Virus record (IMG/VR): IMGVR_UViG_3300029787_000007
Coordinates: 48,700 to 112,699 of that record
From: a virus
Length of the DNA: 64,000 nt
Direction: 5' to 3' (one strand)
The notes beneath the pieces are model-generated. The model was not told where the DNA came from. It ran no database searches and saw only the letters and a list, made by a program, of their open reading frames with translations. The position numbers were made by a program, and so were the translations under genes. Within the stretch, counting starts at the first letter, position 1; every line of letters begins with the position of its first letter. Shown here one piece after another: positions 1-64,000 of this stretch.

Positions 1-23
1 CGAAAGGGCCAAGGAATTATAAA

Positions 24-899
24 ATGGCTAGGTGTTTAGTAACTGGCCATGAAGGGTATATTGGAAGCCGGCTTTATAAAAAATTACAAGAACTTGGACA
101 TGAGGTCATAGGAATTGATTTAGCTAGCTATGTTCCGCATGACATTTTAAATACTCTAAAAGAAGATATCGATGGAAAGTTTCATCCTCACTACTTTAAT
201 TTTCAACCAGAATATGTTTTTCACATGGCATGCTGGCCCCGTGTTGGATATAGTGTCGAAAACCCTGTTAAAACAACTCAAAATAATATATTGGCCGGTA
301 GTATTCTTTTAAATTTTGCACGCAAGGTAGGTTCTGTAAGGCGCGTTATATACTCTAGTTCATCATCGGTTGTTGGTAATGGCGCTGGTCCCGAAAGCCC
401 ATACGCCTTACAAAAATATACAACTGAATTAGAAACATCTATATATTCTAAATTATATGGGTTAGACACTGTAAGTTTAAGATATTTCAATGTTTATTCT
501 CATGATCAAACAATAAGCGGCCCATATGCAACTGCTGTTTCAAATTGGATGCACGCAATTAAAAATAATATTCAGCCGTATATTACTGGAGACGGAGAGC
601 AAAGAAGAGACATGATAAATGTTTCCGATGTGATTGATGCAAATATTTTTTGTATGAATTCTCAACAAAATTTTAATGGGTCTGTCTTTGATGTAGGAAC
701 AGGTAGCAACATTTCATTGAACGAAATAAAACAAATTATTAATAAACACTTTTTGGACATTAAATTTAAATATGTAGAACCAAGAGATGGAGATGTTATG
801 TTTACAAAAGCAGATGTAGAGCCATTAAATAATCTTGGCTGGACAGCTAAAATTAATATTGAAGAAGGTATAGAAGATTGCTTTAGGAGGCTAAAATGA
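24..899 (+). CDS. NAD-dependent nucleotide-sugar epimerase/dehydratase (extended SDR)
   Basis: Rossmann TGHEGYIG, YSSSS, catalytic YxxxK (YALQK), LRYFNVY, GDGEQRRD. Confidence 0.93.
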   Translation: MARCLVTGHEGYIGSRLYKKLQELGHEVIGIDLASYVPHDILNTLKEDIDGKFHPHYFNFQPEYVFHMACWPRVGYSVENPVKTTQNNILAGSILLNFARKVGSVRRVIYSSSSSVVGNGAGPESPYALQKYTTELETSIYSKLYGLDTVSLRYFNVYSHDQTISGPYATAVSNWMHAIKNNIQPYITGDGEQRRDMINVSDVIDANIFCMNSQQNFNGSVFDVGTGSNISLNEIKQIINKHFLDIKFKYVEPRDGDVMFTKADVEPLNNLGWTAKINIEEGIEDCFRRLK

Positions 900-1744
900 A
901 TATCGGTATTGTTGGTCAAGGATTTGTAGGTACTGCTATAAATCATGGGCTTAGAAATTTTTATAAAGTTTATACATACGATCTTGATAAGTCTAAATGT
1001 AATTCAACCTTATCAGAAGTAGTTCGAAATTGTGATATTATTTTTCAATGTTTACCGACGCCTATGAAAAAAACTGGTGAATGTGATTTATCTATAGTCA
1101 GAAAATCATTATTTAATATAAATCATATTTCAAAAAGACTATTAAAAACAAAAAACCCAATTGTTATAATTAAATCGACTGTGCCTCCGGGGACTACTGA
1201 AACTTTAAATAAAGAAAATGAAAACTTAGAAGTTATTTTTAGTCCGGAGTTTTTAACAGAGGCGAATTCGATTGATGATTTTAAAAATCAAACTAGAATT
1301 ATTATTGGAGGTCCTCGCCCAGCAACAACAATTGTAAAGACAATGTTTCGCAAGGCTTTTCCACATATTCCTATTGTAAAAACAGGATACCGTACTTCTG
1401 AAATGGTTAAATATTTTTTAAACAATTTTTTAACTACTAAGGTTTTATTTGCAAATGAGATGTATCAAATATGCCAAAAGCTTAATATTGATTATGATAA
1501 GGTTACTGAATATTCTTTATATGACAATAGATTAGGAAAAAGCCACCTTGCTGTTCCTGGTCCTGATGGAGATTTTGGCGTTGGCGGTCACTGTTTTCCA
1601 AAAGATTTAGCAGCTATGACATATCTTGCAAAAAAATTAAAACTTGATACCACTATTTTAGACGCTGTTGAAGAAAAAAATAATTCTATAAGAAAAAATA
1701 GAGATTGGGAAGAAATGCCCGGTCGTGCAATATCAGAAGAATAA
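896..1744 (+). CDS. ugd: UDP-glucose/GDP-mannose 6-dehydrogenase family protein, lacking the usual C-terminal domain
   Basis: GQGFVG, CLPTP, KSTVPPGT, PEFLTE, catalytic GGHCFPKD; only 282 aa. Confidence 0.88.
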   Translation: MNIGIVGQGFVGTAINHGLRNFYKVYTYDLDKSKCNSTLSEVVRNCDIIFQCLPTPMKKTGECDLSIVRKSLFNINHISKRLLKTKNPIVIIKSTVPPGTTETLNKENENLEVIFSPEFLTEANSIDDFKNQTRIIIGGPRPATTIVKTMFRKAFPHIPIVKTGYRTSEMVKYFLNNFLTTKVLFANEMYQICQKLNIDYDKVTEYSLYDNRLGKSHLAVPGPDGDFGVGGHCFPKDLAAMTYLAKKLKLDTTILDAVEEKNNSIRKNRDWEEMPGRAISEE

Positions 1745-1761
1745 TTTAAAAGGAGAACATT

Positions 1762-1980
1762 ATGAATACTGACACTTATAAACTTTCAAGTCAGGCTCTT
1801 GGCGCTGTGATGATGGCCCTACAAGAGTCTTTATTAAACGAATTAGATATCGTTCCAATTTTAAGTAACTTTGAATTGGTAAATACTAAAGATGGGCTTG
1901 TGGTAAAAAATCCACCGACTGTTAGATTTTCCAACGACAACCCGATAACTGAACAAGACTTAATTAACATGGTAAAATAA
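1762..1980 (+). CDS. Hypothetical protein (72 aa)
   Basis: AGGAG Shine-Dalgarno upstream; fits operon packing. Confidence 0.75.
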   Translation: MNTDTYKLSSQALGAVMMALQESLLNELDIVPILSNFELVNTKDGLVVKNPPTVRFSNDNPITEQDLINMVK

Positions 1981-2247
1981 ATGCCTCGTTATTCTTATTA
2001 TTGTGAGAAATGTGAAATAGTTATTTCACTTTTTCATGGGATTAACGAAACCATAAATGATTGTGAGAAGTGTAAGAGTGAAAATACGATGAAAAAAATG
2101 CTTTCAACACCAATTATATTAAACAACAAAAATGAAGCTAAAAATATTTCAATTGGACAACTAACAAAAGAATATATAAAAGCCAATGAAGAAATCTTAA
2201 AAGAGCAAAAAGAAGAAGCGAAAAAGGATACCTATGAGCCGTCTTGA
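1981..2247 (+). CDS. FmdB-family zinc-ribbon protein
   Basis: MPxYxYxCxxC ... CxxC pattern. Confidence 0.8.
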   Translation: MPRYSYYCEKCEIVISLFHGINETINDCEKCKSENTMKKMLSTPIILNNKNEAKNISIGQLTKEYIKANEEILKEQKEEAKKDTYEPS

Positions 2248-2596
2248 GATCATATTATCTGCAATATTGTTTGTCTCAGTGGTGCTAAACATTGGAATAT
2301 TTGTATATGCACGTGCAGCCATTACAAGACTGTTATTTGTCTCAGAAGAATTATCGGATTTACAACAGATGATCGATTCGTTTGCTGAACATTTAAAATC
2401 GGTATATGAGCTTGATTCGTTTTATGGCGATCAAACTTTAAAAGGCCTTCTTAATCATGCTATTTCTTTTAATGAGCAGTTAGAAACATTTGAAATGATA
2501 TATTCATTATTAGAAGATGAAAATCAAGAAAAAGAGATACAAATAGATTATGAAGCAGAACAACCCACCGAAAACGAAGAGAAGAAGACGCAGTAA
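2234..2596 (+). CDS. Hypothetical membrane-anchored protein
   Basis: N-terminal hydrophobic helix followed by acidic helical region. Confidence 0.7.
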   Translation: MSRLEIILSAILFVSVVLNIGIFVYARAAITRLLFVSEELSDLQQMIDSFAEHLKSVYELDSFYGDQTLKGLLNHAISFNEQLETFEMIYSLLEDENQEKEIQIDYEAEQPTENEEKKTQ

Positions 2597-3266
2597 AAAA
2601 AAGAATCATTATTTTACGCAAGATCACGAAGATGCTATAGTAAAATATGCTAGAACTTCTTGTATTAGAGAAAGAACAGAACTATATGTAAAATGGATTC
2701 AACCAGCCTTCAACGAAATGGTTGATAAAATTGTATTTACGTATAAATTTACTAATTTACCAAATTGTGAGTCTCTTAGAGACGAGTGTAAGATTTGGTT
2801 AATGACTATACTGGATAAATATGATCCCGCTAAAGGCTCTAAAGCCTTTTCTTATTTTTCAGTTATCACAAAAAATTGGTTTATTCACAAGGTTAAACGT
2901 CAGCAAAAGCGCAATAAACGTATAGTAGATTTAGACAATATATCTAAATCGTATGAGGAGGAATTTTTATCAACATCTGAATCTTATGTTTCAACAAGAG
3001 AAAATGATGAATTTTGGGATTTGTTTTATAAAGAAATTAGTTCTTGGGATACTTCTTCAATGAAAGAAAATGATTTAAAAGTTTATCAAGCAATCAAAAT
3101 ACTATTTGATTCAAAAGATGATATTGAAATTTTCAATAAAAAAGCTATTTATTTATATCTTAGGGAAATAACCGGCTTAAACACAAAGCAGGTTGTCAAT
3201 TCTCTTAAAAAATTTAAAAAAAGATATTACTCTTTTAGAAGCGAGTGGGAAGACGGTAAATTATGA
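2550..3266 (+). CDS. Phage RNA polymerase sigma factor, T4 gp55 (late sigma)-like
   Basis: KKNHYF N-terminus and region-2-like KYDPAKGSKAFSYFSVITKNWF, resembling gp55-family FDPEKSxNPFAYFT. Confidence 0.75.
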   Translation: MKQNNPPKTKRRRRSKKKNHYFTQDHEDAIVKYARTSCIRERTELYVKWIQPAFNEMVDKIVFTYKFTNLPNCESLRDECKIWLMTILDKYDPAKGSKAFSYFSVITKNWFIHKVKRQQKRNKRIVDLDNISKSYEEEFLSTSESYVSTRENDEFWDLFYKEISSWDTSSMKENDLKVYQAIKILFDSKDDIEIFNKKAIYLYLREITGLNTKQVVNSLKKFKKRYYSFRSEWEDGKL

Positions 3267-3562
3267 GCAAAAAAGATTTGGAATCTTTAATAGACGAAGC
3301 GCTAACAAATATTCGAAATGATAGAAAAATAGCGAGAGAATTTTTAAATGAGATTGCAAATCAAATAGCAACGAACGGAGAGCAGAACAAGTACTTAAGC
3401 CCTGTTGCTGCAAAGCATATTGAAACATTACAGAGATCTAATGAACAGCTTGTCAAATTAATTTCCGTTAGACAAAAAGGTCAACAAGAAACATCTGCCT
3501 TATCAGAAAATGATAAGTCAGAACTATTTGATCTTATACAGCAGCAAGGAGAAGAACAATAA
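3263..3562 (+). CDS. Hypothetical helical protein (99 aa)
   Basis: ORF coupled to both neighbours; predicted all-alpha. Confidence 0.65.
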   Translation: MSKKDLESLIDEALTNIRNDRKIAREFLNEIANQIATNGEQNKYLSPVAAKHIETLQRSNEQLVKLISVRQKGQQETSALSENDKSELFDLIQQQGEEQ

Positions 3563-5433
3563 TGACAAGTACTCCTACGACTCCGCGCGAAGGCCTTGAG
3601 TGGCTTGGAAACGCAATTAGAACAACATCTCAAGCAGATGCTATTACAAATGCCGTTAAATTTTACGTGAGAGTTTTAACACAACCAATTTACGTTGATG
3701 GTGAGCATTCTGGTTTGTTAATCGGCAGTCAAATGCTGGGAGTACCTCAATATGAGGAAGATTCATCAGGTAACATAGTACAAGTCCCGGAGGGTCATGA
3801 TCCTCGGTCCCCAAGATCAACAGCTAGATTATCATTCATGGGTAGAATCTTAAGAGCCAATAATTCTTTAAGACCGCACATATACATTAGAGATCCTTGT
3901 AAGTTAGATTCTGCGTCATTGGCTGATTCTAGCTATGTTACTAAGCTAATTCAACAACATACTCAGTTTATCTCTAAGGAACATTACACTGGATACTCTC
4001 CCTCAATTGGAGATATTGTTGAGGTTACTTTAGCTAGATCAGATTTTAAAGGTCCAGATCTTCAAGTCGCTCACTTTGATGGAGTTCTTGATTCATCAGA
4101 TGCAGAACTTTATGAGCATAGAAGAGATTCAGATTGTCGTTCTCTGGCTAGTACTTTTGCATCTGCAGCAACTGCAGTTCGTCAAACTTGTCCAGTGGGC
4201 TCAGACGAGCTTCCTATTGTAAGTTCCGGTCCAAGAAATTTTGGTTATAGTAATACTCACGGTCCGTGGGACACTTCAGATACCGGTACCTACGGCGGCG
4301 GCTTTCGATCGCAATTACCTAGTGCATACTCCGTTTCTCGTGGCTCCTGGACTACATCTCTTGGTACAACGAGTTATTGGTCCAATTCTCCAACAACTTT
4401 TTTTATGGATGTATTAGTTGAAATTGGTGCCAGAGGTTCTTCATCTGATTGGGGCAACGCGGCCGTGTTTACGCCGGCCTCCGGCGCTGGAGATTCTGAA
4501 TCATCGACTCCCGGTAGCGGTCTACCCGGCGCAATCTTCAACTTCAGTGCTTCTGACATCGCGACTGTATGGTCGCCTGGTCCCCGACTAAGATTTTTAG
4601 ACCCGTGGTTTATAGAGCAGCAAAAATTTTTTGCAGCGTGGGCAGACGTTGAATCAACACAAACAACAAATAATCCACTAGCAACAACTTGGCCAACTAC
4701 GTCAACTAGTGGATATCCAGGTCTTACATGTAAAAATTGTAACCCAAACGCTGCTGGTATTTGTAACGGTGTAAAAAATTATTCCACTTTTGAGCAAGGC
4801 GTGCGTGCAACAGCAAATACACTAAAAAGAGCTAGCGGCTCAACATATGAAAATATTCTTAAATTTCTTAGAAAACAATTAACTGATTCTACTGGAGCAA
4901 TAATTGATACAGCAAGAGAAGCCCTTTTGGACGATCGGATTAATTCAGAACTTGCAACATGGGGCACTCAACATGGCTGGACTCCTGGTAGTGGAGCTGG
5001 CTCTGTTTTTGGTCGTCTTGCGCGACTTGAGGGTTATGGAAGCGTCGTTACCAGTCCCGCTAGCCAGGACGGTGCTCCGCTGGCTTGGGTAAACAGCACT
5101 ACTGGAAATTTATGTCCTGATATGACAGTGTTTACTGGCATGACCGAGATGCAAAAATGCGGTGTTGGAAATAGTACCGAAATCGAGAATGTAGGCGCCA
5201 ACTGTATACACTGTACACATCACGAGTTAGTATATTTAATTTTTAATGCTGGTGATGTTGCGGCATTAGACTACGCCACCAGAACTCGCAAGTCTTTAAA
5301 TTACTATGATGGTGGTGGCGGAAAGATTGTGACCCTTCAATATACACCATGGAAAAATGAAACTTTTTACAGCTATGGGGGCGTTGGTTCCGCCACCCCC
5401 GACCCACCTATTCTTGATCCTACTGTTCCATAA
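3562..5433 (+). CDS. Putative baseplate hub/gp5-like protein with a lysozyme-like domain
   Basis: PSIGDIVEV OB-fold-like motif; internal WADVE..NNPLATT..VKNYSTFEQGVRATANTL segment resembles lysozyme-superfamily domains; first gene of baseplate block. Confidence 0.5.
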   Translation: MTSTPTTPREGLEWLGNAIRTTSQADAITNAVKFYVRVLTQPIYVDGEHSGLLIGSQMLGVPQYEEDSSGNIVQVPEGHDPRSPRSTARLSFMGRILRANNSLRPHIYIRDPCKLDSASLADSSYVTKLIQQHTQFISKEHYTGYSPSIGDIVEVTLARSDFKGPDLQVAHFDGVLDSSDAELYEHRRDSDCRSLASTFASAATAVRQTCPVGSDELPIVSSGPRNFGYSNTHGPWDTSDTGTYGGGFRSQLPSAYSVSRGSWTTSLGTTSYWSNSPTTFFMDVLVEIGARGSSSDWGNAAVFTPASGAGDSESSTPGSGLPGAIFNFSASDIATVWSPGPRLRFLDPWFIEQQKFFAAWADVESTQTTNNPLATTWPTTSTSGYPGLTCKNCNPNAAGICNGVKNYSTFEQGVRATANTLKRASGSTYENILKFLRKQLTDSTGAIIDTAREALLDDRINSELATWGTQHGWTPGSGAGSVFGRLARLEGYGSVVTSPASQDGAPLAWVNSTTGNLCPDMTVFTGMTEMQKCGVGNSTEIENVGANCIHCTHHELVYLIFNAGDVAALDYATRTRKSLNYYDGGGGKIVTLQYTPWKNETFYSYGGVGSATPDPPILDPTVP

Positions 5434-5450
5434 AATAAAGTAAAATTAAA

Positions 5451-6458
5451 ATGTCTAAAAAATTAAATACTGATTTTTCGAATCTTGATAAAGCAAGACA
5501 GAGAATTATAACGAAAATACAAACATTAATAGAGTCTAACAATACTCCTAATTTTGCACCTGCGAGTAGTGGGCTATATAATAGCAATGTTCCACAAAAA
5601 ATATTTACTATTGATCAACTTCCATCGTCAAAAATAATTAATAATCCAAAAGGCAATGCCGATATTCAAATTGGCTCTGAAAGTGTTTCTGGTATAGCTT
5701 TTGGCTATGGATATAAAGGTTCATCCATCGATGGCATGGGAAACAATTCAATTGCCCTAAGAACAGGTCGAATGAACAGGGCTGGAAATAACGTTAAAGA
5801 TGGAGATGTTGTTACAGCATCTCCTTTTGGAGATGCCGCAACAATATATCAGGCGGATATAACAGATTGTGATACTAATTTTGGATTTTGTGATGGGCCT
5901 CTTGGAAACAGAAAGGCACAATCAGCAATAGTTGGATTTGCTGATCAAATTAGATTTTTTGGTTTAAATGGTGTGCAAATTAGTACTGGTCAACCCAAAG
6001 GCGCTAGATTTGGCGCCAAGGGAATACAGACATCTAGAGGTGGTGCGATTGAAAGAGCAGCACCAATTGTACTGTCAGCAGGAAATCGAGATGGCTTCAC
6101 TGGACTATTTGGAAAAATTCTCCCCGGTGGCACAAGGCGAATACAAGGTGTAACAAAAGGTGAAAACATGGTTGATTGCATGGAAGAGCTTTCAGAAATT
6201 ATAGAAGACTTATTATCGTCTATGATCAGAATGGCAGCAATTCAAGAGCTTTTAATGGCCGGGCAAGGACTACAAATACCGCCGGCAATTAATCCACATT
6301 ACGGACCTATGGCAACTAAAGCTGTTGAGGAAACACATGTGAAATTTATAGGTTCTTTAGTCGCATTGTCTAAAACAAAAGCTGCGTGGCACTCTCGCTA
6401 TCTCAAAGACGAGGGCTCTCCTCGTCTTATTAGAAGTAAAAATGTATTTTCATCATAA
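5451..6458 (+). CDS. Putative baseplate spike/gp5 C-terminal-like structural protein
   Basis: Gly-rich beta-repeat character (AIVGFADQIRFFGLNGVQISTG); position before gp25. Confidence 0.4.
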   Translation: MSKKLNTDFSNLDKARQRIITKIQTLIESNNTPNFAPASSGLYNSNVPQKIFTIDQLPSSKIINNPKGNADIQIGSESVSGIAFGYGYKGSSIDGMGNNSIALRTGRMNRAGNNVKDGDVVTASPFGDAATIYQADITDCDTNFGFCDGPLGNRKAQSAIVGFADQIRFFGLNGVQISTGQPKGARFGAKGIQTSRGGAIERAAPIVLSAGNRDGFTGLFGKILPGGTRRIQGVTKGENMVDCMEELSEIIEDLLSSMIRMAAIQELLMAGQGLQIPPAINPHYGPMATKAVEETHVKFIGSLVALSKTKAAWHSRYLKDEGSPRLIRSKNVFSS

Positions 6459-6470
6459 TTAAAGGAAGTT

Positions 6471-9400
6471 ATGGCAAACTCAAAATTTTTAGAATATCAA
6501 GATACCGACGATTCAAAATTAATAGATAAATGTGACGATTTAACAAATGTCCCAGAGCAAAAAATTTGTGTTTCTTGTAATAAAAATCCAAGCTACATTG
6601 CTCCAGATTGGAAAACAAAAGATGTATCAGAGCCATGGCTAAACGAAAAGCTTTGTAAATTTCAAGTAACAGTGACGACAAATGAAAAATCTTTAGTACC
6701 TTTCTTTGGCGCTTCTGAAGACGAGGCTGAAGAATTTGTTAATAATTTATTTGAAACTTATCAAGAAGAAGCTATAGATGCAATATTGGTTGATTTTAAT
6801 AAAGACAATAGTTCTGAAAATATTGAAGCATTAAAAAATGCGATAGAGTTTGAAAAATATGATTTAAGTTTGAGAATTCACTCAAGAGTAAAATTGCTTT
6901 ATTCAATTCCTTATGAAGATCTTGCTTCTATAAAAGAAAATGTTGACATAACTGACCAAGAAGAAGATGCTGAAGACGACACAGACGAAGCCGGTGATTA
7001 TCCGATCTCTGTTGTATACGATGCATCAACATTAAATCAGAATATGTTAAAAATTCGCAGATCTTTAAAATTATATTCTCGTTATTTAAAAATGTTTAGA
7101 TCTTTACAAAATGGCAATTTAATATTTGAAAATGATAACCGTATTTTTTACTTAGAAAGATATGGCGACAACGGAATGATGGGGACTAGTACTTTAGAAA
7201 AAGTAATGAAAGACATTGATAAGTTTTTATACGAAAAAGGATATAGATTAAAAGGAGGTCCTCCTTCCGGAATTGGTACAGATGTTGTAAAAACTATAGA
7301 ATTTACTTTTGTAAATTATGGCTTAACAACAATAACAATTACAACTGAAAGTTGTGGTGATAAAAATTTCAATTTTAACAAAAGAAAAATAAGAAAATTA
7401 ATAAGAAAAGGACATTTCAAAGACAAAACAGCCATGGCCTATTTGTCTAAAATAGAAGATATGTTAATAGATTTAGAGGCTAGAGAACCTTTACCGTGGT
7501 TAGATTTCGTTACAAAGCATACACATCCAAAAGTAATAGAAACATTTAATTGGCCTTTGGACTCTCCGCTAAATGAAGCAACTCCACAAAGTTGTGTAGC
7601 CGAAACATTAACAGAGGAAGCAAAACAACTTGGTGCCGATATTTTTGATCTTGAATTTAGTCTTGCTGATGCCTTGGTTTTTAATTTTAATAAAAATGTA
7701 TGTAAAAAAGACGCTCTTGAGCTTACAGAAGAGAGAATTAAAGTTGGTGCTATTTTCAACCAAGATAATCCTGCAACCGGCCGCGAAAACCAAAAAATGC
7801 GCGCTGCGGCTAGAGAACAAGCTTATAAACAACTTGATATCGAAGGAGAAGTATTCATAGCAGCCTGTATGAAAATGTTCACTGAGAACACAGGTAGGGG
7901 CATTGGCTCTGCCGGTGATATATTTACTGACTTTTTTGATCGAGTAAAGTTATGTGGATTAAAAGATCTTGCAATTGATGGAATAAAATGTTTAATGAAG
8001 GGCATATCATTTGAAAAAGCCGTATCAAGTATAATAAAAGCTGCTTTGACAAATATGTCATTGGAAAATTTTGGTAAATTTTTTGTTTTGCTGCCAGCAG
8101 ATGAGCAGGTTCAACTTCAAGAATCAATAATGCAACGGATTCAGTCGGGCGATGTATTTAGGCCTGAATCAGTAAATGATGATATAAGTAGATACATAGA
8201 TGAAGGCGTAAGCCCACACCCTGACATAGAGCTTGAGCCTTGGACTATTCCATCAATAGTTGATAATTTTAGAAACACAGATAGTGGGGGCAGTAGAAGC
8301 AATTTTTCTGAACAAACATTAGAAAATTCACAATACAATTCCAACGTAAGAACACTTGCTCAAAGGTTTGATAGTTTTTCAAATAGTGGAGGAAGTGCAC
8401 AGACTGGCCTTGTAATTCAGTTATACATTGATGCAATTATTGATTTCTACAGCGATGATTTGTTGAACGTGGTAGATATCTTAGATAGATTTCCAGGCGC
8501 TCAACTTATAGCTCGCACATTAGTAATGCTCGATTGTCCACAGCCGCCCATGTTTGATCCTCCTGTATTAGATTGGATTAGGGATATAGAGCTTCCATTT
8601 TGTGACGGCATTGATGATATTACTTGGCCATCCATAAGAAATCCATTGGCGTGGTGGCCAAGAAGGTGGAGTATTCTACCAAGCTTTACACTTATGCTAA
8701 ATGTTTTTCTAGAGCATGCTATCACTCAAATTTTGACTCTTTTAGTTGTTAAAATTTGTAATTTAATAGGCAGCGCAATATGCAAAGCAGTAGAAACAAC
8801 TGGACAATTGGCAGCTAATGCAATAAATCCAAATAACAGAGACACGTTTTCAGAAACAATCAAACAAGCAATTTGTGGCGAAGATGCCACCGAAGAGCAA
8901 GTAGATGATACAATAGCTGAAATAATGGCTGCTTTGGGAGTTGGTGGGGCAGCACTTGGCAATACTGAACAACTTAATAGTTTTGTTGGCGACATGTCTG
9001 AAACTTTATCGCAAAGAGAAATGATGGAGATGTTTTCTGGCAATCCTTCTGACGAATCATTGGAAGCTTTAAGATCGCTGGTAGAAAATGAACACCCACA
9101 ATATCAATCGGCCTTTCCCAGCAAAGAAGCAATTGCTGATTTTACAAAAGGAGTCGGTAACTTATTTCCCGCAAAATTTCGAAATACTATGCAAAACGCT
9201 TTAGATGCAGCTGATGATTTACAAATTAATCCGTCTCTTTGCGCAACTCCAGAGCAGCTTGAACAATTTTGTTCTTTTAGAGATTCTCTCCTTGGCGATC
9301 GAGCTACTGCTGCTCAAAAAAGTGCAATGTGCGATAACTTTGACAATGAAATGATTGACACATTAGACGACTTGGCCAGGGCAGTACAGCAAGATCCTTC

Positions 9401-12400
9401 AGAAATGATTGCTGAGGGTCTTCCTCCCCTCTCGTCTGATCCTGGATGCGAAAATGGTATTTTACCTTTAGAGCCGACATCTCTTTCAAATGTTGCAGTT
9501 TCATCAATGGACATGTTGATGAGACAAGTGCACTTAGAATTTTCAGTTGATATGCTTGGTAATGGCCCAGGAGAAAAAAACTGGGGCCTAATGAATATGA
9601 TTCTAAGTGATACAATGGGCAATCCTTTGACCGCACACTATAGAAAAGCATATAATGATGATAATTATGTTGATTTTGTTACAAAAAATGATGAAGACGC
9701 AACATTAATTCAAAAAGGGCAATTTCCTGCTTATGTGGCAGAATGGTTGCAAGAAAAACTAGGCGACATGTTAGAAAACGGAAATATATCTTTTAACACT
9801 AACAATAATTTTAGAGAAACAACAAGTACCATAAAATCATTTAAAGATTTAAATTTAAGTTTATATGGTGGTGTTAGTACTCTTGAGCTGCCTGACTTTG
9901 GATACGATTCCATCGGAATTGTAAGAGCTGAAGATGAAGAAGTAGAATTTATTAGATTCGGACGCAAAAAAGACCCTGACCTTTCTCTTTCCTTTGTTGA
10001 CAACAACAAAGGGCTTGTTGAGCATGGTTATTCAGATTACCTATATGGCTTTAATGTAAACTTGTTTTTGTCAGAACTAAAAGAAGTCGCAGCCGCAGAC
10101 CCAACACAAGAATCTGGTTTGTTACCTGTAGTAAGAAATTTGAAATCAGACAATGCAAGAGTTAACATAACAAACTTGTTAAACTTTAATGCTCAAATGA
10201 CCAGAGCAGATAGAAAAAATATGTCAAAAGAGGAAAAAGAAGCGTTCAATAGAAGCACTCGCGTTGCATCAATTCAAAAAGAAAGAGCTTTTGAATTTGT
10301 ATCTGTTGATGATACTTTTGATTTGGCTTCCTTAACGAATTACCCAAATTTTCAAGCTAGCTTTATGACTCACCCAGAATATATGCCACAGCAAATTTTG
10401 CTACACGAAATACTCACTCAACAAGGCTCAAACGTTACTTTAGCTGAACTAAAAACTTTTCACGAAAACACACTTAGCGCTGTTTTTGAATCTATTGTAA
10501 AAGAAGTTTATGAAAATCAGTCTGCTTTCATGTATGGTGCAACATATGATACTTTATCAGAAGACGATATAGCATATGTTGTTCAAGAAGGTCAGACGGA
10601 TAGCTCAGCCGGAACGCTATATAGTGACGCAAAGCTTGATGGAGAAGATATTATAAATGATGATAACATTCTAGGAATAAGTTATGATCAGTTTATAAAC
10701 GAACAAAATGGAACTCCAGAAAATACCAGGGTATTTTATTTAGATCCTGTAACATATGGCGGCACATATACAAACCCACCAATCTATATTAAGCCAATGC
10801 AAAATGATGGCTGGCTTGGCTTAATAGATGCTTTGTTTCCTGAATTGAGTCCATGCAAACCTTCTAAAACAGATTTAATAGATTTTGAACAAATAAGCGA
10901 TCAAATATCAGAAACATATAATAAAATTCCAACTGATCAAAGACTAAAACACGACCCTGACTGCGTTATAGAGATGCCGTATAATAGGATTTTAGACAGA
11001 ACTGCTGCTTCAACTATACAGGGAATTATTACTGCTGCATGTCGAATATTTTCTAGTGTTCATTTCATGAAAACAATAGCAACCTTTACCGTTTTTAAGC
11101 CAGATTTTAACAATGTATACAGCTCTATTTATCCTCAATATATTGTAGAAAATATGGAAAAAGCTTTTAAAGATGCACAGCCACCAGCTGCAGAATTTTT
11201 CAATACGTTTAAAGATGAAGAATTTTGGTATGCTTTTTTAGAACAATCAGTACAAACTTACGGTAGGCTTGTAGATGATGGCACAATTATTGATCCGCCA
11301 GAATCTATTTTAACTGCACTTTTGTTGATTAATGATTCGCAAGAGCAATACCAATTTTTAACAAAAGAAGATTGGAAAAATTCACAAAATCTTTCTGGTG
11401 ATTTTGCCAAAGCGGCGCTAGCTGGGGTTGCAGGAAGTAAAGTGCCTATTCCTGGATCTGGTGTAATTGCAGCTGCAAAAGTGTTTGCAGATAATTTTGA
11501 AACATATAAAGAATTTAAGCAAAGAAATAATTTAGAAGCAATTAAGAAAACTGAAGATCTTGCAAAATTAGTTTTAAAAGAGATGGTAAAAACTGAACTT
11601 CAATACATGTCTGAAAAGTTTTTAGAAAATTTAAAAGATTTAAATCTTGAACCGTCTTACACAGATATCGATTATTATATGCTTACTAACTTTTCTCAAG
11701 GTGGCATTGATTTAGATTTAGATAAAGAAATTGTTGCCATAGTTGAGGAGGAGCCCTCTGGGCCTTCATATGGATCTACCTCTAATGTAGCCGGCCACCT
11801 TCATACATACCAAGTCGATGCCGAAGGTAATGGCTGGGCATATGAAGCATATCATCCAACTCAACCAAAAATAAGACATAAGCATCAAATTATAAATTGG
11901 GAAGTTCAAGAAGCCCAAAGTGTCTGTTACCCAAATTGTAAAGATATTTATGGTGTTGATGGCGTTGGCTCTCATGTCCACAACATTAGTAGTATGATTG
12001 TGCCAATTGGAGATGTAGAATCATTTGGATTTGAATTTGCTTCTGATAGTAATCTTCCATTTATACTTGAAAAGTATATTAAAATTAACGATAGAAAGCA
12101 TGGAATAGAAGAGGGAACAGAGATAATTAAGTCTAATGATCCCAACAAAAATATATCTGACATATATCCTGGAACACTTGAATTAGTCTATGCTGTTACC
12201 GATGTTGAAGATTCTGATGGGCAAGAGGGAATCAGACAAACTGTTAACACAGATGAGGTTGTAGGTTTACAGGGTGAATTAGGAGTTAAACATGGCTTAC
12301 AGCTTTCTATTTTAGTAAATGGAGAAAAACAAGAAATTACATCAGTTGAAATAGATGCTTTAGATTATGAAACTCAGTCTTTTATTGCTGTTCAAGCTAA

Positions 12401-12971
12401 CTCTAAAGAATTGTTGTGTTTAATAAAACTATTAAAAGAAGACGAAAAATTTAGATTATTATCACATTATATAATTCCAACAAATAAACTACTGTCTCTT
12501 CTTGCAATTTATAACGATATGGCATTTTTACCATCTATTGGAGAAAAAACCGTTCCAGAAGGAGATACCTTAACTTCCGACTTTGATTCTAAACCGGGCA
12601 CCAAAGTAACCTTTAATTCTGACGGAGATGTAGAATACAGCTACACGGCTGGGTGGGCTCATGTAGATGACAGAAATCCTGGATTTTTAGCTGGTATAGC
12701 AGTAAGAGAGTGGGACTCTTGGGACAAAGAGCTTTTAAGAAATTCAAGAAGCAGAATTAAGAAAATTTTTAAAACATATTATAACTCTAGCACAAATACA
12801 TTTGAAAATGATATAGAGGAAATGACTTCTATTGATCCTGTCAAAATTGCACTTGAAAGATTTAAATCTAATCTTAAGCCAAGACTTGGTGAAACTTTCT
12901 TACCTTGGTGGCGAAAAAACAGATTAAGAACTAACCCGTTTGATTCTAAGGGCGAATTGTGCGAAAAATAA
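6471..12971 (+). CDS. Very large (2166 aa) probable virion structural protein
   Basis: Uninterrupted acidic ORF in baseplate block; His-x-His-rich insert near C-terminus. Confidence 0.7.
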   Translation: MANSKFLEYQDTDDSKLIDKCDDLTNVPEQKICVSCNKNPSYIAPDWKTKDVSEPWLNEKLCKFQVTVTTNEKSLVPFFGASEDEAEEFVNNLFETYQEEAIDAILVDFNKDNSSENIEALKNAIEFEKYDLSLRIHSRVKLLYSIPYEDLASIKENVDITDQEEDAEDDTDEAGDYPISVVYDASTLNQNMLKIRRSLKLYSRYLKMFRSLQNGNLIFENDNRIFYLERYGDNGMMGTSTLEKVMKDIDKFLYEKGYRLKGGPPSGIGTDVVKTIEFTFVNYGLTTITITTESCGDKNFNFNKRKIRKLIRKGHFKDKTAMAYLSKIEDMLIDLEAREPLPWLDFVTKHTHPKVIETFNWPLDSPLNEATPQSCVAETLTEEAKQLGADIFDLEFSLADALVFNFNKNVCKKDALELTEERIKVGAIFNQDNPATGRENQKMRAAAREQAYKQLDIEGEVFIAACMKMFTENTGRGIGSAGDIFTDFFDRVKLCGLKDLAIDGIKCLMKGISFEKAVSSIIKAALTNMSLENFGKFFVLLPADEQVQLQESIMQRIQSGDVFRPESVNDDISRYIDEGVSPHPDIELEPWTIPSIVDNFRNTDSGGSRSNFSEQTLENSQYNSNVRTLAQRFDSFSNSGGSAQTGLVIQLYIDAIIDFYSDDLLNVVDILDRFPGAQLIARTLVMLDCPQPPMFDPPVLDWIRDIELPFCDGIDDITWPSIRNPLAWWPRRWSILPSFTLMLNVFLEHAITQILTLLVVKICNLIGSAICKAVETTGQLAANAINPNNRDTFSETIKQAICGEDATEEQVDDTIAEIMAALGVGGAALGNTEQLNSFVGDMSETLSQREMMEMFSGNPSDESLEALRSLVENEHPQYQSAFPSKEAIADFTKGVGNLFPAKFRNTMQNALDAADDLQINPSLCATPEQLEQFCSFRDSLLGDRATAAQKSAMCDNFDNEMIDTLDDLARAVQQDPSEMIAEGLPPLSSDPGCENGILPLEPTSLSNVAVSSMDMLMRQVHLEFSVDMLGNGPGEKNWGLMNMILSDTMGNPLTAHYRKAYNDDNYVDFVTKNDEDATLIQKGQFPAYVAEWLQEKLGDMLENGNISFNTNNNFRETTSTIKSFKDLNLSLYGGVSTLELPDFGYDSIGIVRAEDEEVEFIRFGRKKDPDLSLSFVDNNKGLVEHGYSDYLYGFNVNLFLSELKEVAAADPTQESGLLPVVRNLKSDNARVNITNLLNFNAQMTRADRKNMSKEEKEAFNRSTRVASIQKERAFEFVSVDDTFDLASLTNYPNFQASFMTHPEYMPQQILLHEILTQQGSNVTLAELKTFHENTLSAVFESIVKEVYENQSAFMYGATYDTLSEDDIAYVVQEGQTDSSAGTLYSDAKLDGEDIINDDNILGISYDQFINEQNGTPENTRVFYLDPVTYGGTYTNPPIYIKPMQNDGWLGLIDALFPELSPCKPSKTDLIDFEQISDQISETYNKIPTDQRLKHDPDCVIEMPYNRILDRTAASTIQGIITAACRIFSSVHFMKTIATFTVFKPDFNNVYSSIYPQYIVENMEKAFKDAQPPAAEFFNTFKDEEFWYAFLEQSVQTYGRLVDDGTIIDPPESILTALLLINDSQEQYQFLTKEDWKNSQNLSGDFAKAALAGVAGSKVPIPGSGVIAAAKVFADNFETYKEFKQRNNLEAIKKTEDLAKLVLKEMVKTELQYMSEKFLENLKDLNLEPSYTDIDYYMLTNFSQGGIDLDLDKEIVAIVEEEPSGPSYGSTSNVAGHLHTYQVDAEGNGWAYEAYHPTQPKIRHKHQIINWEVQEAQSVCYPNCKDIYGVDGVGSHVHNISSMIVPIGDVESFGFEFASDSNLPFILEKYIKINDRKHGIEEGTEIIKSNDPNKNISDIYPGTLELVYAVTDVEDSDGQEGIRQTVNTDEVVGLQGELGVKHGLQLSILVNGEKQEITSVEIDALDYETQSFIAVQANSKELLCLIKLLKEDEKFRLLSHYIIPTNKLLSLLAIYNDMAFLPSIGEKTVPEGDTLTSDFDSKPGTKVTFNSDGDVEYSYTAGWAHVDDRNPGFLAGIAVREWDSWDKELLRNSRSRIKKIFKTYYNSSTNTFENDIEEMTSIDPVKIALERFKSNLKPRLGETFLPWWRKNRLRTNPFDSKGELCEK

Positions 12972-13003
12972 ATAACTGTTGTAATTAATATAGGAAATAA
13001 ATT

Positions 13004-13357
13004 ATGTCTTCAATTGGAATTAAATTGCCACTTGCATATAGTAGCCTAGATGGCTTTCATATGATTAAAACAATTCGTCAAATGGCGAAGCAAAATTTTA
13101 AAATGTTAATTTTAACAAATCCTGGAGAAAGAATCATGGAACCAAATTTTGGTGTTGGTTTGTCTAGATTTTTGTTTGAAAACAATACAAAAGGTATTAA
13201 ACAAAGAATTAATGATCAAGTGTCGACATACATGCCGGCAATACAACTTGTCTCCGTGGATCTTTTTCAAAATCCAGACAGCAATTTATTAAACATATCT
13301 ATTTCTTATAAAATACCCAGCGTAGGAATAAACGATTTGTTAGAATTTACTATTTAA
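13004..13357 (+). CDS. Baseplate wedge protein, gp25/GPW-like
   Basis: LILTNPGERIMEPNFGVGL signature; 117 aa. Confidence 0.9.
   Translation: MSSIGIKLPLAYSSLDGFHMIKTIRQMAKQNFKMLILTNPGERIMEPNFGVGLSRFLFENNTKGIKQRINDQVSTYMPAIQLVSVDLFQNPDSNLLNISISYKIPSVGINDLLEFTI
13349..13356 (+). promoter_or_regulatory. Candidate late promoter ACTATTTA
   Basis: Recurrent motif, ~20 bp before gp6-like gene. Confidence 0.4.
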
Positions 13358-13378
13358 AATCAAGGAATTTACTTATCA

Positions 13379-15175
13379 ATGACAAAAAATAATGATAAAA
13401 TGCTGCCAATTAATTTTACAAGCAGGGAATTTAATTCTATACGCAATGAATTAATGGGCATTGTAGAGAAATATTATCCTGATAATTTTCAAGATTGGAG
13501 TGAGGCATCTTTTGGTTCTATGATGATAGATGCTGTCGCATATGTTGGAGATCAATTATCTTTTTATCTGGATTATAATGTTAATGAATCTTTTTTGGAC
13601 ACTTCTTATAGTTTAACAAATATTCTTCGTCACGGTCGAGTATTAGGTTATAAATCTCCTGGCCGGCCATCTACATATGGAGAGGTCGCCTTATTTATAG
13701 AAATACCTGCAAACTCTACCGGACTGGGCCCTGACAGAAGTTATATGCCCATTTTAAAAAGGGGAAGCAGGTTTAAATCTCAAAGTGGTTTAAACTTTAT
13801 ATTGCTAGAGAATATAAATTTTGCTGACAGCAGCAATCAAGTAATCGTTTCAAAAGTTGATGATTCTACAGGCGCCCCCACTCACTACGGAGTAAAAGCT
13901 TACGGAAATGTTGTATCTGGCAGGTTTGGCTTGAAAGAAATTAAAGTTGGTGGGTACGAAAAATTTAGATCTATTAGCTTAAATGTTCCAAATTTATCAG
14001 AAATTATTTCAGTTAGAGACATTGAAGGAAATGAATATCACGAGGTTGAACATTTATCACAGGATATAATTTATAAAGAAATACCAAACGAAAATTATAA
14101 AAATGATAATGTAGCATCAATTATGAAACCTTATTTGGTATCTAGAAAATTTGTTACCATTATAACAAACGGCAACGCAGTGCTTCAATTTGGTAGTGGC
14201 GATTTAGCAAGTTCTGAATTAGTAGCAGCTCCGCAAAAAGTAGCAATAGATACTTTCGGAAAAGATTATGTTACTGATACTACGTTTGATCCAACTAAAT
14301 TATCAAAAAGTAAAAATTATGGCATTGTTCCCGCCAACACAACTTTATCAGTTATATACAGAGAGACTAATCCAATATCTTCAAACTTGGCAGCGCTTCA
14401 ACTTAACAAGGTTTCCACCGCTACTTTTGATTTTTCAGCGTTTCCAAATTTAGCAAGTACGAAAATTACAGATGTAAGAAACTCTTTAGAAGTTATGAAT
14501 GAAACGCCTATTATTGGAGATAACGCATACACAAATCCATCTCAAGTAAAACAAAATGTAGTTGACACCTTTCCTACTCAGAATAGAGCAGTAACACAGA
14601 CTGATTACGAAAATATTATATACAGAATGGCTAGCAAGTTCGGTTCTATTAAAAGATGCTCCGTCCAAAAAGATCCAGATTCATTAAAAAGAAATTTAAA
14701 TGCATACGTTGTGTCGGAAGATGTATATGGAAATTTAATAAAAACAAACAAGACAATAAAGAATAATTTAAAAACATGGCTAAATCATTATAGAATGGTA
14801 AACGACACAATTGATATTTTAGATCCATACATTATTAATTTAAAAATTGAATTTAGTGTATCGACACTGCCCGGCACCGATAAAGATATTGCCATGAGTA
14901 AATCTCTTGCAGCAATAAAGAGATATTTTTCAGACGGATTTTTTATTGGAGAGCACTTACAAATTAGCGACATGTATTCAGTTTTAAAAGAAATTCCAGA
15001 AGTTTTGGACGTTACAAGAGTCGTACTATTTAACGCTCCTGGTTCTCAATATTCCGGCATATCCTTTTCAGTTAATAAAAATATGTCTCCAAACGGTGCT
15101 AAATTATTATGTCCAAAAAATGCCATTTTTGAATTTAAATATCCTGAAGTTGATATAAAAGGTAAAGTTGTTTAA
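13379..15175 (+). CDS. Baseplate wedge protein, T4 gp6/baseplate-J-like
   Basis: FTSREFNSIR, AYVGDQLSFYLD, LGYK, LQFGSG, QNRAVTQTDYE motifs; follows gp25. Confidence 0.88.
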   Translation: MTKNNDKMLPINFTSREFNSIRNELMGIVEKYYPDNFQDWSEASFGSMMIDAVAYVGDQLSFYLDYNVNESFLDTSYSLTNILRHGRVLGYKSPGRPSTYGEVALFIEIPANSTGLGPDRSYMPILKRGSRFKSQSGLNFILLENINFADSSNQVIVSKVDDSTGAPTHYGVKAYGNVVSGRFGLKEIKVGGYEKFRSISLNVPNLSEIISVRDIEGNEYHEVEHLSQDIIYKEIPNENYKNDNVASIMKPYLVSRKFVTIITNGNAVLQFGSGDLASSELVAAPQKVAIDTFGKDYVTDTTFDPTKLSKSKNYGIVPANTTLSVIYRETNPISSNLAALQLNKVSTATFDFSAFPNLASTKITDVRNSLEVMNETPIIGDNAYTNPSQVKQNVVDTFPTQNRAVTQTDYENIIYRMASKFGSIKRCSVQKDPDSLKRNLNAYVVSEDVYGNLIKTNKTIKNNLKTWLNHYRMVNDTIDILDPYIINLKIEFSVSTLPGTDKDIAMSKSLAAIKRYFSDGFFIGEHLQISDMYSVLKEIPEVLDVTRVVLFNAPGSQYSGISFSVNKNMSPNGAKLLCPKNAIFEFKYPEVDIKGKVV

Positions 15176-17127
15176 TGATCCGTAAATATACAGCTAGTGC
15201 TGATAATACAATTGTAAGTGCTTATGAATTGAACTTAACAACTCGCGGCACTGGTTCTAATGCCGGCCGCGCTGATATTCTTGAAACTTTTTCAATTTAT
15301 GGGCGCGCCACAACAAGTTCACAAGAATTGTCAAGAATTTTGATTAATTTTCCAATCGATCAGATTAGTGCTGATAGAACGTCAGGCAAAGTGCCGGCCA
15401 GCGCATCGGTAAATTTTTATTTAAAAATGTATAATGCGCCACATTCTAAAACAGTTGGTAGGGATTATAAGCTTGTAGTACAGCCGGTGTCAGCTTCATG
15501 GCAAGAAGGAGACGGTCTGGATCTTGAAGGCTATAAAGATATAACACACGACGGTGTTGGTTCAAACTGGATTAATGCTAATGATAATCACACAGCGGCT
15601 ACGGCGACTTTGACCGCTCTTAGTAAAACCGCTGGCCAAGCTAATACAAGAGTTTTAACAATTTATGATATTGCTGAGAATAATGTTTCTTTTACTATTG
15701 ATAATAGTCTTACCACTTCAACCGCTACTAAAATAGCGTTTGGAAACGCAAATAGTAATGCAACCCAGTTTGCTACAAACATTGCTGCAGCAATTAATGC
15801 TGCACAATCAGCCGGAACTTTAAATGTTACAGCCACATCATCAGATGCGACAGTAACACTATCACAAACCACAGAAGGATTAGCAGGCAATTCAGTGTCA
15901 AATATTGTCGGCACCGCAGTAACAGATAGCGTAATAACTGTTACTAGTCAATTTTCTGGTGGCGATGGAAAATGGAATAATGTCGGAGGAGATTATTTAG
16001 AAGATCGGGTTTATACTCAAACGTTTTCCGATGGCACTGAAAATTTAGAAATCAATATCACTGATATGGTTGAAGAATGGATCACAGGATCTTCAGGCGG
16101 CAAATATGATAACTACGGCATGAGCGTCCGGATGTCTGCTTCATATGAAGGAAGTTCGTCTGCTGCTTACGTAGATGAAGATTCTAATGTAATTTTAAAT
16201 ACTGTTGGTGCAGAAAAATCATATTACACAAAAAGATTTTTTGGAAGAGGCACACAGTATTTCTTCTATAAGCCAACAATTGAAGCAAGATGGGATTCTG
16301 CAACTCGCGACGATCGTGGAAACTTTTATTTTAGCAGCTCAAGGGCCCCAGCGGCTGATAATATGAATACCATTTATTTTTATAATAGAATTAGGGGTAG
16401 ATTAGTAAACATACCTGAGATTGGAAAAGGAGAAGTGTGCGTTAGTTTATTTTCTGGCTCAGAAAATAATTCTATGCCATCAGGCTCGGCGCAAAAAATA
16501 ATTAACTCTTCAAACAGTTCCGTAACGGTGCTTACTGGTGGTTACGTAGATACTGGAATTTATTCTTGCTCAATTTGTATTACCGCTTCTTCTGCTACTG
16601 GCTCTTTAGTTGACACATTTTATGATGTTTGGTTTTCAGGAAGTGATTCAATTGCCGATGCGACAGCTGCTTCTGAGCAGTATTTTACTGGTTCTATTTT
16701 GCCGCTAAGACATGATACGGGATATAGTATAGGAAAACCTTCTTATTACCTATCAATTACTAATTTACAATCAAAATATAAAGCAGACGATACTGTTAGA
16801 TTAAATTTGTTTGTTAGGAAAAAAGATTGGAGTCCAACAATTTATACCGTTGCAAAATCTGAAATAGAATCAGAAACTATTCTAAGCGCCTCTTACAGGG
16901 TTTATAGACTGTTAGATGGTTTTGGAGCCGTTCCATATGGAACTGGTAGTGATTTGCACACGGCATTATCATATGATATATCAGGAAATTATTTTGATTT
17001 AGACATGTCATTGTTAGAGCCGGGATATGGCTATGGGTTGAAATTTTGTTTTTATGATGAGAGAAACTTGTCGTGGCAAGAACAAGATTATGTTTTTAAA
17101 TTCAGAGTAGAAGATTATGAGTATTAA
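15175..17127 (+). CDS. Baseplate/virion structural protein (650 aa) with an inserted Ala/Thr-rich module
   Basis: Between gp6-like and gp7-like genes; beta-rich; ADNTI and SRILINF motifs. Confidence 0.6.
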   Translation: MIRKYTASADNTIVSAYELNLTTRGTGSNAGRADILETFSIYGRATTSSQELSRILINFPIDQISADRTSGKVPASASVNFYLKMYNAPHSKTVGRDYKLVVQPVSASWQEGDGLDLEGYKDITHDGVGSNWINANDNHTAATATLTALSKTAGQANTRVLTIYDIAENNVSFTIDNSLTTSTATKIAFGNANSNATQFATNIAAAINAAQSAGTLNVTATSSDATVTLSQTTEGLAGNSVSNIVGTAVTDSVITVTSQFSGGDGKWNNVGGDYLEDRVYTQTFSDGTENLEINITDMVEEWITGSSGGKYDNYGMSVRMSASYEGSSSAAYVDEDSNVILNTVGAEKSYYTKRFFGRGTQYFFYKPTIEARWDSATRDDRGNFYFSSSRAPAADNMNTIYFYNRIRGRLVNIPEIGKGEVCVSLFSGSENNSMPSGSAQKIINSSNSSVTVLTGGYVDTGIYSCSICITASSATGSLVDTFYDVWFSGSDSIADATAASEQYFTGSILPLRHDTGYSIGKPSYYLSITNLQSKYKADDTVRLNLFVRKKDWSPTIYTVAKSEIESETILSASYRVYRLLDGFGAVPYGTGSDLHTALSYDISGNYFDLDMSLLEPGYGYGLKFCFYDERNLSWQEQDYVFKFRVEDYEY

Positions 17128-20100
17128 AAAATTATTTGATTCTGCAGACAAAAATACTAACTTTAGTGATTACGCAAATGAAAAAGAAAGGTATGAGTTT
17201 GTTGAATCTATTGACAATGCTGAACAAATAACTATAAAAAATAAAACGTTTACGCCAATCATAGATTATTCAAATCCGGTCAACTTTATAAAATATGGTT
17301 CTGCCTATTATTTTTATCAAGGCGCCCTAACAAAAATCTCTGATTATTATCCTTATGATGGATCAGCAGCAGAAAAAAATACTTTTTATAATTCACTTTT
17401 GGAAGGCGAAAAATATATTTTTGATTCGCTATATCCTACAACAACAGGGTATGCACTATTTTCTGCAGATGGTTGGGGAAGCTTAGATTCAAGCGCTGGA
17501 ACTGTTACCAACGGGTTTGGATATCCTGCTAATGAGGAATATATTACAGTAAAGGGTGGTCCACTTACTTCTTCTGGTGATTCGTTAGCTGCTATGGGCC
17601 CAGATCCATACAATAGCAAAATTCACCATGCAAACATATATGATGAAAATATTTATCAAACGGCGAATTTGCCAGATGATTATGGTAAAGGAACTAGACT
17701 TTCAAATTTAAGATCAGATTTTGATGATGGAGTTACTGTTGAGTTCTGGCTTAAAAAAATAGCATTTGACACTGATTTAACACAAAAAGAAGTAATTTTT
17801 GATTTGTGGAATAATAACGCTATAGGCTCATCAGATAATTCTTATGGCAGAGTAACACTAACTATGGACGGTGGAGTTGGCTCTTCTACGACGCCTTTTA
17901 AGGTAACAGTTCAGAGTGGTTCAACCAACATATACCAGCAAGCAGTAGGGGCTTCTCCAACTCTTACAACTATTCAATCTTGGAATCATTATGCGTTTGT
18001 TTTACAAAATAGCGGAAGCGATTTTCATGTTAAATTATATGTTAACGGCGATTTGGACGATGATCAAAAAGTATCGTCCAAGACTTTTACAGAAATTAGC
18101 CAGAAAGGTATAATGGGTCGCATTGGTGCGTTGCTAACTGCATCTCAGCCAAACCCAAGTTCAATTATTTATCCACAGGCAGGAAATATAGCTGGCGGTG
18201 GAAAATTAAGCGCTTCCGTAGACGAATTTCGGTTTTGGAAAGTTGCAAGAAATTCACAGCAAATTAATAGAAATTGGTTTGACAACGTTGACGGCGGTGT
18301 CAATACTGATATTTCCAATACAACACTAGGAATATACTATAAATTCAACGAAGGGATTGTTGGAAGCAGTTCGATTGACAGTGTTGTGTTAGACTATGCC
18401 GGCCGAATTAGTAATGGTGTGTGGACCGGTTATGATTCATATAGTAGAAATACTGGTTCTGCCATAGTATCTGCTAGCGCGGCAATCTTCGAAAAAGAAG
18501 ATCCGATTATAAAAACCCAGCACCCAAGTTATACATCTCTTAGTTCCTCTTTGATAACAAGTGGTTCGTTTTACGATTTGAACAATAACTCTTCATTTAT
18601 TAGCTATGCTCCCAGTTGGGTAATTGAAGATCATGAGAACAATGGTAATGAAAATTTAAAAATTGTTTCACATATTATAGGAACATACTTTGATAAACTT
18701 TATTATTTAATTAAAGAAGTTCCAAAATTAAGGCATTCAAATCATCTTTCATCGTCAACAAAACCAATACCTTTTGCTAGACATCTACCGCAATCACTTG
18801 GTTTGTATACGCCAGATACCTTTATTAATTCAACTATTGTTGAAAAATTATTGAACAGAAACGAAACCGACCGTTTTGAAGGATCAATTGAAGATACTAA
18901 AAACGAAATTTATGTAAATTTATACAACAATCTTACAAATATTTATAAATCTAAAGGCACCTCTAAAGCAATAAAAAATGTTTTTAGATGTTTTAATTTA
19001 GACGATTCCTTAGTAAAATTTAAACAATATTCAACAAATCAAACATATGAATTAGATAATAATGCTTTACAAAATAAAGTGTTTAAAGATTTTATAAATT
19101 TTAATACATCAAGCAATGTAAATGCTGTGGTTTATCAAGCTGTTGATAGTTCTAACTCTGATAGTAGTGGTTATATTTCGGGTAGTTATGATGGCGAAGT
19201 TGAGGGAGTTGAGCAAATTTATGGGGCAACTGTAGAAGCGGAAGTAATGTTTCCATTTTACATCCCTAACAATACGTATGCACAAGCCATAAGTCGAGAA
19301 CCAACAGAAATCTCATTGTTCGGTATTACTAAAGTAGATACGGGAAGCGCAGGCTCTTTAAACGGTACCGACACAACTGATTTATCTAAAGACAATTACA
19401 GTAATTTTCAAGTATTTGCAATTAGAGAAAAGCCAAATTCTAAAAATGTTTATTTTAAATTAACTTCATCTTTTTCGCCACACCCCATACCATTATTAAC
19501 AAGTAGCGTTTTTTATAATGTATACGACAACAATCTTTGGAATTTTTCTGTACGTGTAAAGCCAAGCGGATATCCAATGTCTGGGTTTGTTAGCGGAGCA
19601 ACAACCTATACATATGATGTGATTTTTAAAGGGATAAACAATGTTTTAGGAACAGTTATTAATAGTTTTGAGGTTTCAAGTTCTATTGGGTTTGTTTCTG
19701 GTTCAAATTTTTTACGTTCACCAAAAAGAGTATATGTCGGAGCTAAAAGAGAAAACTTAACTGGGTCAGTACAATACACATCGGACGTTTTAGCATCAAA
19801 TGCTAAATATTGGGTTAAATTTTTAGATGATTATTCTCTTACACAGCATTCAAAAGATACTTTCAACCAGGGAATCTCCAGTTCATATCAAAATATATCA
19901 GGTTTAGCGCACAGCGGTTCAAATTTAGATCTATTAAACAGAAACACACTAGCATTAGATTGGAATTTTGACAATGTTACATCATCAGATTCATCAGGAA
20001 ATTTTATTGTTACTGACTACGGCTCTGGCTCGGCTCTAATAAGGAGAAGCTATGGCTGGCTAGGAAGAATATCTGGATACCAACATACAGGATATGGTTA

Positions 20101-23100
20101 TGGGTTTATCGCATCTTCTGACAAGGTTATTAATAGAAAAGAAATAAATGTATTGCAAATTGTCGATCCTGAACAATCAATAGCATCTGAAATGATCAAT
20201 ATTTTAGATGAAGATGATACAGTATTTACACCCATTCGCACCGTTCCAAATTATCTTTTTACGCTTGAAAAAAGCATGTATGGCGCTATTTCACAAGAAA
20301 TGTTGACATTTCTTGCTGGCGTTATTGACTTCAACAATATCATAGGAGCCCCAGTTAACAGATATCGCGAACGCTATAAAGACCTTGAAAAACTTAAAGA
20401 AGCATTCTTTAGACGTGTAACGAAAACTTCCAACGTTGAAAAATTTGTAGACTATTATAAGTGGTTTGATGATGCAATTTCAATTATTGTAGAACAACTA
20501 ATTCCGGCTTCTGCAGACTATATTCCAGACTTAATGAATATTATAGAGCCTCACGCATTAGAAAGAGACAAATATCAATCAAAATTTCCAACATTAGAAT
20601 TTAAACAACCAGAAATTGAAAATGCCCCAATTAAAGGAATTACTGAAAAAGTTTATAGCTGGAGAGCTGGTCACAGTACAATTCCCCATAGTCATAGAGA
20701 CACCAATAAACATATGTTATATTGGAAAGATCGAGCTGAACGAAACGCAACTGAAATAACATCTAGTAATACTACTGTAGATACACAAAGAGAAGCCATT
20801 AGAAAAATAGCGGTCAAGAATCCTGGCCTCACAAGTTCAATTCCATCTCTGCAGACTCTCGGCGGGACGAAATATTTAGCAAACAGATACAAGAGAAGAA
20901 CCTTTCAAAAAATATTTATAGAAAAAGTAGACAACCCTCTCTCAAGTGCATCATTTTTACACGGTGGTGTTAACTTTGAACCATCAAAAAATATACATTT
21001 TACTTATAATGCACTCTATCCAGCCGGCCCAGTTGATAGAACTGATGGCGTCCTTATACCACAGAACATATTATTATCGTGGATGGACGACTTAGTAAAA
21101 GTTCCAGTCAATAATGATCCTAAACCGGGAGATGATAAAACTAAAAGACACGTAAAAGTTCTTCATGGCCGTAACTATACCGAAGGTCTTGGTTACCAAT
21201 CGGTTAAATCTTCCATGGCCTTTCCTTTTAATATTATCAGCTCTTCAGTCAAGACTGGTTATTCAAAACTAACGTATGAAACACTTAGTGGAAATGTAAC
21301 TATTACAAATTTACATAATGATGTATATGGTCCTGATATGGATAAGCCCATGCAAGGTCCATTTACTGAATATGCAGTAGGAGGACATCAATCTAGACAT
21401 ATTAGATTGAATACAGGAAGTGATAATTGGCAGAATCGACCTGAAGCGTGGAAGTTATTTTTAGGAGCATGTGCAGATCCTTTAATTGATTTAGACAATT
21501 CTGGAGCCATTGGTATGGCTGGAGCAGACTATCCTTGGCCAGTTCATGCTTTGGCCCCCGGCCGGCCCGCTTATCCAATGACTGCCTCACAAAAAGCCGT
21601 ATATTACAGAGATTTTGTTGCAAAAAGACCGGTTAATATTAGGAATATTAAACACACTACTGGCTCAACTGTTCTTGGAAACTATAACAAAAATTATGAT
21701 GTTGTACATACTTTTGGTGCTTTTTCGAATCCAAGAGGGTTTATTGAAAATCAACCCTCCTTGCCGACACAAGCTTTTCAAAATACCGCAACAAGCTCTA
21801 CTTCAATAAGAACATTACTGAACATTAGAAGAGCAGACATGGGTCACACTGATTTGGTCGGTGAATATTCCAATTCATATTTGACTAGTGCGACAAATAA
21901 ATCAGTAATAAGAACAAAATTTTCTGCTCCTGGAGGGATTGAGACAAGCACTTCTGGATATACCGACATTAGATCAAACGAGTTTTCCGTTTATAACAAT
22001 ATTAATTATAGAAATTTAAATGTGAGAAGACCATTCCAAGCGCCATCTGGTAGCGGCTCATCCTCGTGGGGACGCGGTAAGGGCACAACTGGTATTAGAG
22101 TGTTTGATATTCATGGTAAAGACTTTGGGCTTACCGCCCATTTATCTAGACATGCCGGTAGGTTCGGAAGAGACTCAGTGTTTCAAACCGGATCTTTAAA
22201 TACTCCAGGAATAGCAAGAAGCCTACAAGCTCCTGGCGCCTCATATGATCAATTGCCCAGCTTTAACAAGACTAATAGAAATAGAATTCATGAAATTAAA
22301 CTTAGATTAAATAGCAATGATGGGGTGACATACGATGCCTTTACATCTTCAATACATGATAATTATTATGTAGCTCAACAGATACCAAAATCAACTCTTC
22401 AGTATTCATGGATTAGCAGCTCACATTTGAGAACAAATGAAAGATTTGGTATCGTTAGGCCTGGATTCCGTTTAAGTGCCTCAAGCGGCATGAAAAATTC
22501 AATTGATTTTGTGTCAGCCAGTGAATTTGTATCATATCATACAAATGGTTCACAACAAAGAGTGCTTGGTCAGGATGGTAGATATGCCGCACCACAAAAA
22601 GTAGTTACTGATTTTGTCGGGTTAAATATAAACATTGTTGATACAGTGCTGCCAGATTCAGCTACATTGGGAAGTTCAACAACTGCCACTGATTATATCA
22701 ACACTGATTTTATTGAACTTGGCAATTCTGAAGGAACAGCTAGTATATTAAACGCTTTATTATTAAATCGTGGTGGAGTTTATGGCTATCCATCATGGCA
22801 ACAAATGAGATATGCTGATCACAAATTGATAAAAAATTATAGAGAAGCAAACAAATTACATTTTATAACCTCTACTAGTTCTTTTAATAAGCAAGTAGAA
22901 TATAGTATGCCCCCTGTATCATTAAGAGGTCGTGCGCTTGATATTTGTTTTGATGATTTAACATCACTTGTACCTTATGCGACTACAACTGGATTTCCGC
23001 CCGTAACGGAAATGATTTTAACTCCATCAGTTCAGTCTGTAAGAGCTGATTTTAGTAACAATTATGTTTATTTTAACTTAGATTTATTAGAAAACGAATT

Positions 23101-26100
23101 TGATGTAAATTATTTTAATGATATAACAGCAGGCGAACAAGTATTGAAAATCTGCAATACAAACGCAAATTTTAATTTAAACTGGGCCATATATAGAGAA
23201 AATATTTTTCCATCCCAAAGAAATGAATTTGTGTCTCAATCAAGAACAAGAGTTGGATATGAAAATAAATACTGGAGAGATTTAGATTTAGATCGTGCTG
23301 AACTTGGTGCTACATTTAAAAATAGCCAAGACATACACGTATCACAAAGTTCTTGGATCTTAGATGCCCCGACTGATTTCTTAACCAGAACCGGTCCAAC
23401 GTTTGTTTCTTATTCAGCCGTTCCGCTAACAACTACTGCAGAGCTAATTGCTGCGCGTAATACTTTAAGACGCGGCGGTTTTAGTTCTGCCTCCGCTGGT
23501 GAATTACAAAATACTTACTTTACTTTCTTTACTTCTAGTGACGAGGGTAAATATACGCCTTCACTGGGCACATTCGAAAGAGGAGGTGTTTTAACTCCCG
23601 GCGCCCTGTACGCTAGAAAGCAATCAATTTCATCTCCACGATCTGTAGCTAGTCCTTCCGGTATGGCTTGGCCACATACTGGCGCCGGTACTCCTGGCCC
23701 ATTTGACGCCCTTAAACAAATTGATGTTTGCGCAGGTGAAGCAAAGTGGGAAGCAGGAGAAAAAGCAGGAATTTCGGGCTTTAGTCGTGTGTCTTCTGCT
23801 GAATCATTTGAACTATCTGAGGTAGTAAATTTCACTTCTATGCCAAGCAAGCCGTGGTTTAATGATTACGACGAATTTAACTATTTAATAAGAAAAGTTA
23901 GTAATGCAAAAGAATTTGCGGTTGTGCCAGAATTCAGAATCAGTGAGCACGTGGAAGATTATACTATAGCTGGAACTGTTCTTCCAGAAAGCAAATTCAA
24001 TACTTTTGAAATACCTGGCACTGAACTTAGTAGTTCACAAGATGATTTTTATATTGATTATTCTAATTCAGAATTTTTAAAAGAATTTTTAAATGTACAA
24101 TCTTTAAGTAACCGCAATGCAAAAGAAATCAGATTAGTATGTAGCGGCACTATTCGTTACAATCCATATAAAAGCTTTTACCCAGCACAAAGAACTGTTG
24201 ACTTAGTAAAAATGTTTCACAGAGAATACGCCGGCGAGCTAGGTAATTGGGGTATTGTCCCTGGCTATGGCGCTGATGGAGGTATTTCAGGATCGGCAAT
24301 TAAATCACTTTATCAGCCTTTATTCGCACCTGGAATTTTATACAATTCAATTAAATCAGGTCTTGCGGTAGATTGGCCAATTATTACTGAATTTTCAAAA
24401 CATCAAAAAACGGCGTTTGGTGACGGAGAGGGTGTCAAAAAAGATAACTATGCTGCAACAATTGACGTTAACTTTGGCTCTAGTGCGGTTTCTGCATATT
24501 GGGACAAGCGTTTAGATTTTGAATCGCTTACCGACCCACTTCGACACATACATGGTATTGAATTTATGGATATGGACTCACACCCCTCTTCTTCTGTAAC
24601 TCAAGCAAGATATCGTGCCCTTATTGGTCTTGAAAGCACACTATATCCAGATATGGCAAGAAACTTTTTTGGTGAAGTCCCTAACTTTTTCTTAAAAAAT
24701 CGTAAAATGACTACGATTAAATCCGCAGGATGGGAAAAACAAGCCATTCCAGAAGGCACGTATGCCTCAAGAATTATTCTTAGACGAAGTATGAGTGGCT
24801 CTAGAGATTACAGCTTTGAAAGCGGATCCGCCAACGCAACATTTCCAAATCAAACTCCAACACCAAGCCCATATATTGCATTGGGAGCAAGACAGATAGT
24901 TTCTCAATCATATGATTCTGATGGTATTGAGTATATTACATCATCTGATCAAGGGTATCCAATACCTCAAGATCCAATTAACAACCCTAATTACCGTGAA
25001 TCATTTACAATGTACAGTAGGCCCACTGCATTTGGCCCGCCAATTGCTGGCTTGTCAAGAACAAATCAAACTGCTACTAGTCTTTATGGAGCAAATACAA
25101 TATTTGATAGTTTTAACGGATGCAATCCTGCGTATACGCCGCCATACTACAATGGACAGGCTTGGTGTGATTTAATTTTTAGACCAACTCCTGGTAAAGA
25201 ATATTCCATGAAAGATATAATCGCTGAAACTTCAGCTTCTTATTGGAGAATAGATCCGGGTTATCCTAGTGCAAGTGCCTTGTTAAACGATGCTAAAGTT
25301 TCTACTGTTTTAGTTTATGACGATACTAGCACCACTACGGGCATTCCTGGAGCAATTTATGCTGGAGCATTTATCAATAAAAATTGTATGCAATTGAGTG
25401 CTAGCATACAACTTTTTGGAATTGAAACAGTTCCAGAATCAGAAGTTGCTGTAACAACTGGCCAAACACGCGGCACTGTAGAACTTCCACAACATCAAAG
25501 ATGGGTTATAAAGCCAAAATTTGAAACTCCAATGCTGAACTTTAACGATACATCTAAATTAAGAGCGTTGACTAGCTCAGAAATTGCAATCCCCGCATTT
25601 GGCGCAGAGTCTGTGCCGCGTGGAATGTGGCACCAGTTTGGTATAATTGAGCCAGATGATTCAAAAGGAATTTTTCTTGAAATTTCCGATATACCGGCAA
25701 CTTGGATAAAATCTCATTATACGTCTTCTTTGTTTGATAGTATTTATAATAATTTTGATAAATCGACAATTGATATGCCACAGTCTCTTGGTGGTCTAGT
25801 AGGTTGGACTGATAATTCAAAAAGACTTGGAGAAATTAAAGATTTAATGACTGTTTACGAAGCTGTCGTTGCGGTGCCGTATATAATTAATAATCCTCCG
25901 TTCCCAACATCTGGTCCCGGCCCTGCTCCAGGTCCATCGGAATCTCCAAAAATGTTTATTTCTATTCCCTCGACAAGATATGAAGAAGCAATGAATGACG
26001 CTGATGCAGCAGATGACGAAGATATGGAAATTGCAGGAGCCTCTATAAGAAGGCAGGTAGATTTAATGCAAAAATACATCCTTCCTCCAGAGTTAGATTT

Positions 26101-26812
26101 TATCTCTACCCCAAGTTTAGAAAAAATAGCAATGTATATATTTGAATTTGAATACACTTTTGATCAAGATGATTTGTCCTACATATGGCAGAATTTAGCT
26201 CCGCGCGATTATCAAAAAATAACACAACAAGCGACCACAGTATCCCATGAATTAATAGATGCTGAATTGCTAACTGAAGAAAATTTAGAGGAAGGCGAAA
26301 GTCTTAGGTGGATGATTTTTAAAGTAAAACAAAGATCACAAAAAGATTACGATGAAATTAAGGCTAATACTTCTTTAGGTGTTTTAAGCAATTTTGCTGG
26401 TGCGACTAGCACCGCTGCAGCCGCGGCGCAAGAAGGTTTAGATGTTGAAGAAGAGCCGGAATATAATACTATGTATAATTGGCCATATGATTATCTTTCT
26501 TTTGTAGAAAAAATTAGACTTGATGTAGAAGTTTTATTTGAAGGAGAATCTGATGAGCCAATACAGGGCGGCGGAACTAGCCCGTCTAATACCGGAACAA
26601 CTACATTCTCGGGTGAAGCGATGATTGCTGCTGGTATATCTAGCTACCAAACCCCAACTGGTCAGGGAACCGCTCAATACACCCCGCAGCCACAGGTATA
26701 CGGCGGTACCCTTCAGACAGGCCAAACAACGGTTGGTCAAGCCACAGCAACATACGACCCTGAACGTTCATCTCCAGATGAAAGTGACGGTGGTGGGGAT
26801 CCAAGTTACTAA
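17117..26812 (+). CDS. Giant (3231 aa) baseplate wedge protein with LamG/concanavalin-like domain(s) and a gp7/P2-I-like motif
   Basis: VTVEFWLK..WNHYAFV..KLYVNG..VDEFRFW LamG pattern (~17730-18240); IYKSKGTSKAI (~18940). Confidence 0.7.
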   Translation: MSIKKLFDSADKNTNFSDYANEKERYEFVESIDNAEQITIKNKTFTPIIDYSNPVNFIKYGSAYYFYQGALTKISDYYPYDGSAAEKNTFYNSLLEGEKYIFDSLYPTTTGYALFSADGWGSLDSSAGTVTNGFGYPANEEYITVKGGPLTSSGDSLAAMGPDPYNSKIHHANIYDENIYQTANLPDDYGKGTRLSNLRSDFDDGVTVEFWLKKIAFDTDLTQKEVIFDLWNNNAIGSSDNSYGRVTLTMDGGVGSSTTPFKVTVQSGSTNIYQQAVGASPTLTTIQSWNHYAFVLQNSGSDFHVKLYVNGDLDDDQKVSSKTFTEISQKGIMGRIGALLTASQPNPSSIIYPQAGNIAGGGKLSASVDEFRFWKVARNSQQINRNWFDNVDGGVNTDISNTTLGIYYKFNEGIVGSSSIDSVVLDYAGRISNGVWTGYDSYSRNTGSAIVSASAAIFEKEDPIIKTQHPSYTSLSSSLITSGSFYDLNNNSSFISYAPSWVIEDHENNGNENLKIVSHIIGTYFDKLYYLIKEVPKLRHSNHLSSSTKPIPFARHLPQSLGLYTPDTFINSTIVEKLLNRNETDRFEGSIEDTKNEIYVNLYNNLTNIYKSKGTSKAIKNVFRCFNLDDSLVKFKQYSTNQTYELDNNALQNKVFKDFINFNTSSNVNAVVYQAVDSSNSDSSGYISGSYDGEVEGVEQIYGATVEAEVMFPFYIPNNTYAQAISREPTEISLFGITKVDTGSAGSLNGTDTTDLSKDNYSNFQVFAIREKPNSKNVYFKLTSSFSPHPIPLLTSSVFYNVYDNNLWNFSVRVKPSGYPMSGFVSGATTYTYDVIFKGINNVLGTVINSFEVSSSIGFVSGSNFLRSPKRVYVGAKRENLTGSVQYTSDVLASNAKYWVKFLDDYSLTQHSKDTFNQGISSSYQNISGLAHSGSNLDLLNRNTLALDWNFDNVTSSDSSGNFIVTDYGSGSALIRRSYGWLGRISGYQHTGYGYGFIASSDKVINRKEINVLQIVDPEQSIASEMINILDEDDTVFTPIRTVPNYLFTLEKSMYGAISQEMLTFLAGVIDFNNIIGAPVNRYRERYKDLEKLKEAFFRRVTKTSNVEKFVDYYKWFDDAISIIVEQLIPASADYIPDLMNIIEPHALERDKYQSKFPTLEFKQPEIENAPIKGITEKVYSWRAGHSTIPHSHRDTNKHMLYWKDRAERNATEITSSNTTVDTQREAIRKIAVKNPGLTSSIPSLQTLGGTKYLANRYKRRTFQKIFIEKVDNPLSSASFLHGGVNFEPSKNIHFTYNALYPAGPVDRTDGVLIPQNILLSWMDDLVKVPVNNDPKPGDDKTKRHVKVLHGRNYTEGLGYQSVKSSMAFPFNIISSSVKTGYSKLTYETLSGNVTITNLHNDVYGPDMDKPMQGPFTEYAVGGHQSRHIRLNTGSDNWQNRPEAWKLFLGACADPLIDLDNSGAIGMAGADYPWPVHALAPGRPAYPMTASQKAVYYRDFVAKRPVNIRNIKHTTGSTVLGNYNKNYDVVHTFGAFSNPRGFIENQPSLPTQAFQNTATSSTSIRTLLNIRRADMGHTDLVGEYSNSYLTSATNKSVIRTKFSAPGGIETSTSGYTDIRSNEFSVYNNINYRNLNVRRPFQAPSGSGSSSWGRGKGTTGIRVFDIHGKDFGLTAHLSRHAGRFGRDSVFQTGSLNTPGIARSLQAPGASYDQLPSFNKTNRNRIHEIKLRLNSNDGVTYDAFTSSIHDNYYVAQQIPKSTLQYSWISSSHLRTNERFGIVRPGFRLSASSGMKNSIDFVSASEFVSYHTNGSQQRVLGQDGRYAAPQKVVTDFVGLNINIVDTVLPDSATLGSSTTATDYINTDFIELGNSEGTASILNALLLNRGGVYGYPSWQQMRYADHKLIKNYREANKLHFITSTSSFNKQVEYSMPPVSLRGRALDICFDDLTSLVPYATTTGFPPVTEMILTPSVQSVRADFSNNYVYFNLDLLENEFDVNYFNDITAGEQVLKICNTNANFNLNWAIYRENIFPSQRNEFVSQSRTRVGYENKYWRDLDLDRAELGATFKNSQDIHVSQSSWILDAPTDFLTRTGPTFVSYSAVPLTTTAELIAARNTLRRGGFSSASAGELQNTYFTFFTSSDEGKYTPSLGTFERGGVLTPGALYARKQSISSPRSVASPSGMAWPHTGAGTPGPFDALKQIDVCAGEAKWEAGEKAGISGFSRVSSAESFELSEVVNFTSMPSKPWFNDYDEFNYLIRKVSNAKEFAVVPEFRISEHVEDYTIAGTVLPESKFNTFEIPGTELSSSQDDFYIDYSNSEFLKEFLNVQSLSNRNAKEIRLVCSGTIRYNPYKSFYPAQRTVDLVKMFHREYAGELGNWGIVPGYGADGGISGSAIKSLYQPLFAPGILYNSIKSGLAVDWPIITEFSKHQKTAFGDGEGVKKDNYAATIDVNFGSSAVSAYWDKRLDFESLTDPLRHIHGIEFMDMDSHPSSSVTQARYRALIGLESTLYPDMARNFFGEVPNFFLKNRKMTTIKSAGWEKQAIPEGTYASRIILRRSMSGSRDYSFESGSANATFPNQTPTPSPYIALGARQIVSQSYDSDGIEYITSSDQGYPIPQDPINNPNYRESFTMYSRPTAFGPPIAGLSRTNQTATSLYGANTIFDSFNGCNPAYTPPYYNGQAWCDLIFRPTPGKEYSMKDIIAETSASYWRIDPGYPSASALLNDAKVSTVLVYDDTSTTTGIPGAIYAGAFINKNCMQLSASIQLFGIETVPESEVAVTTGQTRGTVELPQHQRWVIKPKFETPMLNFNDTSKLRALTSSEIAIPAFGAESVPRGMWHQFGIIEPDDSKGIFLEISDIPATWIKSHYTSSLFDSIYNNFDKSTIDMPQSLGGLVGWTDNSKRLGEIKDLMTVYEAVVAVPYIINNPPFPTSGPGPAPGPSESPKMFISIPSTRYEEAMNDADAADDEDMEIAGASIRRQVDLMQKYILPPELDFISTPSLEKIAMYIFEFEYTFDQDDLSYIWQNLAPRDYQKITQQATTVSHELIDAELLTEENLEEGESLRWMIFKVKQRSQKDYDEIKANTSLGVLSNFAGATSTAAAAAQEGLDVEEEPEYNTMYNWPYDYLSFVEKIRLDVEVLFEGESDEPIQGGGTSPSNTGTTTFSGEAMIAAGISSYQTPTGQGTAQYTPQPQVYGGTLQTGQTTVGQATATYDPERSSPDESDGGGDPSY

Positions 26813-26815
26813 TTA
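26808..26815 (+). promoter_or_regulatory. Candidate late promoter ACTAATTA
   Basis: Recurrent motif before 26829. Confidence 0.4.
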
Positions 26816-26828
26816 ACAGAGAGCTAAA

Positions 26829-27875
26829 ATGAAATTTTTAAATAAAAAAGAACAAGTTATGGATTTTAAATTGACTTCTTATGGTCATTATTTAATGTCT
26901 GTTGGTAAATTTAAACCAGAATTTTATGCTTTTTTTGATGATAATGTAATTTACGATGGGCAATATGGACAAATTAGTGAATCATCAAATAGAACTCATC
27001 AAAGAATTAAAGAGAATACTCAATATTTAGAAAGTCAAGTTTTGTTTGAAGAAGTCGAAACAGATTTAAACGTTGTTGATGGTTCTTTGTCTTTTTACGA
27101 ATCCGATGTCACGCCAATAATGAAAGAACCAAGAAAAGATATATATAGATTTGACTCCATGATAGGTGATGCATATTTGGCTGGTGATACTAATATTAGT
27201 CCCGCTTGGAAAATAGTGTCGCTAAATGGAAATATAAGCTCCTCAACGTTGAAAGATCCAACAAATGATTACAATATTCCTCAAATTAATATAACATTAA
27301 ATTACCGTAAAAAAATAGTACATATTGATAAAGTAAATTTTGATAATTACCTTTCGCCCTCACCAGCTGGAGCGTCCGGACGAGGATTTGTACAATCAAT
27401 AAACCGCACAAACCGTTTTGCAGACAATAAAATAATAACATTAGAAACTGATGATTTGATAATTTATGCAGAAGAACTTAACACAGAAATGTTAAACGAA
27501 AATTTTGATACAGAAGTTTTTGAAATTCTGACAGGAGCACTTCCGGCAAGGTGTCCGACGTGCGCTAAACAAGATAAGCTTAGCAGAAAATACTTTCAAG
27601 AAGATAGGGGAAAAATCAGAGGAGGCCTGATGAGCGATTCATCTATTAATAATTTTTCTGCTCAAGCAGTATCAAATTTATCATCTAGTGTTGATTATTA
27701 TTTTGATATTATTAAAGATCATGATATGGATGCCATGTTAGCCTGTAAGGGTGTTGAAATGTTTAATAAACAAACACTGTACATTGATTTAGATTTTGAT
27801 TGTGAAAATTTTGAAAAACTTATAGTAGGTACTGCCGACATCTATGGTAGGGTAACGGAGCCAGAACAATGTTAG
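26829..27875 (+). CDS. Baseplate-associated structural protein
   Basis: N-terminus (FLNKKEQVMDFKLTSYG...FFDDNVIY) parallels the 35010/36050 paralogues (FLDNSG.IILDA.LTDTG...LGDDEI.Y). Confidence 0.55.
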   Translation: MKFLNKKEQVMDFKLTSYGHYLMSVGKFKPEFYAFFDDNVIYDGQYGQISESSNRTHQRIKENTQYLESQVLFEEVETDLNVVDGSLSFYESDVTPIMKEPRKDIYRFDSMIGDAYLAGDTNISPAWKIVSLNGNISSSTLKDPTNDYNIPQINITLNYRKKIVHIDKVNFDNYLSPSPAGASGRGFVQSINRTNRFADNKIITLETDDLIIYAEELNTEMLNENFDTEVFEILTGALPARCPTCAKQDKLSRKYFQEDRGKIRGGLMSDSSINNFSAQAVSNLSSSVDYYFDIIKDHDMDAMLACKGVEMFNKQTLYIDLDFDCENFEKLIVGTADIYGRVTEPEQC

Positions 27876-30800
27876 GAGTCCTTGATACAAATAGCAACAG
27901 GGCCGCAGGATTAAAATTACCTGTTCCGTATATTGAACGAGCTTTGGTCAATAATGGACAAATTGATATTAGACTAGTGCTGTACATAGTACTTGAAGAA
28001 GAACAAACTGCCGAATATGTAACTGATACACTATCAGATGTTAAATTTTATGTTGCTCAAGTTTTTGACAATTCAGTAAGCATTTCAGGCTCTGTCAATA
28101 CAAAATATACTGATACAGAGTATTCTGGTTCTGGTACATCAAGATTTAGTAGTATGACAAATTATAGAAATGGAATAATGGATTACTTAGTTGATTTAAC
28201 TAATAGCCATAAAATATATGATACTTTTGCAGTCAATGATACAGAATATTACATTCAGCGCGGCCATAAAATTTTGTATAGTGTAGATTTTACTGATTTT
28301 ACATTTGCCTCTGAGGAATTTACAGAAGATAGCAATAAAGTTATAAAATTTGTTTCTGATATTACTGCAACAACTGAAGTATTTGAAACGGATAGTAGCG
28401 ATATTGATCTGTCCGAAGAATTTTATTCAATTGCAAAAAATTTAAATCTTAATATGAACTTGATTTGTTTTTCATCTATTTTAGATTTGTCAGGAATGAA
28501 TACATCGCTTGGTAATGAATTCGTAGAAGAGGCAAGAGACAATAAGCGTTCGCTAATGCTTTACAATTCATTTTTTTCTGAGCCATCTTATGAAGAGGTT
28601 TTTAGTAATGGTATTCTTATTAAAACACCAACAACTGTTTATACTCTTCCAAATGGTAGAATATTTAATGGTGATGTTATGCAAACAATTGATGGTTCTT
28701 TTCATGGTCTACGAACAGACAATTTTGGAAGAGAACATATATTAAAAAGATTTTTGCAACTGCCAATAGATCAAGTTAGCCGTAATACTATTGCTCCAGG
28801 TACTGAAGGTTTTACGCAGGCTTTGAACGGTTTTACTTTTATTTTGTCTGCTTACGGAGTTACCACAGAACTACTCCCGCGATTAGATGTTTTTAGAAAG
28901 AGTTATATTGATAAGTCTACTTTAACGCCTGCTGGTAGGTGGTACCAAGAGTTTAATAAAGCTCTTATGGCAACAAACTTTTTATTGTCAAAACAAACAC
29001 CAGTCAGACCAGAGCTTGTTGTGACTCCTGTTATTGTTGATAATCGATCATTTGAGGAAGATTCTTATGTAGCACCCACTGACCTGGGATATAGTATGGA
29101 GTCTGATTATATTTATGCAAGTTCTGATTCAATAATGATGAGTCGCGTAGGTTACTTTGATAGATCTTTATATGGTGCTTCAGTGCAGCCAGATGAATTT
29201 GAAAATAACTATACATTAGTGGAAAATGGCTTCTTTTTCTTTGATTATGAAAAGGCGATAAAAACTCAAAGCGTAATATCTAAAATTTTCAATATTGATA
29301 AAATTGAAAATTATTTTGGCAAAGATGTTCTTAATAAATATTTTAAATTAGATCGAGTTCAAATGAAAAGAAGAAATGCCGCTGATACTAGCATAGTATA
29401 TACCAAAACAACCACCTATGACAATTCATTAGATATATCATATCCAAAATTTGTAAATACCTATTATGTAAACAACAATGGCACTACGAATATGGCCGAA
29501 ACTGAATTTGAATGGGGCAGTATGACGGATATTTATCCTGAATTAATGCTAAGAAATTTAGATCTTGTAAATAATGATGAATTCGAAAACTACCGTCTAA
29601 TGACGTTTCAGTTTCAAGATATTATGGATAGTGCTGGGGTTTATCCTGATTCGCAACGTGACATAGATACAATTGATTTTCTTGTGGATTGTACCGATTA
29701 TACTAAACAACTATATGATTTAATTAGCGGTTCTTTTGATGAATATTTAACCGGATCATTTCAAGAATATGTTGACGCAGCAGAACAATTTTGTAGTTAT
29801 AATAACATTGATCAGTTTTTTAATAGTTTTTTTGCTAGTGCGTTTGAAGAAGCATACTCGGACGATCCTGAATCCGCGCCGTGGATTGTTGCCCCTGTAA
29901 TATATAACTTACACAAAGATTTAATAAACAACGAATTTAATGGTGATTCTCAATCTATCACTGACGCTTCTATTGTTATAAGTAATCAAATTTCTCCACG
30001 AACTGGAAACTTATACAGTCTTCAATCTTTTAGAGATAATTTTGAATCTTTAAGAGAGTTTTACAATAGTTTAGATCTATCGGGGTATTCAAATACACGA
30101 AATTTAGAATTTGGTCCTGTACGACTTCTTGTATCATTGCTTGGGGATCCTGATTTTACAAATCTCACTACGGATCTTACAGCAGCAGGAAGCGATGAGG
30201 CTGACGCAGAATGGCTAACCGCTATTAATACAGCGTGGAATCACATAAAACGAGAAATTAGAGCTGAATTTGGCGATGAATATGGCAATGATGAGTCTGA
30301 TCCGGAAAGTGGCCTAAGCATATATGATGTTCTTTATGATATAGCTGCAGAGACCCAGTTAGCGATGGTAACCATTCAAGAGGCGGAAGACGCAGGGGAG
30401 TTTGATGGCCTTACTCCATCACAATTAGCTGATAGAATTACGGGCCTCCTTGCCGCCGCCGGCGTTGCTTCCGCATTTTACGCGGTCTGGGGAGGTATAG
30501 CTGTGGCATATGGTGTGACGGCCGGATTCGCCGCTGCATTTGGTCCTGTTGGGTGGATTGTAACGGTCTTTGTTGGAATGGCCGCAATCATTGCGGCCAG
30601 TTTTGCTGCCCTAGAAGAGAATAAAAGAAAAAGCTTCAGAAGAAGAATCGAGCAAATACTTTATGATAGATTAACTGAATTAGCTGCAAGTGCTCAACAA
30701 ATTAATGATTCCATAACTGTTGCTATGCGTTCTAAAACATATCCTACTGATTTTAAAGATATAATAGAAGAAAGTTTTGATCAGCAGCCAGTGCTGGTTT

Positions 30801-31012
30801 ATGTTGCTTATATGGTTCTAATGGTTGTTTATCAAGAAATTAATCCTGAATATGGAGAAGATATTATAAACAGTGCAAACCAAGATATTGTTCCAGTAAA
30901 CAAAGCATTAATTGAAAGTATGGCGGAGTTTATGGCTTCGCGCGCGCTGCCCAGCGTTACCGAGTACTCAGAATATTTAGAGTCTCTTGAAGATGACGAA
31001 GAAGAAGAATAA
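27869..31012 (+). CDS. Large virion-associated protein (1047 aa) with C-terminal hydrophobic hairpin
   Basis: Long ORF; ~55-aa Gly/Ala hydrophobic segment containing GPVGW. Confidence 0.65.
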   Translation: MLGVLDTNSNRAAGLKLPVPYIERALVNNGQIDIRLVLYIVLEEEQTAEYVTDTLSDVKFYVAQVFDNSVSISGSVNTKYTDTEYSGSGTSRFSSMTNYRNGIMDYLVDLTNSHKIYDTFAVNDTEYYIQRGHKILYSVDFTDFTFASEEFTEDSNKVIKFVSDITATTEVFETDSSDIDLSEEFYSIAKNLNLNMNLICFSSILDLSGMNTSLGNEFVEEARDNKRSLMLYNSFFSEPSYEEVFSNGILIKTPTTVYTLPNGRIFNGDVMQTIDGSFHGLRTDNFGREHILKRFLQLPIDQVSRNTIAPGTEGFTQALNGFTFILSAYGVTTELLPRLDVFRKSYIDKSTLTPAGRWYQEFNKALMATNFLLSKQTPVRPELVVTPVIVDNRSFEEDSYVAPTDLGYSMESDYIYASSDSIMMSRVGYFDRSLYGASVQPDEFENNYTLVENGFFFFDYEKAIKTQSVISKIFNIDKIENYFGKDVLNKYFKLDRVQMKRRNAADTSIVYTKTTTYDNSLDISYPKFVNTYYVNNNGTTNMAETEFEWGSMTDIYPELMLRNLDLVNNDEFENYRLMTFQFQDIMDSAGVYPDSQRDIDTIDFLVDCTDYTKQLYDLISGSFDEYLTGSFQEYVDAAEQFCSYNNIDQFFNSFFASAFEEAYSDDPESAPWIVAPVIYNLHKDLINNEFNGDSQSITDASIVISNQISPRTGNLYSLQSFRDNFESLREFYNSLDLSGYSNTRNLEFGPVRLLVSLLGDPDFTNLTTDLTAAGSDEADAEWLTAINTAWNHIKREIRAEFGDEYGNDESDPESGLSIYDVLYDIAAETQLAMVTIQEAEDAGEFDGLTPSQLADRITGLLAAAGVASAFYAVWGGIAVAYGVTAGFAAAFGPVGWIVTVFVGMAAIIAASFAALEENKRKSFRRRIEQILYDRLTELAASAQQINDSITVAMRSKTYPTDFKDIIEESFDQQPVLVYVAYMVLMVVYQEINPEYGEDIINSANQDIVPVNKALIESMAEFMASRALPSVTEYSEYLESLEDDEEEE

Positions 31013-31062
31013 CAATTAAATTAAAATGTTGTATAATTATAATATAACAAAGGAGTAATATA

Positions 31063-31680
31063 ATGCCATCAAGAAGTTTTCAAAAAGACGTTTTTAAAAG
31101 TTCTGAACGCCTCAAAAGATTAAAATCGCAAAATAATAAAAGATATGTTAACGGTCAATTAGTCACTCCTGGAACAAAAAATTCTAAAGTTCAAGGTGCT
31201 GCCGAAATTTTAAGAAAAAAAAGAGTCCTTGCTTCTAAACCTAGCTCGGAGTACATGAACACACATGAAATGGCTACGTCAGTTCTACAAGCAATTGGAA
31301 TCAGCTCTTTAGATAATACAGACAAAAACTATTCTTTTCCAAAAGGGCAAGACAATACTCTTGGCATTGGAGAAAAGCAATGGGGAGAAGTTAGCACAAT
31401 TGCTTCCTCTAATACCATGCGCTTAACAGCCGGCGGTTCTGGAAAAAATCTTAGATTTGGCCAATTAAAAAACAAAAAAGTTTCAGCTATAAAAAGTTTT
31501 AAAAAATTAGAAAATCCATTTTATAATATTGATGATGCCGGGACATCAAGAAATAAATACATACAACAAGAAACAATCAGAAACAACAAAAAATTAATCA
31601 ATTTTACAAATATAACTGTAGCGTTGTATGATGAAAACATAGCTAACAGAAGAAGCTTAACTCTAGGACAGTTTAAATAA
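31063..31680 (+). CDS. Hypothetical basic protein (205 aa)
   Basis: AGGAG SD; Lys/Arg-rich. Confidence 0.7.
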   Translation: MPSRSFQKDVFKSSERLKRLKSQNNKRYVNGQLVTPGTKNSKVQGAAEILRKKRVLASKPSSEYMNTHEMATSVLQAIGISSLDNTDKNYSFPKGQDNTLGIGEKQWGEVSTIASSNTMRLTAGGSGKNLRFGQLKNKKVSAIKSFKKLENPFYNIDDAGTSRNKYIQQETIRNNKKLINFTNITVALYDENIANRRSLTLGQFK

Positions 31681-32339
31681 TGACTACCCCCACTATAACA
31701 ATGATGACGGGCTCCGCAGCTTTTGTGGGTGTGGAAGAAGCTAGTTTTCTTTTTGATGATTCGGATGGCTTTTATTCAGTTTTAAGTAATTTTGAATCAG
31801 TAGATGAAAATGGATTTTATAACGATCCAAAAGGAATATTTACATATCTAATTATGGATTCTCAGCTTCTTGACTTATCTTCTCAACAAATGGGTATTCT
31901 TTTAGAAATATATCCTTATAGGTGGGGCGGTTTCGATGAGTCGAACACTGATGTAAAACTGCTTGCGTGTGTTTATAATGGATTAACAGACCCGGAAATT
32001 ACAATGGAACCACATTGGTTTGTAGGTTCAAATTATTCTGTTTCTATAAGCACTTCAGAAATAGGAGGTTTGCAGGAGAAATTTGGTTTTACCACTATCT
32101 CTCCCGAAGACCAATTAGAAAGCACAATTAGAACAATGACATCTGAAGTTTATAATTCTTACATTGCTAAAAGAGCATCATTAAAAAAGGGCCCCCGCCC
32201 AAAGTTAGTACCAAACAATTTTGCCTTCCTTAAGCCGTTTTCGGTTACGCAATCAAATATTACCGGAAGCAGCGATACAGGCGCTACCACAACTGCTGCA
32301 GCAACCACCACAACAACTGTAGGCTCTGGAGGTTATTAG
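31680..32339 (+). CDS. Hypothetical protein with Thr-rich tail ending GSGGY
   Basis: Translationally coupled ORF. Confidence 0.7.
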   Translation: MTTPTITMMTGSAAFVGVEEASFLFDDSDGFYSVLSNFESVDENGFYNDPKGIFTYLIMDSQLLDLSSQQMGILLEIYPYRWGGFDESNTDVKLLACVYNGLTDPEITMEPHWFVGSNYSVSISTSEIGGLQEKFGFTTISPEDQLESTIRTMTSEVYNSYIAKRASLKKGPRPKLVPNNFAFLKPFSVTQSNITGSSDTGATTTAAATTTTTVGSGGY

Positions 32340-32340
32340 A

Positions 32341-34995
32341 ATGAGTGGAGCTAAAATACACTTTATTAACAGCGGCCTGCTTTCAGGTTCAGATTCTATA
32401 AGAGATGAATTGCGCAGTCATTGGCTTATTGATGAATCTTTGGAAGACACTGTTGGCTCATCTTTTTCTAAAATGAATAACAATATTGAATCTGGCCCCG
32501 CCCCCAGTTATGGCTATGGTAGAATAGTAAATCAACAAACAATTTACAGTGTTTTAGTAGATAATACACAAATTACTACAGCTAGCGCAAATTCTATTGT
32601 CCCAACATTTCAAATGCCAATACGATTAGTGGGTAATTCAGAAAACATTACCGATGATAATAATTGGCTACAAGAAGTAAATAAAGTTTTTTCTTATGCA
32701 AAATTTACTGATACAAATTTTGAAATGGAAATACCGTATTCTCCACTTTATATAAAGCAAACTGATTATGCAAATCGTGAAAATTATTTAGTTGCAAATT
32801 TTACGTATGATTATAACTTTTATGTAAAAGAATACCAAGATTACACTTCTAATTTTAGTGATATTAAATTAATTCCAAATTATTATTCTTTATTGAGTGG
32901 ATATTTAGGCTATCAAAATGAGAATGAAGATATGTTAAATTACATATCTTTGGAAAAAACATATCCGATAAAACGTATTTTCAATGATGCTAATACTAGC
33001 TATCCTCCGACACATGATATTGATAGAAGCAACATTAATCCTCTTACAAAAGAATATATTGATGAGTTAGAGATTGTTAAATCTTATCTTTCTGGTTCAT
33101 TTGTCAACACTGAGGTTAGTTCCTCTTCAACTTCGTTTGCTTCCGCGACTAATGGGGTTATGTTTTTTAATAAACATAGTCAAGAAAAGTTGTTCGATAG
33201 CTCTTTTAAATATAAACACAAAATGCCGTTTTATACAAAACTGGGCTTACCATATGATATTACAGCGTCTAGAACATTTGGTGATATGATAATTGAATCT
33301 GGTTTTGAAAATTTAATGTTAACCCACATCAAAGAAAAATTTATTGATCAACATAGTTCTAATAACGATGAAACTTCATACACAGCGCTGACAACTTTAA
33401 TTAGTTCTTCTGCAGACACAGTTAGTGAAAAAACAAACTTATCCACCACACGGTTACCAACTATTGATTTATTCTCAGTGATTTTAGAAAAAATAATAGA
33501 TTCAAATAATAATAGTTTACAAGGTTTTTATATTGCTGGAGATCAAGAGGAATCAAGACAAAAAATAATAAATTTTAATGGTCGTAGCCGCTACGATCAT
33601 ACAGTTCCTTCATTAAAATTGTTAAATAATGTTAATGATTATTTAAATAGTAATTTTCCGCTCAGTCCAGATTTAACAGATCCGTCAATGGAAGAAATTT
33701 TAGATTTAGCTGGAACCAACAGGCATAGTGAAATAATAGCTTATAGAATTGAAAAGCTTGCATATCGGGCCGCCCCAAATGTTTTAACTGACGCCGCCGT
33801 GTCTGAAGCACCGTTACAAAATTTTTTGATTTTTAATTCTGAAAATTTAATTGATTCAAGCGATACAGGACAAGATTTTGTTTTCTACGATACACAAGTG
33901 CAATATGGAAGAGAATATCATTATAATGTTTATGCTTATGTCTTAGTTTTTGGTTATAATTATTCATATGATAATTTAGTTGTTTCTAGACAAATAGCAC
34001 ATGCAACAGGCTCAGATGGTAGTCTAGTTTATTGTTTGGAGTTTTACAACCCAGGTTCTGGAGAAACAGCTAGCCGACTTTCCGCAATATCAGGAATTAC
34101 TGGAGTCTCAAGATTTGAAAATAATTTATTTACAGATGCACAGGATTCAAGCATTGAGCCATATCTAGCAGATTTTAATTTCAAAGCAGAGCCTGCAATT
34201 AAAATAGTAGAGGTGCCTATGTATGCAAAATCCATTACAGTAATGGATCACCCTTTGCAAGGGGTTGATACATATAATTTTCAAAGAATGGATGATTCAC
34301 AAATAATTGGTTTTTTAGCAAATCTTGAGGCTAGGTCGCCGGCACAATATCCAAAAACGCTAACACCGGAAGAAACTTATTTTAAATCAATTTATTTAAA
34401 CTCTAATGATTTATTAGAAACAGAAGAAATTGAAAAAACTTGTAAGTCAAAACCAAATGTTGTACAGGTATTCAGAAAAAACAGCAAGCCCAATGCAATT
34501 GATAATTTTGATATGTCACATTTTATTTCTGAAAAAAGTTTAAGCACAGATAATTCTAACTATAAATTATCAAATTGCATTTATGAAGAAAAAGTTTTAA
34601 CAAATAGAAAATATTATTATATTTTACGTTTTGTAAGCGAAAACATAACATACGGCCAGCTATCAAATGTTATAGAAGCTGAGCTTGTTGATGATGGTGG
34701 ATATCTTTATTCGTTATTTGAAGAATATTCTGATTCTGATTTTGAAGAACAAATTCCATCGGCAATTGCTGAAGAATTTAAAAAAATATTTCACTTAAGG
34801 CCGAATGTAGGACAATTGGCCTTTGATGACTCCAGTGTTGATTATACAAACAACGCATATGAAGAAATTCAAAATTTAACAGTTGGGGCTGTGGAAGAAA
34901 GTATTTTTAATAAAACATTTAAAATTAGATTGACATCTAAAAAAACAGGTAAAAAAATAGATTTAAACGTTACATATAAATTAAACAACATGTAA
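32341..34995 (+). CDS. Probable virion structural protein (884 aa)
   Basis: Long beta-rich ORF in tail block; FYDTQVQYGREYHYNVYAY resembles an Fn3/Ig-type strand pattern. Confidence 0.6.
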   Translation: MSGAKIHFINSGLLSGSDSIRDELRSHWLIDESLEDTVGSSFSKMNNNIESGPAPSYGYGRIVNQQTIYSVLVDNTQITTASANSIVPTFQMPIRLVGNSENITDDNNWLQEVNKVFSYAKFTDTNFEMEIPYSPLYIKQTDYANRENYLVANFTYDYNFYVKEYQDYTSNFSDIKLIPNYYSLLSGYLGYQNENEDMLNYISLEKTYPIKRIFNDANTSYPPTHDIDRSNINPLTKEYIDELEIVKSYLSGSFVNTEVSSSSTSFASATNGVMFFNKHSQEKLFDSSFKYKHKMPFYTKLGLPYDITASRTFGDMIIESGFENLMLTHIKEKFIDQHSSNNDETSYTALTTLISSSADTVSEKTNLSTTRLPTIDLFSVILEKIIDSNNNSLQGFYIAGDQEESRQKIINFNGRSRYDHTVPSLKLLNNVNDYLNSNFPLSPDLTDPSMEEILDLAGTNRHSEIIAYRIEKLAYRAAPNVLTDAAVSEAPLQNFLIFNSENLIDSSDTGQDFVFYDTQVQYGREYHYNVYAYVLVFGYNYSYDNLVVSRQIAHATGSDGSLVYCLEFYNPGSGETASRLSAISGITGVSRFENNLFTDAQDSSIEPYLADFNFKAEPAIKIVEVPMYAKSITVMDHPLQGVDTYNFQRMDDSQIIGFLANLEARSPAQYPKTLTPEETYFKSIYLNSNDLLETEEIEKTCKSKPNVVQVFRKNSKPNAIDNFDMSHFISEKSLSTDNSNYKLSNCIYEEKVLTNRKYYYILRFVSENITYGQLSNVIEAELVDDGGYLYSLFEEYSDSDFEEQIPSAIAEEFKKIFHLRPNVGQLAFDDSSVDYTNNAYEEIQNLTVGAVEESIFNKTFKIRLTSKKTGKKIDLNVTYKLNNM

Positions 34996-35009
34996 TTATA
35001 AAGGATATT

Positions 35010-35999
35010 ATGGCATTCTTAGACAATTCAGGAACAATAATTTTAGATGCAATTCTGACCGATACGGGCAGAAAACGGATGGCTCAAGGTAATTTTAGAA
35101 TATCGAAATTTACTTTAGGTGATGATGAAATAGATTATTCTTTAGCTGATATAGACGAAAAAGATTTTTCCAATTTGGAAGATTTATCAACAATAGAGGC
35201 CTTAAATTCAAACAACGCGGTTATAAATCACGGATTACAGAATTATACAAGCGATGATATCTTTTATATTCCGGAAATTAAAATCAATGAAGTTTTAAGC
35301 CACGCGGTAGTTAAATATCCGACAGAGCCAGAATTTTATTATTTTGCGGCTAATAATGAAACTGCAAAAAAATTAAGATCACAAATAGGGCAAAAGTATT
35401 TTTTTGAAAATTACAATTTTGATAGAAAAAAAATAATATTTGAATCAGGTATAGAAAATAAAAGATTACCGAGAGATCAAAAGGCAAGGGAAAGATATAT
35501 TTTAAACTACAATTTACTGGATAAATATTTTATAATTAACTGTGATAATAGATTTATAGACAGGCTGCTAATAGTCAAAGAGCAATCATCATATTTTGAG
35601 AACGACGGAGCAAATAATATATTTGCAAACTTTGAAACTTTACAAGAAGCACCACCAGTTTCATTAGGTAAAATTTTTAAATATTATAATTCATATTTTG
35701 CTATAGGTATAGATAATCATGTTTATGACTATGGGACAGCGGATGACAATGCACATTCAGCAATTAACGGCCCCCGCGGCACAGTGTGTGCGATTAATTT
35801 AAAATTAATAGAAGAATTAACAATTGAATCAACCGCAACAAGAGATTTTAGATATCAAAAATTTGGAAAAATAAACCAAACTTTGTTTGGAGGCTCGAAC
35901 AAATTTGACTACATCGACACAATTGTACATATACAAGGAATATCTAGCGCACGTAAGCTTCAAGTGCCAGTTAGAATTTTAAGATATGCAGGTACATAA
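35010..35999 (+). CDS. Baseplate/tail structural protein, paralogue 1
   Basis: MAFLDNSGTIILDAILTDTGR N-terminus, nearly identical to next gene. Confidence 0.65.
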   Translation: MAFLDNSGTIILDAILTDTGRKRMAQGNFRISKFTLGDDEIDYSLADIDEKDFSNLEDLSTIEALNSNNAVINHGLQNYTSDDIFYIPEIKINEVLSHAVVKYPTEPEFYYFAANNETAKKLRSQIGQKYFFENYNFDRKKIIFESGIENKRLPRDQKARERYILNYNLLDKYFIINCDNRFIDRLLIVKEQSSYFENDGANNIFANFETLQEAPPVSLGKIFKYYNSYFAIGIDNHVYDYGTADDNAHSAINGPRGTVCAINLKLIEELTIESTATRDFRYQKFGKINQTLFGGSNKFDYIDTIVHIQGISSARKLQVPVRILRYAGT

Positions 36000-36021
36000 A
36001 ACTAACTTTATTCAAATAATA

Positions 36022-36030
36022 ACTATTTAT
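36022..36030 (+). promoter_or_regulatory. Candidate late promoter ACTATTTAT
   Basis: Intergenic, before SD of 36050. Confidence 0.5.
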
Positions 36031-36049
36031 GAAAAGAGAGGATAAATAA

Positions 36050-37078
36050 ATGGCATTTTTAGACAACTCAGGCGACATTATACTTGACGCTGTTTTAACC
36101 GATACAGGTCGTGAAAGACTGGCTGATGGTAGATTTAGAATCACTAGATTTGGTCTGGGCGATGATGAGATTAATTACGGTCTTTATGACATAAATCATA
36201 CATCTGGATCGGCATACTATGATTTGGAAATTATGCAAATTCCAATTTACGAAGCCACAACTTCTATTAATGCAAATATTAATTATGGACTGTTGACTCT
36301 TAAAAATAATAACTTACTATATTTGCCGGCGTTAGAGATTAATGAAAAAGCTGAGGTTCTACAGGGAGCCAGCCGATATAAAAATGTTTTCTATGTTTGT
36401 GCCAATGCAGAAACTCGCACTCAACTACTTGCAGATAGCGGCGGTACAACGGGGCCCCTGTCTAATAATTTAATTGCAGCAGGGGATTCTGGTGTACCTC
36501 AAGCTATTTTTGAATCTGGACTTGCCTCCCCAGACATCGCCGCTACGCAATCAGAAAGAGCATCATATATTATGTCTAACGATTTGTACGACGGCACTTT
36601 TGAGGTAGCTGCAGACAGCAAGTTTATTGTTGCTGTTGGTCAGCCTGGGGCCGGCTCAACATTTGCAAATGATAGCACGAATGCTAATGATATTACTATT
36701 GGCATAAACTATGTCACCGCTAATGGCGCATCAAGAGATTTAGAAGGATTTAATTCTTACACTATAAGAGGCATACCAAATAGAATATTTGAAAATAGCG
36801 GAGGAGATGATAATATATATTCAGCCTTGCAAGGCCCCCGCGGCTCAGCATGCTCCACCAATATTGATATTCGTGGTGAATTAAAAACAACAGTTGCGGG
36901 AACACGCTCTCAGCTATATATTGATTATGGTACAGTTGGGGCCTCAGCGCTATCCGTTGGTGGCACCATCGCTTCCTCTACATACGACTATATCGATACT
37001 GTTCTTTATATTCAGGGTAATGCAAGCGGCGCTACATTGCAGATTCCTGTAAGAATTATTAGACTAGCAAGCACATAA
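36050..37078 (+). CDS. Baseplate/tail structural protein, paralogue 2
   Basis: MAFLDNSGDIILDAVLTDTGR; shares GPRG, DYIDT and PVRI with 35010. Confidence 0.65.
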   Translation: MAFLDNSGDIILDAVLTDTGRERLADGRFRITRFGLGDDEINYGLYDINHTSGSAYYDLEIMQIPIYEATTSINANINYGLLTLKNNNLLYLPALEINEKAEVLQGASRYKNVFYVCANAETRTQLLADSGGTTGPLSNNLIAAGDSGVPQAIFESGLASPDIAATQSERASYIMSNDLYDGTFEVAADSKFIVAVGQPGAGSTFANDSTNANDITIGINYVTANGASRDLEGFNSYTIRGIPNRIFENSGGDDNIYSALQGPRGSACSTNIDIRGELKTTVAGTRSQLYIDYGTVGASALSVGGTIASSTYDYIDTVLYIQGNASGATLQIPVRIIRLAST

Positions 37079-37097
37079 ACATATCTGGAGATTTTAA

Positions 37098-38183
37098 ATG
37101 GCTGTAAAAAACTTTGAAGTAATTAAGAGCGACGATGTTACAACAACTAGAACATTGTTGCACGAGGCAATTCCACTAACAGGAACAATACTTAGTGGAA
37201 CATATGAAGACGAAAATATTAAAAACTTTACCCACGGAATGTTCCAGTCGGTATATGATTATCCATATTTAAGTTCTTCTTCGAACCACATATTTGATAT
37301 AACTGCTTGTTATGCAGCTAGTAGCTCGTATTCGGCTTCAGGCAATACCCAAAACGCTAAAAAAATAAATCAGTATACTTTATTTGCTCAAACGTTGCTG
37401 GGGTATACTGGCTCGTTAGTAGAGCCCTCTAAGCAAGTTAGACTTTTTGAAAATGATTTAACGCTTGATCTTTCCATGCCGGGTCAAATGAAAGAAGTGT
37501 TTATTTTAAGCTTTTCTCGTTTATTGGTAAAAGATCAAATTAAAAAAGGCTCCTTTAGTATGGTTATTGGTACCGGCTCTTGGGGAACAGCAGACTCTAG
37601 TCCCTTCCTTACTGAAAAATCTTATACTCTTTCGGATGCATCCTCATCCGCAGATGGCACCGGGGTAGCAAGTGTTCTTGGTGGGGACATGGGCTTATTA
37701 TATTCTAATAATACTAATGCGGTTAGCGGCGCAATTTTCTATCAAGCGGGAATTGTTGTTTTAAGTGCCTCTTGTTTTCATGATGAAAATGGAACTCCAA
37801 TTGTCCAGTTTAACCGTGATGGTGATACTATAGGTTATCAGACTCCACTAATGGCATTAACAGGCGCATCTATTTCAGGATCGTGTGATGCAGTTAGACG
37901 ACGAATTAGCAATATTTCATTCAACAATACCACAGAAATTAACTCAAAGATTTATTTCTGCCGTGTTCCGCACAATAAATACAATTACAGTTCTAATCCG
38001 ACTTACTTAAGTGGAAGCAAAATTAGAGTAAAAAATACACCTTCTGATCAGCCGGTTTCGTATATCACAACCGTAGGATTGTATAATGATGCGCAAGAGT
38101 TATTAGCTGTTGCTAAGTTGTCAGAGCCGATTAGGAAAGACCCAACAAACGATATTACAATTCGAGTTCGTCTGGATTATTAA
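37098..38183 (+). CDS. Tail/baseplate protein with tail-collar-fibre-like C-terminal motif, paralogue 1
   Basis: NYSSNPT..YITTVGLYNDAQELLAVAKLSEP..VRLDY. Confidence 0.6.
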   Translation: MAVKNFEVIKSDDVTTTRTLLHEAIPLTGTILSGTYEDENIKNFTHGMFQSVYDYPYLSSSSNHIFDITACYAASSSYSASGNTQNAKKINQYTLFAQTLLGYTGSLVEPSKQVRLFENDLTLDLSMPGQMKEVFILSFSRLLVKDQIKKGSFSMVIGTGSWGTADSSPFLTEKSYTLSDASSSADGTGVASVLGGDMGLLYSNNTNAVSGAIFYQAGIVVLSASCFHDENGTPIVQFNRDGDTIGYQTPLMALTGASISGSCDAVRRRISNISFNNTTEINSKIYFCRVPHNKYNYSSNPTYLSGSKIRVKNTPSDQPVSYITTVGLYNDAQELLAVAKLSEPIRKDPTNDITIRVRLDY

Positions 38184-38185
38184 AA

Positions 38186-39412
38186 ATGTCTTTCAGAAAG
38201 TTTGGAGAAAAAGATGTTTTCACCAACACGATGAGAGCATACCCTAGTAATGAATTTGTTATATTCGATTCAAAAGTGTTCTGGAACAGTATTCCAGAAC
38301 AATCCGGTGCAAGGAATGGCGAAGTTAGGAACGTGCCTCCAGGCTTTATAAGCCTTTATGAATATAATATTGACAGGCCTTTAGTAAATACTGGTAGAAC
38401 AATTGGCACCGGAAGCATTAGCGATCAGGGAAGAATTTTTCCTTGGATATCTAAGCACACAGCCGGCTCTAGTTTTAAAACAGTGGGCCTAGTTTCTTAT
38501 CAAAATGAATTTAAATGGGGAAATATTCTTAGTAGTTCATATCCATTATCTGCTTCTATCACAAGAGAATATATAACAGTTCCATATGCTTCTACTGCAT
38601 CAATGAATAGACATTATGTATCTTTAAAAAATCGTTTAAATTTTTATGGAGCTAAAAGTCTACATTATAAGGTTACATCTTCGTATGGTAACAAAGATAC
38701 ACAAACTCTTAACTTAATTTCTATTCCCAGCATATTTTTTGGCTCACAAATAAAACCAGGAAGCTTGTCTTTAAGGTGGTATTTTAGCGGCTCACTTATT
38801 GGTGAATTACAAGATATTAGACAAAATGGTGAACTTATACAAACCGGCCCTGTTGGAAGCACAGGTAGTGGCTCTGTTGGAGGAGTAGCGCTGTACGATG
38901 AGGGATTTATTTTACTAACTGGCTCGTGGAATCTTAACACTGAAAGTATCCACTTGGTTACCGGTGCCTCGACAGATAATCCAAAGTGGATTTATTTTGC
39001 TGCCGGCGCCAACGACGATGTTTCAACTAGCACCGCTGGAACAACTTATTCTTCTGCTTCTTTTGCTTTATCTTTTAAAGGTACCACCGAAACACAAACT
39101 ATGACAATGTTTGCACATGCAAAAAAAGGTGAAGTAAATTATTCCAATAACCCCACATTTATAAAACATGGCCAGACCCGTACATATATAACATCCTCGC
39201 ATGTTTTTGAAGAGCCAGATAACCTGGAAATTAAAAACTTTGTAAGCTCCGCTTTTGATGATTACGAAGTAAATTTCAAAAGACAAGTTTATATTTCTAG
39301 AGTCGGTGTTTACGATAAAAATAAAAATTTAATCGGTATTGCTACACTATCAAGCCCTGTACTTAAAGAAAGCACAGAAGATTATACATTTAAATTAAAA
39401 CTCGACATATAG
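38186..39412 (+). CDS. Tail/baseplate protein, paralogue 2
   Basis: NYSNNPT..YISRVGVYDKNKNLIGIATLSSP..LKLDI, paralogous to 37098. Confidence 0.6.
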   Translation: MSFRKFGEKDVFTNTMRAYPSNEFVIFDSKVFWNSIPEQSGARNGEVRNVPPGFISLYEYNIDRPLVNTGRTIGTGSISDQGRIFPWISKHTAGSSFKTVGLVSYQNEFKWGNILSSSYPLSASITREYITVPYASTASMNRHYVSLKNRLNFYGAKSLHYKVTSSYGNKDTQTLNLISIPSIFFGSQIKPGSLSLRWYFSGSLIGELQDIRQNGELIQTGPVGSTGSGSVGGVALYDEGFILLTGSWNLNTESIHLVTGASTDNPKWIYFAAGANDDVSTSTAGTTYSSASFALSFKGTTETQTMTMFAHAKKGEVNYSNNPTFIKHGQTRTYITSSHVFEEPDNLEIKNFVSSAFDDYEVNFKRQVYISRVGVYDKNKNLIGIATLSSPVLKESTEDYTFKLKLDI

Positions 39413-39424
39413 TATAATAATATA

Positions 39425-40006
39425 ATGATACTCGGCATAGATGTCTCGACAAGCATAACCGGTTTTGCTATTGTTGCAGAAGGCGAAATTGTTTTTTATG
39501 ATTCAGTCGATTTACGAAAATATAAAAACTTGTTTGAGAAAGCGGAAAGAATAAAAGAAGCCATCTTTGCTATCTTTGACAATTATCAGTTTTGTCGAGA
39601 AGATGATCACTGGATGGAATCAGAATCAGATCATCCAATTTCACACATTTATATTGAACAATCTCTTCATATGTTTATGGGCGGAAAATCATCAGCTAAA
39701 ACTCTTTCTACGCTTACACGGTTTAACGGAATTGTTTCGTGGCTTGTCTATGATATGTTTCAAATGGAGCCCAAGTTTATCGGTGCCACCTCTGCGCGTA
39801 AGCATGCCGGCATTAAAGTTCCGAGAGGACAAAAAGCAAAACAAGTTGTTTTGCAATATTTACTTGACAACGAGCCTGCTTTCAAGATAGAATACACAAA
39901 GCACGGAAATCCGAAACCTGAATCGTATGATCGTGCGGACGCAATTGTTATAGCAAAAGCAGGGTGGGCGATTGAACAAAGTAGCAGCGAAAAAAATATT
40001 AAATGA
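39425..40006 (+). CDS. ruvC: RuvC-like Holliday junction resolvase
   Basis: ILGIDxSTSITG, IYIEQ and DRADAIVIA acidic catalytic residues. Confidence 0.85.
   Translation: MILGIDVSTSITGFAIVAEGEIVFYDSVDLRKYKNLFEKAERIKEAIFAIFDNYQFCREDDHWMESESDHPISHIYIEQSLHMFMGGKSSAKTLSTLTRFNGIVSWLVYDMFQMEPKFIGATSARKHAGIKVPRGQKAKQVVLQYLLDNEPAFKIEYTKHGNPKPESYDRADAIVIAKAGWAIEQSSSEKNIK
39864..39893 (+). promoter_or_regulatory. Sigma70-type promoter inside ruvC, upstream of primase
   Basis: TTGACA (39864) - 18 bp - TAGAAT (39888). Confidence 0.6.
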
Positions 40007-40910
40007 AGTTTTAGGGCGGGGTCGAGATCATGGTTCGGAAATTCTTTTCAAATGCCCGAAGTGCAATCACCACAAATCTAAACTTTCTGTTAACGTGTCT
40101 AAAAATGTATTTAAGTGTTGGATTTGTGATTATAGGGGCCGCTCTATTAGGCGTCTTATTAGGTCTTTTGGTTCCTATACTCAATTACAAAAATGGGACG
40201 CGATATTCGGTAGGCAAGATCTGGAAAGATTTGATGATCTCTTTGCTGAGAGAGGCGTGGAGAGAAACGATCAGACAATCGATCTACCGGAAGAATTCAT
40301 AAGTCTTTGCCATGACAACATACCAAAGACTGGTTTGTACGCCCGTAACTATTTAAAATCTCGCGGCCTTTCTGATATAGATATTCTAAAGTGGAAGATT
40401 GGATATTGCTTCAGCGGAGAATATCGCAACAGAATTGTTGTGCCTTCTTTCAATGATGACGGAAATGTTAGTTATTTTGTAGCAAGAAGTTATAATGGTG
40501 ATACTTACAAATACAAGAATCCACGTGCCTCCAAAAACATCGTGTTTAACGAATTGTATGTTAATTGGAACGAAGACCTGATTCTTGTAGAGGGGGTATT
40601 CGATGCAATCAACGCAGGAAATTCTGTCCCAATATTGGGTTCGACGCTACGCACAGATTCTTCGCTCATCAAGAAAATTGTTTACAACGACACACCAGTC
40701 TACGTCGCACTTGATCCTGATGCAGCAGAAAAAGAACGAAAAGTAATCAAAACTTTATTGAAGTATGATGTGGAGCTATACAAGATAGATGTGAGCGGAT
40801 ATGAAGATGTGGGCTCTATGTCAAAAGATGTATTTGAGGAAAGAAAACAAAACGCCGCCTTTATCGACAGAGACAACTATTTATTGTTAGATTTACTGTC
40901 GGCATTATAG
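39972..40910 (+). CDS. dnaG: DnaG-type DNA primase (zinc finger + TOPRIM), TTG start
   Basis: CPKCNHH...CWIC zinc finger; RIVVP, KYKNP, LVEGVFD, ALDPDA. Confidence 0.9.
   Translation: MNKVAAKKILNEVLGRGRDHGSEILFKCPKCNHHKSKLSVNVSKNVFKCWICDYRGRSIRRLIRSFGSYTQLQKWDAIFGRQDLERFDDLFAERGVERNDQTIDLPEEFISLCHDNIPKTGLYARNYLKSRGLSDIDILKWKIGYCFSGEYRNRIVVPSFNDDGNVSYFVARSYNGDTYKYKNPRASKNIVFNELYVNWNEDLILVEGVFDAINAGNSVPILGSTLRTDSSLIKKIVYNDTPVYVALDPDAAEKERKVIKTLLKYDVELYKIDVSGYEDVGSMSKDVFEERKQNAAFIDRDNYLLLDLLSAL
40876..40884 (+). promoter_or_regulatory. Candidate late promoter ACTATTTAT
   Basis: In 3' end of primase, at the switch to leader-tagged genes. Confidence 0.5.
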
Positions 40911-40919
40911 GAGACCGTT

Positions 40920-41327
40920 ATGCCTTTGAGAAAAAATAAAAAATTTATTGACCCTCGCTATTTTATGGACGAGAAGTTGGAAACGATATGCGAAAGTCAG
41001 TGGCAAGATAACATTGATAGTTATGAAAACGAAAAATATATCCTTAGAGTTATAGGCATACCCATTATTGTAAGCCCTCGTTTTTCCGCCATTAATATGA
41101 AAGAGTGGTTGGATGATCAGTGGAGCGCTCATGAGGATAAATCAGAATTACAAAAGTGGATCGCCGCTCTATCTGACGAGTATTATCTCACACTGGTAGA
41201 AGATAGAAATCGCGAGAACTTTATGGGTTCTGCACGTGGTTTTGAACGAGAGAGCGGCATGGATGGAATTAGAAAAGGAATTAAAGATTGGATACTAAGT
41301 GTAAGCCCCCAAGGAGAAATGTATTAA
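40920..41327 (+). CDS. Hypothetical protein with leader type B (MPxRKNxKFIDPRYFxxE)
   Basis: AGGAG SD; leader shared with next gene. Confidence 0.8.
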   Translation: MPLRKNKKFIDPRYFMDEKLETICESQWQDNIDSYENEKYILRVIGIPIIVSPRFSAINMKEWLDDQWSAHEDKSELQKWIAALSDEYYLTLVEDRNRENFMGSARGFERESGMDGIRKGIKDWILSVSPQGEMY

Positions 41328-41704
41328 TGCCCAGAAGAAAAAACACAAAATTTATTGATCCTCGTTACTTTTTGAATGAGAAGGTTGGGCGCCTCGATGA
41401 GTTTCAAGATGATCCTATGGCACGGGAAGCCCTCGTCGATGTAGAGGCCAGTGAACGCTCTAATCCTGAAGGTCTTAAGGGCGCCTCAAAAACGTTTAAT
41501 CAGATGTTTGCACCGCAGTATAATAAACTTAGAGATTTACTTGTAAGTCGCGAAGGAATAGAAAAGTTTCTTCGTGGATATAAAAAGATGTTAAGCTACA
41601 TGAGCACAACACAGCAGCGCCCTCATCAAGCTCAAATAAGCCCAAAAGATCTTGCATTGTGGATGCAAGATGATCCAAAAACATTAAAGCTTCTAGGTCT
41701 TTAA
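41327..41704 (+). CDS. Hypothetical protein with leader type B (start revised from 41288)
   Basis: ATG overlaps previous TAA; begins MPRRKNTKFIDPRYFLNE. Confidence 0.8.
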   Translation: MPRRKNTKFIDPRYFLNEKVGRLDEFQDDPMAREALVDVEASERSNPEGLKGASKTFNQMFAPQYNKLRDLLVSREGIEKFLRGYKKMLSYMSTTQQRPHQAQISPKDLALWMQDDPKTLKLLGL

Positions 41705-41709
41705 CTATA

Positions 41710-42189
41710 ATGAAAATCACTAAAAAGCTATTAAAAGAAATAATTAGACAAGAATGCAATATGCTTCTTTGCGAAGGAGCAATTGCAGATGTTTTAATAC
41801 CTGCAATAAAAAAATTCAACGACAAAATAGACTCCGATAAAAATTCACCTAACTATGCTATTTCGAAACAAGCTTTTATTATTATGTATGACCATCTTCG
41901 TGGGAAAATTTCAACACAGCAAGCCATACAAAGTATTTCAAAGATAGGCACTACGGGCACATACAATAAGTTATTAAAAGGCGCCCTTGATAGTTTTATT
42001 GAATTTAGGAATGACTATGACAAAGGAAAATTTAATTCACAAGCTATCAATACTGTGTCAACGAACTTAAATATGGCTACTAAAAATTATGATAATGTAA
42101 AAGCTTTAAATCAAAAACGAAATGTTTATACTGACGATACTATTGATTTTGAACCGGCTGAATTAGCAGGCGCAACACGCGTAAGGTGA
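41710..42189 (+). CDS. MKITK-leader protein (putative internal head protein)
   Basis: MKITKKLLKEIIRQE..LLCE. Confidence 0.75.
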   Translation: MKITKKLLKEIIRQECNMLLCEGAIADVLIPAIKKFNDKIDSDKNSPNYAISKQAFIIMYDHLRGKISTQQAIQSISKIGTTGTYNKLLKGALDSFIEFRNDYDKGKFNSQAINTVSTNLNMATKNYDNVKALNQKRNVYTDDTIDFEPAELAGATRVR

Positions 42190-42198
42190 TTTTTACTT

Positions 42199-42339
42199 AT
42201 GTTAAGAAAACTCTCACGATATCTTTATAAAAAAGGCATAAGCGATTTAGAGCTTTTAAAGATTATCGGGATTGTTTTAATGTCAGCAACATTTGTAGGC
42301 GTCATGCTTTATGGAGCAATAGGGGCGCTCGTTCTATAA
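42199..42339 (+). CDS. Small membrane protein (46 aa, not in ORF track)
   Basis: MLRKLSRYLYKKGISDLELLKIIGIVLMSATFVGVMLYGAIGALVL; AAGGTG upstream; fills intergenic gap. Confidence 0.55.
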   Translation: MLRKLSRYLYKKGISDLELLKIIGIVLMSATFVGVMLYGAIGALVL

Positions 42340-42346
42340 AAAAGCC

Positions 42347-42378
42347 TTGACAACAGATCCCGCATAGGGTATTATAAT
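42347..42378 (+). promoter_or_regulatory. Sigma70-type promoter for the Mre11-Rad50 fusion gene
   Basis: TTGACA (42347) - 17 bp - TATTAT (42370), with overlapping TATAAT (42373); GGAGGG SD before TTG start. Confidence 0.75.
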
Positions 42379-42408
42379 ACTAACGGCATAACTACGTCTG
42401 GAGGGAAC

Positions 42409-45400
42409 TTGAAGTTTGCACATATAAGCGATACTCATATCAAAAATTTGAAGTATCATTACGAGTATAGAATTGTTTTTGAGCAATTATACGAATTATT
42501 ACGAGAACAAAAAGTCGATTATATTGTTCACTGCGGAGACATTGCGCACACCAAAACACAAATCTCGCCAGAGTTTGTGGAGATGTGCTCCGACTTCTTC
42601 CGGAACTTAGCGGCCATTGCACCCACATATATTATCTTGGGCAATCACGACGGCAATCTAAAGAATAGTAGCCGCCAGGACGCACTCACGCCGATTGTAG
42701 ATGCTTTAGATTTGCAGCATCTCCACTTACTAAAAAACTCTGGTGAAACACACTTAGATGATATGTTTTGTTTGAACGTGCTTTCTGTATTTGATCGAGA
42801 GCGTTGGATTAAGCCAAGTAATCCAGATAAGATTAACATCGCACTTTACCATGGCTCAATTAGCAACTGTAAAACAGATGTCGGTTGGACGATGGTAAAT
42901 GGCGAAGATACAATCACCATCTTTGACGATCATGACTTTTCAATGCTTGGCGACATTCACAGGCGTCAGTTTTTAGACGAAGAAGGTCGTGTGTGGTACG
43001 CAGGTTCCACCGTCCAGCAAAATCATGGCGAGACTAACGACAAGGGTATTCTTATATGGGATATTAGATCAAAAAATGATTGGGATATTGAACCAATTGT
43101 ATTTAAAAATCCTAAGCCGTTTTTTACAATTCCTCTTACATTGAAAGGAAGGATGCCGCGCAAACTTGACGTGCCTGCGGGAGCAAGACTTCGCCTTGTT
43201 AGTAATAACAACCTACCACTTGATGTCATGCGCAGAGCAATGGATATTGCTAAACACAGGTTCAAGCCAGAAAGCATTTCATTTTTAAACCGTGCCAGCG
43301 GTCAACGCGGAAATGTGGAGGATATCACTAACGGGCTAAAGACAGAGAATCTTCGAGATCCAAAGATTCAAGAGGAGCTTATGGATGAGTACCTTAAAGA
43401 CTATCAGGTGCCTTCTGATACTATGGAAAAAGTTTATGACCTTAATCGTACTTACAATAAAATTATTGAAGAGAAAGAGGAAATAGCGCGCAATGTAAAT
43501 TGGAAACTTAAGTCGTTTGAATTTGATAATTTGTTTAATTATGGAGAAGATAACGCTGTTAATTTTGATAGGCTTAATGGTATTGTTGGCATCTTCGGAA
43601 AGAATTTCAGCGGAAAAAGTTCTATTATTGATGCTGCTCTGTATACTCTCTTTAATACTACTTCTAAAAACGAACGAAAAAACCTCAATGTTATTAATCA
43701 AAATAGAGATTTAGGCAGAGGAAAACTTACAATTGAGGCCAACAATGCCACCTATACTATCGAGCGCGAATCTGTAAAGTATGTTAAGCGACTAAAGGGT
43801 GTCGAGACGCAAGAAGCAAAGACTGATTTAAACTTTGAAAAGAGAGACCACATCACTGATGAAATAACTTCTCTTAATGGTACAACTCGCAACGAGACAG
43901 ATGCAAACATTCGCAAGCACTTTGGAACAATTGATGATTTTATGGTTTCGTCACTAGCGTCTCAACACGGTGCACTTGCGTTCATTGATGAGGGCTCCAC
44001 TAGACGTAAAGAAATCATTGCTAAGTTTTTAGATCTTGAGGTATTTGAGAAGAAGTTTAGGATGGCAAAGGAAGACTCGGTTGAAGCTAAGGTAATACTG
44101 AAGAAACATCAAGATAGAAATTATGATGACGAGATTGATGGGGCGAACGAAATACTTGAAGATCGTCGGAACAGCGTTAAGGCCAATAAATATTTCTGTA
44201 CAGAGCTGAGAGGAGAGTTGACAGGGCTACAGGATAGTCTCGGGGCACTAGAAGCACAAATTTCTGCTATTCCCAACGAGCTTATTGATATTGCCAAGCT
44301 TCGTAAAGAATATAAGGGCAAAACTAAAAAAGCCGCAACTTTGATGCAGCAAATTAAAGAGCAGTCAATAGAGATTGAAAGAAAAAAGCGTGTACTTAAT
44401 AATTGCAGAGGCAAGATTGATCATGTAAATGTAGCTAAACTTATGAAGCTTCAACGTGAAATTGAAAACCTTAACGAAAAAGAAAAGAAACTTAATGAAG
44501 AGCTGGCTGAAATTGCTAAAAAAGAAGCGCTTCTTCATGACCATGAATATGATCCAGATTGTAAATTTTGCTCTGACAATAAGTTTGTTAGAGAAGCTAA
44601 TCTTGCGGTAGCAAGTAAAGAAGTGGTTCAATACGAGCTACAAAACACAGTGGTTGATTTGACAGCGTTAAATCCCTCAGATGTATTCACCCAACTAATG
44701 GAACACACACGCATATCTGGTATGATCACCAAGCTTGAAACAGAAATTACGCAGCTTGATTTAGAGCGCGAACGCAATAAAACTGTTAAATCAAAAATCG
44801 AGCTAGCTCTTAAAGATATTTCGTCAAAAATTACGGAGTATGAAGATAACAAAGAGGCTATCGAGAATCTTGAGAAACTGTTAAGTGAAAAGCGAGAATT
44901 AGAGCAAAGCATCAAGAGCAAGAATAAGAAGATTGCATCTTGCGAAGAAGAGACACTTGACCTCGTTAAACTTGTGGGATCCTACGAACAACGTGTAGAA
45001 ACACTGCGAGATCAAAAGCAAGAGTATCATGATCTCAGATCATCGTTCGCAGCATACGATTTGTTTATGCGATGTATGCACCCGAACGGAATCGCTTACG
45101 ATGTCATTAAGAAGAAGATTCCGGTAATCAATCAAGAGATTGCGAAGGTTCTCGCTAATATTGTGGAGTTTGAGATTTTCTTTGAAAGTTCTGGTAATAA
45201 ATTTGACATCTTTATTAAGCATCCAGAGTATGATGAGCGCCCGATTGAAATGGCGTCAGGCGCAGAAAAAACGATGGCTGCGATGGCTATTCGGTTATCG
45301 TTATTATCTGTGTCGTCACTGCCCAAGGGTGATCTATTTATTCTTGACGAGCCGGGCACAGCATTAGATGAAGAAAATATGGAGGGATTTATTCGAATCT

Positions 45401-45525
45401 TGGAACTAATTAAAGTGTATTTTAAGAACGTTTTGCTTATCTCACACCTTGATTCGCTCAAAGACTGCGTTGATATGCAAATTGTTATAGACAAAAAACA
45501 TGGATACGCAAGGGTTAATCAATAG
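42409..45525 (+). CDS. Fused Mre11/SbcD nuclease - Rad50/SbcC ATPase (gp47-gp46 fusion)
   Basis: SDTH, GD, GNHD, LGDIH phosphoesterase motifs; Walker A GKNFSGKS; coiled coil with CKFC hook; SGAE signature; Walker B LDEPGTALD; ISH. Confidence 0.93.
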   Translation: MKFAHISDTHIKNLKYHYEYRIVFEQLYELLREQKVDYIVHCGDIAHTKTQISPEFVEMCSDFFRNLAAIAPTYIILGNHDGNLKNSSRQDALTPIVDALDLQHLHLLKNSGETHLDDMFCLNVLSVFDRERWIKPSNPDKINIALYHGSISNCKTDVGWTMVNGEDTITIFDDHDFSMLGDIHRRQFLDEEGRVWYAGSTVQQNHGETNDKGILIWDIRSKNDWDIEPIVFKNPKPFFTIPLTLKGRMPRKLDVPAGARLRLVSNNNLPLDVMRRAMDIAKHRFKPESISFLNRASGQRGNVEDITNGLKTENLRDPKIQEELMDEYLKDYQVPSDTMEKVYDLNRTYNKIIEEKEEIARNVNWKLKSFEFDNLFNYGEDNAVNFDRLNGIVGIFGKNFSGKSSIIDAALYTLFNTTSKNERKNLNVINQNRDLGRGKLTIEANNATYTIERESVKYVKRLKGVETQEAKTDLNFEKRDHITDEITSLNGTTRNETDANIRKHFGTIDDFMVSSLASQHGALAFIDEGSTRRKEIIAKFLDLEVFEKKFRMAKEDSVEAKVILKKHQDRNYDDEIDGANEILEDRRNSVKANKYFCTELRGELTGLQDSLGALEAQISAIPNELIDIAKLRKEYKGKTKKAATLMQQIKEQSIEIERKKRVLNNCRGKIDHVNVAKLMKLQREIENLNEKEKKLNEELAEIAKKEALLHDHEYDPDCKFCSDNKFVREANLAVASKEVVQYELQNTVVDLTALNPSDVFTQLMEHTRISGMITKLETEITQLDLERERNKTVKSKIELALKDISSKITEYEDNKEAIENLEKLLSEKRELEQSIKSKNKKIASCEEETLDLVKLVGSYEQRVETLRDQKQEYHDLRSSFAAYDLFMRCMHPNGIAYDVIKKKIPVINQEIAKVLANIVEFEIFFESSGNKFDIFIKHPEYDERPIEMASGAEKTMAAMAIRLSLLSVSSLPKGDLFILDEPGTALDEENMEGFIRILELIKVYFKNVLLISHLDSLKDCVDMQIVIDKKHGYARVNQ
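45405..45413 (+). promoter_or_regulatory. Candidate late promoter ACTAATTAA
   Basis: In 3' end of Mre11-Rad50 gene, before the MKITK cluster. Confidence 0.45.
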
Positions 45526-45535
45526 GAGATTCAAA

Positions 45536-45802
45536 ATGAAAATAACCAAAACGCAACTTAAACAGATTATTAAAGAAGAGATTGAGGCAGTTCTTGAACA
45601 AGAAATGCGCCCACTTGATGCTAAGTTTGAACCGCTTGTAGCGCAAGCACAAGACATGCTTGATCAAGGCAAACCAAAAAGTCAAGTAAAAATGAAGCTG
45701 TTGCAACTTCTTACACTTAGTGGTGGTGATTATAATGCTGGACCTGAATCTCATGCGGTGTTGGGAGCTATTACCGATAGAGTACCAGGACTTAAAAAAT
45801 AA
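45536..45802 (+). CDS. MKITK-leader protein (start revised from 45500)
   Basis: AGGAG SD; MKITKTQLKQIIKEEIEAVLE. Confidence 0.8.
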   Translation: MKITKTQLKQIIKEEIEAVLEQEMRPLDAKFEPLVAQAQDMLDQGKPKSQVKMKLLQLLTLSGGDYNAGPESHAVLGAITDRVPGLKK

Positions 45803-45848
45803 AAAACCCTGCTAAAAGCTTCAAGGTAAACCAAAAGGAGATTACAAA

Positions 45849-46166
45849 ATGAAAATTACCAAAACGCAACTTAAGCAATTAATTAAAGAAGAAGTAGCCA
45901 AGACACTAGATGAAATCGGGGGCCCCATGACACCGGATATGGCTCGCGACGATAATTTGTTGGCGTTTGAAAAACCTAATGTAACCAATTTAAGGGTTAA
46001 TCCATATGGAAGCGCAGAGGGCGGCGAAGGTTATGAATTTATAATGAATGTTGCTGGTGTTGGCATGATTAGTGGACAACTGAACGCCCAATCTTTAGAA
46101 AGATTACAAAAATCTAAGGGAGGCTATCAAAGCAACATTATGGGAACGTCAGTATCGGATGAATAA
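45849..46166 (+). CDS. MKITK-leader protein
   Basis: AGGAG SD; MKITKTQLKQLIKEEVAKTLDE. Confidence 0.8.
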   Translation: MKITKTQLKQLIKEEVAKTLDEIGGPMTPDMARDDNLLAFEKPNVTNLRVNPYGSAEGGEGYEFIMNVAGVGMISGQLNAQSLERLQKSKGGYQSNIMGTSVSDE

Positions 46167-46203
46167 AAGACGTCTAAAATGAAAATATCTTAAGGAAACA
46201 ATA

Positions 46204-47343
46204 ATGTCAGGCGATAACGATAACAATGAATTTGATTTTCTGCCTCCCGCAGAACCACCACCCTCTTTTAATCAGGAGAAAGACAGCTATCACGAAGAAG
46301 TCGCAGCAGAGGACTTTGGAATGGTTGAGGACTTTGGATTACAGATGGAATACTCTGATGAAGATCTCCTCCCAGAAAACACTGCTCCTTCTTCAGTAAA
46401 CATTGGCTTTGTTGGTGTCGGTGGGGGCGGAAACAAGATGGCTAATGCTTTTTTGGAGCTTGGCTTTAATAAGACGCTGCTTGTAAACTCTACAGGCAAA
46501 GATATTCCGAAGAATGTGGAAGAAGATCACGTTGTTCTTATTCCTGATTCTGATGGCATCGGAAAGAATGTGGATTATGGTAAGGAAGTTTTCTCCACCA
46601 ATGGTGCAATTGTAGAAGATGCATTGCGTATTAAGCTTGGAAAAGTTGACTGGCTAATCGTTCTTGCTGGTGGGGGCGGCGGCACTGGAAGTTCAGTGAC
46701 TGCTCTTCATCCTGTGTTTGAGCGCTATATGAAATCAGTACAGTCTTCTGGAAAAGTGCTTTATGTTGTTTCTTGGCCCACTGCACAAGAAAACCTTAAT
46801 CCTACAATTGCTCGTAATGCGTTAACGCTGGCAAACGATGTTGGTAAGTATCCGCACATTATTTTAGACAATGAACGCGCTACGCGCCTGCTCCGCGGCA
46901 GAATTGGTATGTTAGGTATGTATCCTGTTGCTAACACACAGTTTGCTAAGTCATTTGCTCAAGTGCTAAAGCTCTCCACAGAGGATTCGCCAATCCAATC
47001 TTTTGATAGTAAAGATCTGGAAACATGTTTGAGCAATAATGGAAGAGCCTTTCTCGGCTCAACCATGATAAAAGATCCAAACACTGGAAAGCTTGGATCG
47101 GTAATTCTTCACAACTGTATGAATCGCTCTGCATGCCCGCCACCTAAAGGTAAAGCTGCCGCAGGTTCGTTAATCTTAGTGGCGTCTGAAGAAATGGTGG
47201 CAGACCCAAGAGTCAGTAAAAACATCGAGTCAGCAATCGCTTATGTCGGCGGTCGGTGCGAGACACTATTTTCTGGCGTTTACGTGCGCAAGAATGTGCC
47301 TGGATTGATTGCGATACTAAGTATGAATGGATTGGCGACATAA
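46204..47343 (+). CDS. Tubulin/FtsZ-superfamily GTPase (phage PhuZ/TubZ/CetZ-like)
   Basis: GVGGGGNK (T1), DGIGKN (T3), GGGTGS signature (T4), WPTAQE (T5), LDNE (T6), FDSKDL (T7). Confidence 0.9.
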   Translation: MSGDNDNNEFDFLPPAEPPPSFNQEKDSYHEEVAAEDFGMVEDFGLQMEYSDEDLLPENTAPSSVNIGFVGVGGGGNKMANAFLELGFNKTLLVNSTGKDIPKNVEEDHVVLIPDSDGIGKNVDYGKEVFSTNGAIVEDALRIKLGKVDWLIVLAGGGGGTGSSVTALHPVFERYMKSVQSSGKVLYVVSWPTAQENLNPTIARNALTLANDVGKYPHIILDNERATRLLRGRIGMLGMYPVANTQFAKSFAQVLKLSTEDSPIQSFDSKDLETCLSNNGRAFLGSTMIKDPNTGKLGSVILHNCMNRSACPPPKGKAAAGSLILVASEEMVADPRVSKNIESAIAYVGGRCETLFSGVYVRKNVPGLIAILSMNGLAT

Positions 47344-47354
47344 GGAATAGTGAA

Positions 47355-48038
47355 ATGAAAATCACAAAATCACAACTTAAACAGATTATTAAAGAAGAGA
47401 TCTCAAAGGTATTGAATGAGGATGAGCAAAAAAACTTACAAATGAACAAATTAGTAAGTGCTTTGAAGAATACTAGACTCAGGCCAGAACAAGTTGATGG
47501 AGCAGAACTCGAAACTCTTATGGCCAAAACGAATGCCGCGGCTAAGGGCTTCAGCCGTGTAGACTTCTACAATGCTGCTTTGATGGCTGGAATTATAGAC
47601 GACGATGACTACCTTGCTAGCAGCTTTCTTGATCCGAGCGACAGCATCGGCGCCGAACGCAAACGTCGTTTTCAAGGTGAAGAGCTTCTTAAAAAACAAT
47701 TTGAAGCTACAACTGGTCGTAAATTTGATAACTTTATGTACGCATATCACATCTTCGGCGATGAAGAAGCAATTTCGGCGAAAACGTCTAGCGCAGTGCA
47801 TGGTCATGAATTTTTGAAACGCGGCCGTATCGACAAGCTTTCAAGAAAAGATAAAGATTTATACAGAAGTCTTCGCAATCCAATATTAATTGTTCGCGAT
47901 AGTGAAGTTACCCAAATCCCAGATGATATTTATGTTCAGGGCGTGCTATTACCCGACGAAGATGACTACAAAGACAAAGTTGAGGTAATGGACTTAGATA
48001 AAATAATTGATGACGCCATAGAAGGAATCTTAAAATGA
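47355..48038 (+). CDS. MKITK-leader protein (start revised from 47256)
   Basis: MKITKSQLKQIIKEEISKVLNE; AAGGA upstream. Confidence 0.8.
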   Translation: MKITKSQLKQIIKEEISKVLNEDEQKNLQMNKLVSALKNTRLRPEQVDGAELETLMAKTNAAAKGFSRVDFYNAALMAGIIDDDDYLASSFLDPSDSIGAERKRRFQGEELLKKQFEATTGRKFDNFMYAYHIFGDEEAISAKTSSAVHGHEFLKRGRIDKLSRKDKDLYRSLRNPILIVRDSEVTQIPDDIYVQGVLLPDEDDYKDKVEVMDLDKIIDDAIEGILK

Positions 48039-48289
48039 AAATCACAAAATCCCAACTTAAACAGATTATTAAGGAAGAGCTTGAATTGGTCATGGAGTCA
48101 CGAGAGTTGGACGAAGGCCTTGAAAATATCACACCAGAAAACTTAAAAATAGTTGCTGATGCGGCACAAGCACTTGTGACCCAGCCGGAAGTCTTAGCTA
48201 TGATCGCAGGAACAGCCGGCGTTACTGTAGTTAAACAGCTAGCAGATTTTTTTAAAGGCAAAAAGCCTCCAGAGGAAAATCTACAATGA
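48035..48289 (+). CDS. MKITK-leader protein with hydrophobic C-terminal helix
   Basis: MKITKSQLKQIIKEELELVME..LDE. Confidence 0.8.
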   Translation: MKITKSQLKQIIKEELELVMESRELDEGLENITPENLKIVADAAQALVTQPEVLAMIAGTAGVTVVKQLADFFKGKKPPEENLQ

Positions 48290-48543
48290 AGCCAGATATG
48301 TGGAAAATATTTACAATTGTATTGGGGGCAGTTATTATGCCTCTTGCTGGTTGGGTATGGTCAGTGAATGTAGAAGTATCTCAATTAAGAAATGATATGG
48401 GAGATTTAGAGCGACAGGTGGCAGAACTTGAAGAGCAAGTTGATGAGCAAGAAGAAGCAACGAGAACTTTAATTAGAGTAGAAAGCGACTTAGCTCACGT
48501 TAGAAGCATACTTGATAGAATTGAGGACATAGTAACACGATGA
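48286..48543 (+). CDS. Single-TM coiled-coil membrane protein
   Basis: IFTIVLGAVIMPLAGWVW then heptad-rich region. Confidence 0.7.
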   Translation: MKPDMWKIFTIVLGAVIMPLAGWVWSVNVEVSQLRNDMGDLERQVAELEEQVDEQEEATRTLIRVESDLAHVRSILDRIEDIVTR

Positions 48544-48770
48544 AAATTATTCTTGCTAGTTTTTTGCTTGCTGCTATTACGTTGCCGATTGACGTAGATA
48601 GGTTAAAGTCAGATTTATCTGACATGGAGCGGGATGCTTTAGCACTAGAATTATATTTACAAGACAGGCAAGATTATGAAGATTACTGCCCACATATCAG
48701 TTGGGCACAACCTCCATTAAGCACTTATAAAGAAACATTGGTTTCACATTTACCAGAAGGATGCAAATAA
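48540..48770 (+). CDS. Small secreted/membrane protein
   Basis: Signal-peptide-like MKIILASFLLAAITLP; two Cys. Confidence 0.6.
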   Translation: MKIILASFLLAAITLPIDVDRLKSDLSDMERDALALELYLQDRQDYEDYCPHISWAQPPLSTYKETLVSHLPEGCK

Positions 48771-49096
48771 TGAAAATTACAAAAACACAACTTAAGCAGA
48801 TTATCAAAGAGGAGATTGAAAATTGTAATTTATTTGAAGTTAAATTACAAAAAGAAAGTGAAGTTGATAGATTGTTGACTTATATCCATAAACATTTTAG
48901 AACCACTATTGATCACCCTCTTGAGCAGGCAGAGTTAATTTACAAATTGGTTGATAAATATTATGCAAGTATTCCTGGTCCAGAACAATCTGCAATTTTA
49001 AGCTTGGCGCGCGATTTAAAACATCAAACTGATGATGCCGCCATGCAAGATTTTGAACTTGAAGAAGAGCCAGAAGCAGAATCTCAAGAACAATGA
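48770..49096 (+). CDS. MKITK-leader protein (start revised from 48761)
   Basis: MKITKTQLKQIIKEEIENCNLFE. Confidence 0.8.
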   Translation: MKITKTQLKQIIKEEIENCNLFEVKLQKESEVDRLLTYIHKHFRTTIDHPLEQAELIYKLVDKYYASIPGPEQSAILSLARDLKHQTDDAAMQDFELEEEPEAESQEQ

Positions 49097-49578
49097 AAAT
49101 CACAAAAACACAACTTAAGCAGATTATAAAAGAAGAGCTTGATGAAATCAGGGCCAGCGGCCTTGGAACTTTTGGCGTTGAATACCCTGATCTTACTGCA
49201 GATCTTGGTCCCGGCGGTGAAACACAATTAAAAGATGCGGTTAAACAATTAGGACAAATAATTTTGGAACTTAGAAATTTGCATGATAGCTTGCCAAACG
49301 ACAGGAGAGTCCAGTTTCAGAAAAAAATGATAGAGAACGTTATTGTTCTTAATTCACAACTTGATGCGGAAAGAGCAGAAAAAGAACATAGAAATGTAAG
49401 CTATGGTGAAGAAGCATTAGAAGAAAGAGAGCTTACAAAGAAAGAAAAAAAACAAAAAGAAAAAGTTGTAAAAGGCATGAAGAGATCTAAAAAAGATTTT
49501 AAAAAAAGATATGGCGCTGATGCCGAGTCAGTGATGTATGCAACAGCCACAAAGATGGCAAAAAACAAAAAGGAATAA
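49093..49578 (+). CDS. MKITK-leader protein with basic C-terminal domain
   Basis: MKITKTQLKQIIKEELDE; C-terminal KDFKKRYGADAESVMYATATKMAK. Confidence 0.8.
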   Translation: MKITKTQLKQIIKEELDEIRASGLGTFGVEYPDLTADLGPGGETQLKDAVKQLGQIILELRNLHDSLPNDRRVQFQKKMIENVIVLNSQLDAERAEKEHRNVSYGEEALEERELTKKEKKQKEKVVKGMKRSKKDFKKRYGADAESVMYATATKMAKNKKE

Positions 49579-49582
49579 AACA

Positions 49583-49777
49583 ATGCAACAGTATGTACAG
49601 GGAAAATTAGATAGATTAGTTGAGAAAGCAATTTCTCGTAAGTTTATGGTATGGCTAACAGCTACTGGGCTGTTTGCTTTTTATAATTTAGCATCCAGCG
49701 ATTGGGTTATGATCTCGGCTATTTATATCGGTGGTCAAGCTGTAATTGATGGTATTGCTAGAATGAAAGGTGTTTGA
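49583..49777 (+). CDS. Putative holin (2 TM; start revised from 49538)
   Basis: AAGGA SD; SRKF then two hydrophobic helices; 64 aa. Confidence 0.5.
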   Translation: MQQYVQGKLDRLVEKAISRKFMVWLTATGLFAFYNLASSDWVMISAIYIGGQAVIDGIARMKGV

Positions 49778-50187
49778 TGATTAAAGTTGACTGGCTTAAA
49801 GTTCTTGGTTTTGCAAAGAAAAACTGGAAAGAAATAACAATTATTGTTCTTTTACTTGCAGTTATTGGAAAAATGCGTTATGATTATAAACAACTTGAGA
49901 ACACATATCAAGTCAGTCAACAATCTCTTCAAAATCAAATTGATGGCTTACAAGAAATACATGCAGAAGAATTAGAAAGAAAAGAACACGCATTGCAACA
50001 GTATCGTGATGCATTAGAATTATTGGAGAGGGAGTATGAGAAAGAAAGAGGTCAGATTGAGATTGTGGTTGAAGAGCGAATTGTGGAAATTGAAACAACG
50101 ATCGACAACCGCAGACAATTCACAGAAAACAGAGAAGAACTCGCAGAACAAATAACAGATACATTTGGGTTTCAGTATGTTCCTTAA
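49774..50187 (+). CDS. Putative inner-membrane spanin-like protein
   Basis: N-terminal TM (ITIIVLLLAVIG) plus long coiled coil; follows holin-like gene. Confidence 0.45.
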   Translation: MMIKVDWLKVLGFAKKNWKEITIIVLLLAVIGKMRYDYKQLENTYQVSQQSLQNQIDGLQEIHAEELERKEHALQQYRDALELLEREYEKERGQIEIVVEERIVEIETTIDNRRQFTENREELAEQITDTFGFQYVP

Positions 50188-50590
50188 AGCATTATTATTT
50201 TCTATGGTAGCTCATGCCGAGCCGCCACAATTTACTATTCTTGGAGAAAATGAGCCAGCACCCTTTGAGGGTGTTTTGTTTAACAAGCGAGGTATCGCTG
50301 AGCTGTTGGTATTACCTATGGACTATAGATTAAATTGTGATTTAGAAGTTGAATATCAACTTGATATACAAGCCACAGAGTTTCATCTTGAGCGTCAAAA
50401 CTTTCAAATTCGATTGGATGCGTTGAGATCAGAATATGATTTGCGTATTGAGCAAAAGGATATTGAAATAGCCGCTTTGCAAGAGGCAACACTTAAACAA
50501 TCGCCAAATAATAGACTATGGTGGTTTGCTGGTGGCATTGCAGCAGGAGTCGTCACTACATATGGCGCCTATAGAGTGTTTAATGAGTGA
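50177..50590 (+). CDS. Secreted coiled-coil protein with C-terminal TM (possible spanin partner)
   Basis: Signal peptide MFLKALLFSMVAHA; C-terminal WWFAGGIAAGVVTTYGAY. Confidence 0.5.
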   Translation: MFLKALLFSMVAHAEPPQFTILGENEPAPFEGVLFNKRGIAELLVLPMDYRLNCDLEVEYQLDIQATEFHLERQNFQIRLDALRSEYDLRIEQKDIEIAALQEATLKQSPNNRLWWFAGGIAAGVVTTYGAYRVFNE

Positions 50591-50972
50591 AGATCCAAAC
50601 AAGATTGCTGCGATAGAAAAAGCTATTACTGAAAAGTATGGCAAAGAAACTGTTCAAAATCCAAAGGGGAACTGGAATGATGACAAGGAGAAAGAGTATC
50701 TTGAGCAATCTAAACAGTTTTATAAGAAACAGTATAAAAAGAAAGAGTGGCAAGAAAAAGTAGATGTTAATGGGATTAAGATTTCAAAAAAACTACTTAA
50801 TAGAGAATCTTTGAAATGTTGTCCTGTCTGCGGAAGTTTTCCAAAGAAATCTATGGATGACGTTTGTATCGTCAAATTTGATTGTTGCAGTCGCTGCTAT
50901 ATTCAATATGTCGAACACAGAGAAGAGAGATGGCTAAAAGGATGGAGACCTAAAAATGGCAACAGTATATGA
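50583..50972 (+). CDS. Hypothetical Zn-finger protein (start revised from 50526)
   Basis: CPVC ... CSRC; overlaps upstream stop. Confidence 0.7.
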   Translation: MSEDPNKIAAIEKAITEKYGKETVQNPKGNWNDDKEKEYLEQSKQFYKKQYKKKEWQEKVDVNGIKISKKLLNRESLKCCPVCGSFPKKSMDDVCIVKFDCCSRCYIQYVEHREERWLKGWRPKNGNSI

Positions 50973-51501
50973 AATCGTTCAAGGATTATCACAAGCAGCA
51001 GCAAATGCTTATGACGGCGCACTAACAGAAGATGGCGAAGCTATTAAAGCAGGCCTTCAGCGAGAGGAGGGTCGTCCTCTTTTAGACAAAAGAGTTATGG
51101 ACGGATTTAACGTTAAGTTTTTTGGAAATATGATGTGTCTTTCCTATCATTCAGAGGTCCAGCTTAAAGAAGTTTATAGGGCTGGCTTTGAAAGTGATAT
51201 TGAACAAAGACTATCAGATATTAAAAACTGGCTGACAAAAGAATATAAGAAAGTTACCGGAAACTCAGTGACACTAACAGAGGAGGGCGAGGTCGATGTT
51301 CGGGTTGAAAACTCATCTCGGGTTCGCTCTTGGGTTATGGCTAAAAAGCACTATGTAGTTGGCGGATTAGATAAAGAAATGCAAAACGACAGCCCATCTG
51401 AGGAGCGGTTGGAGAATAATTGGAGATCGTTTCTTGAGCAGGGTGGCTGGAACGGAACCGGAGGCGATCGTCCTGATAATGACACAAGGAAAAAAGAGTA
51501 A
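50956..51501 (+). CDS. Hypothetical phage protein (181 aa)
   Basis: GGAG SD; contains NWRSFLE near C-terminus. Confidence 0.75.
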   Translation: MATVYEIVQGLSQAAANAYDGALTEDGEAIKAGLQREEGRPLLDKRVMDGFNVKFFGNMMCLSYHSEVQLKEVYRAGFESDIEQRLSDIKNWLTKEYKKVTGNSVTLTEEGEVDVRVENSSRVRSWVMAKKHYVVGGLDKEMQNDSPSEERLENNWRSFLEQGGWNGTGGDRPDNDTRKKE

Positions 51502-51818
51502 TGAAAATCACTCTTGAAAGATTACGCGAGATTATAACTGAGGAAGTAATTAAAGAGGCAGTCGACCCAGAGGACGCACAACGCACTATCGTCGCATTAT
51601 TACAGGGCACTGCCCAAAATGTAACCGGCGATATTATGGGCGCTGTGTATGACGAAATGTATGCTTCTGATGTGGCAGAGCCAGAAGAGCCAGAAATGAG
51701 AAAATCAATCAGAAGCCCTGGCCAAGAAGAAGCTGAAGATGTCCCGGCGGACCTTCCAAGGCAGGGAAAAATTCGAAGCCTGGAAGAGAGTATTGAGATT
51801 GAAATAATAGATGATTAA
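51501..51818 (+). CDS. MKIT-leader acidic protein
   Basis: MKITLERLREIITEEVIKE. Confidence 0.75.
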   Translation: MKITLERLREIITEEVIKEAVDPEDAQRTIVALLQGTAQNVTGDIMGAVYDEMYASDVAEPEEPEMRKSIRSPGQEEAEDVPADLPRQGKIRSLEESIEIEIIDD

Positions 51819-53404
51819 TGAGTTTCCAACTATCAAAACAAGAAAAAGTAAAAGAGATACTTAAGTGTGGAAAAGACCCCTCCTACTTTCTTAACAACTA
51901 TGCAAGAATATCACACCCATTACATGGACTTATTCTTTTTAACACTTTTGACTTCCAAGATGAACTTCTTAAAGATTTTAATGATTACCGTTTTAATATT
52001 ATTCTAAAAGCTCGTCAGTTAGGCATTTCAACAATTACTGCTGGCTATATTGTATGGATGATGCTGTTCCATCGTGATAAAGCTATTCTTGTCATGGCAA
52101 CAAAGTTTGCGACAGCAGGAAACTTAGTTAAAAAAGTTAAAAACATTATGCGCAATGTGCCCGATTGGTTAAAAATTGCACAGATTAGCGTTGACAATAG
52201 AACTTCTTTTGAGCTTTCTAACGGTTCTTCAATTAAAGCAGCGTCTACCTCTGGCGATGCGGGTCGTTCTGAAGCGTTGTCATTGCTTGTTCTTGATGAG
52301 GCTGCGCACATTGAAGGTTTAGAGGAATTATGGACCGGTCTATACCCCACGTTGTCAACAGGTGGTCGCTGTATTGCCCTATCTACACCTAATGGAGTAG
52401 GAAATTGGTTTCATAAAACTTGCACAGATTCTGAGGCCGGCACTAATAATTTTAATTTAACCACTTTGCCGTGGGAAGTGCACCCAGATAGAGATCAAGA
52501 ATGGTATAAAAAAGAAACCAAGAATATGTCAAAACGACAAATCGCCCAAGAGCTTGAGTGCAATTTCAACACATCTGGCGAGACAGTTATTGATCCTGAT
52601 TGCATGCAGTGGATGCTGTCTACAGTTAAGGAGCCAAAATATCGCACCGGCTTTGATCGAAACTTTTGGATTTTTGAAGAATTCGATCCTGCCAGCAGCT
52701 ATTTATTGGTTGCTGATGTTTCACGAGGCGACGGCGCCGATTTTTCTACATTTCATATTATTAAACTTGAAACGTTAGAAATTATAGGAGAATATCAAGG
52801 CAAGCCAACAATTGATATGTTTGCCAACATGCTTAATAGCGTAGGTAGGGAGTTTGGAAATTGTATGGTTGTGGTTGAAAACAATAACATAGGATATTCC
52901 GTGCTAGATAAGCTGATAAACGAATATCAATATCCAAATGTTTATCATTCTATTAAGTCAACACACGAATATATTGAACAACACCAGGCTGAAATTCGCT
53001 CATCGGCAGTTTCCGGTTTTACAACATCAATGAAGACGCGCCCGCTCATCATAGCTAAATTAGAGGAGTTTATCAGAAATAAACTAATTACCATATACTC
53101 TTCTCGCACAGTCAACGAGATGAAAACTTTTATTTGGAGGAATGGTCGACCTGAAGCAATGAAAGGCTATAATGATGATTTAATCATGGCCCTCGCAATA
53201 GCGTGCTGGGTGAGAGACACAGCATTGCAGGCGAATGCCCGAGATTTAAATTATCAAAAAGCTTTTGTTAATTCAATTATTACCACTAAAACAACGATGA
53301 ATACAAGAATTAGCGGCCAAGAAGGGTACAAAAAAAATGATATTTTTGATAAAATGAGCGAAGCAGAAAAATTATACAATCAATATAAATGGATTATAAA
53401 GTGA
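51818..53404 (+). CDS. Terminase large subunit (T4 gp17-like)
   Basis: LKARQLGIST, LVLDEAAH, LSTPNG, nuclease ADVSRGDGADFS and DDLIMALAI. Confidence 0.95.
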   Translation: MSFQLSKQEKVKEILKCGKDPSYFLNNYARISHPLHGLILFNTFDFQDELLKDFNDYRFNIILKARQLGISTITAGYIVWMMLFHRDKAILVMATKFATAGNLVKKVKNIMRNVPDWLKIAQISVDNRTSFELSNGSSIKAASTSGDAGRSEALSLLVLDEAAHIEGLEELWTGLYPTLSTGGRCIALSTPNGVGNWFHKTCTDSEAGTNNFNLTTLPWEVHPDRDQEWYKKETKNMSKRQIAQELECNFNTSGETVIDPDCMQWMLSTVKEPKYRTGFDRNFWIFEEFDPASSYLLVADVSRGDGADFSTFHIIKLETLEIIGEYQGKPTIDMFANMLNSVGREFGNCMVVVENNNIGYSVLDKLINEYQYPNVYHSIKSTHEYIEQHQAEIRSSAVSGFTTSMKTRPLIIAKLEEFIRNKLITIYSSRTVNEMKTFIWRNGRPEAMKGYNDDLIMALAIACWVRDTALQANARDLNYQKAFVNSIITTKTTMNTRISGQEGYKKNDIFDKMSEAEKLYNQYKWIIK

Positions 53405-53412
53405 GAAGATAA

Positions 53413-55452
53413 ATGGCGCCAAGAAACCAAAATAAACAAGGTAGAAACCCAGCTAACAAACAATCTGAATTATTTAAAAGATTAACAAGATTATTTTCGG
53501 GTCCGATTATTAACTATAGATCCCAGTCGGGTCGCAGAATTCGCAGGCAGCATTTAGACAAATTCTCGTCAAGATTTAAATCAGCTTCCGGTCAGCAGTT
53601 TAAAAAATCTCTTTATAACCCTCTTGATAAAGTAGCTGCAAATGCAATTGGCAACCAGCGTAGATCTGAACGTTATGTTGATTTTGATCAAATGGAGTAC
53701 ATGCCAGAAATTGCATCGACAATGGATATATATGCGGACGAAATGACAACGTATTCAGAACTTCGCCCAATGATAAACATTAAATGTCCAAATGAAGAAA
53801 TTAAAGCAGTGCTTGGGATTCTATATGAACAAATTTTAAATGTTCAATATAATCTTTTTGGCTGGGCCCGAACCATGTGCAAGTATGGAGATTTCTTTTT
53901 GTATTTAGATATTGATGAAAAATTTGGTGTTCAATCTGCGATATCTTTGCCGATTCAAGAAATTGAAAGACTTGAAGGAATGGACTCAACCAATCCAAAT
54001 TATATTCAATATCAATGGAATAGTGCTGGTATGACTTTTGAAAATTGGCAGATTGCACACTTTCGAATTTTAGGAAATGATAAATATACTCCATACGGAA
54101 CATCTATTTTGGAGCCGGCCCGTCGTATTTGGAGGCAACTGACTTTAATGGAAGATGCGATGATGGCTTACCGTGTAATTAGATCATCAGAAAGAAGAGT
54201 CTTTAAAATCGATGTTGGTTCTGTTCCCCCCAATGACGTAGAACAGTATATGGAAAAAATCGTAACAAACCTCAAAAGGCACTCTGTGGTTGATCAGACA
54301 ACTGGTCGTATTGATTTACGATACAATCCTATGTCCATCGAAGAAGATTACTTTATCCCAGTGCGCCCAGGTTCTGCTACTGATATTCAAAATCTGGCAG
54401 GTGGCCAGAATACAACGTCGATTGATGATATCAAGTACCTTCGCGATAAACTTTTTTCCGCCTTGAAAATTCCCCAGGCCTACCTTGCGATGGGTGAAGG
54501 TGCTGCGGAAGATAAAACAACATTGGCACAAAAAGATATTCGTTTTGCTAGAACAATTCAAAGGCTACAAAGAGTTATTATATCTGAATTAGAAAAAATT
54601 GGCATTATACACTTATATACATTAGGATTCAGAGGAGATGATTTACTGGCATTTAGTTTATCTTTGAATAATCCATCTAAAATTGCTGAATTACAAGAAA
54701 TTGAACATTGGAAGTCTAAGTTTGACATCGCGGCTTCGGCTACAGAAGGTTATTTTTCTCGTCGGTGGGTTTCTGAAAAAATCTTTGGTATGTCGCATGA
54801 ACAATTTATACGCAATCAACGCGAGATGTATTATGATCGCAAGCATGACGCATCGCTAACTGCAGTTGCTGAGGCAGCAGCAGCTGGTGAAGGCATGGGC
54901 GGCATGGGCGGCGATTTAGGCGGCGATTTAGGCGGTGATTTAGGTGGCGATCTAGGAGGCGATTTGGGTGCTGGCCCAGAAGAGATGCCTGCCGGCGCCG
55001 CCGGCGCAGCAGCGCCCGGCCCAGAAAGCCCAGAAGGCGCCCCACCATCTCCAGAAGAAGGAGATCTTTTAGCAATTCCTCCTGGCTCAAGAGACTCACC
55101 TAGGTTAAGACCCCGAGCGCATGGTGGAAAGAGAAGTAAGGGTGTTAAGATGTATAACCCTGTTAATCCTAGAACCGATGGTAGAAAAGGCGCCGCTGTT
55201 AAATCACATAATAATTCAAAATGGTCAAAACAAATGAGTGGAGCCTCCATAAGAAACATTTTGCCGGGCGCTAGAGACATTCAAACCCTTGCAAGAGGTA
55301 TTTATGAGCAAGATGAGTCTATTTATAGTTTGAGAGAACAAGACGAAGAAAAGAAGCTTTTCCAAGTCAACAAGTCAATTAAGACACTTATTGAAGATTT
55401 AGACAGAAAAGACAAATTATTAGCGGAGAATAAGAATGAAGATAAGGCATAA
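53413..55452 (+). CDS. Portal protein (T4 gp20-like) with low-complexity C-terminal extension
   Basis: PYGTSILE..WRQLTLMEDAMMAYRVIR..ERRVFKIDVG; EEDYFIPVR; DIRFARTI. Confidence 0.93.
   Translation: MAPRNQNKQGRNPANKQSELFKRLTRLFSGPIINYRSQSGRRIRRQHLDKFSSRFKSASGQQFKKSLYNPLDKVAANAIGNQRRSERYVDFDQMEYMPEIASTMDIYADEMTTYSELRPMINIKCPNEEIKAVLGILYEQILNVQYNLFGWARTMCKYGDFFLYLDIDEKFGVQSAISLPIQEIERLEGMDSTNPNYIQYQWNSAGMTFENWQIAHFRILGNDKYTPYGTSILEPARRIWRQLTLMEDAMMAYRVIRSSERRVFKIDVGSVPPNDVEQYMEKIVTNLKRHSVVDQTTGRIDLRYNPMSIEEDYFIPVRPGSATDIQNLAGGQNTTSIDDIKYLRDKLFSALKIPQAYLAMGEGAAEDKTTLAQKDIRFARTIQRLQRVIISELEKIGIIHLYTLGFRGDDLLAFSLSLNNPSKIAELQEIEHWKSKFDIAASATEGYFSRRWVSEKIFGMSHEQFIRNQREMYYDRKHDASLTAVAEAAAAGEGMGGMGGDLGGDLGGDLGGDLGGDLGAGPEEMPAGAAGAAAPGPESPEGAPPSPEEGDLLAIPPGSRDSPRLRPRAHGGKRSKGVKMYNPVNPRTDGRKGAAVKSHNNSKWSKQMSGASIRNILPGARDIQTLARGIYEQDESIYSLREQDEEKKLFQVNKSIKTLIEDLDRKDKLLAENKNEDKA
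54907..54966 (+). repeat. 5 x 12-bp coding tandem repeat (GGDL)x5 in portal tail
   Basis: ggcggcgattta-type units with synonymous variation. Confidence 0.9.
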
Positions 55453-56272
55453 TAAAAAAAGAAATACGGCTTTTGTTTACGAGTCTTTAATTAAGGAAGC
55501 AACTGTAGCGATCATTAAAAAAGACGAGAAAAGAAAGCAAAAAGTTATTTCAATTTTAAAAACGCATTTTTTTGAAGATTCTGTATTAAAAAGACATTTG
55601 GACTGTTACCGATCATTATACGAAAGTCATAGTCTCGATCGCACAACTGCAGAAAAAATATTAAAGGAGGCTAAATTAGCTAGCCGACTGTTGGATACAG
55701 AAGGACTCTTTGTAAAACAGAGCGAGCTTATCAAAGACATTAATCAAGAGTTCACAACAGAGTTTTATAATACCTTTGTCCCTAACTATAAAACATTGGC
55801 CAGCATCACAAGCATTTTTTCTAATAAAATATCTCCTAAAAATGCTGTTATATTAGAAAATCAAATAATTGATGAAATGATTATTGAAGTTGGCCCTGCG
55901 CTTGGGGAAAACCAAGAGGTTGACGATTTAATTTTATCTTCTTTTGTGGTCAAGTTTAATGAAAAGTATGATGGCGAACTTTTAGATGAGCAAAAAACTC
56001 TTTTAAATTACTATATTTCATCTTTTCTAGACAATTCGCTTTCTTTGAAAACTTTTTTAAATGAAGAAATTGCAAGACTTAAAGATAACATGCAAAAATC
56101 TCTGTTGACAGAAGAAATTAGTGAAGACTTAGAGATGACAAATAAGACAAATAAAATAATTGAAAAATTAAATACATTCTATAATACAAATGTTGATGAG
56201 AATGTTTTACTAACAGTGCTCAAAACACAAAAATTAGTAAGGGAAATATTTAAAGATGGCGATAACAGTTAA
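55436..56272 (+). CDS. Hypothetical head-module protein (possible prohead core component)
   Basis: Follows portal; helical; multiple L/I-x-E sites. Confidence 0.6.
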   Translation: MKIRHNKKRNTAFVYESLIKEATVAIIKKDEKRKQKVISILKTHFFEDSVLKRHLDCYRSLYESHSLDRTTAEKILKEAKLASRLLDTEGLFVKQSELIKDINQEFTTEFYNTFVPNYKTLASITSIFSNKISPKNAVILENQIIDEMIIEVGPALGENQEVDDLILSSFVVKFNEKYDGELLDEQKTLLNYYISSFLDNSLSLKTFLNEEIARLKDNMQKSLLTEEISEDLEMTNKTNKIIEKLNTFYNTNVDENVLLTVLKTQKLVREIFKDGDNS

Positions 56273-56795
56273 AATCGGCAAGGGCGCGAAAACAACAACC
56301 GTTCGTCTTGAGATGAACATCCGTAAAAGTTTAAATGGTGATCTTATGATCTTTGATCATGGAGATATTGATATTGTACTATCGACATCCCAGAACAAGG
56401 TTGTTGCATTTCCCAAAGAAACAATGAATGATCTGGTATATGGAGCACAAAATAGATTATTTGCCCACCTTCGGAAAAAAGGCATAATAATAGCAGAATC
56501 AATCCAAGCGGGTTCGTTTTATGGATCCTTTGAGGGCTCTTTAGAAACTCCTTTTAAAGAAAACTTAAGTGCTGCAAAAATGGCGTTGGTTAACATAAGT
56601 AATTTTATTAATGAAGAGCGGCCATATTTTGAATCAGCAGAAGCCATTATATCAATGGCTGATGACGAGCTTGTTCACCCAGACAAAACGGACTCAACTG
56701 AATTGGGCGATGTGCCCCATAGTGTTGAGCAGGGCTCTATACGCCGCGGCAAGATTAGAGACCCTTATTCACTGAGTTATCTATATACTGTATAA
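56256..56795 (+). CDS. Hypothetical protein (179 aa)
   Basis: Coupled ORF in head module. Confidence 0.7.
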   Translation: MAITVKIGKGAKTTTVRLEMNIRKSLNGDLMIFDHGDIDIVLSTSQNKVVAFPKETMNDLVYGAQNRLFAHLRKKGIIIAESIQAGSFYGSFEGSLETPFKENLSAAKMALVNISNFINEERPYFESAEAIISMADDELVHPDKTDSTELGDVPHSVEQGSIRRGKIRDPYSLSYLYTV

Positions 56796-57112
56796 TGGAA
56801 TTATTAATATTTATACTTTGTGCCTATGGTCTTACGCAAATACTTGTTTACGGTAAGATTTTTTCAAAATTAAGGCCAAAAAAAGGCAAGCTTGGGGAAT
56901 TGGCAAACTGTCCTATGTGCATGGGTTTTCATGTTGGGTGGTTTTTAATGCTTCTTTCCCCGTTTACAGAACTATTTAGTTTTGATGTGACTGTGTTTAA
57001 TTTCTTTCTTTTAGGTTGGTTATCGTCGGGCACATCATATATGCTAAATATGCTAATTGGCGATCAGGGAATACAAATATCAAATACGGAGAAAAAAAAT
57101 GAAAATCACTAA
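56795..57112 (+). CDS. Small multi-TM protein with CxxC (DUF1360-like)
   Basis: Three hydrophobic segments; LANCPMCMGFHVG. Confidence 0.6.
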   Translation: MELLIFILCAYGLTQILVYGKIFSKLRPKKGKLGELANCPMCMGFHVGWFLMLLSPFTELFSFDVTVFNFFLLGWLSSGTSYMLNMLIGDQGIQISNTEKKNENH

Positions 57113-57617
57113 GCAGCTACTTCAAGAAATGGTCGAAGAAGAGCTAAAAATTCTTGTGGAGTCTGACGGTCAAGTTGACGAAGCACTTGGAGACATGTTC
57201 TCTAAAATGAAATCAAAATTAACTGGCGGTAGCACTGCCGCGTCTGCCTTCGCGACACGCCCAGTACAAATGGCAGTGGAAAAGCTTAAGACAGCTTTAG
57301 AAAAAACATCACCACAAAATAGAGCTATGGTAGTAGCAGATATGCTTTTAGATCTTGGCATCGGCGCCGATGAAATTCAAAGAGTCATGAGCCAAATCAG
57401 GGCCCAAGAGAAAGAAAGATCAGAAATGGTTCCCGGAACAGATCCTACGAAGAGAACAGCAATGGACGTACCAGAGCCCGGCCTGCCAAGTAGAGAGGCC
57501 CCCCGCCGACCCCCTTCTAGAGCATCTGCTCGTTCACGAGCCAGACGCCAAGGAGGTGGAGTAAGAATTCCAGCACTCGGTATGCAAGAAGGCAAGAAAA
57601 GAAGGTCAAAGAAGTAA
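57099..57617 (+). CDS. MKITK-leader protein with Arg/Pro-rich basic tail (start revised from 57057)
   Basis: GGAG SD; MKITKQLLQEMVEEELKILVE. Confidence 0.78.
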   Translation: MKITKQLLQEMVEEELKILVESDGQVDEALGDMFSKMKSKLTGGSTAASAFATRPVQMAVEKLKTALEKTSPQNRAMVVADMLLDLGIGADEIQRVMSQIRAQEKERSEMVPGTDPTKRTAMDVPEPGLPSREAPRRPPSRASARSRARRQGGGVRIPALGMQEGKKRRSKK

Positions 57618-57618
57618 A

Positions 57619-57687
57619 ATGAATACAAATGTTTGGACAAATAAATGGAGACTACAACCCGTAAGACGATGCTGTAAAGGATCTTAG
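57619..57687 (+). CDS. Candidate micro-ORF (22 aa) MNTNVWTNKWRLQPVRRCCKGS
   Basis: Fills the gap between 57617 and the protease start at 57690. Confidence 0.4.
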   Translation: MNTNVWTNKWRLQPVRRCCKGS

Positions 57688-57689
57688 CT

Positions 57690-58295
57690 ATGGGTAAAAA
57701 ACTTCTGCGAGAATATTATGAACTTTGTGATGGCGGCGTTTGTCAAGATCTTTTAACTGAAGACGAAAAAAGATTTGTAGCAAGCGGCGGTATGATTTTG
57801 TCTGGAAAGCTTCAAGAGTGCGATATTCAAAATGGCAATGGTCGTATTTATCCTCGCAATGTTCTTATACGAGAAGTTGATAACTATAAAAAACTTGTTA
57901 AGGAGAGTCGCGCTTTAGGAGAGCTTGATCATCCTGAGACTAATGTTATTCAGCTTGAAAAAGTTTCCCACAGAGTTACTTCCGTATGGATGGAAGGAAA
58001 CAATGTAATGGGTAAGGTACAAGTAATGAATACACCAGCCGGCAAAATTCTCCAAGAGCTGGTCAATGGAGGCTGCAAAATGGGCATTTCTTCGCGTGGT
58101 ATGGGGTCTGTGCGCGAAGATAAAGGCACGACTATAGTTGAAGATGATTTTCAATTAATTTGTTTTGATTTTGTCTCTGAGCCATCAACTCCAAATGCTT
58201 TTATGATGAAAGAGGCAAAAGAGTTTAAGAACAAGGTATTTACTAAGGCTGATACTATAAACAGGCTATTAAATGAGGTATTGCAAGATGAGTGA
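57690..58295 (+). CDS. Prohead core protease (T4 gp21-like)
   Basis: NGNGRIYP, ALGELDHP, GISSRGMGS, FDFVSEPST. Confidence 0.95.
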   Translation: MGKKLLREYYELCDGGVCQDLLTEDEKRFVASGGMILSGKLQECDIQNGNGRIYPRNVLIREVDNYKKLVKESRALGELDHPETNVIQLEKVSHRVTSVWMEGNNVMGKVQVMNTPAGKILQELVNGGCKMGISSRGMGSVREDKGTTIVEDDFQLICFDFVSEPSTPNAFMMKEAKEFKNKVFTKADTINRLLNEVLQDE

Positions 58296-59688
58296 TTGGA
58301 GTAGTTTTAAAGATGATAAAAAGCATATGGATGCGTGGCGACAATTTCTTTCCGAAGAAACCAAAGAAGCCGACCCCGTTGTGCTAAATGAAATATTTCA
58401 AGGCGCCACCGATCTGTTAAAGATGCTTGGCTTGCGAAAGCTTTCTGGCATTGAACAAGCCAAAATGGAAAACCTTGCTAATGAAATAATGCAAGATGAA
58501 GATTATATGCAGAGTCTCTTTACCGAGAAAGGCGATCTGTCGAGGTGGGACAAGGCCGAGCGCGTGGCCACGAAAATGGCTGCCGCCGTGGGAATTCCAG
58601 GAACAAATCTTAACCTGCTTCGGTTAGTGTCCATAGTTCATTACAAATTAGACAAAGAAAAAAATAACTGGATGTCAACTTACGCAGCCGATCCCGCTCT
58701 GTACGACAAAGCTGTAGACAGAGTGCAAAAGCTGGTTAAAAAGGGCGCCCGAGACGAATTAAATAATCCAAAGAGTGAACTACAGCAAGCTGCCGCTGGT
58801 ATTGATCCAAAAACCGGACAGCGAATTACAACCAAACTTCCAATTAAAAGCACAATTTCAAAGATGCTCACAAACCAGCTTCTAACAGGAGACCAAGCAA
58901 CCCAAATCTTTAGAGCTATTGATGCGTTTTTGAAGAAATCTGGTTTCCCAAATCGACTCGCTGAACAGTTTATAAATGAACAAACTCCTTTCGGAGGCGT
59001 TGCATCGCCTGTTACTGGTCGTGGTCGAAGGCCAGCAAGTACAAGAAGAGCCGATCCTAAAGGCACCGCGGACCTTGGAACAGTTATTGATTTATCAAAA
59101 ATTGGAATTAAGCCCGAAAGCCAAGCACAAGTAAGAGATATACTTAATAAACTACTTGAGCCATATAAACTAACTGTAAATGCAGGAGATGCTGCAGACC
59201 GTGCACCAACCCAGGCTAAGCCGGATACTGCGCCAGCCCAGTCTAAGCCGGATACTGCACCCGCCGGCGCTAAACCAGAAGCGGAAGTGGCCAAAGATTC
59301 TAAAGACTTTACAATCGATAGGCTATCTGCCAGCAGAGTAGTTATGAAGGGTATAGATGATCAAAATGCTCGTCGTAAAATTAGAGCATTTTTAAGTACA
59401 AAAAACCTGCCGGCGAATATAGATGAAAAAGATCCTTTAATAACAGGGATTCTCCAGGTTGTTAGAGGAATGGTCGAGCCGTTTACCTCAAGATATAAGA
59501 AAACGGCTCCTACGCTGTCTCCCAAAGCATCGCTTAAAAGACAGGGCGCCGCAATGATGGCTGAAGGCGTGTTTCAAAAATTAATTAGTGATGCTTATAT
59601 GCCAATTATTTTAGAAGAAATAAAAAGAGAAAGAATTCGCCGCCTCATTGTCAAAGAAACCCAAAGAGTATTAAATGAAAAAAGATGA
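58288..59688 (+). CDS. Putative internal head protein (start revised from 58273)
   Basis: N-terminal DAWRQFLSEE..VLNE; C-terminal IILEEIKRERIRRLIVKE..VLNE; follows protease. Confidence 0.65.
   Translation: MSDWSSFKDDKKHMDAWRQFLSEETKEADPVVLNEIFQGATDLLKMLGLRKLSGIEQAKMENLANEIMQDEDYMQSLFTEKGDLSRWDKAERVATKMAAAVGIPGTNLNLLRLVSIVHYKLDKEKNNWMSTYAADPALYDKAVDRVQKLVKKGARDELNNPKSELQQAAAGIDPKTGQRITTKLPIKSTISKMLTNQLLTGDQATQIFRAIDAFLKKSGFPNRLAEQFINEQTPFGGVASPVTGRGRRPASTRRADPKGTADLGTVIDLSKIGIKPESQAQVRDILNKLLEPYKLTVNAGDAADRAPTQAKPDTAPAQSKPDTAPAGAKPEAEVAKDSKDFTIDRLSASRVVMKGIDDQNARRKIRAFLSTKNLPANIDEKDPLITGILQVVRGMVEPFTSRYKKTAPTLSPKASLKRQGAAMMAEGVFQKLISDAYMPIILEEIKRERIRRLIVKETQRVLNEKR
59203..59283 (+). repeat. 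3 x 27-bp coding tandem repeat (APxxxKPxx linker)
   Basis: APTQAKPDT / APAQSKPDT / APAGAKPEA. Confidence 0.85.
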
Positions 59689-60094
59689 TTTAAAAAAGTT
59701 AATTAAGCCACTCGTAAAAGAATGTATACATGAAGTTCTTTTAGAGGAAGGCTTGTTGTCTAATGTTGTAGCAGAGGTCACCAAAGGAATGCAAGCTGGC
59801 ATGATTGTCGAAGCAAAGCAACAGCCTGCCCCTGTTGATTATAGTTCACAAATTAGACAAAAGACAGCGAATACAAACGCTAAACTTAGAGAACACCGCA
59901 AGAAGCTAATGGATTCAATTAATACCGATGCTTATAACGGTGTTAATTTATTTGAAGGTACCGAGCCAATGAGTGGCTACGAGGCTACAGAGCCAAAAGC
60001 AGGCTCAGTAGATTTGGGCAACCCTAAAGATTCTGGCGTCGATATCTCTTCATTATTAGGAGGCGCCTCCAAGATTTGGCAGGCGATGAAGTAG
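59675..60094 (+). CDS. Hypothetical head-module protein with leader-like N-terminus
   Basis: MKKDDLKKLIKPLVKECIHEVLLEE. Confidence 0.75.
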   Translation: MKKDDLKKLIKPLVKECIHEVLLEEGLLSNVVAEVTKGMQAGMIVEAKQQPAPVDYSSQIRQKTANTNAKLREHRKKLMDSINTDAYNGVNLFEGTEPMSGYEATEPKAGSVDLGNPKDSGVDISSLLGGASKIWQAMK

Positions 60095-60099
60095 TACAA

Positions 60100-60345
60100 A
60101 TGGCCAATAAAACAAATGTAATTGTGAGAGCAAGAGAGTGCAGGAACAACAATGAAAGAATAATTCGAAAATTTATGAAGAAAGTCAAAAAAGAAAGAAT
60201 TATTGAGCAAGTAAAAGATAGGCGACGATATAAAAAGCCATCTGTTGCTAAGAAAGAAAAGCGCTTACGTGCACAGCGTGCCCGATTAAGAGAAAGGCTT
60301 AAAAAACAAAGAGCGCAAGAAAGGCGCAATAGAAGAAATAAGTGA
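60100..60345 (+). CDS. rpsU: Phage-encoded 30S ribosomal protein bS21 (start revised from 60076)
   Basis: V.VR....ERIIRKFMKKVKKERIIEQVKDRRRYKKPS..KK pattern; highly basic. Confidence 0.85.
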   Translation: MANKTNVIVRARECRNNNERIIRKFMKKVKKERIIEQVKDRRRYKKPSVAKKEKRLRAQRARLRERLKKQRAQERRNRRNK

Positions 60346-60355
60346 CTATTTATAG
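60345..60355 (+). promoter_or_regulatory. Candidate late promoter ACTATTTATAG
   Basis: Intergenic, after bS21 and before structural genes. Confidence 0.5.
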
Positions 60356-60403
60356 TTAGTTTATGTTTCACGGAGATGAAAATGGTTTTTAAGGAGATGA
60401 AAA

Positions 60404-60871
60404 ATGGCAAATAAGTGGCCACACCCAGGATTACGAAATGTTGGTTCTTATCAAATTTCTGGACATCCTTTCGTAACAGGTTCTAGTAATTTGGACGATA
60501 ATAAAACTCATGGAGTTTTCTTTCCATTTGTTGCTAAATCTTTTACTGTTATTAATAATAATTCAACAGATGGATACGACATTAGAGTTCATTTTCAAAG
60601 TGGTACCGCAACTGCGATTACCATTCCTGGAGATGCTGGCGCACAAACAATCGCAGACACCAATGATGTAATAGCCGGATTTCACTACATAACGATCCCC
60701 GCAGGCGATGCAAGTTTAACAATGGATGTTATGTGTAAAAATGTTTTTATCTCTAATGGTTCTGGCACCGATAACTTATCGTATCAAGTATTTGCTGAGT
60801 TGACATCAATTCCGGCAGATTCGATGTATCACCTTACTGGTTCCGGAATAACAACTACGAACGGAGATTAA
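60404..60871 (+). CDS. Probable virion structural protein (155 aa)
   Basis: AGGAG SD; preceded by ACTATTTATAG motif; beta-rich. Confidence 0.65.
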   Translation: MANKWPHPGLRNVGSYQISGHPFVTGSSNLDDNKTHGVFFPFVAKSFTVINNNSTDGYDIRVHFQSGTATAITIPGDAGAQTIADTNDVIAGFHYITIPAGDASLTMDVMCKNVFISNGSGTDNLSYQVFAELTSIPADSMYHLTGSGITTTNGD

Positions 60872-60875
60872 TTCA

Positions 60876-63800
60876 ATGAGCGGTTTTAAAGGTAGTACTT
60901 CAATTGTACCAAATATTGTTACTAGCGATCTGCAAGTTGATGGTACAACACTGGTGGTTGACGAAACCAATAACCGACTCGGTATTGGCATTGCAACGCC
61001 AAAAACTGAATTAACGGTCGAGGGCACAATCACCGTCAAGGAGCGCGCCGCCGCTCAAGGCGATACGGCTGCTTATGGTCAGTTGTGGGTAAAGTCAGAT
61101 GCTCCATGCAATTTATATTTTACCGATGATTCAGGTCAAGATGTTCAGATTACTTCCGATGGTTCTTTGGCTGGTGTTGCAGGTAGTCTCTCTGGCTTAG
61201 GTAGCAATGATAATCGGCTCGTGCGCACCAACGGTACCGGCGGCGAAACTGCTCAAGGTTCTGGCATTACAATTGATGATAGTAATAATGTTAGCGGCAT
61301 GGGCACATTAGCCTGTGGTGCGATAACTTCAACTGCCGACACGGCTACATTTACCTCTACCAATGCTGATGATCCGCTTGTTGTAATTAAAAACACCGCT
61401 AGTGATGCTACTGGTGCTCGTTTACGGTTTATTAAAGATAAGGGCGCTGCAGGCGCAGCAAATGATGTCGCGGGTTTAATTGAATTCTATGCAGACGACG
61501 CCAGCCAAGATCAGGTTTTGTTTTCCGAAATCAAATCACAGGTAGCAGTTCACACCAATGGTCAAGAGGGTGGTAAATTAACTCTATCTGTAGCTTCGCA
61601 CGATGGTGAATCGCAACCCGGTCTTATTATTACTGATGGCTCGGTAGAAGACGAAGTTGATGTTACTATTGGAAATGGCGCTGCATCTCTTACAACTATC
61701 GCTGGAACTTCTCAGTTTAATGGTAATGCTACTTTTGGTGTCGATGATACTGGTGTAGATGTTAGAATCTTTAGCGCTACCGGTGACGAAGGCGTGCTTT
61801 ATGATGCATCTGAAGACGAACTAGCACTTTTACTAACAACAAAATTAAAATTTCATGATGTTGGTGGTGGTGAAGAGATTTTTGCTTCTTCTAATGGACA
61901 CTTAGAAATTAACGCTGGCACAACGTTAGACATGACCGCTCCAACTGTTGATGTTAACGCTTCTACTGCAGTTACAATTGATGGACCATCTGTCGTAATT
62001 GCAAACAGTGCAACAAACACACCAGTTGTTGAAATTAAAAATACCCACAATGGCGGTACATCAGCCGAGTTAAAGTTTAATAACACAGAAGCAGCCGGCG
62101 CCGGTGCAATTGGAGATGACTTAGGTAGAATTACTTTCTACGGTCAAGATGCTGGAAGCAATAATCAGCAATTTGGTGAAATTTTGTGCGAAACAGCTGT
62201 TGTTACTGCTGGACAGGAAGGTGGTGCACTTTCACTTAAAGTTGCTGAGCATGACGGAACTATGACCACAGGTTTATATCTATCAGATGGTGATGCCGAT
62301 GGCGAGATTGATGTAACTATAGGCGCCGGTGGATCTTCACTGGTTAGTGCGCCCGGTGATCTTAAGGTTGCTGGAACTCTTGAGATTTCTAGTTCTAATG
62401 GTGAAGCGTTGCGTATCTCAAAGGCTGAAACTGAAGCTCGCGAGATTGTTTTTGAAAACGAGGGAACAGATAAGGCTGCAATTTATTTAAATGCAGCAGA
62501 AAACTTCTTTATTAGACAGGAAGCAGCGTCGGCTGATTTAAACCTTAGAGTCGGCTCCGTTAATGTTATTTCATTAGACGGCGGAAATAGTCAAGCTGTG
62601 TTTTCCTGGCCAATTCTTGCAGGTACTGCGGCTGGATCTGGCGTCGACACATTCTTATATACAGCCGGTACTGCAGCACACGTAGGTATTCAATGGGATG
62701 CCGATGGCAATACCGAGGGAACACTAATTGGTGGCGCCGATGATCATGGCGTTGATTTTAAATTCTTTGGAGAAACATCTGGGAGATTTGTTCAATGGGA
62801 CATGTCTGGAGACGAACTAGTTCTTGCCGCGGCGTCCAAGCTTTCCTTTCATGATGCTGCTGGTGGCGAAAACATTGTTGCTTCATCTGATGGACACTTA
62901 GAAGTTAATGCCGGTACAACATTAGATATGACTGCTCCAACTGTGGACGTCAATGCGTCTACTGCAGTCACAGTTGACACCCCCGGCGTTACCATAACTG
63001 ATTCTACGACAAGTAGTGCAACAGAGGGAGGCTTTATAAGGTTGGTATCTAATGATGGTGCAGCCATGGCAGATGATCATCGTTTAGGAGTGATTGAGTT
63101 TGCGGGTGCCGAAGACGCGAGCAACACAATCACAGTTGGAGCAAAAATTGAGGCAATTTGTGACGCTGGCTGGTCGGCAACTGAAAATGGCACCGCCTTG
63201 GTGATGTCCACAACTGATGCTAACGCGTCTCAATCCGAGGTGCTAAGGCTCGACAGCGATAAGCTAGCAACCTTTGCCGGCGCCGCTTTATTTAGCGGCA
63301 ACGCCACTTTCGGTGCTGACGACACCGGCGTTGATGTAAGAATTTTTAGTGCTACCGCTAGCGAAGGCGTGCTCTATGACGCATCGGAAGATGAGCTAGC
63401 ACTGCTATTAACAACGAAATTAAAATTTCATGATGTTGGTGGTGGTGAAGAAATCTTCGCTTCCGCAAACGGTCACTTAGAAGTCAATGCCGGCACAACG
63501 CTAGACATGACAGCGCCTACAGTTGATATCAATGCTTCTACTGCCGTAACAGTTGATTCCGATCTTGTTACTTTTGGATCGGCTAATGCTAATGATCCGC
63601 TTGTTATAATTCAAAACACTACTAATGATACAGCCAGCGCTCGTCTTCGATTTGTCAAAGATCGAGGTGCTGCTGGCGAAGACAATGACAACATTGGAAC
63701 AATTGAGTTTTATGGCGATGATGACGCCCAAGACAATATTGAGTTTGCCTCCATCGGTGCCCAGGTCGCTGATGCATCTAATGGCGCCGAAGGCGGACGA

Positions 63801-64000
63801 TTGGTACTTAGGGTTGCGACACATGATGGAGAAATGCAATCTGGAATAACAATCCAAGACGGAGATGCCGAAGATGAAGTTGATGTAACAATTGGAAACG
63901 GCGCAGCATCTCTGACAACAATAGCCGGTCAAATGAAGATCACAGACGATTCCTTTCACGGGGATGCCAAAAGAGTTATATACGAGGAAGTTGATGTGAG
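60876..64000 (+). CDS. Fibre-like protein with internal repeats, truncated by window end (>1040 aa; absent from ORF track)
   Basis: GGAG SD, ATG 60876 (MSGFKGSTSIV..NRLGIGIATPKTELTVEG); reading frame open to 64000; repeated modules. Confidence 0.8.
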   Translation, partial: MSGFKGSTSIVPNIVTSDLQVDGTTLVVDETNNRLGIGIATPKTELTVEGTITVKERAAAQGDTAAYGQLWVKSDAPCNLYFTDDSGQDVQITSDGSLAGVAGSLSGLGSNDNRLVRTNGTGGETAQGSGITIDDSNNVSGMGTLACGAITSTADTATFTSTNADDPLVVIKNTASDATGARLRFIKDKGAAGAANDVAGLIEFYADDASQDQVLFSEIKSQVAVHTNGQEGGKLTLSVASHDGESQPGLIITDGSVEDEVDVTIGNGAASLTTIAGTSQFNGNATFGVDDTGVDVRIFSATGDEGVLYDASEDELALLLTTKLKFHDVGGGEEIFASSNGHLEINAGTTLDMTAPTVDVNASTAVTIDGPSVVIANSATNTPVVEIKNTHNGGTSAELKFNNTEAAGAGAIGDDLGRITFYGQDAGSNNQQFGEILCETAVVTAGQEGGALSLKVAEHDGTMTTGLYLSDGDADGEIDVTIGAGGSSLVSAPGDLKVAGTLEISSSNGEALRISKAETEAREIVFENEGTDKAAIYLNAAENFFIRQEAASADLNLRVGSVNVISLDGGNSQAVFSWPILAGTAAGSGVDTFLYTAGTAAHVGIQWDADGNTEGTLIGGADDHGVDFKFFGETSGRFVQWDMSGDELVLAAASKLSFHDAAGGENIVASSDGHLEVNAGTTLDMTAPTVDVNASTAVTVDTPGVTITDSTTSSATEGGFIRLVSNDGAAMADDHRLGVIEFAGAEDASNTITVGAKIEAICDAGWSATENGTALVMSTTDANASQSEVLRLDSDKLATFAGAALFSGNATFGADDTGVDVRIFSATASEGVLYDASEDELALLLTTKLKFHDVGGGEEIFASANGHLEVNAGTTLDMTAPTVDINASTAVTVDSDLVTFGSANANDPLVIIQNTTNDTASARLRFVKDRGAAGEDNDNIGTIEFYGDDDAQDNIEFASIGAQVADASNGAEGGRLVLRVATHDGEMQSGITIQDGDAEDEVDVTIGNGAASLTTIAGQMKITDDSFHGDAKRVIYEEVDV
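61725..63551 (+). repeat. Dispersed ~250-bp module in the fibre gene (~61725-61976, partial ~62735-62973, ~63300-63551)
   Basis: Near-identical NATFGxDDTGVDVRIFSAT..KLKFHDVGGGEEIFAS..NAGTTLDMTAPTVDxNASTAVT. Confidence 0.9.

Follow-up and report, generated by a model that had tools for sequence, protein, structure and literature searches.

A conserved N-terminal leader on unrelated proteins of marine T4-like phages, a candidate capsid-targeting propeptide

The leader described here is best read as a T4-style capsid-targeting propeptide, carried by diverse cargo proteins and probably removed by a gp21-type protease, a reading to which we give a probability of roughly 60%. It occurs in marine T4-like phages of ~190 kb, which form an uncultured clade, and in huge-phage relatives of these. 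The sequence-only reading of the window (the whole stretch of DNA that was analysed, 64,000 nt) had proposed a T4-style leader on diverse cargo. This core idea has indirect support from several independent sides: the tag is confined to viruses, lies almost always at the N-terminus, precedes non-homologous bodies, is linked to an S77 protease and the head operon and is followed by bodies that avoid L-x-E. Binding to the prohead core, cleavage, packaging, ejection and the functions of the bodies are what we infer from these features.

A shared leader on unrelated bodies

Nine ORFs of the window begin with MKIT, six with the strict pattern MKITK[TS]QLKQ[IL]IKEE and three with looser variants, and on this the ORF check and a profile of the leader agree with the earlier reading. 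All nine lie on the plus strand and encode proteins of 84-227 aa. Strict leaders belong to the genes at 45536-45802 (88 aa), 45849-46166 (105 aa, acidic body, L at position 11), 47355-48038 (227 aa, beginning 12 nt past a tubulin-like gene), 48770-49096 (108 aa, acidic body) and 49093-49578 (161 aa, Lys-rich C-terminus); the sixth strict leader is that of the gene at 48035-48289 (84 aa), whose body has four relatives on other contigs. The looser leaders, all three recovered by the profile, are found in genes 41710-42189 (159 aa, basic body, leader beginning MKITKKLLKEIIRQE), 51501-51818 (105 aa, leader MKITLERLREIITEE) and 57099-57617 (172 aa, basic body, Arg-rich tail). On the contig the profile yields ten matches at E<=0.01, and the tenth MKIT leader ORF is located at contig position 6453, outside the window. 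The ORF at 59675, previously taken for a diverged tenth member, gave no leader-profile match, and its orthologue is conserved in G031, a complete relative (170043).

Behind the leader the bodies show no visible similarity, as had been noted: no pair of tagged window proteins is similar at BLASTP E<1e-3 and no Pfam or PHROG family is shared. Scans of the ten tagged proteins returned no significant Pfam match and a sole PHROG match, that of the 49093 C-terminus to phrog_12788 (E 2e-7), of unknown function, and by Pfam-A and PHROGs nothing but this C-terminus falls into a curated family. A search of the ESM Atlas for look-alikes of the 47355 body found only one viral cluster, at 0.76. Among the matches listed, 224 bodies from 120 related loci form 159 BLAST clusters, of which 140 are singletons, and acidic bodies (pI<6) make up 66%. 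Ordinary paralogues are rejected on the dissimilarity of these bodies.

The consensus of the leader extends over ~22 residues, MKITKxQLKQIIKEE-[LI]-E-x-[VA]-L-x-E, and in relatives conservation continues to E22 and then falls to background. The likeness of the six strict copies is far beyond chance. They differ at 34% of third codon positions vs 5% of first and second positions, and the DNA flanking them is only 25-35% identical; given these codon-position differences and unrelated flanks, selection acts on the peptide and not on the DNA. Copies of the leader that lack the Met also occur internally, in-frame, in multi-unit ORFs of the protein clusters, and equivalents were confirmed in related loci. 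One could argue that the 45 nt of conserved leader DNA serve chiefly to anchor recombination in cassette shuffling, the peptide being functionless, since the six copies are 75-92% identical in nucleotides, identical stretches reach 29 nt and array content varies among relatives. We regard this as very improbable, for variation at third positions is seven times that at first and second ones, 12,676 clusters (50% identity) have kept the peptide, residue class is conserved to position 22 and the internal copies stay in frame. A pure DNA repeat is rejected on the codon-position bias and the in-frame internal copies; recombination may be a by-product.

The internal copies fit a docking or cleavage module and not a translation-start signal. 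That the leader is a translation-start enhancer, its A-rich first codons raising expression, has something to commend it in the starts themselves, which read ATG AAA AT. ACA AAA and in most cases follow a good Shine-Dalgarno site. It is nonetheless barely credible, being largely refuted by conserved internal copies that have no start codon and by the conservation of amino acids over 22 codons that vary synonymously.

A second shared leader, M-x-x-RKN-x-K-F-IDPRYF-[ML]-x-E, was identified by sequence comparison in two tandem genes (starting at 40920 and 41327; 40920-41704, plus strand). It likewise ends in hydrophobic-hydrophobic-x-Glu, is present in 28 copies in the 120 related loci (among the matches listed) and precedes bodies with an L-x-E observed/expected ratio of 0.69.

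Distribution of the tag and its linkage to head genes

The leader is matched in at least 120 IMG/VR stretches and, at E<=1e-3, in 12,676 representative protein clusters (50% identity). A motif common in cellular proteins would have spoken against capsid targeting; the leader was found in 0 of 185,579 cellular genomes, and the tag is virus-only. Scanning the contig and its relatives with the leader profile bears out the expectation of a near-exclusively N-terminal motif on non-homologous bodies, the core motif lying exactly 7 residues past an ATG or GTG start in 263 of 272 cases. Records hold 2-13 tagged genes, and the content of the tag-gene arrays differs between relatives. A tblastn search with the leader found the strict tag in no cultured phage and gave one weak match, LR756508, a 484-kb phage in which degenerate tags crowd round the portal and the protease. 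The cultured Flavobacterium phage vB_FspM_immuto has a variant of the tag, on a 252-aa product (MKKSQLRQIIKEAL; MW353176 113144-113902) and on immuto35A_198 (MKKSQIVKAVQEVLEE). A virion proteome of phage immuto was not found in the literature searched, and no paper was found with the exact leader motif, concept-level matches being confined to work on T4 and giant phages.

The tag travels with T4-type head genes. At 57690-58295, on the plus strand, a prohead core serine protease of the T4 gp21 type (S77) is encoded (PF03420, Peptidase_S77, E 7.8e-29; phrog_207), which agrees with the earlier assignment; it is 30% identical to T4 gp21, keeps the GELDHP (His) and SSRG (Ser) motifs, and is the proposed leader-removing enzyme. 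The large terminase gene (TerL, profile matches) lies at 51818-53404 and that of a T4-type portal (gp20; PF07230, E 7.8e-77) at 53413-55452, both on the plus strand. Leader gene 51501 is inserted between a conserved gene at 50956 and TerL, and the same place in G031 is without it; leader gene 57099 occupies a slot directly upstream of the protease, in which relatives have 0, 1 or 2 leader genes. The predicted co-occurrence with gp21-type proteases holds in that S77 is found in 25 of the 36 tag-bearing records of >=30 kb and in 2/2 complete ones. The strict tag genes share the strand of the protease without exception (51/51), and 39/51 start 7.5-18 kb upstream of it. A gp23-family search of the contig found no major capsid gene, the contig being only ~60% complete. 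Sequences of the clade's scaffold and capsid proteins were taken from the complete relative G031, and in the capsid protein ELLRE|S aligns with the maturation site of T4 gp23.

Cleavage motifs in the leader and their avoidance in the bodies

The leader ends in what appears to be a gp21-type cleavage motif, with putative sites at I-K-E14 and at L-x-E ~22. The earlier reading had placed cleavage at a hydrophobic-x-Glu shortly downstream of the leader. All window copies do have such a motif soon after the strict one, and in 211 relatives the second hydrophobic-x-E ends at 18, 21 or 22 in ~69%, later positions accounting for 1-3% each. It is not the sole candidate, because I-K-E14, invariant and within the leader itself, is also a T4-type (L/I)-x-Glu site. 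Since hydrophobic-x-Glu is common in charged helices, the motif match is weak on its own. For the amphipathic helix that had been proposed support is weak: a low-confidence AF2 model of the 48035 protein (5 sequences, pLDDT 53.6) has a helix at 5-21 and a break at 22-28, which is only suggestive, and the hydrophobic moment of the consensus, 0.28, is reached by 22% of shuffles, so strong amphipathicity is not claimed. When the leader was co-folded with the gp22-like scaffold of the clade (alignments A3 and A2), the scores were 0.00 and 0.00, which count neither way.

Mature proteins that survive the head protease are expected to contain few cleavage motifs. The observed/expected ratio of [LI]-x-E is 0.92 (0.82-1.03) in 204 tagged bodies vs 1.34 (1.28-1.41) in 527 size-matched neighbours, a deficit that is a population statistic measured against crudely called control ORFs; in the clade's scaffolds the ratio is 1.76. 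The nine window bodies hold 5 [LI]-x-E motifs vs 11.4 expected. [LI]-x-D reaches 1.34 in the bodies vs 1.08 in neighbours. A replicate with 189 public proteins gave 1.02 and 1.31. In T4, where Asp at the cleavage position blocks processing (PMC9026906), the mature internal proteins and Alt served as a positive control, with 0.70 for [LI]-x-E and 1.40 for [LI]-x-D; gp22/67/68 have 2.33 and 0.18, respectively. The signature of the bodies, few [LI]-x-E and many [LI]-x-D, matches that of T4's packaged proteins, and it is new here.

The same ratios bear on whether the tagged proteins are auxiliary parts of the prohead core or scaffold, like T4 gp67 and gp68. On that view they would enter the core by means of the leader and then be degraded by the protease and expelled, so that nothing is delivered to the host. 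The 57099 gene and its counterparts do occupy the place of T4 gp67 and gp68, and many bodies are acidic, like gp67. However, degradable core proteins are dense in L-x-E (2.33 in T4 gp22/67/68, 1.76 in the clade's scaffolds), whereas tagged bodies stand at 0.92; close genomes differ in whether and how many tag genes they have (2-13 per record, 0-2 of them in the slot beside the protease), and the bodies are hyper-diverse, unlike essential assembly parts. Neither the dense sites nor the conserved presence of the degraded scaffold and core type (T4 gp22, gp67, gp68) is seen in the tagged proteins, and we consider a role as core components quite improbable. Genes 55436, 58273 and 59675 are conserved and L-x-E-rich. 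The last of these (59675-60094, plus strand), which had been counted with the variable cargo, is instead a conserved head-module gene outside the tag family, with a leader-like N-terminal helix; its 6 L-x-E motifs, vs 1.6 expected, are a density that resembles a degradable core protein.

The leader might also be a general docking helix for another conserved partner, be it a chaperone or the tubulin of the phage, a site on the membrane or a machine of the host. Its bearers would then be early or host-takeover proteins that always stay outside the capsid, and its proximity to head genes would reflect a hyperplastic region only. The island has neighbours of non-head type that suit such a role, namely a tubulin-like GTPase gene, a Mre11-Rad50 fusion and small membrane proteins. 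Likewise, the contig copy at 6453 is ~100 kb from the head genes, the tag arrays of some relatives lie ~80 kb away from theirs, and the bodies are mostly acidic whereas the internal proteins of T4 are basic. We nevertheless judge this alternative unlikely, as it leaves unexplained the lack of [LI]-x-E and gain of [LI]-x-D, as in T4's packaged proteins, the insertion of tag genes in the head operon beside the protease, the protease motif at the end of the tag and the fact that the tag tracks S77-bearing phages.

If the leader is a capsid-targeting propeptide, then late in infection, probably as one helix, it would hold the attached protein in the core of the assembling prohead. The S77 protease at 57690 would cut after Glu at I-K-E14 and/or at L-x-E ~22, and the freed body would remain inside the head with the DNA and probably enter the next host. 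In multi-unit ORFs the internal leader copies may act as cleavable linkers.

Comparison with known systems and biological meaning

In T4 the internal proteins IPI, IPII and IPIII, and Alt as well, start with a capsid-targeting sequence (CTS) that the gp21 prohead protease cuts away (Mullaney & Black 1996; PMC3012670, PMC9026906). Here, too, a short Met-Lys N-terminal propeptide appears to be common to otherwise unrelated small proteins, it ends in hydrophobic-hydrophobic-x-Glu, an (L/I)-x-Glu end by sequence match, with [QED] before it, the head module of the same genome includes the gene of a gp21-type S77 protease, and the mature parts have few L-x-E and many L-x-D motifs. Behind a conserved CTS, T-even relatives have diverse proteins as well. 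The T4 propeptides (NC_000866) end in EFIAE (IPII and IPIII), ELLRE (gp24), ELFDE (Alt) and QLIAE (gp22), the leader here in QIIKE. This is a shared grammar only; the leader profile has 0 matches in the whole T4 genome, where the CTS reads MKTYQEFIAE or MKTFKEF, and homology with the T4 CTS is therefore unsupported. The tag here measures 15-22 residues vs 10-19 in T4, is found on up to 13 genes per record and in 12,676 clusters overall, whereas T4 has 3-4 tagged genes, and differs further in the clustering of its genes, within the head operon and directly upstream of it, and in its in-frame internal copies in multi-unit ORFs.

In the giant phages SPN3US, phiKZ and 201phi2-1, ejection proteins have long N-terminal propeptides, and there, similarly, a gp21-related protease cuts head-internal proteins after Glu; the N-terminal 15 residues of the paralogues gp53 and gp54 are identical, a stretch likened by the authors to a CTS (PMC5694885, PMC10052503). 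Their propeptides, in contrast, mostly exceed 100 residues, have the motif A/S/G-x-E and sit on paralogous carriers. The tag-gene arrays also recall the hyperplastic regions and PeSL modular shuffling of T4-type phages, in which rows of fast-changing small genes at a fixed place have short repeated DNA at their boundaries, yet that repeat is a promoter stem-loop, whereas here it is a coding leader under peptide-level selection. Encapsulin cargo-loading peptides and scaffold-fusion loading in P22 resemble the present proposal in that a short portable peptide brings diverse cargo into an HK97-fold shell. Those peptides, however, are usually C-terminal, bind the shell protein directly and are not cut off by a maturation protease, and their cargo is not delivered to a host.

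The widest form of our proposal, which we advance tentatively and hold at somewhat below even odds, is that one modular peptide serves both as address tag and as cleavable linker. It would load thousands of fast-evolving proteins (12,676 clusters), some of them polyproteins, into the heads of marine T4-like phages, including phages of >400 kb, where the head protease would process them, and they would be injected as first-wave effectors of host takeover or anti-defence. T4 already provides the principle of a CTS and a maturation protease, so the advance is not one in kind but in scale, lineage and testability. If the address-tag and linker reading is true, the deficit of [LI]-x-E would be a marker, readable from sequence alone, by which packaged proteins could be found wherever a phage has a gp21-type protease, and avoidance of the protease motif could flag such proteins in other phages. 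The tag itself would be a natural portable means of loading foreign proteins into large capsids and releasing them there. Moreover, ~12,700 unannotated marine viral clusters would gain one cell-biological address, the capsid interior, with delivery alongside the DNA, and could be catalogued as candidates for the effectors that abundant ocean phages inject.

Leader peptides on dissimilar bodies

All nine window ORFs said to begin with MKIT (41710, 45536, 45849, 47355, 48035, 48770, 49093, 51501 and 57099) were recovered by listing the ORFs and by scanning all six frames for the motif; six carry the strict leader, MKITK[TS]QLKQ[IL]IKEE, and three a looser form. The window covers the final 64 kb of a viral contig of 112.7 kb, ~60% complete by CheckV estimate; outside the window, position 6453 of the contig has an extra leader copy, MKITKQYVKELILEEL (86 aa). 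Scanning the contig with a profile built on residues 1-32 yielded exactly ten matches, the nine window ORFs and the 6453 copy. The ORF at 59675, proposed as a tenth member by the sequence-only reading, is missed by this profile and is a conserved, L-x-E-rich head gene. The bodies lack mutual similarity, with zero pairs at BLASTP E<1e-3, and no Pfam or PHROG family was found for the tagged proteins, the sole match being that of the 49093 C-terminus to an uncharacterised PHROG.

Among the six strict copies, third positions of the leader codons are 34% different, first and second positions only 5%. The flanking DNA shows 25-35% identity on both sides, and upstream of the leader genes it is unrelated except for the Shine-Dalgarno site. 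Given this third-position excess and the unrelated flanks, selection acts on the leader peptide. The 20 nt preceding the 47355 and 48035 genes are similar (47335-47354, GCGACATAAGGAAT.., and 48015-48034, GCCATAGAAGGAAT..), the former being the 3' end of a tubulin-like gene.

A degenerate DNA pattern of the leader matches at least 120 stretches in IMG/VR and none in 185,579 bacterial and archaeal species (one genome each), indicating that the motif is not common in cells. In six-frame translations, the core octapeptide stands exactly seven residues past an ATG/GTG start in 263 of 272 matches, as expected of an N-terminal tag. The 120 loci listed hold 228 leader ORFs of median length 113 aa; BLAST sorts the 224 bodies into 159 clusters, 140 of them singletons, and they are thus not end-to-end homologues. 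Beyond the 15 pattern-fixed residues, conservation extends to [LI]16, E17, [VA]19, L20 and E22, and past E22 it drops to background. Searching 1.84 billion representative proteins with the profile returned 12,676 clusters at E<=1e-3. A word-based search gave 51 leader-bearing proteins of 124-398 aa, all of them unnamed and without a Pfam domain. The strict tag was not found in any cultured phage searched, and a literature search found no paper describing the leader.

The best profile matches are single ORFs holding two to four leader-plus-body units (also the database proteins P0052, P0054, P0056 and P0057), and equivalent ORFs were verified in the related loci L077, L043, L028 and L007 (L007:2687). 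Internal leaders often lack Met and KIT (e.g. ..SRFAKSQLRQIIKEEL..), which rules out the leader as a translation-start signal. One small, basic, Cys-containing peptide (..YLSNIYKWCP.G.KC.PEKKKTKWWKGR) is found in two settings, alone in a tagged gene of its own or fused as the final unit after an internal leader. These arrangements fit a leader that would serve as a docking or cleavage module, also usable as a linker.

A second N-terminal leader, M-[AP]-x-RKN-x-K-[FR]-IDPRYF-[ML]-x-E, which ends hydrophobic-hydrophobic-x-Glu, is shared by dissimilar bodies adjoining the MKITK genes (40920-41704); it recurs at 180568 of G031, a complete tag-bearing relative, and in 28 copies in loci L001-L120, with an observed/expected L-x-E ratio of 0.69 in its bodies (n=18). 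The clade's gp22-like scaffolds (L136-L153, scaffold genes from relatives) end in a conserved RMKRLAGIK, and a similar motif, RMQKLAGI or LQELAGI, close to the N-terminus in small immuto and LR756508 phage proteins (L131:40-504; L133) may be another capsid-related tag, mimicking the scaffold end.

The head module and its protease

The tagged genes lie partly inside a T4-type head module and partly just upstream of it. The module comprises a large terminase (51818), a gp20-type portal (53413; PF07230, E 8e-77) and, at 57690, the anticipated gp21-type protease, an S77 prohead protease (PF03420, E 8e-29) with 30% identity to T4 gp21 and with GELDHP and SSRG motifs kept and aligned with those of T4. 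The closest cultured phages by portal, Microcystis phage Mel-JY01 and Flavobacterium phage immuto (~39% identity), have the same gene order. No major capsid gene was found on the ~60% complete contig; genes for a gp22-like scaffold and for the capsid protein come further downstream in G031 (195.7 kb).

An S77 protease is encoded in 25 of 36 tag-bearing IMG/VR records of at least 30 kb. Co-occurrence of leader and gp21-type protease is borne out. Both complete records have the enzyme, and the 11 without it are fragments, rated 20-62% complete. In the 25 S77 records all 51 strict tag genes lie on the protease strand, 39 of them beginning 7.5-18 kb upstream of the protease. By profile, records carry 2-13 leader copies (ten on this contig, four and seven in the two complete genomes), immuto two, LR756508 (484 kb) eight, and T4 and Mel-JY01 none. 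In LR756508, about fifteen degenerate leaders (e.g. MKIQEQKLRGIIKEEIKKIVNE) crowd the neighbourhood of the portal and of an S77 protease of long form. In immuto, a 252-aa protein carries MKKSQLRQIIKEAL.. and a 73-aa protein MKKSQIVKAVQEVLEE between the gene next to the portal and the protease. Depending on the relative, zero, one or two tag genes occupy the slot that separates the protease from a conserved membrane protein, and therefore the tagged genes, though lying within the head operon, are accessory. MKITK-type leaders, strict or degenerate, occur in LR756508 and in G030, a 244.7-kb record, both with the S77 domain in a ~575-aa ORF; given leaders in such very large phages, the tag is not confined to the ~190-kb clade.

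Three head-module proteins without known family are rich in L-x-E, resembling protease-degraded scaffold or core proteins: 55436-56272 (12 observed vs 5.8 expected), 58273-59688 (9 vs 4.0) and 59675-60094 (6 vs 1.6). In G031, immuto, Mel-JY01 and LR756508 a counterpart of the first directly follows the portal, judging by eye from the N-termini; the last has an orthologue in G031. Within the tag-gene array lies a tubulin/FtsZ-family GTPase (46204-47343; PF00091, E 3e-6, under the curated cut-off), kept at the same place in G031 (182193-181054). A 1038-aa ORF at 42409-45525 fuses a Mre11/SbcD-type phosphoesterase to a Rad50/SbcC-type ATPase (Pfam and PHROG matches), as in G031. A small Arg/Lys-rich ORF at 60076-60345 resembles ribosomal protein bS21; in Mel-JY01 the corresponding place holds a gene annotated as RpsU, and a counterpart exists in G031. 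The ORF at 60876-63998 (>1041 aa) runs off the contig end, is internally repetitive, with a long unit (..KLKFHDVGGGEEIFAS.NGHLE.NAGTTLDMTAPTVD.NASTAVT..) appearing three times, and is placed among head genes, where relatives carry several fibre-like genes. The nine copies of CTATTTAT in the window, all on the + strand (36023, 40877, 45334, 49719, 55319, 60346 and three more), are not above chance (18/100 shuffles reach this count); several sit 25-200 nt ahead of a gene start, among them those of the first leader block and of the structural genes, and the element may be a late promoter.

Protease sites and proposed capsid targeting

In the T4 record, IPII and IPIII share the propeptide MKTYQEFIAE, IPI has MKTFKEF..ITE, gp24 MAKINELLRE, Alt MELITELFDE and gp22 MLKEQLIAE; all end [Q/E/D]-hydrophobic-hydrophobic-x-Glu, and the leader counterpart is ..Q-I-I-K-E14. 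T4 gp23 is cleaved after Glu65, and in an alignment of capsid-protein N-termini the clade's conserved ELLRE, followed by S, shares a column with L-T-E65 of gp23. A hydrophobic-x-Glu site, where the leader is predicted to be cleaved, ends at position 18, 21 or 22 in ~69% of leader sequences and at each later position in 1-3%; I-K-E14 within the tag is also a candidate cleavage site. T-even internal proteins are diverse, their only common element being the conserved capsid targeting sequence (PMC3012670), and with Asp at the cleavage position targeting still proceeds but processing is blocked (PMC9026906). Two thirds of the tagged bodies are acidic, whereas T4 internal proteins are basic. The claim of an amphipathic helix is weak: AF2 models the 48035 protein at low confidence (pLDDT 53.6), with a helix over residues 5-21 and a break over 22-28, and the hydrophobic moment is unremarkable.

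We compared [LI]-x-E counts with those that the composition of each protein predicts, with [LI]-x-D as control motif. In this population statistic, with control genes crudely called, observed/expected [LI]-x-E was 0.92 (95% CI 0.82-1.03) in 204 tagged bodies from residue 25 onward, against 1.34 (1.28-1.41) in 527 size-matched non-tagged ORFs of the same strand and contigs, 1.37 in 324 acidic-matched controls, 1.27 in 230 large non-tagged ORFs and 1.76 in 16 clade scaffolds. [LI]-x-D went in the opposite direction (1.34 in tagged bodies; 1.08, 1.09, 1.04 and 0.89, respectively, in the others). The nine window bodies hold five [LI]-x-E with 11.4 expected ([LI]-x-D 1.37), and the Poisson probability of five or fewer is 0.03 under the plain expectation and 0.002 at the neighbours' rate. 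A replicate on 189 public leader proteins with leaders masked gave 1.02 ([LI]-x-D 1.31). The T4 numbers are small: mature IPI, IPII, IPIII and Alt (n=4) gave 0.70 ([LI]-x-D 1.40), the degraded gp22, gp67 and gp68 (n=3) 2.33 (0.18), and 39 other T4 proteins 1.17 (1.08). From these counts, tagged bodies bear the signature of surviving a Glu-specific (L/I)-x-E protease, which argues against their being degradable core proteins. Low [LI]-x-E is what would be predicted of capsid cargo.

Taken on sequence evidence, a T4-style capsid-targeting role of the leader is thus partly supported; tagged proteins would bind the core, be cleaved, packaged and ejected. The principle is already known from the T4 capsid targeting sequence and internal proteins, of which the leader system would be a variant, remarkable chiefly for its scale and for the new support that the body motif test draws from sequence alone.
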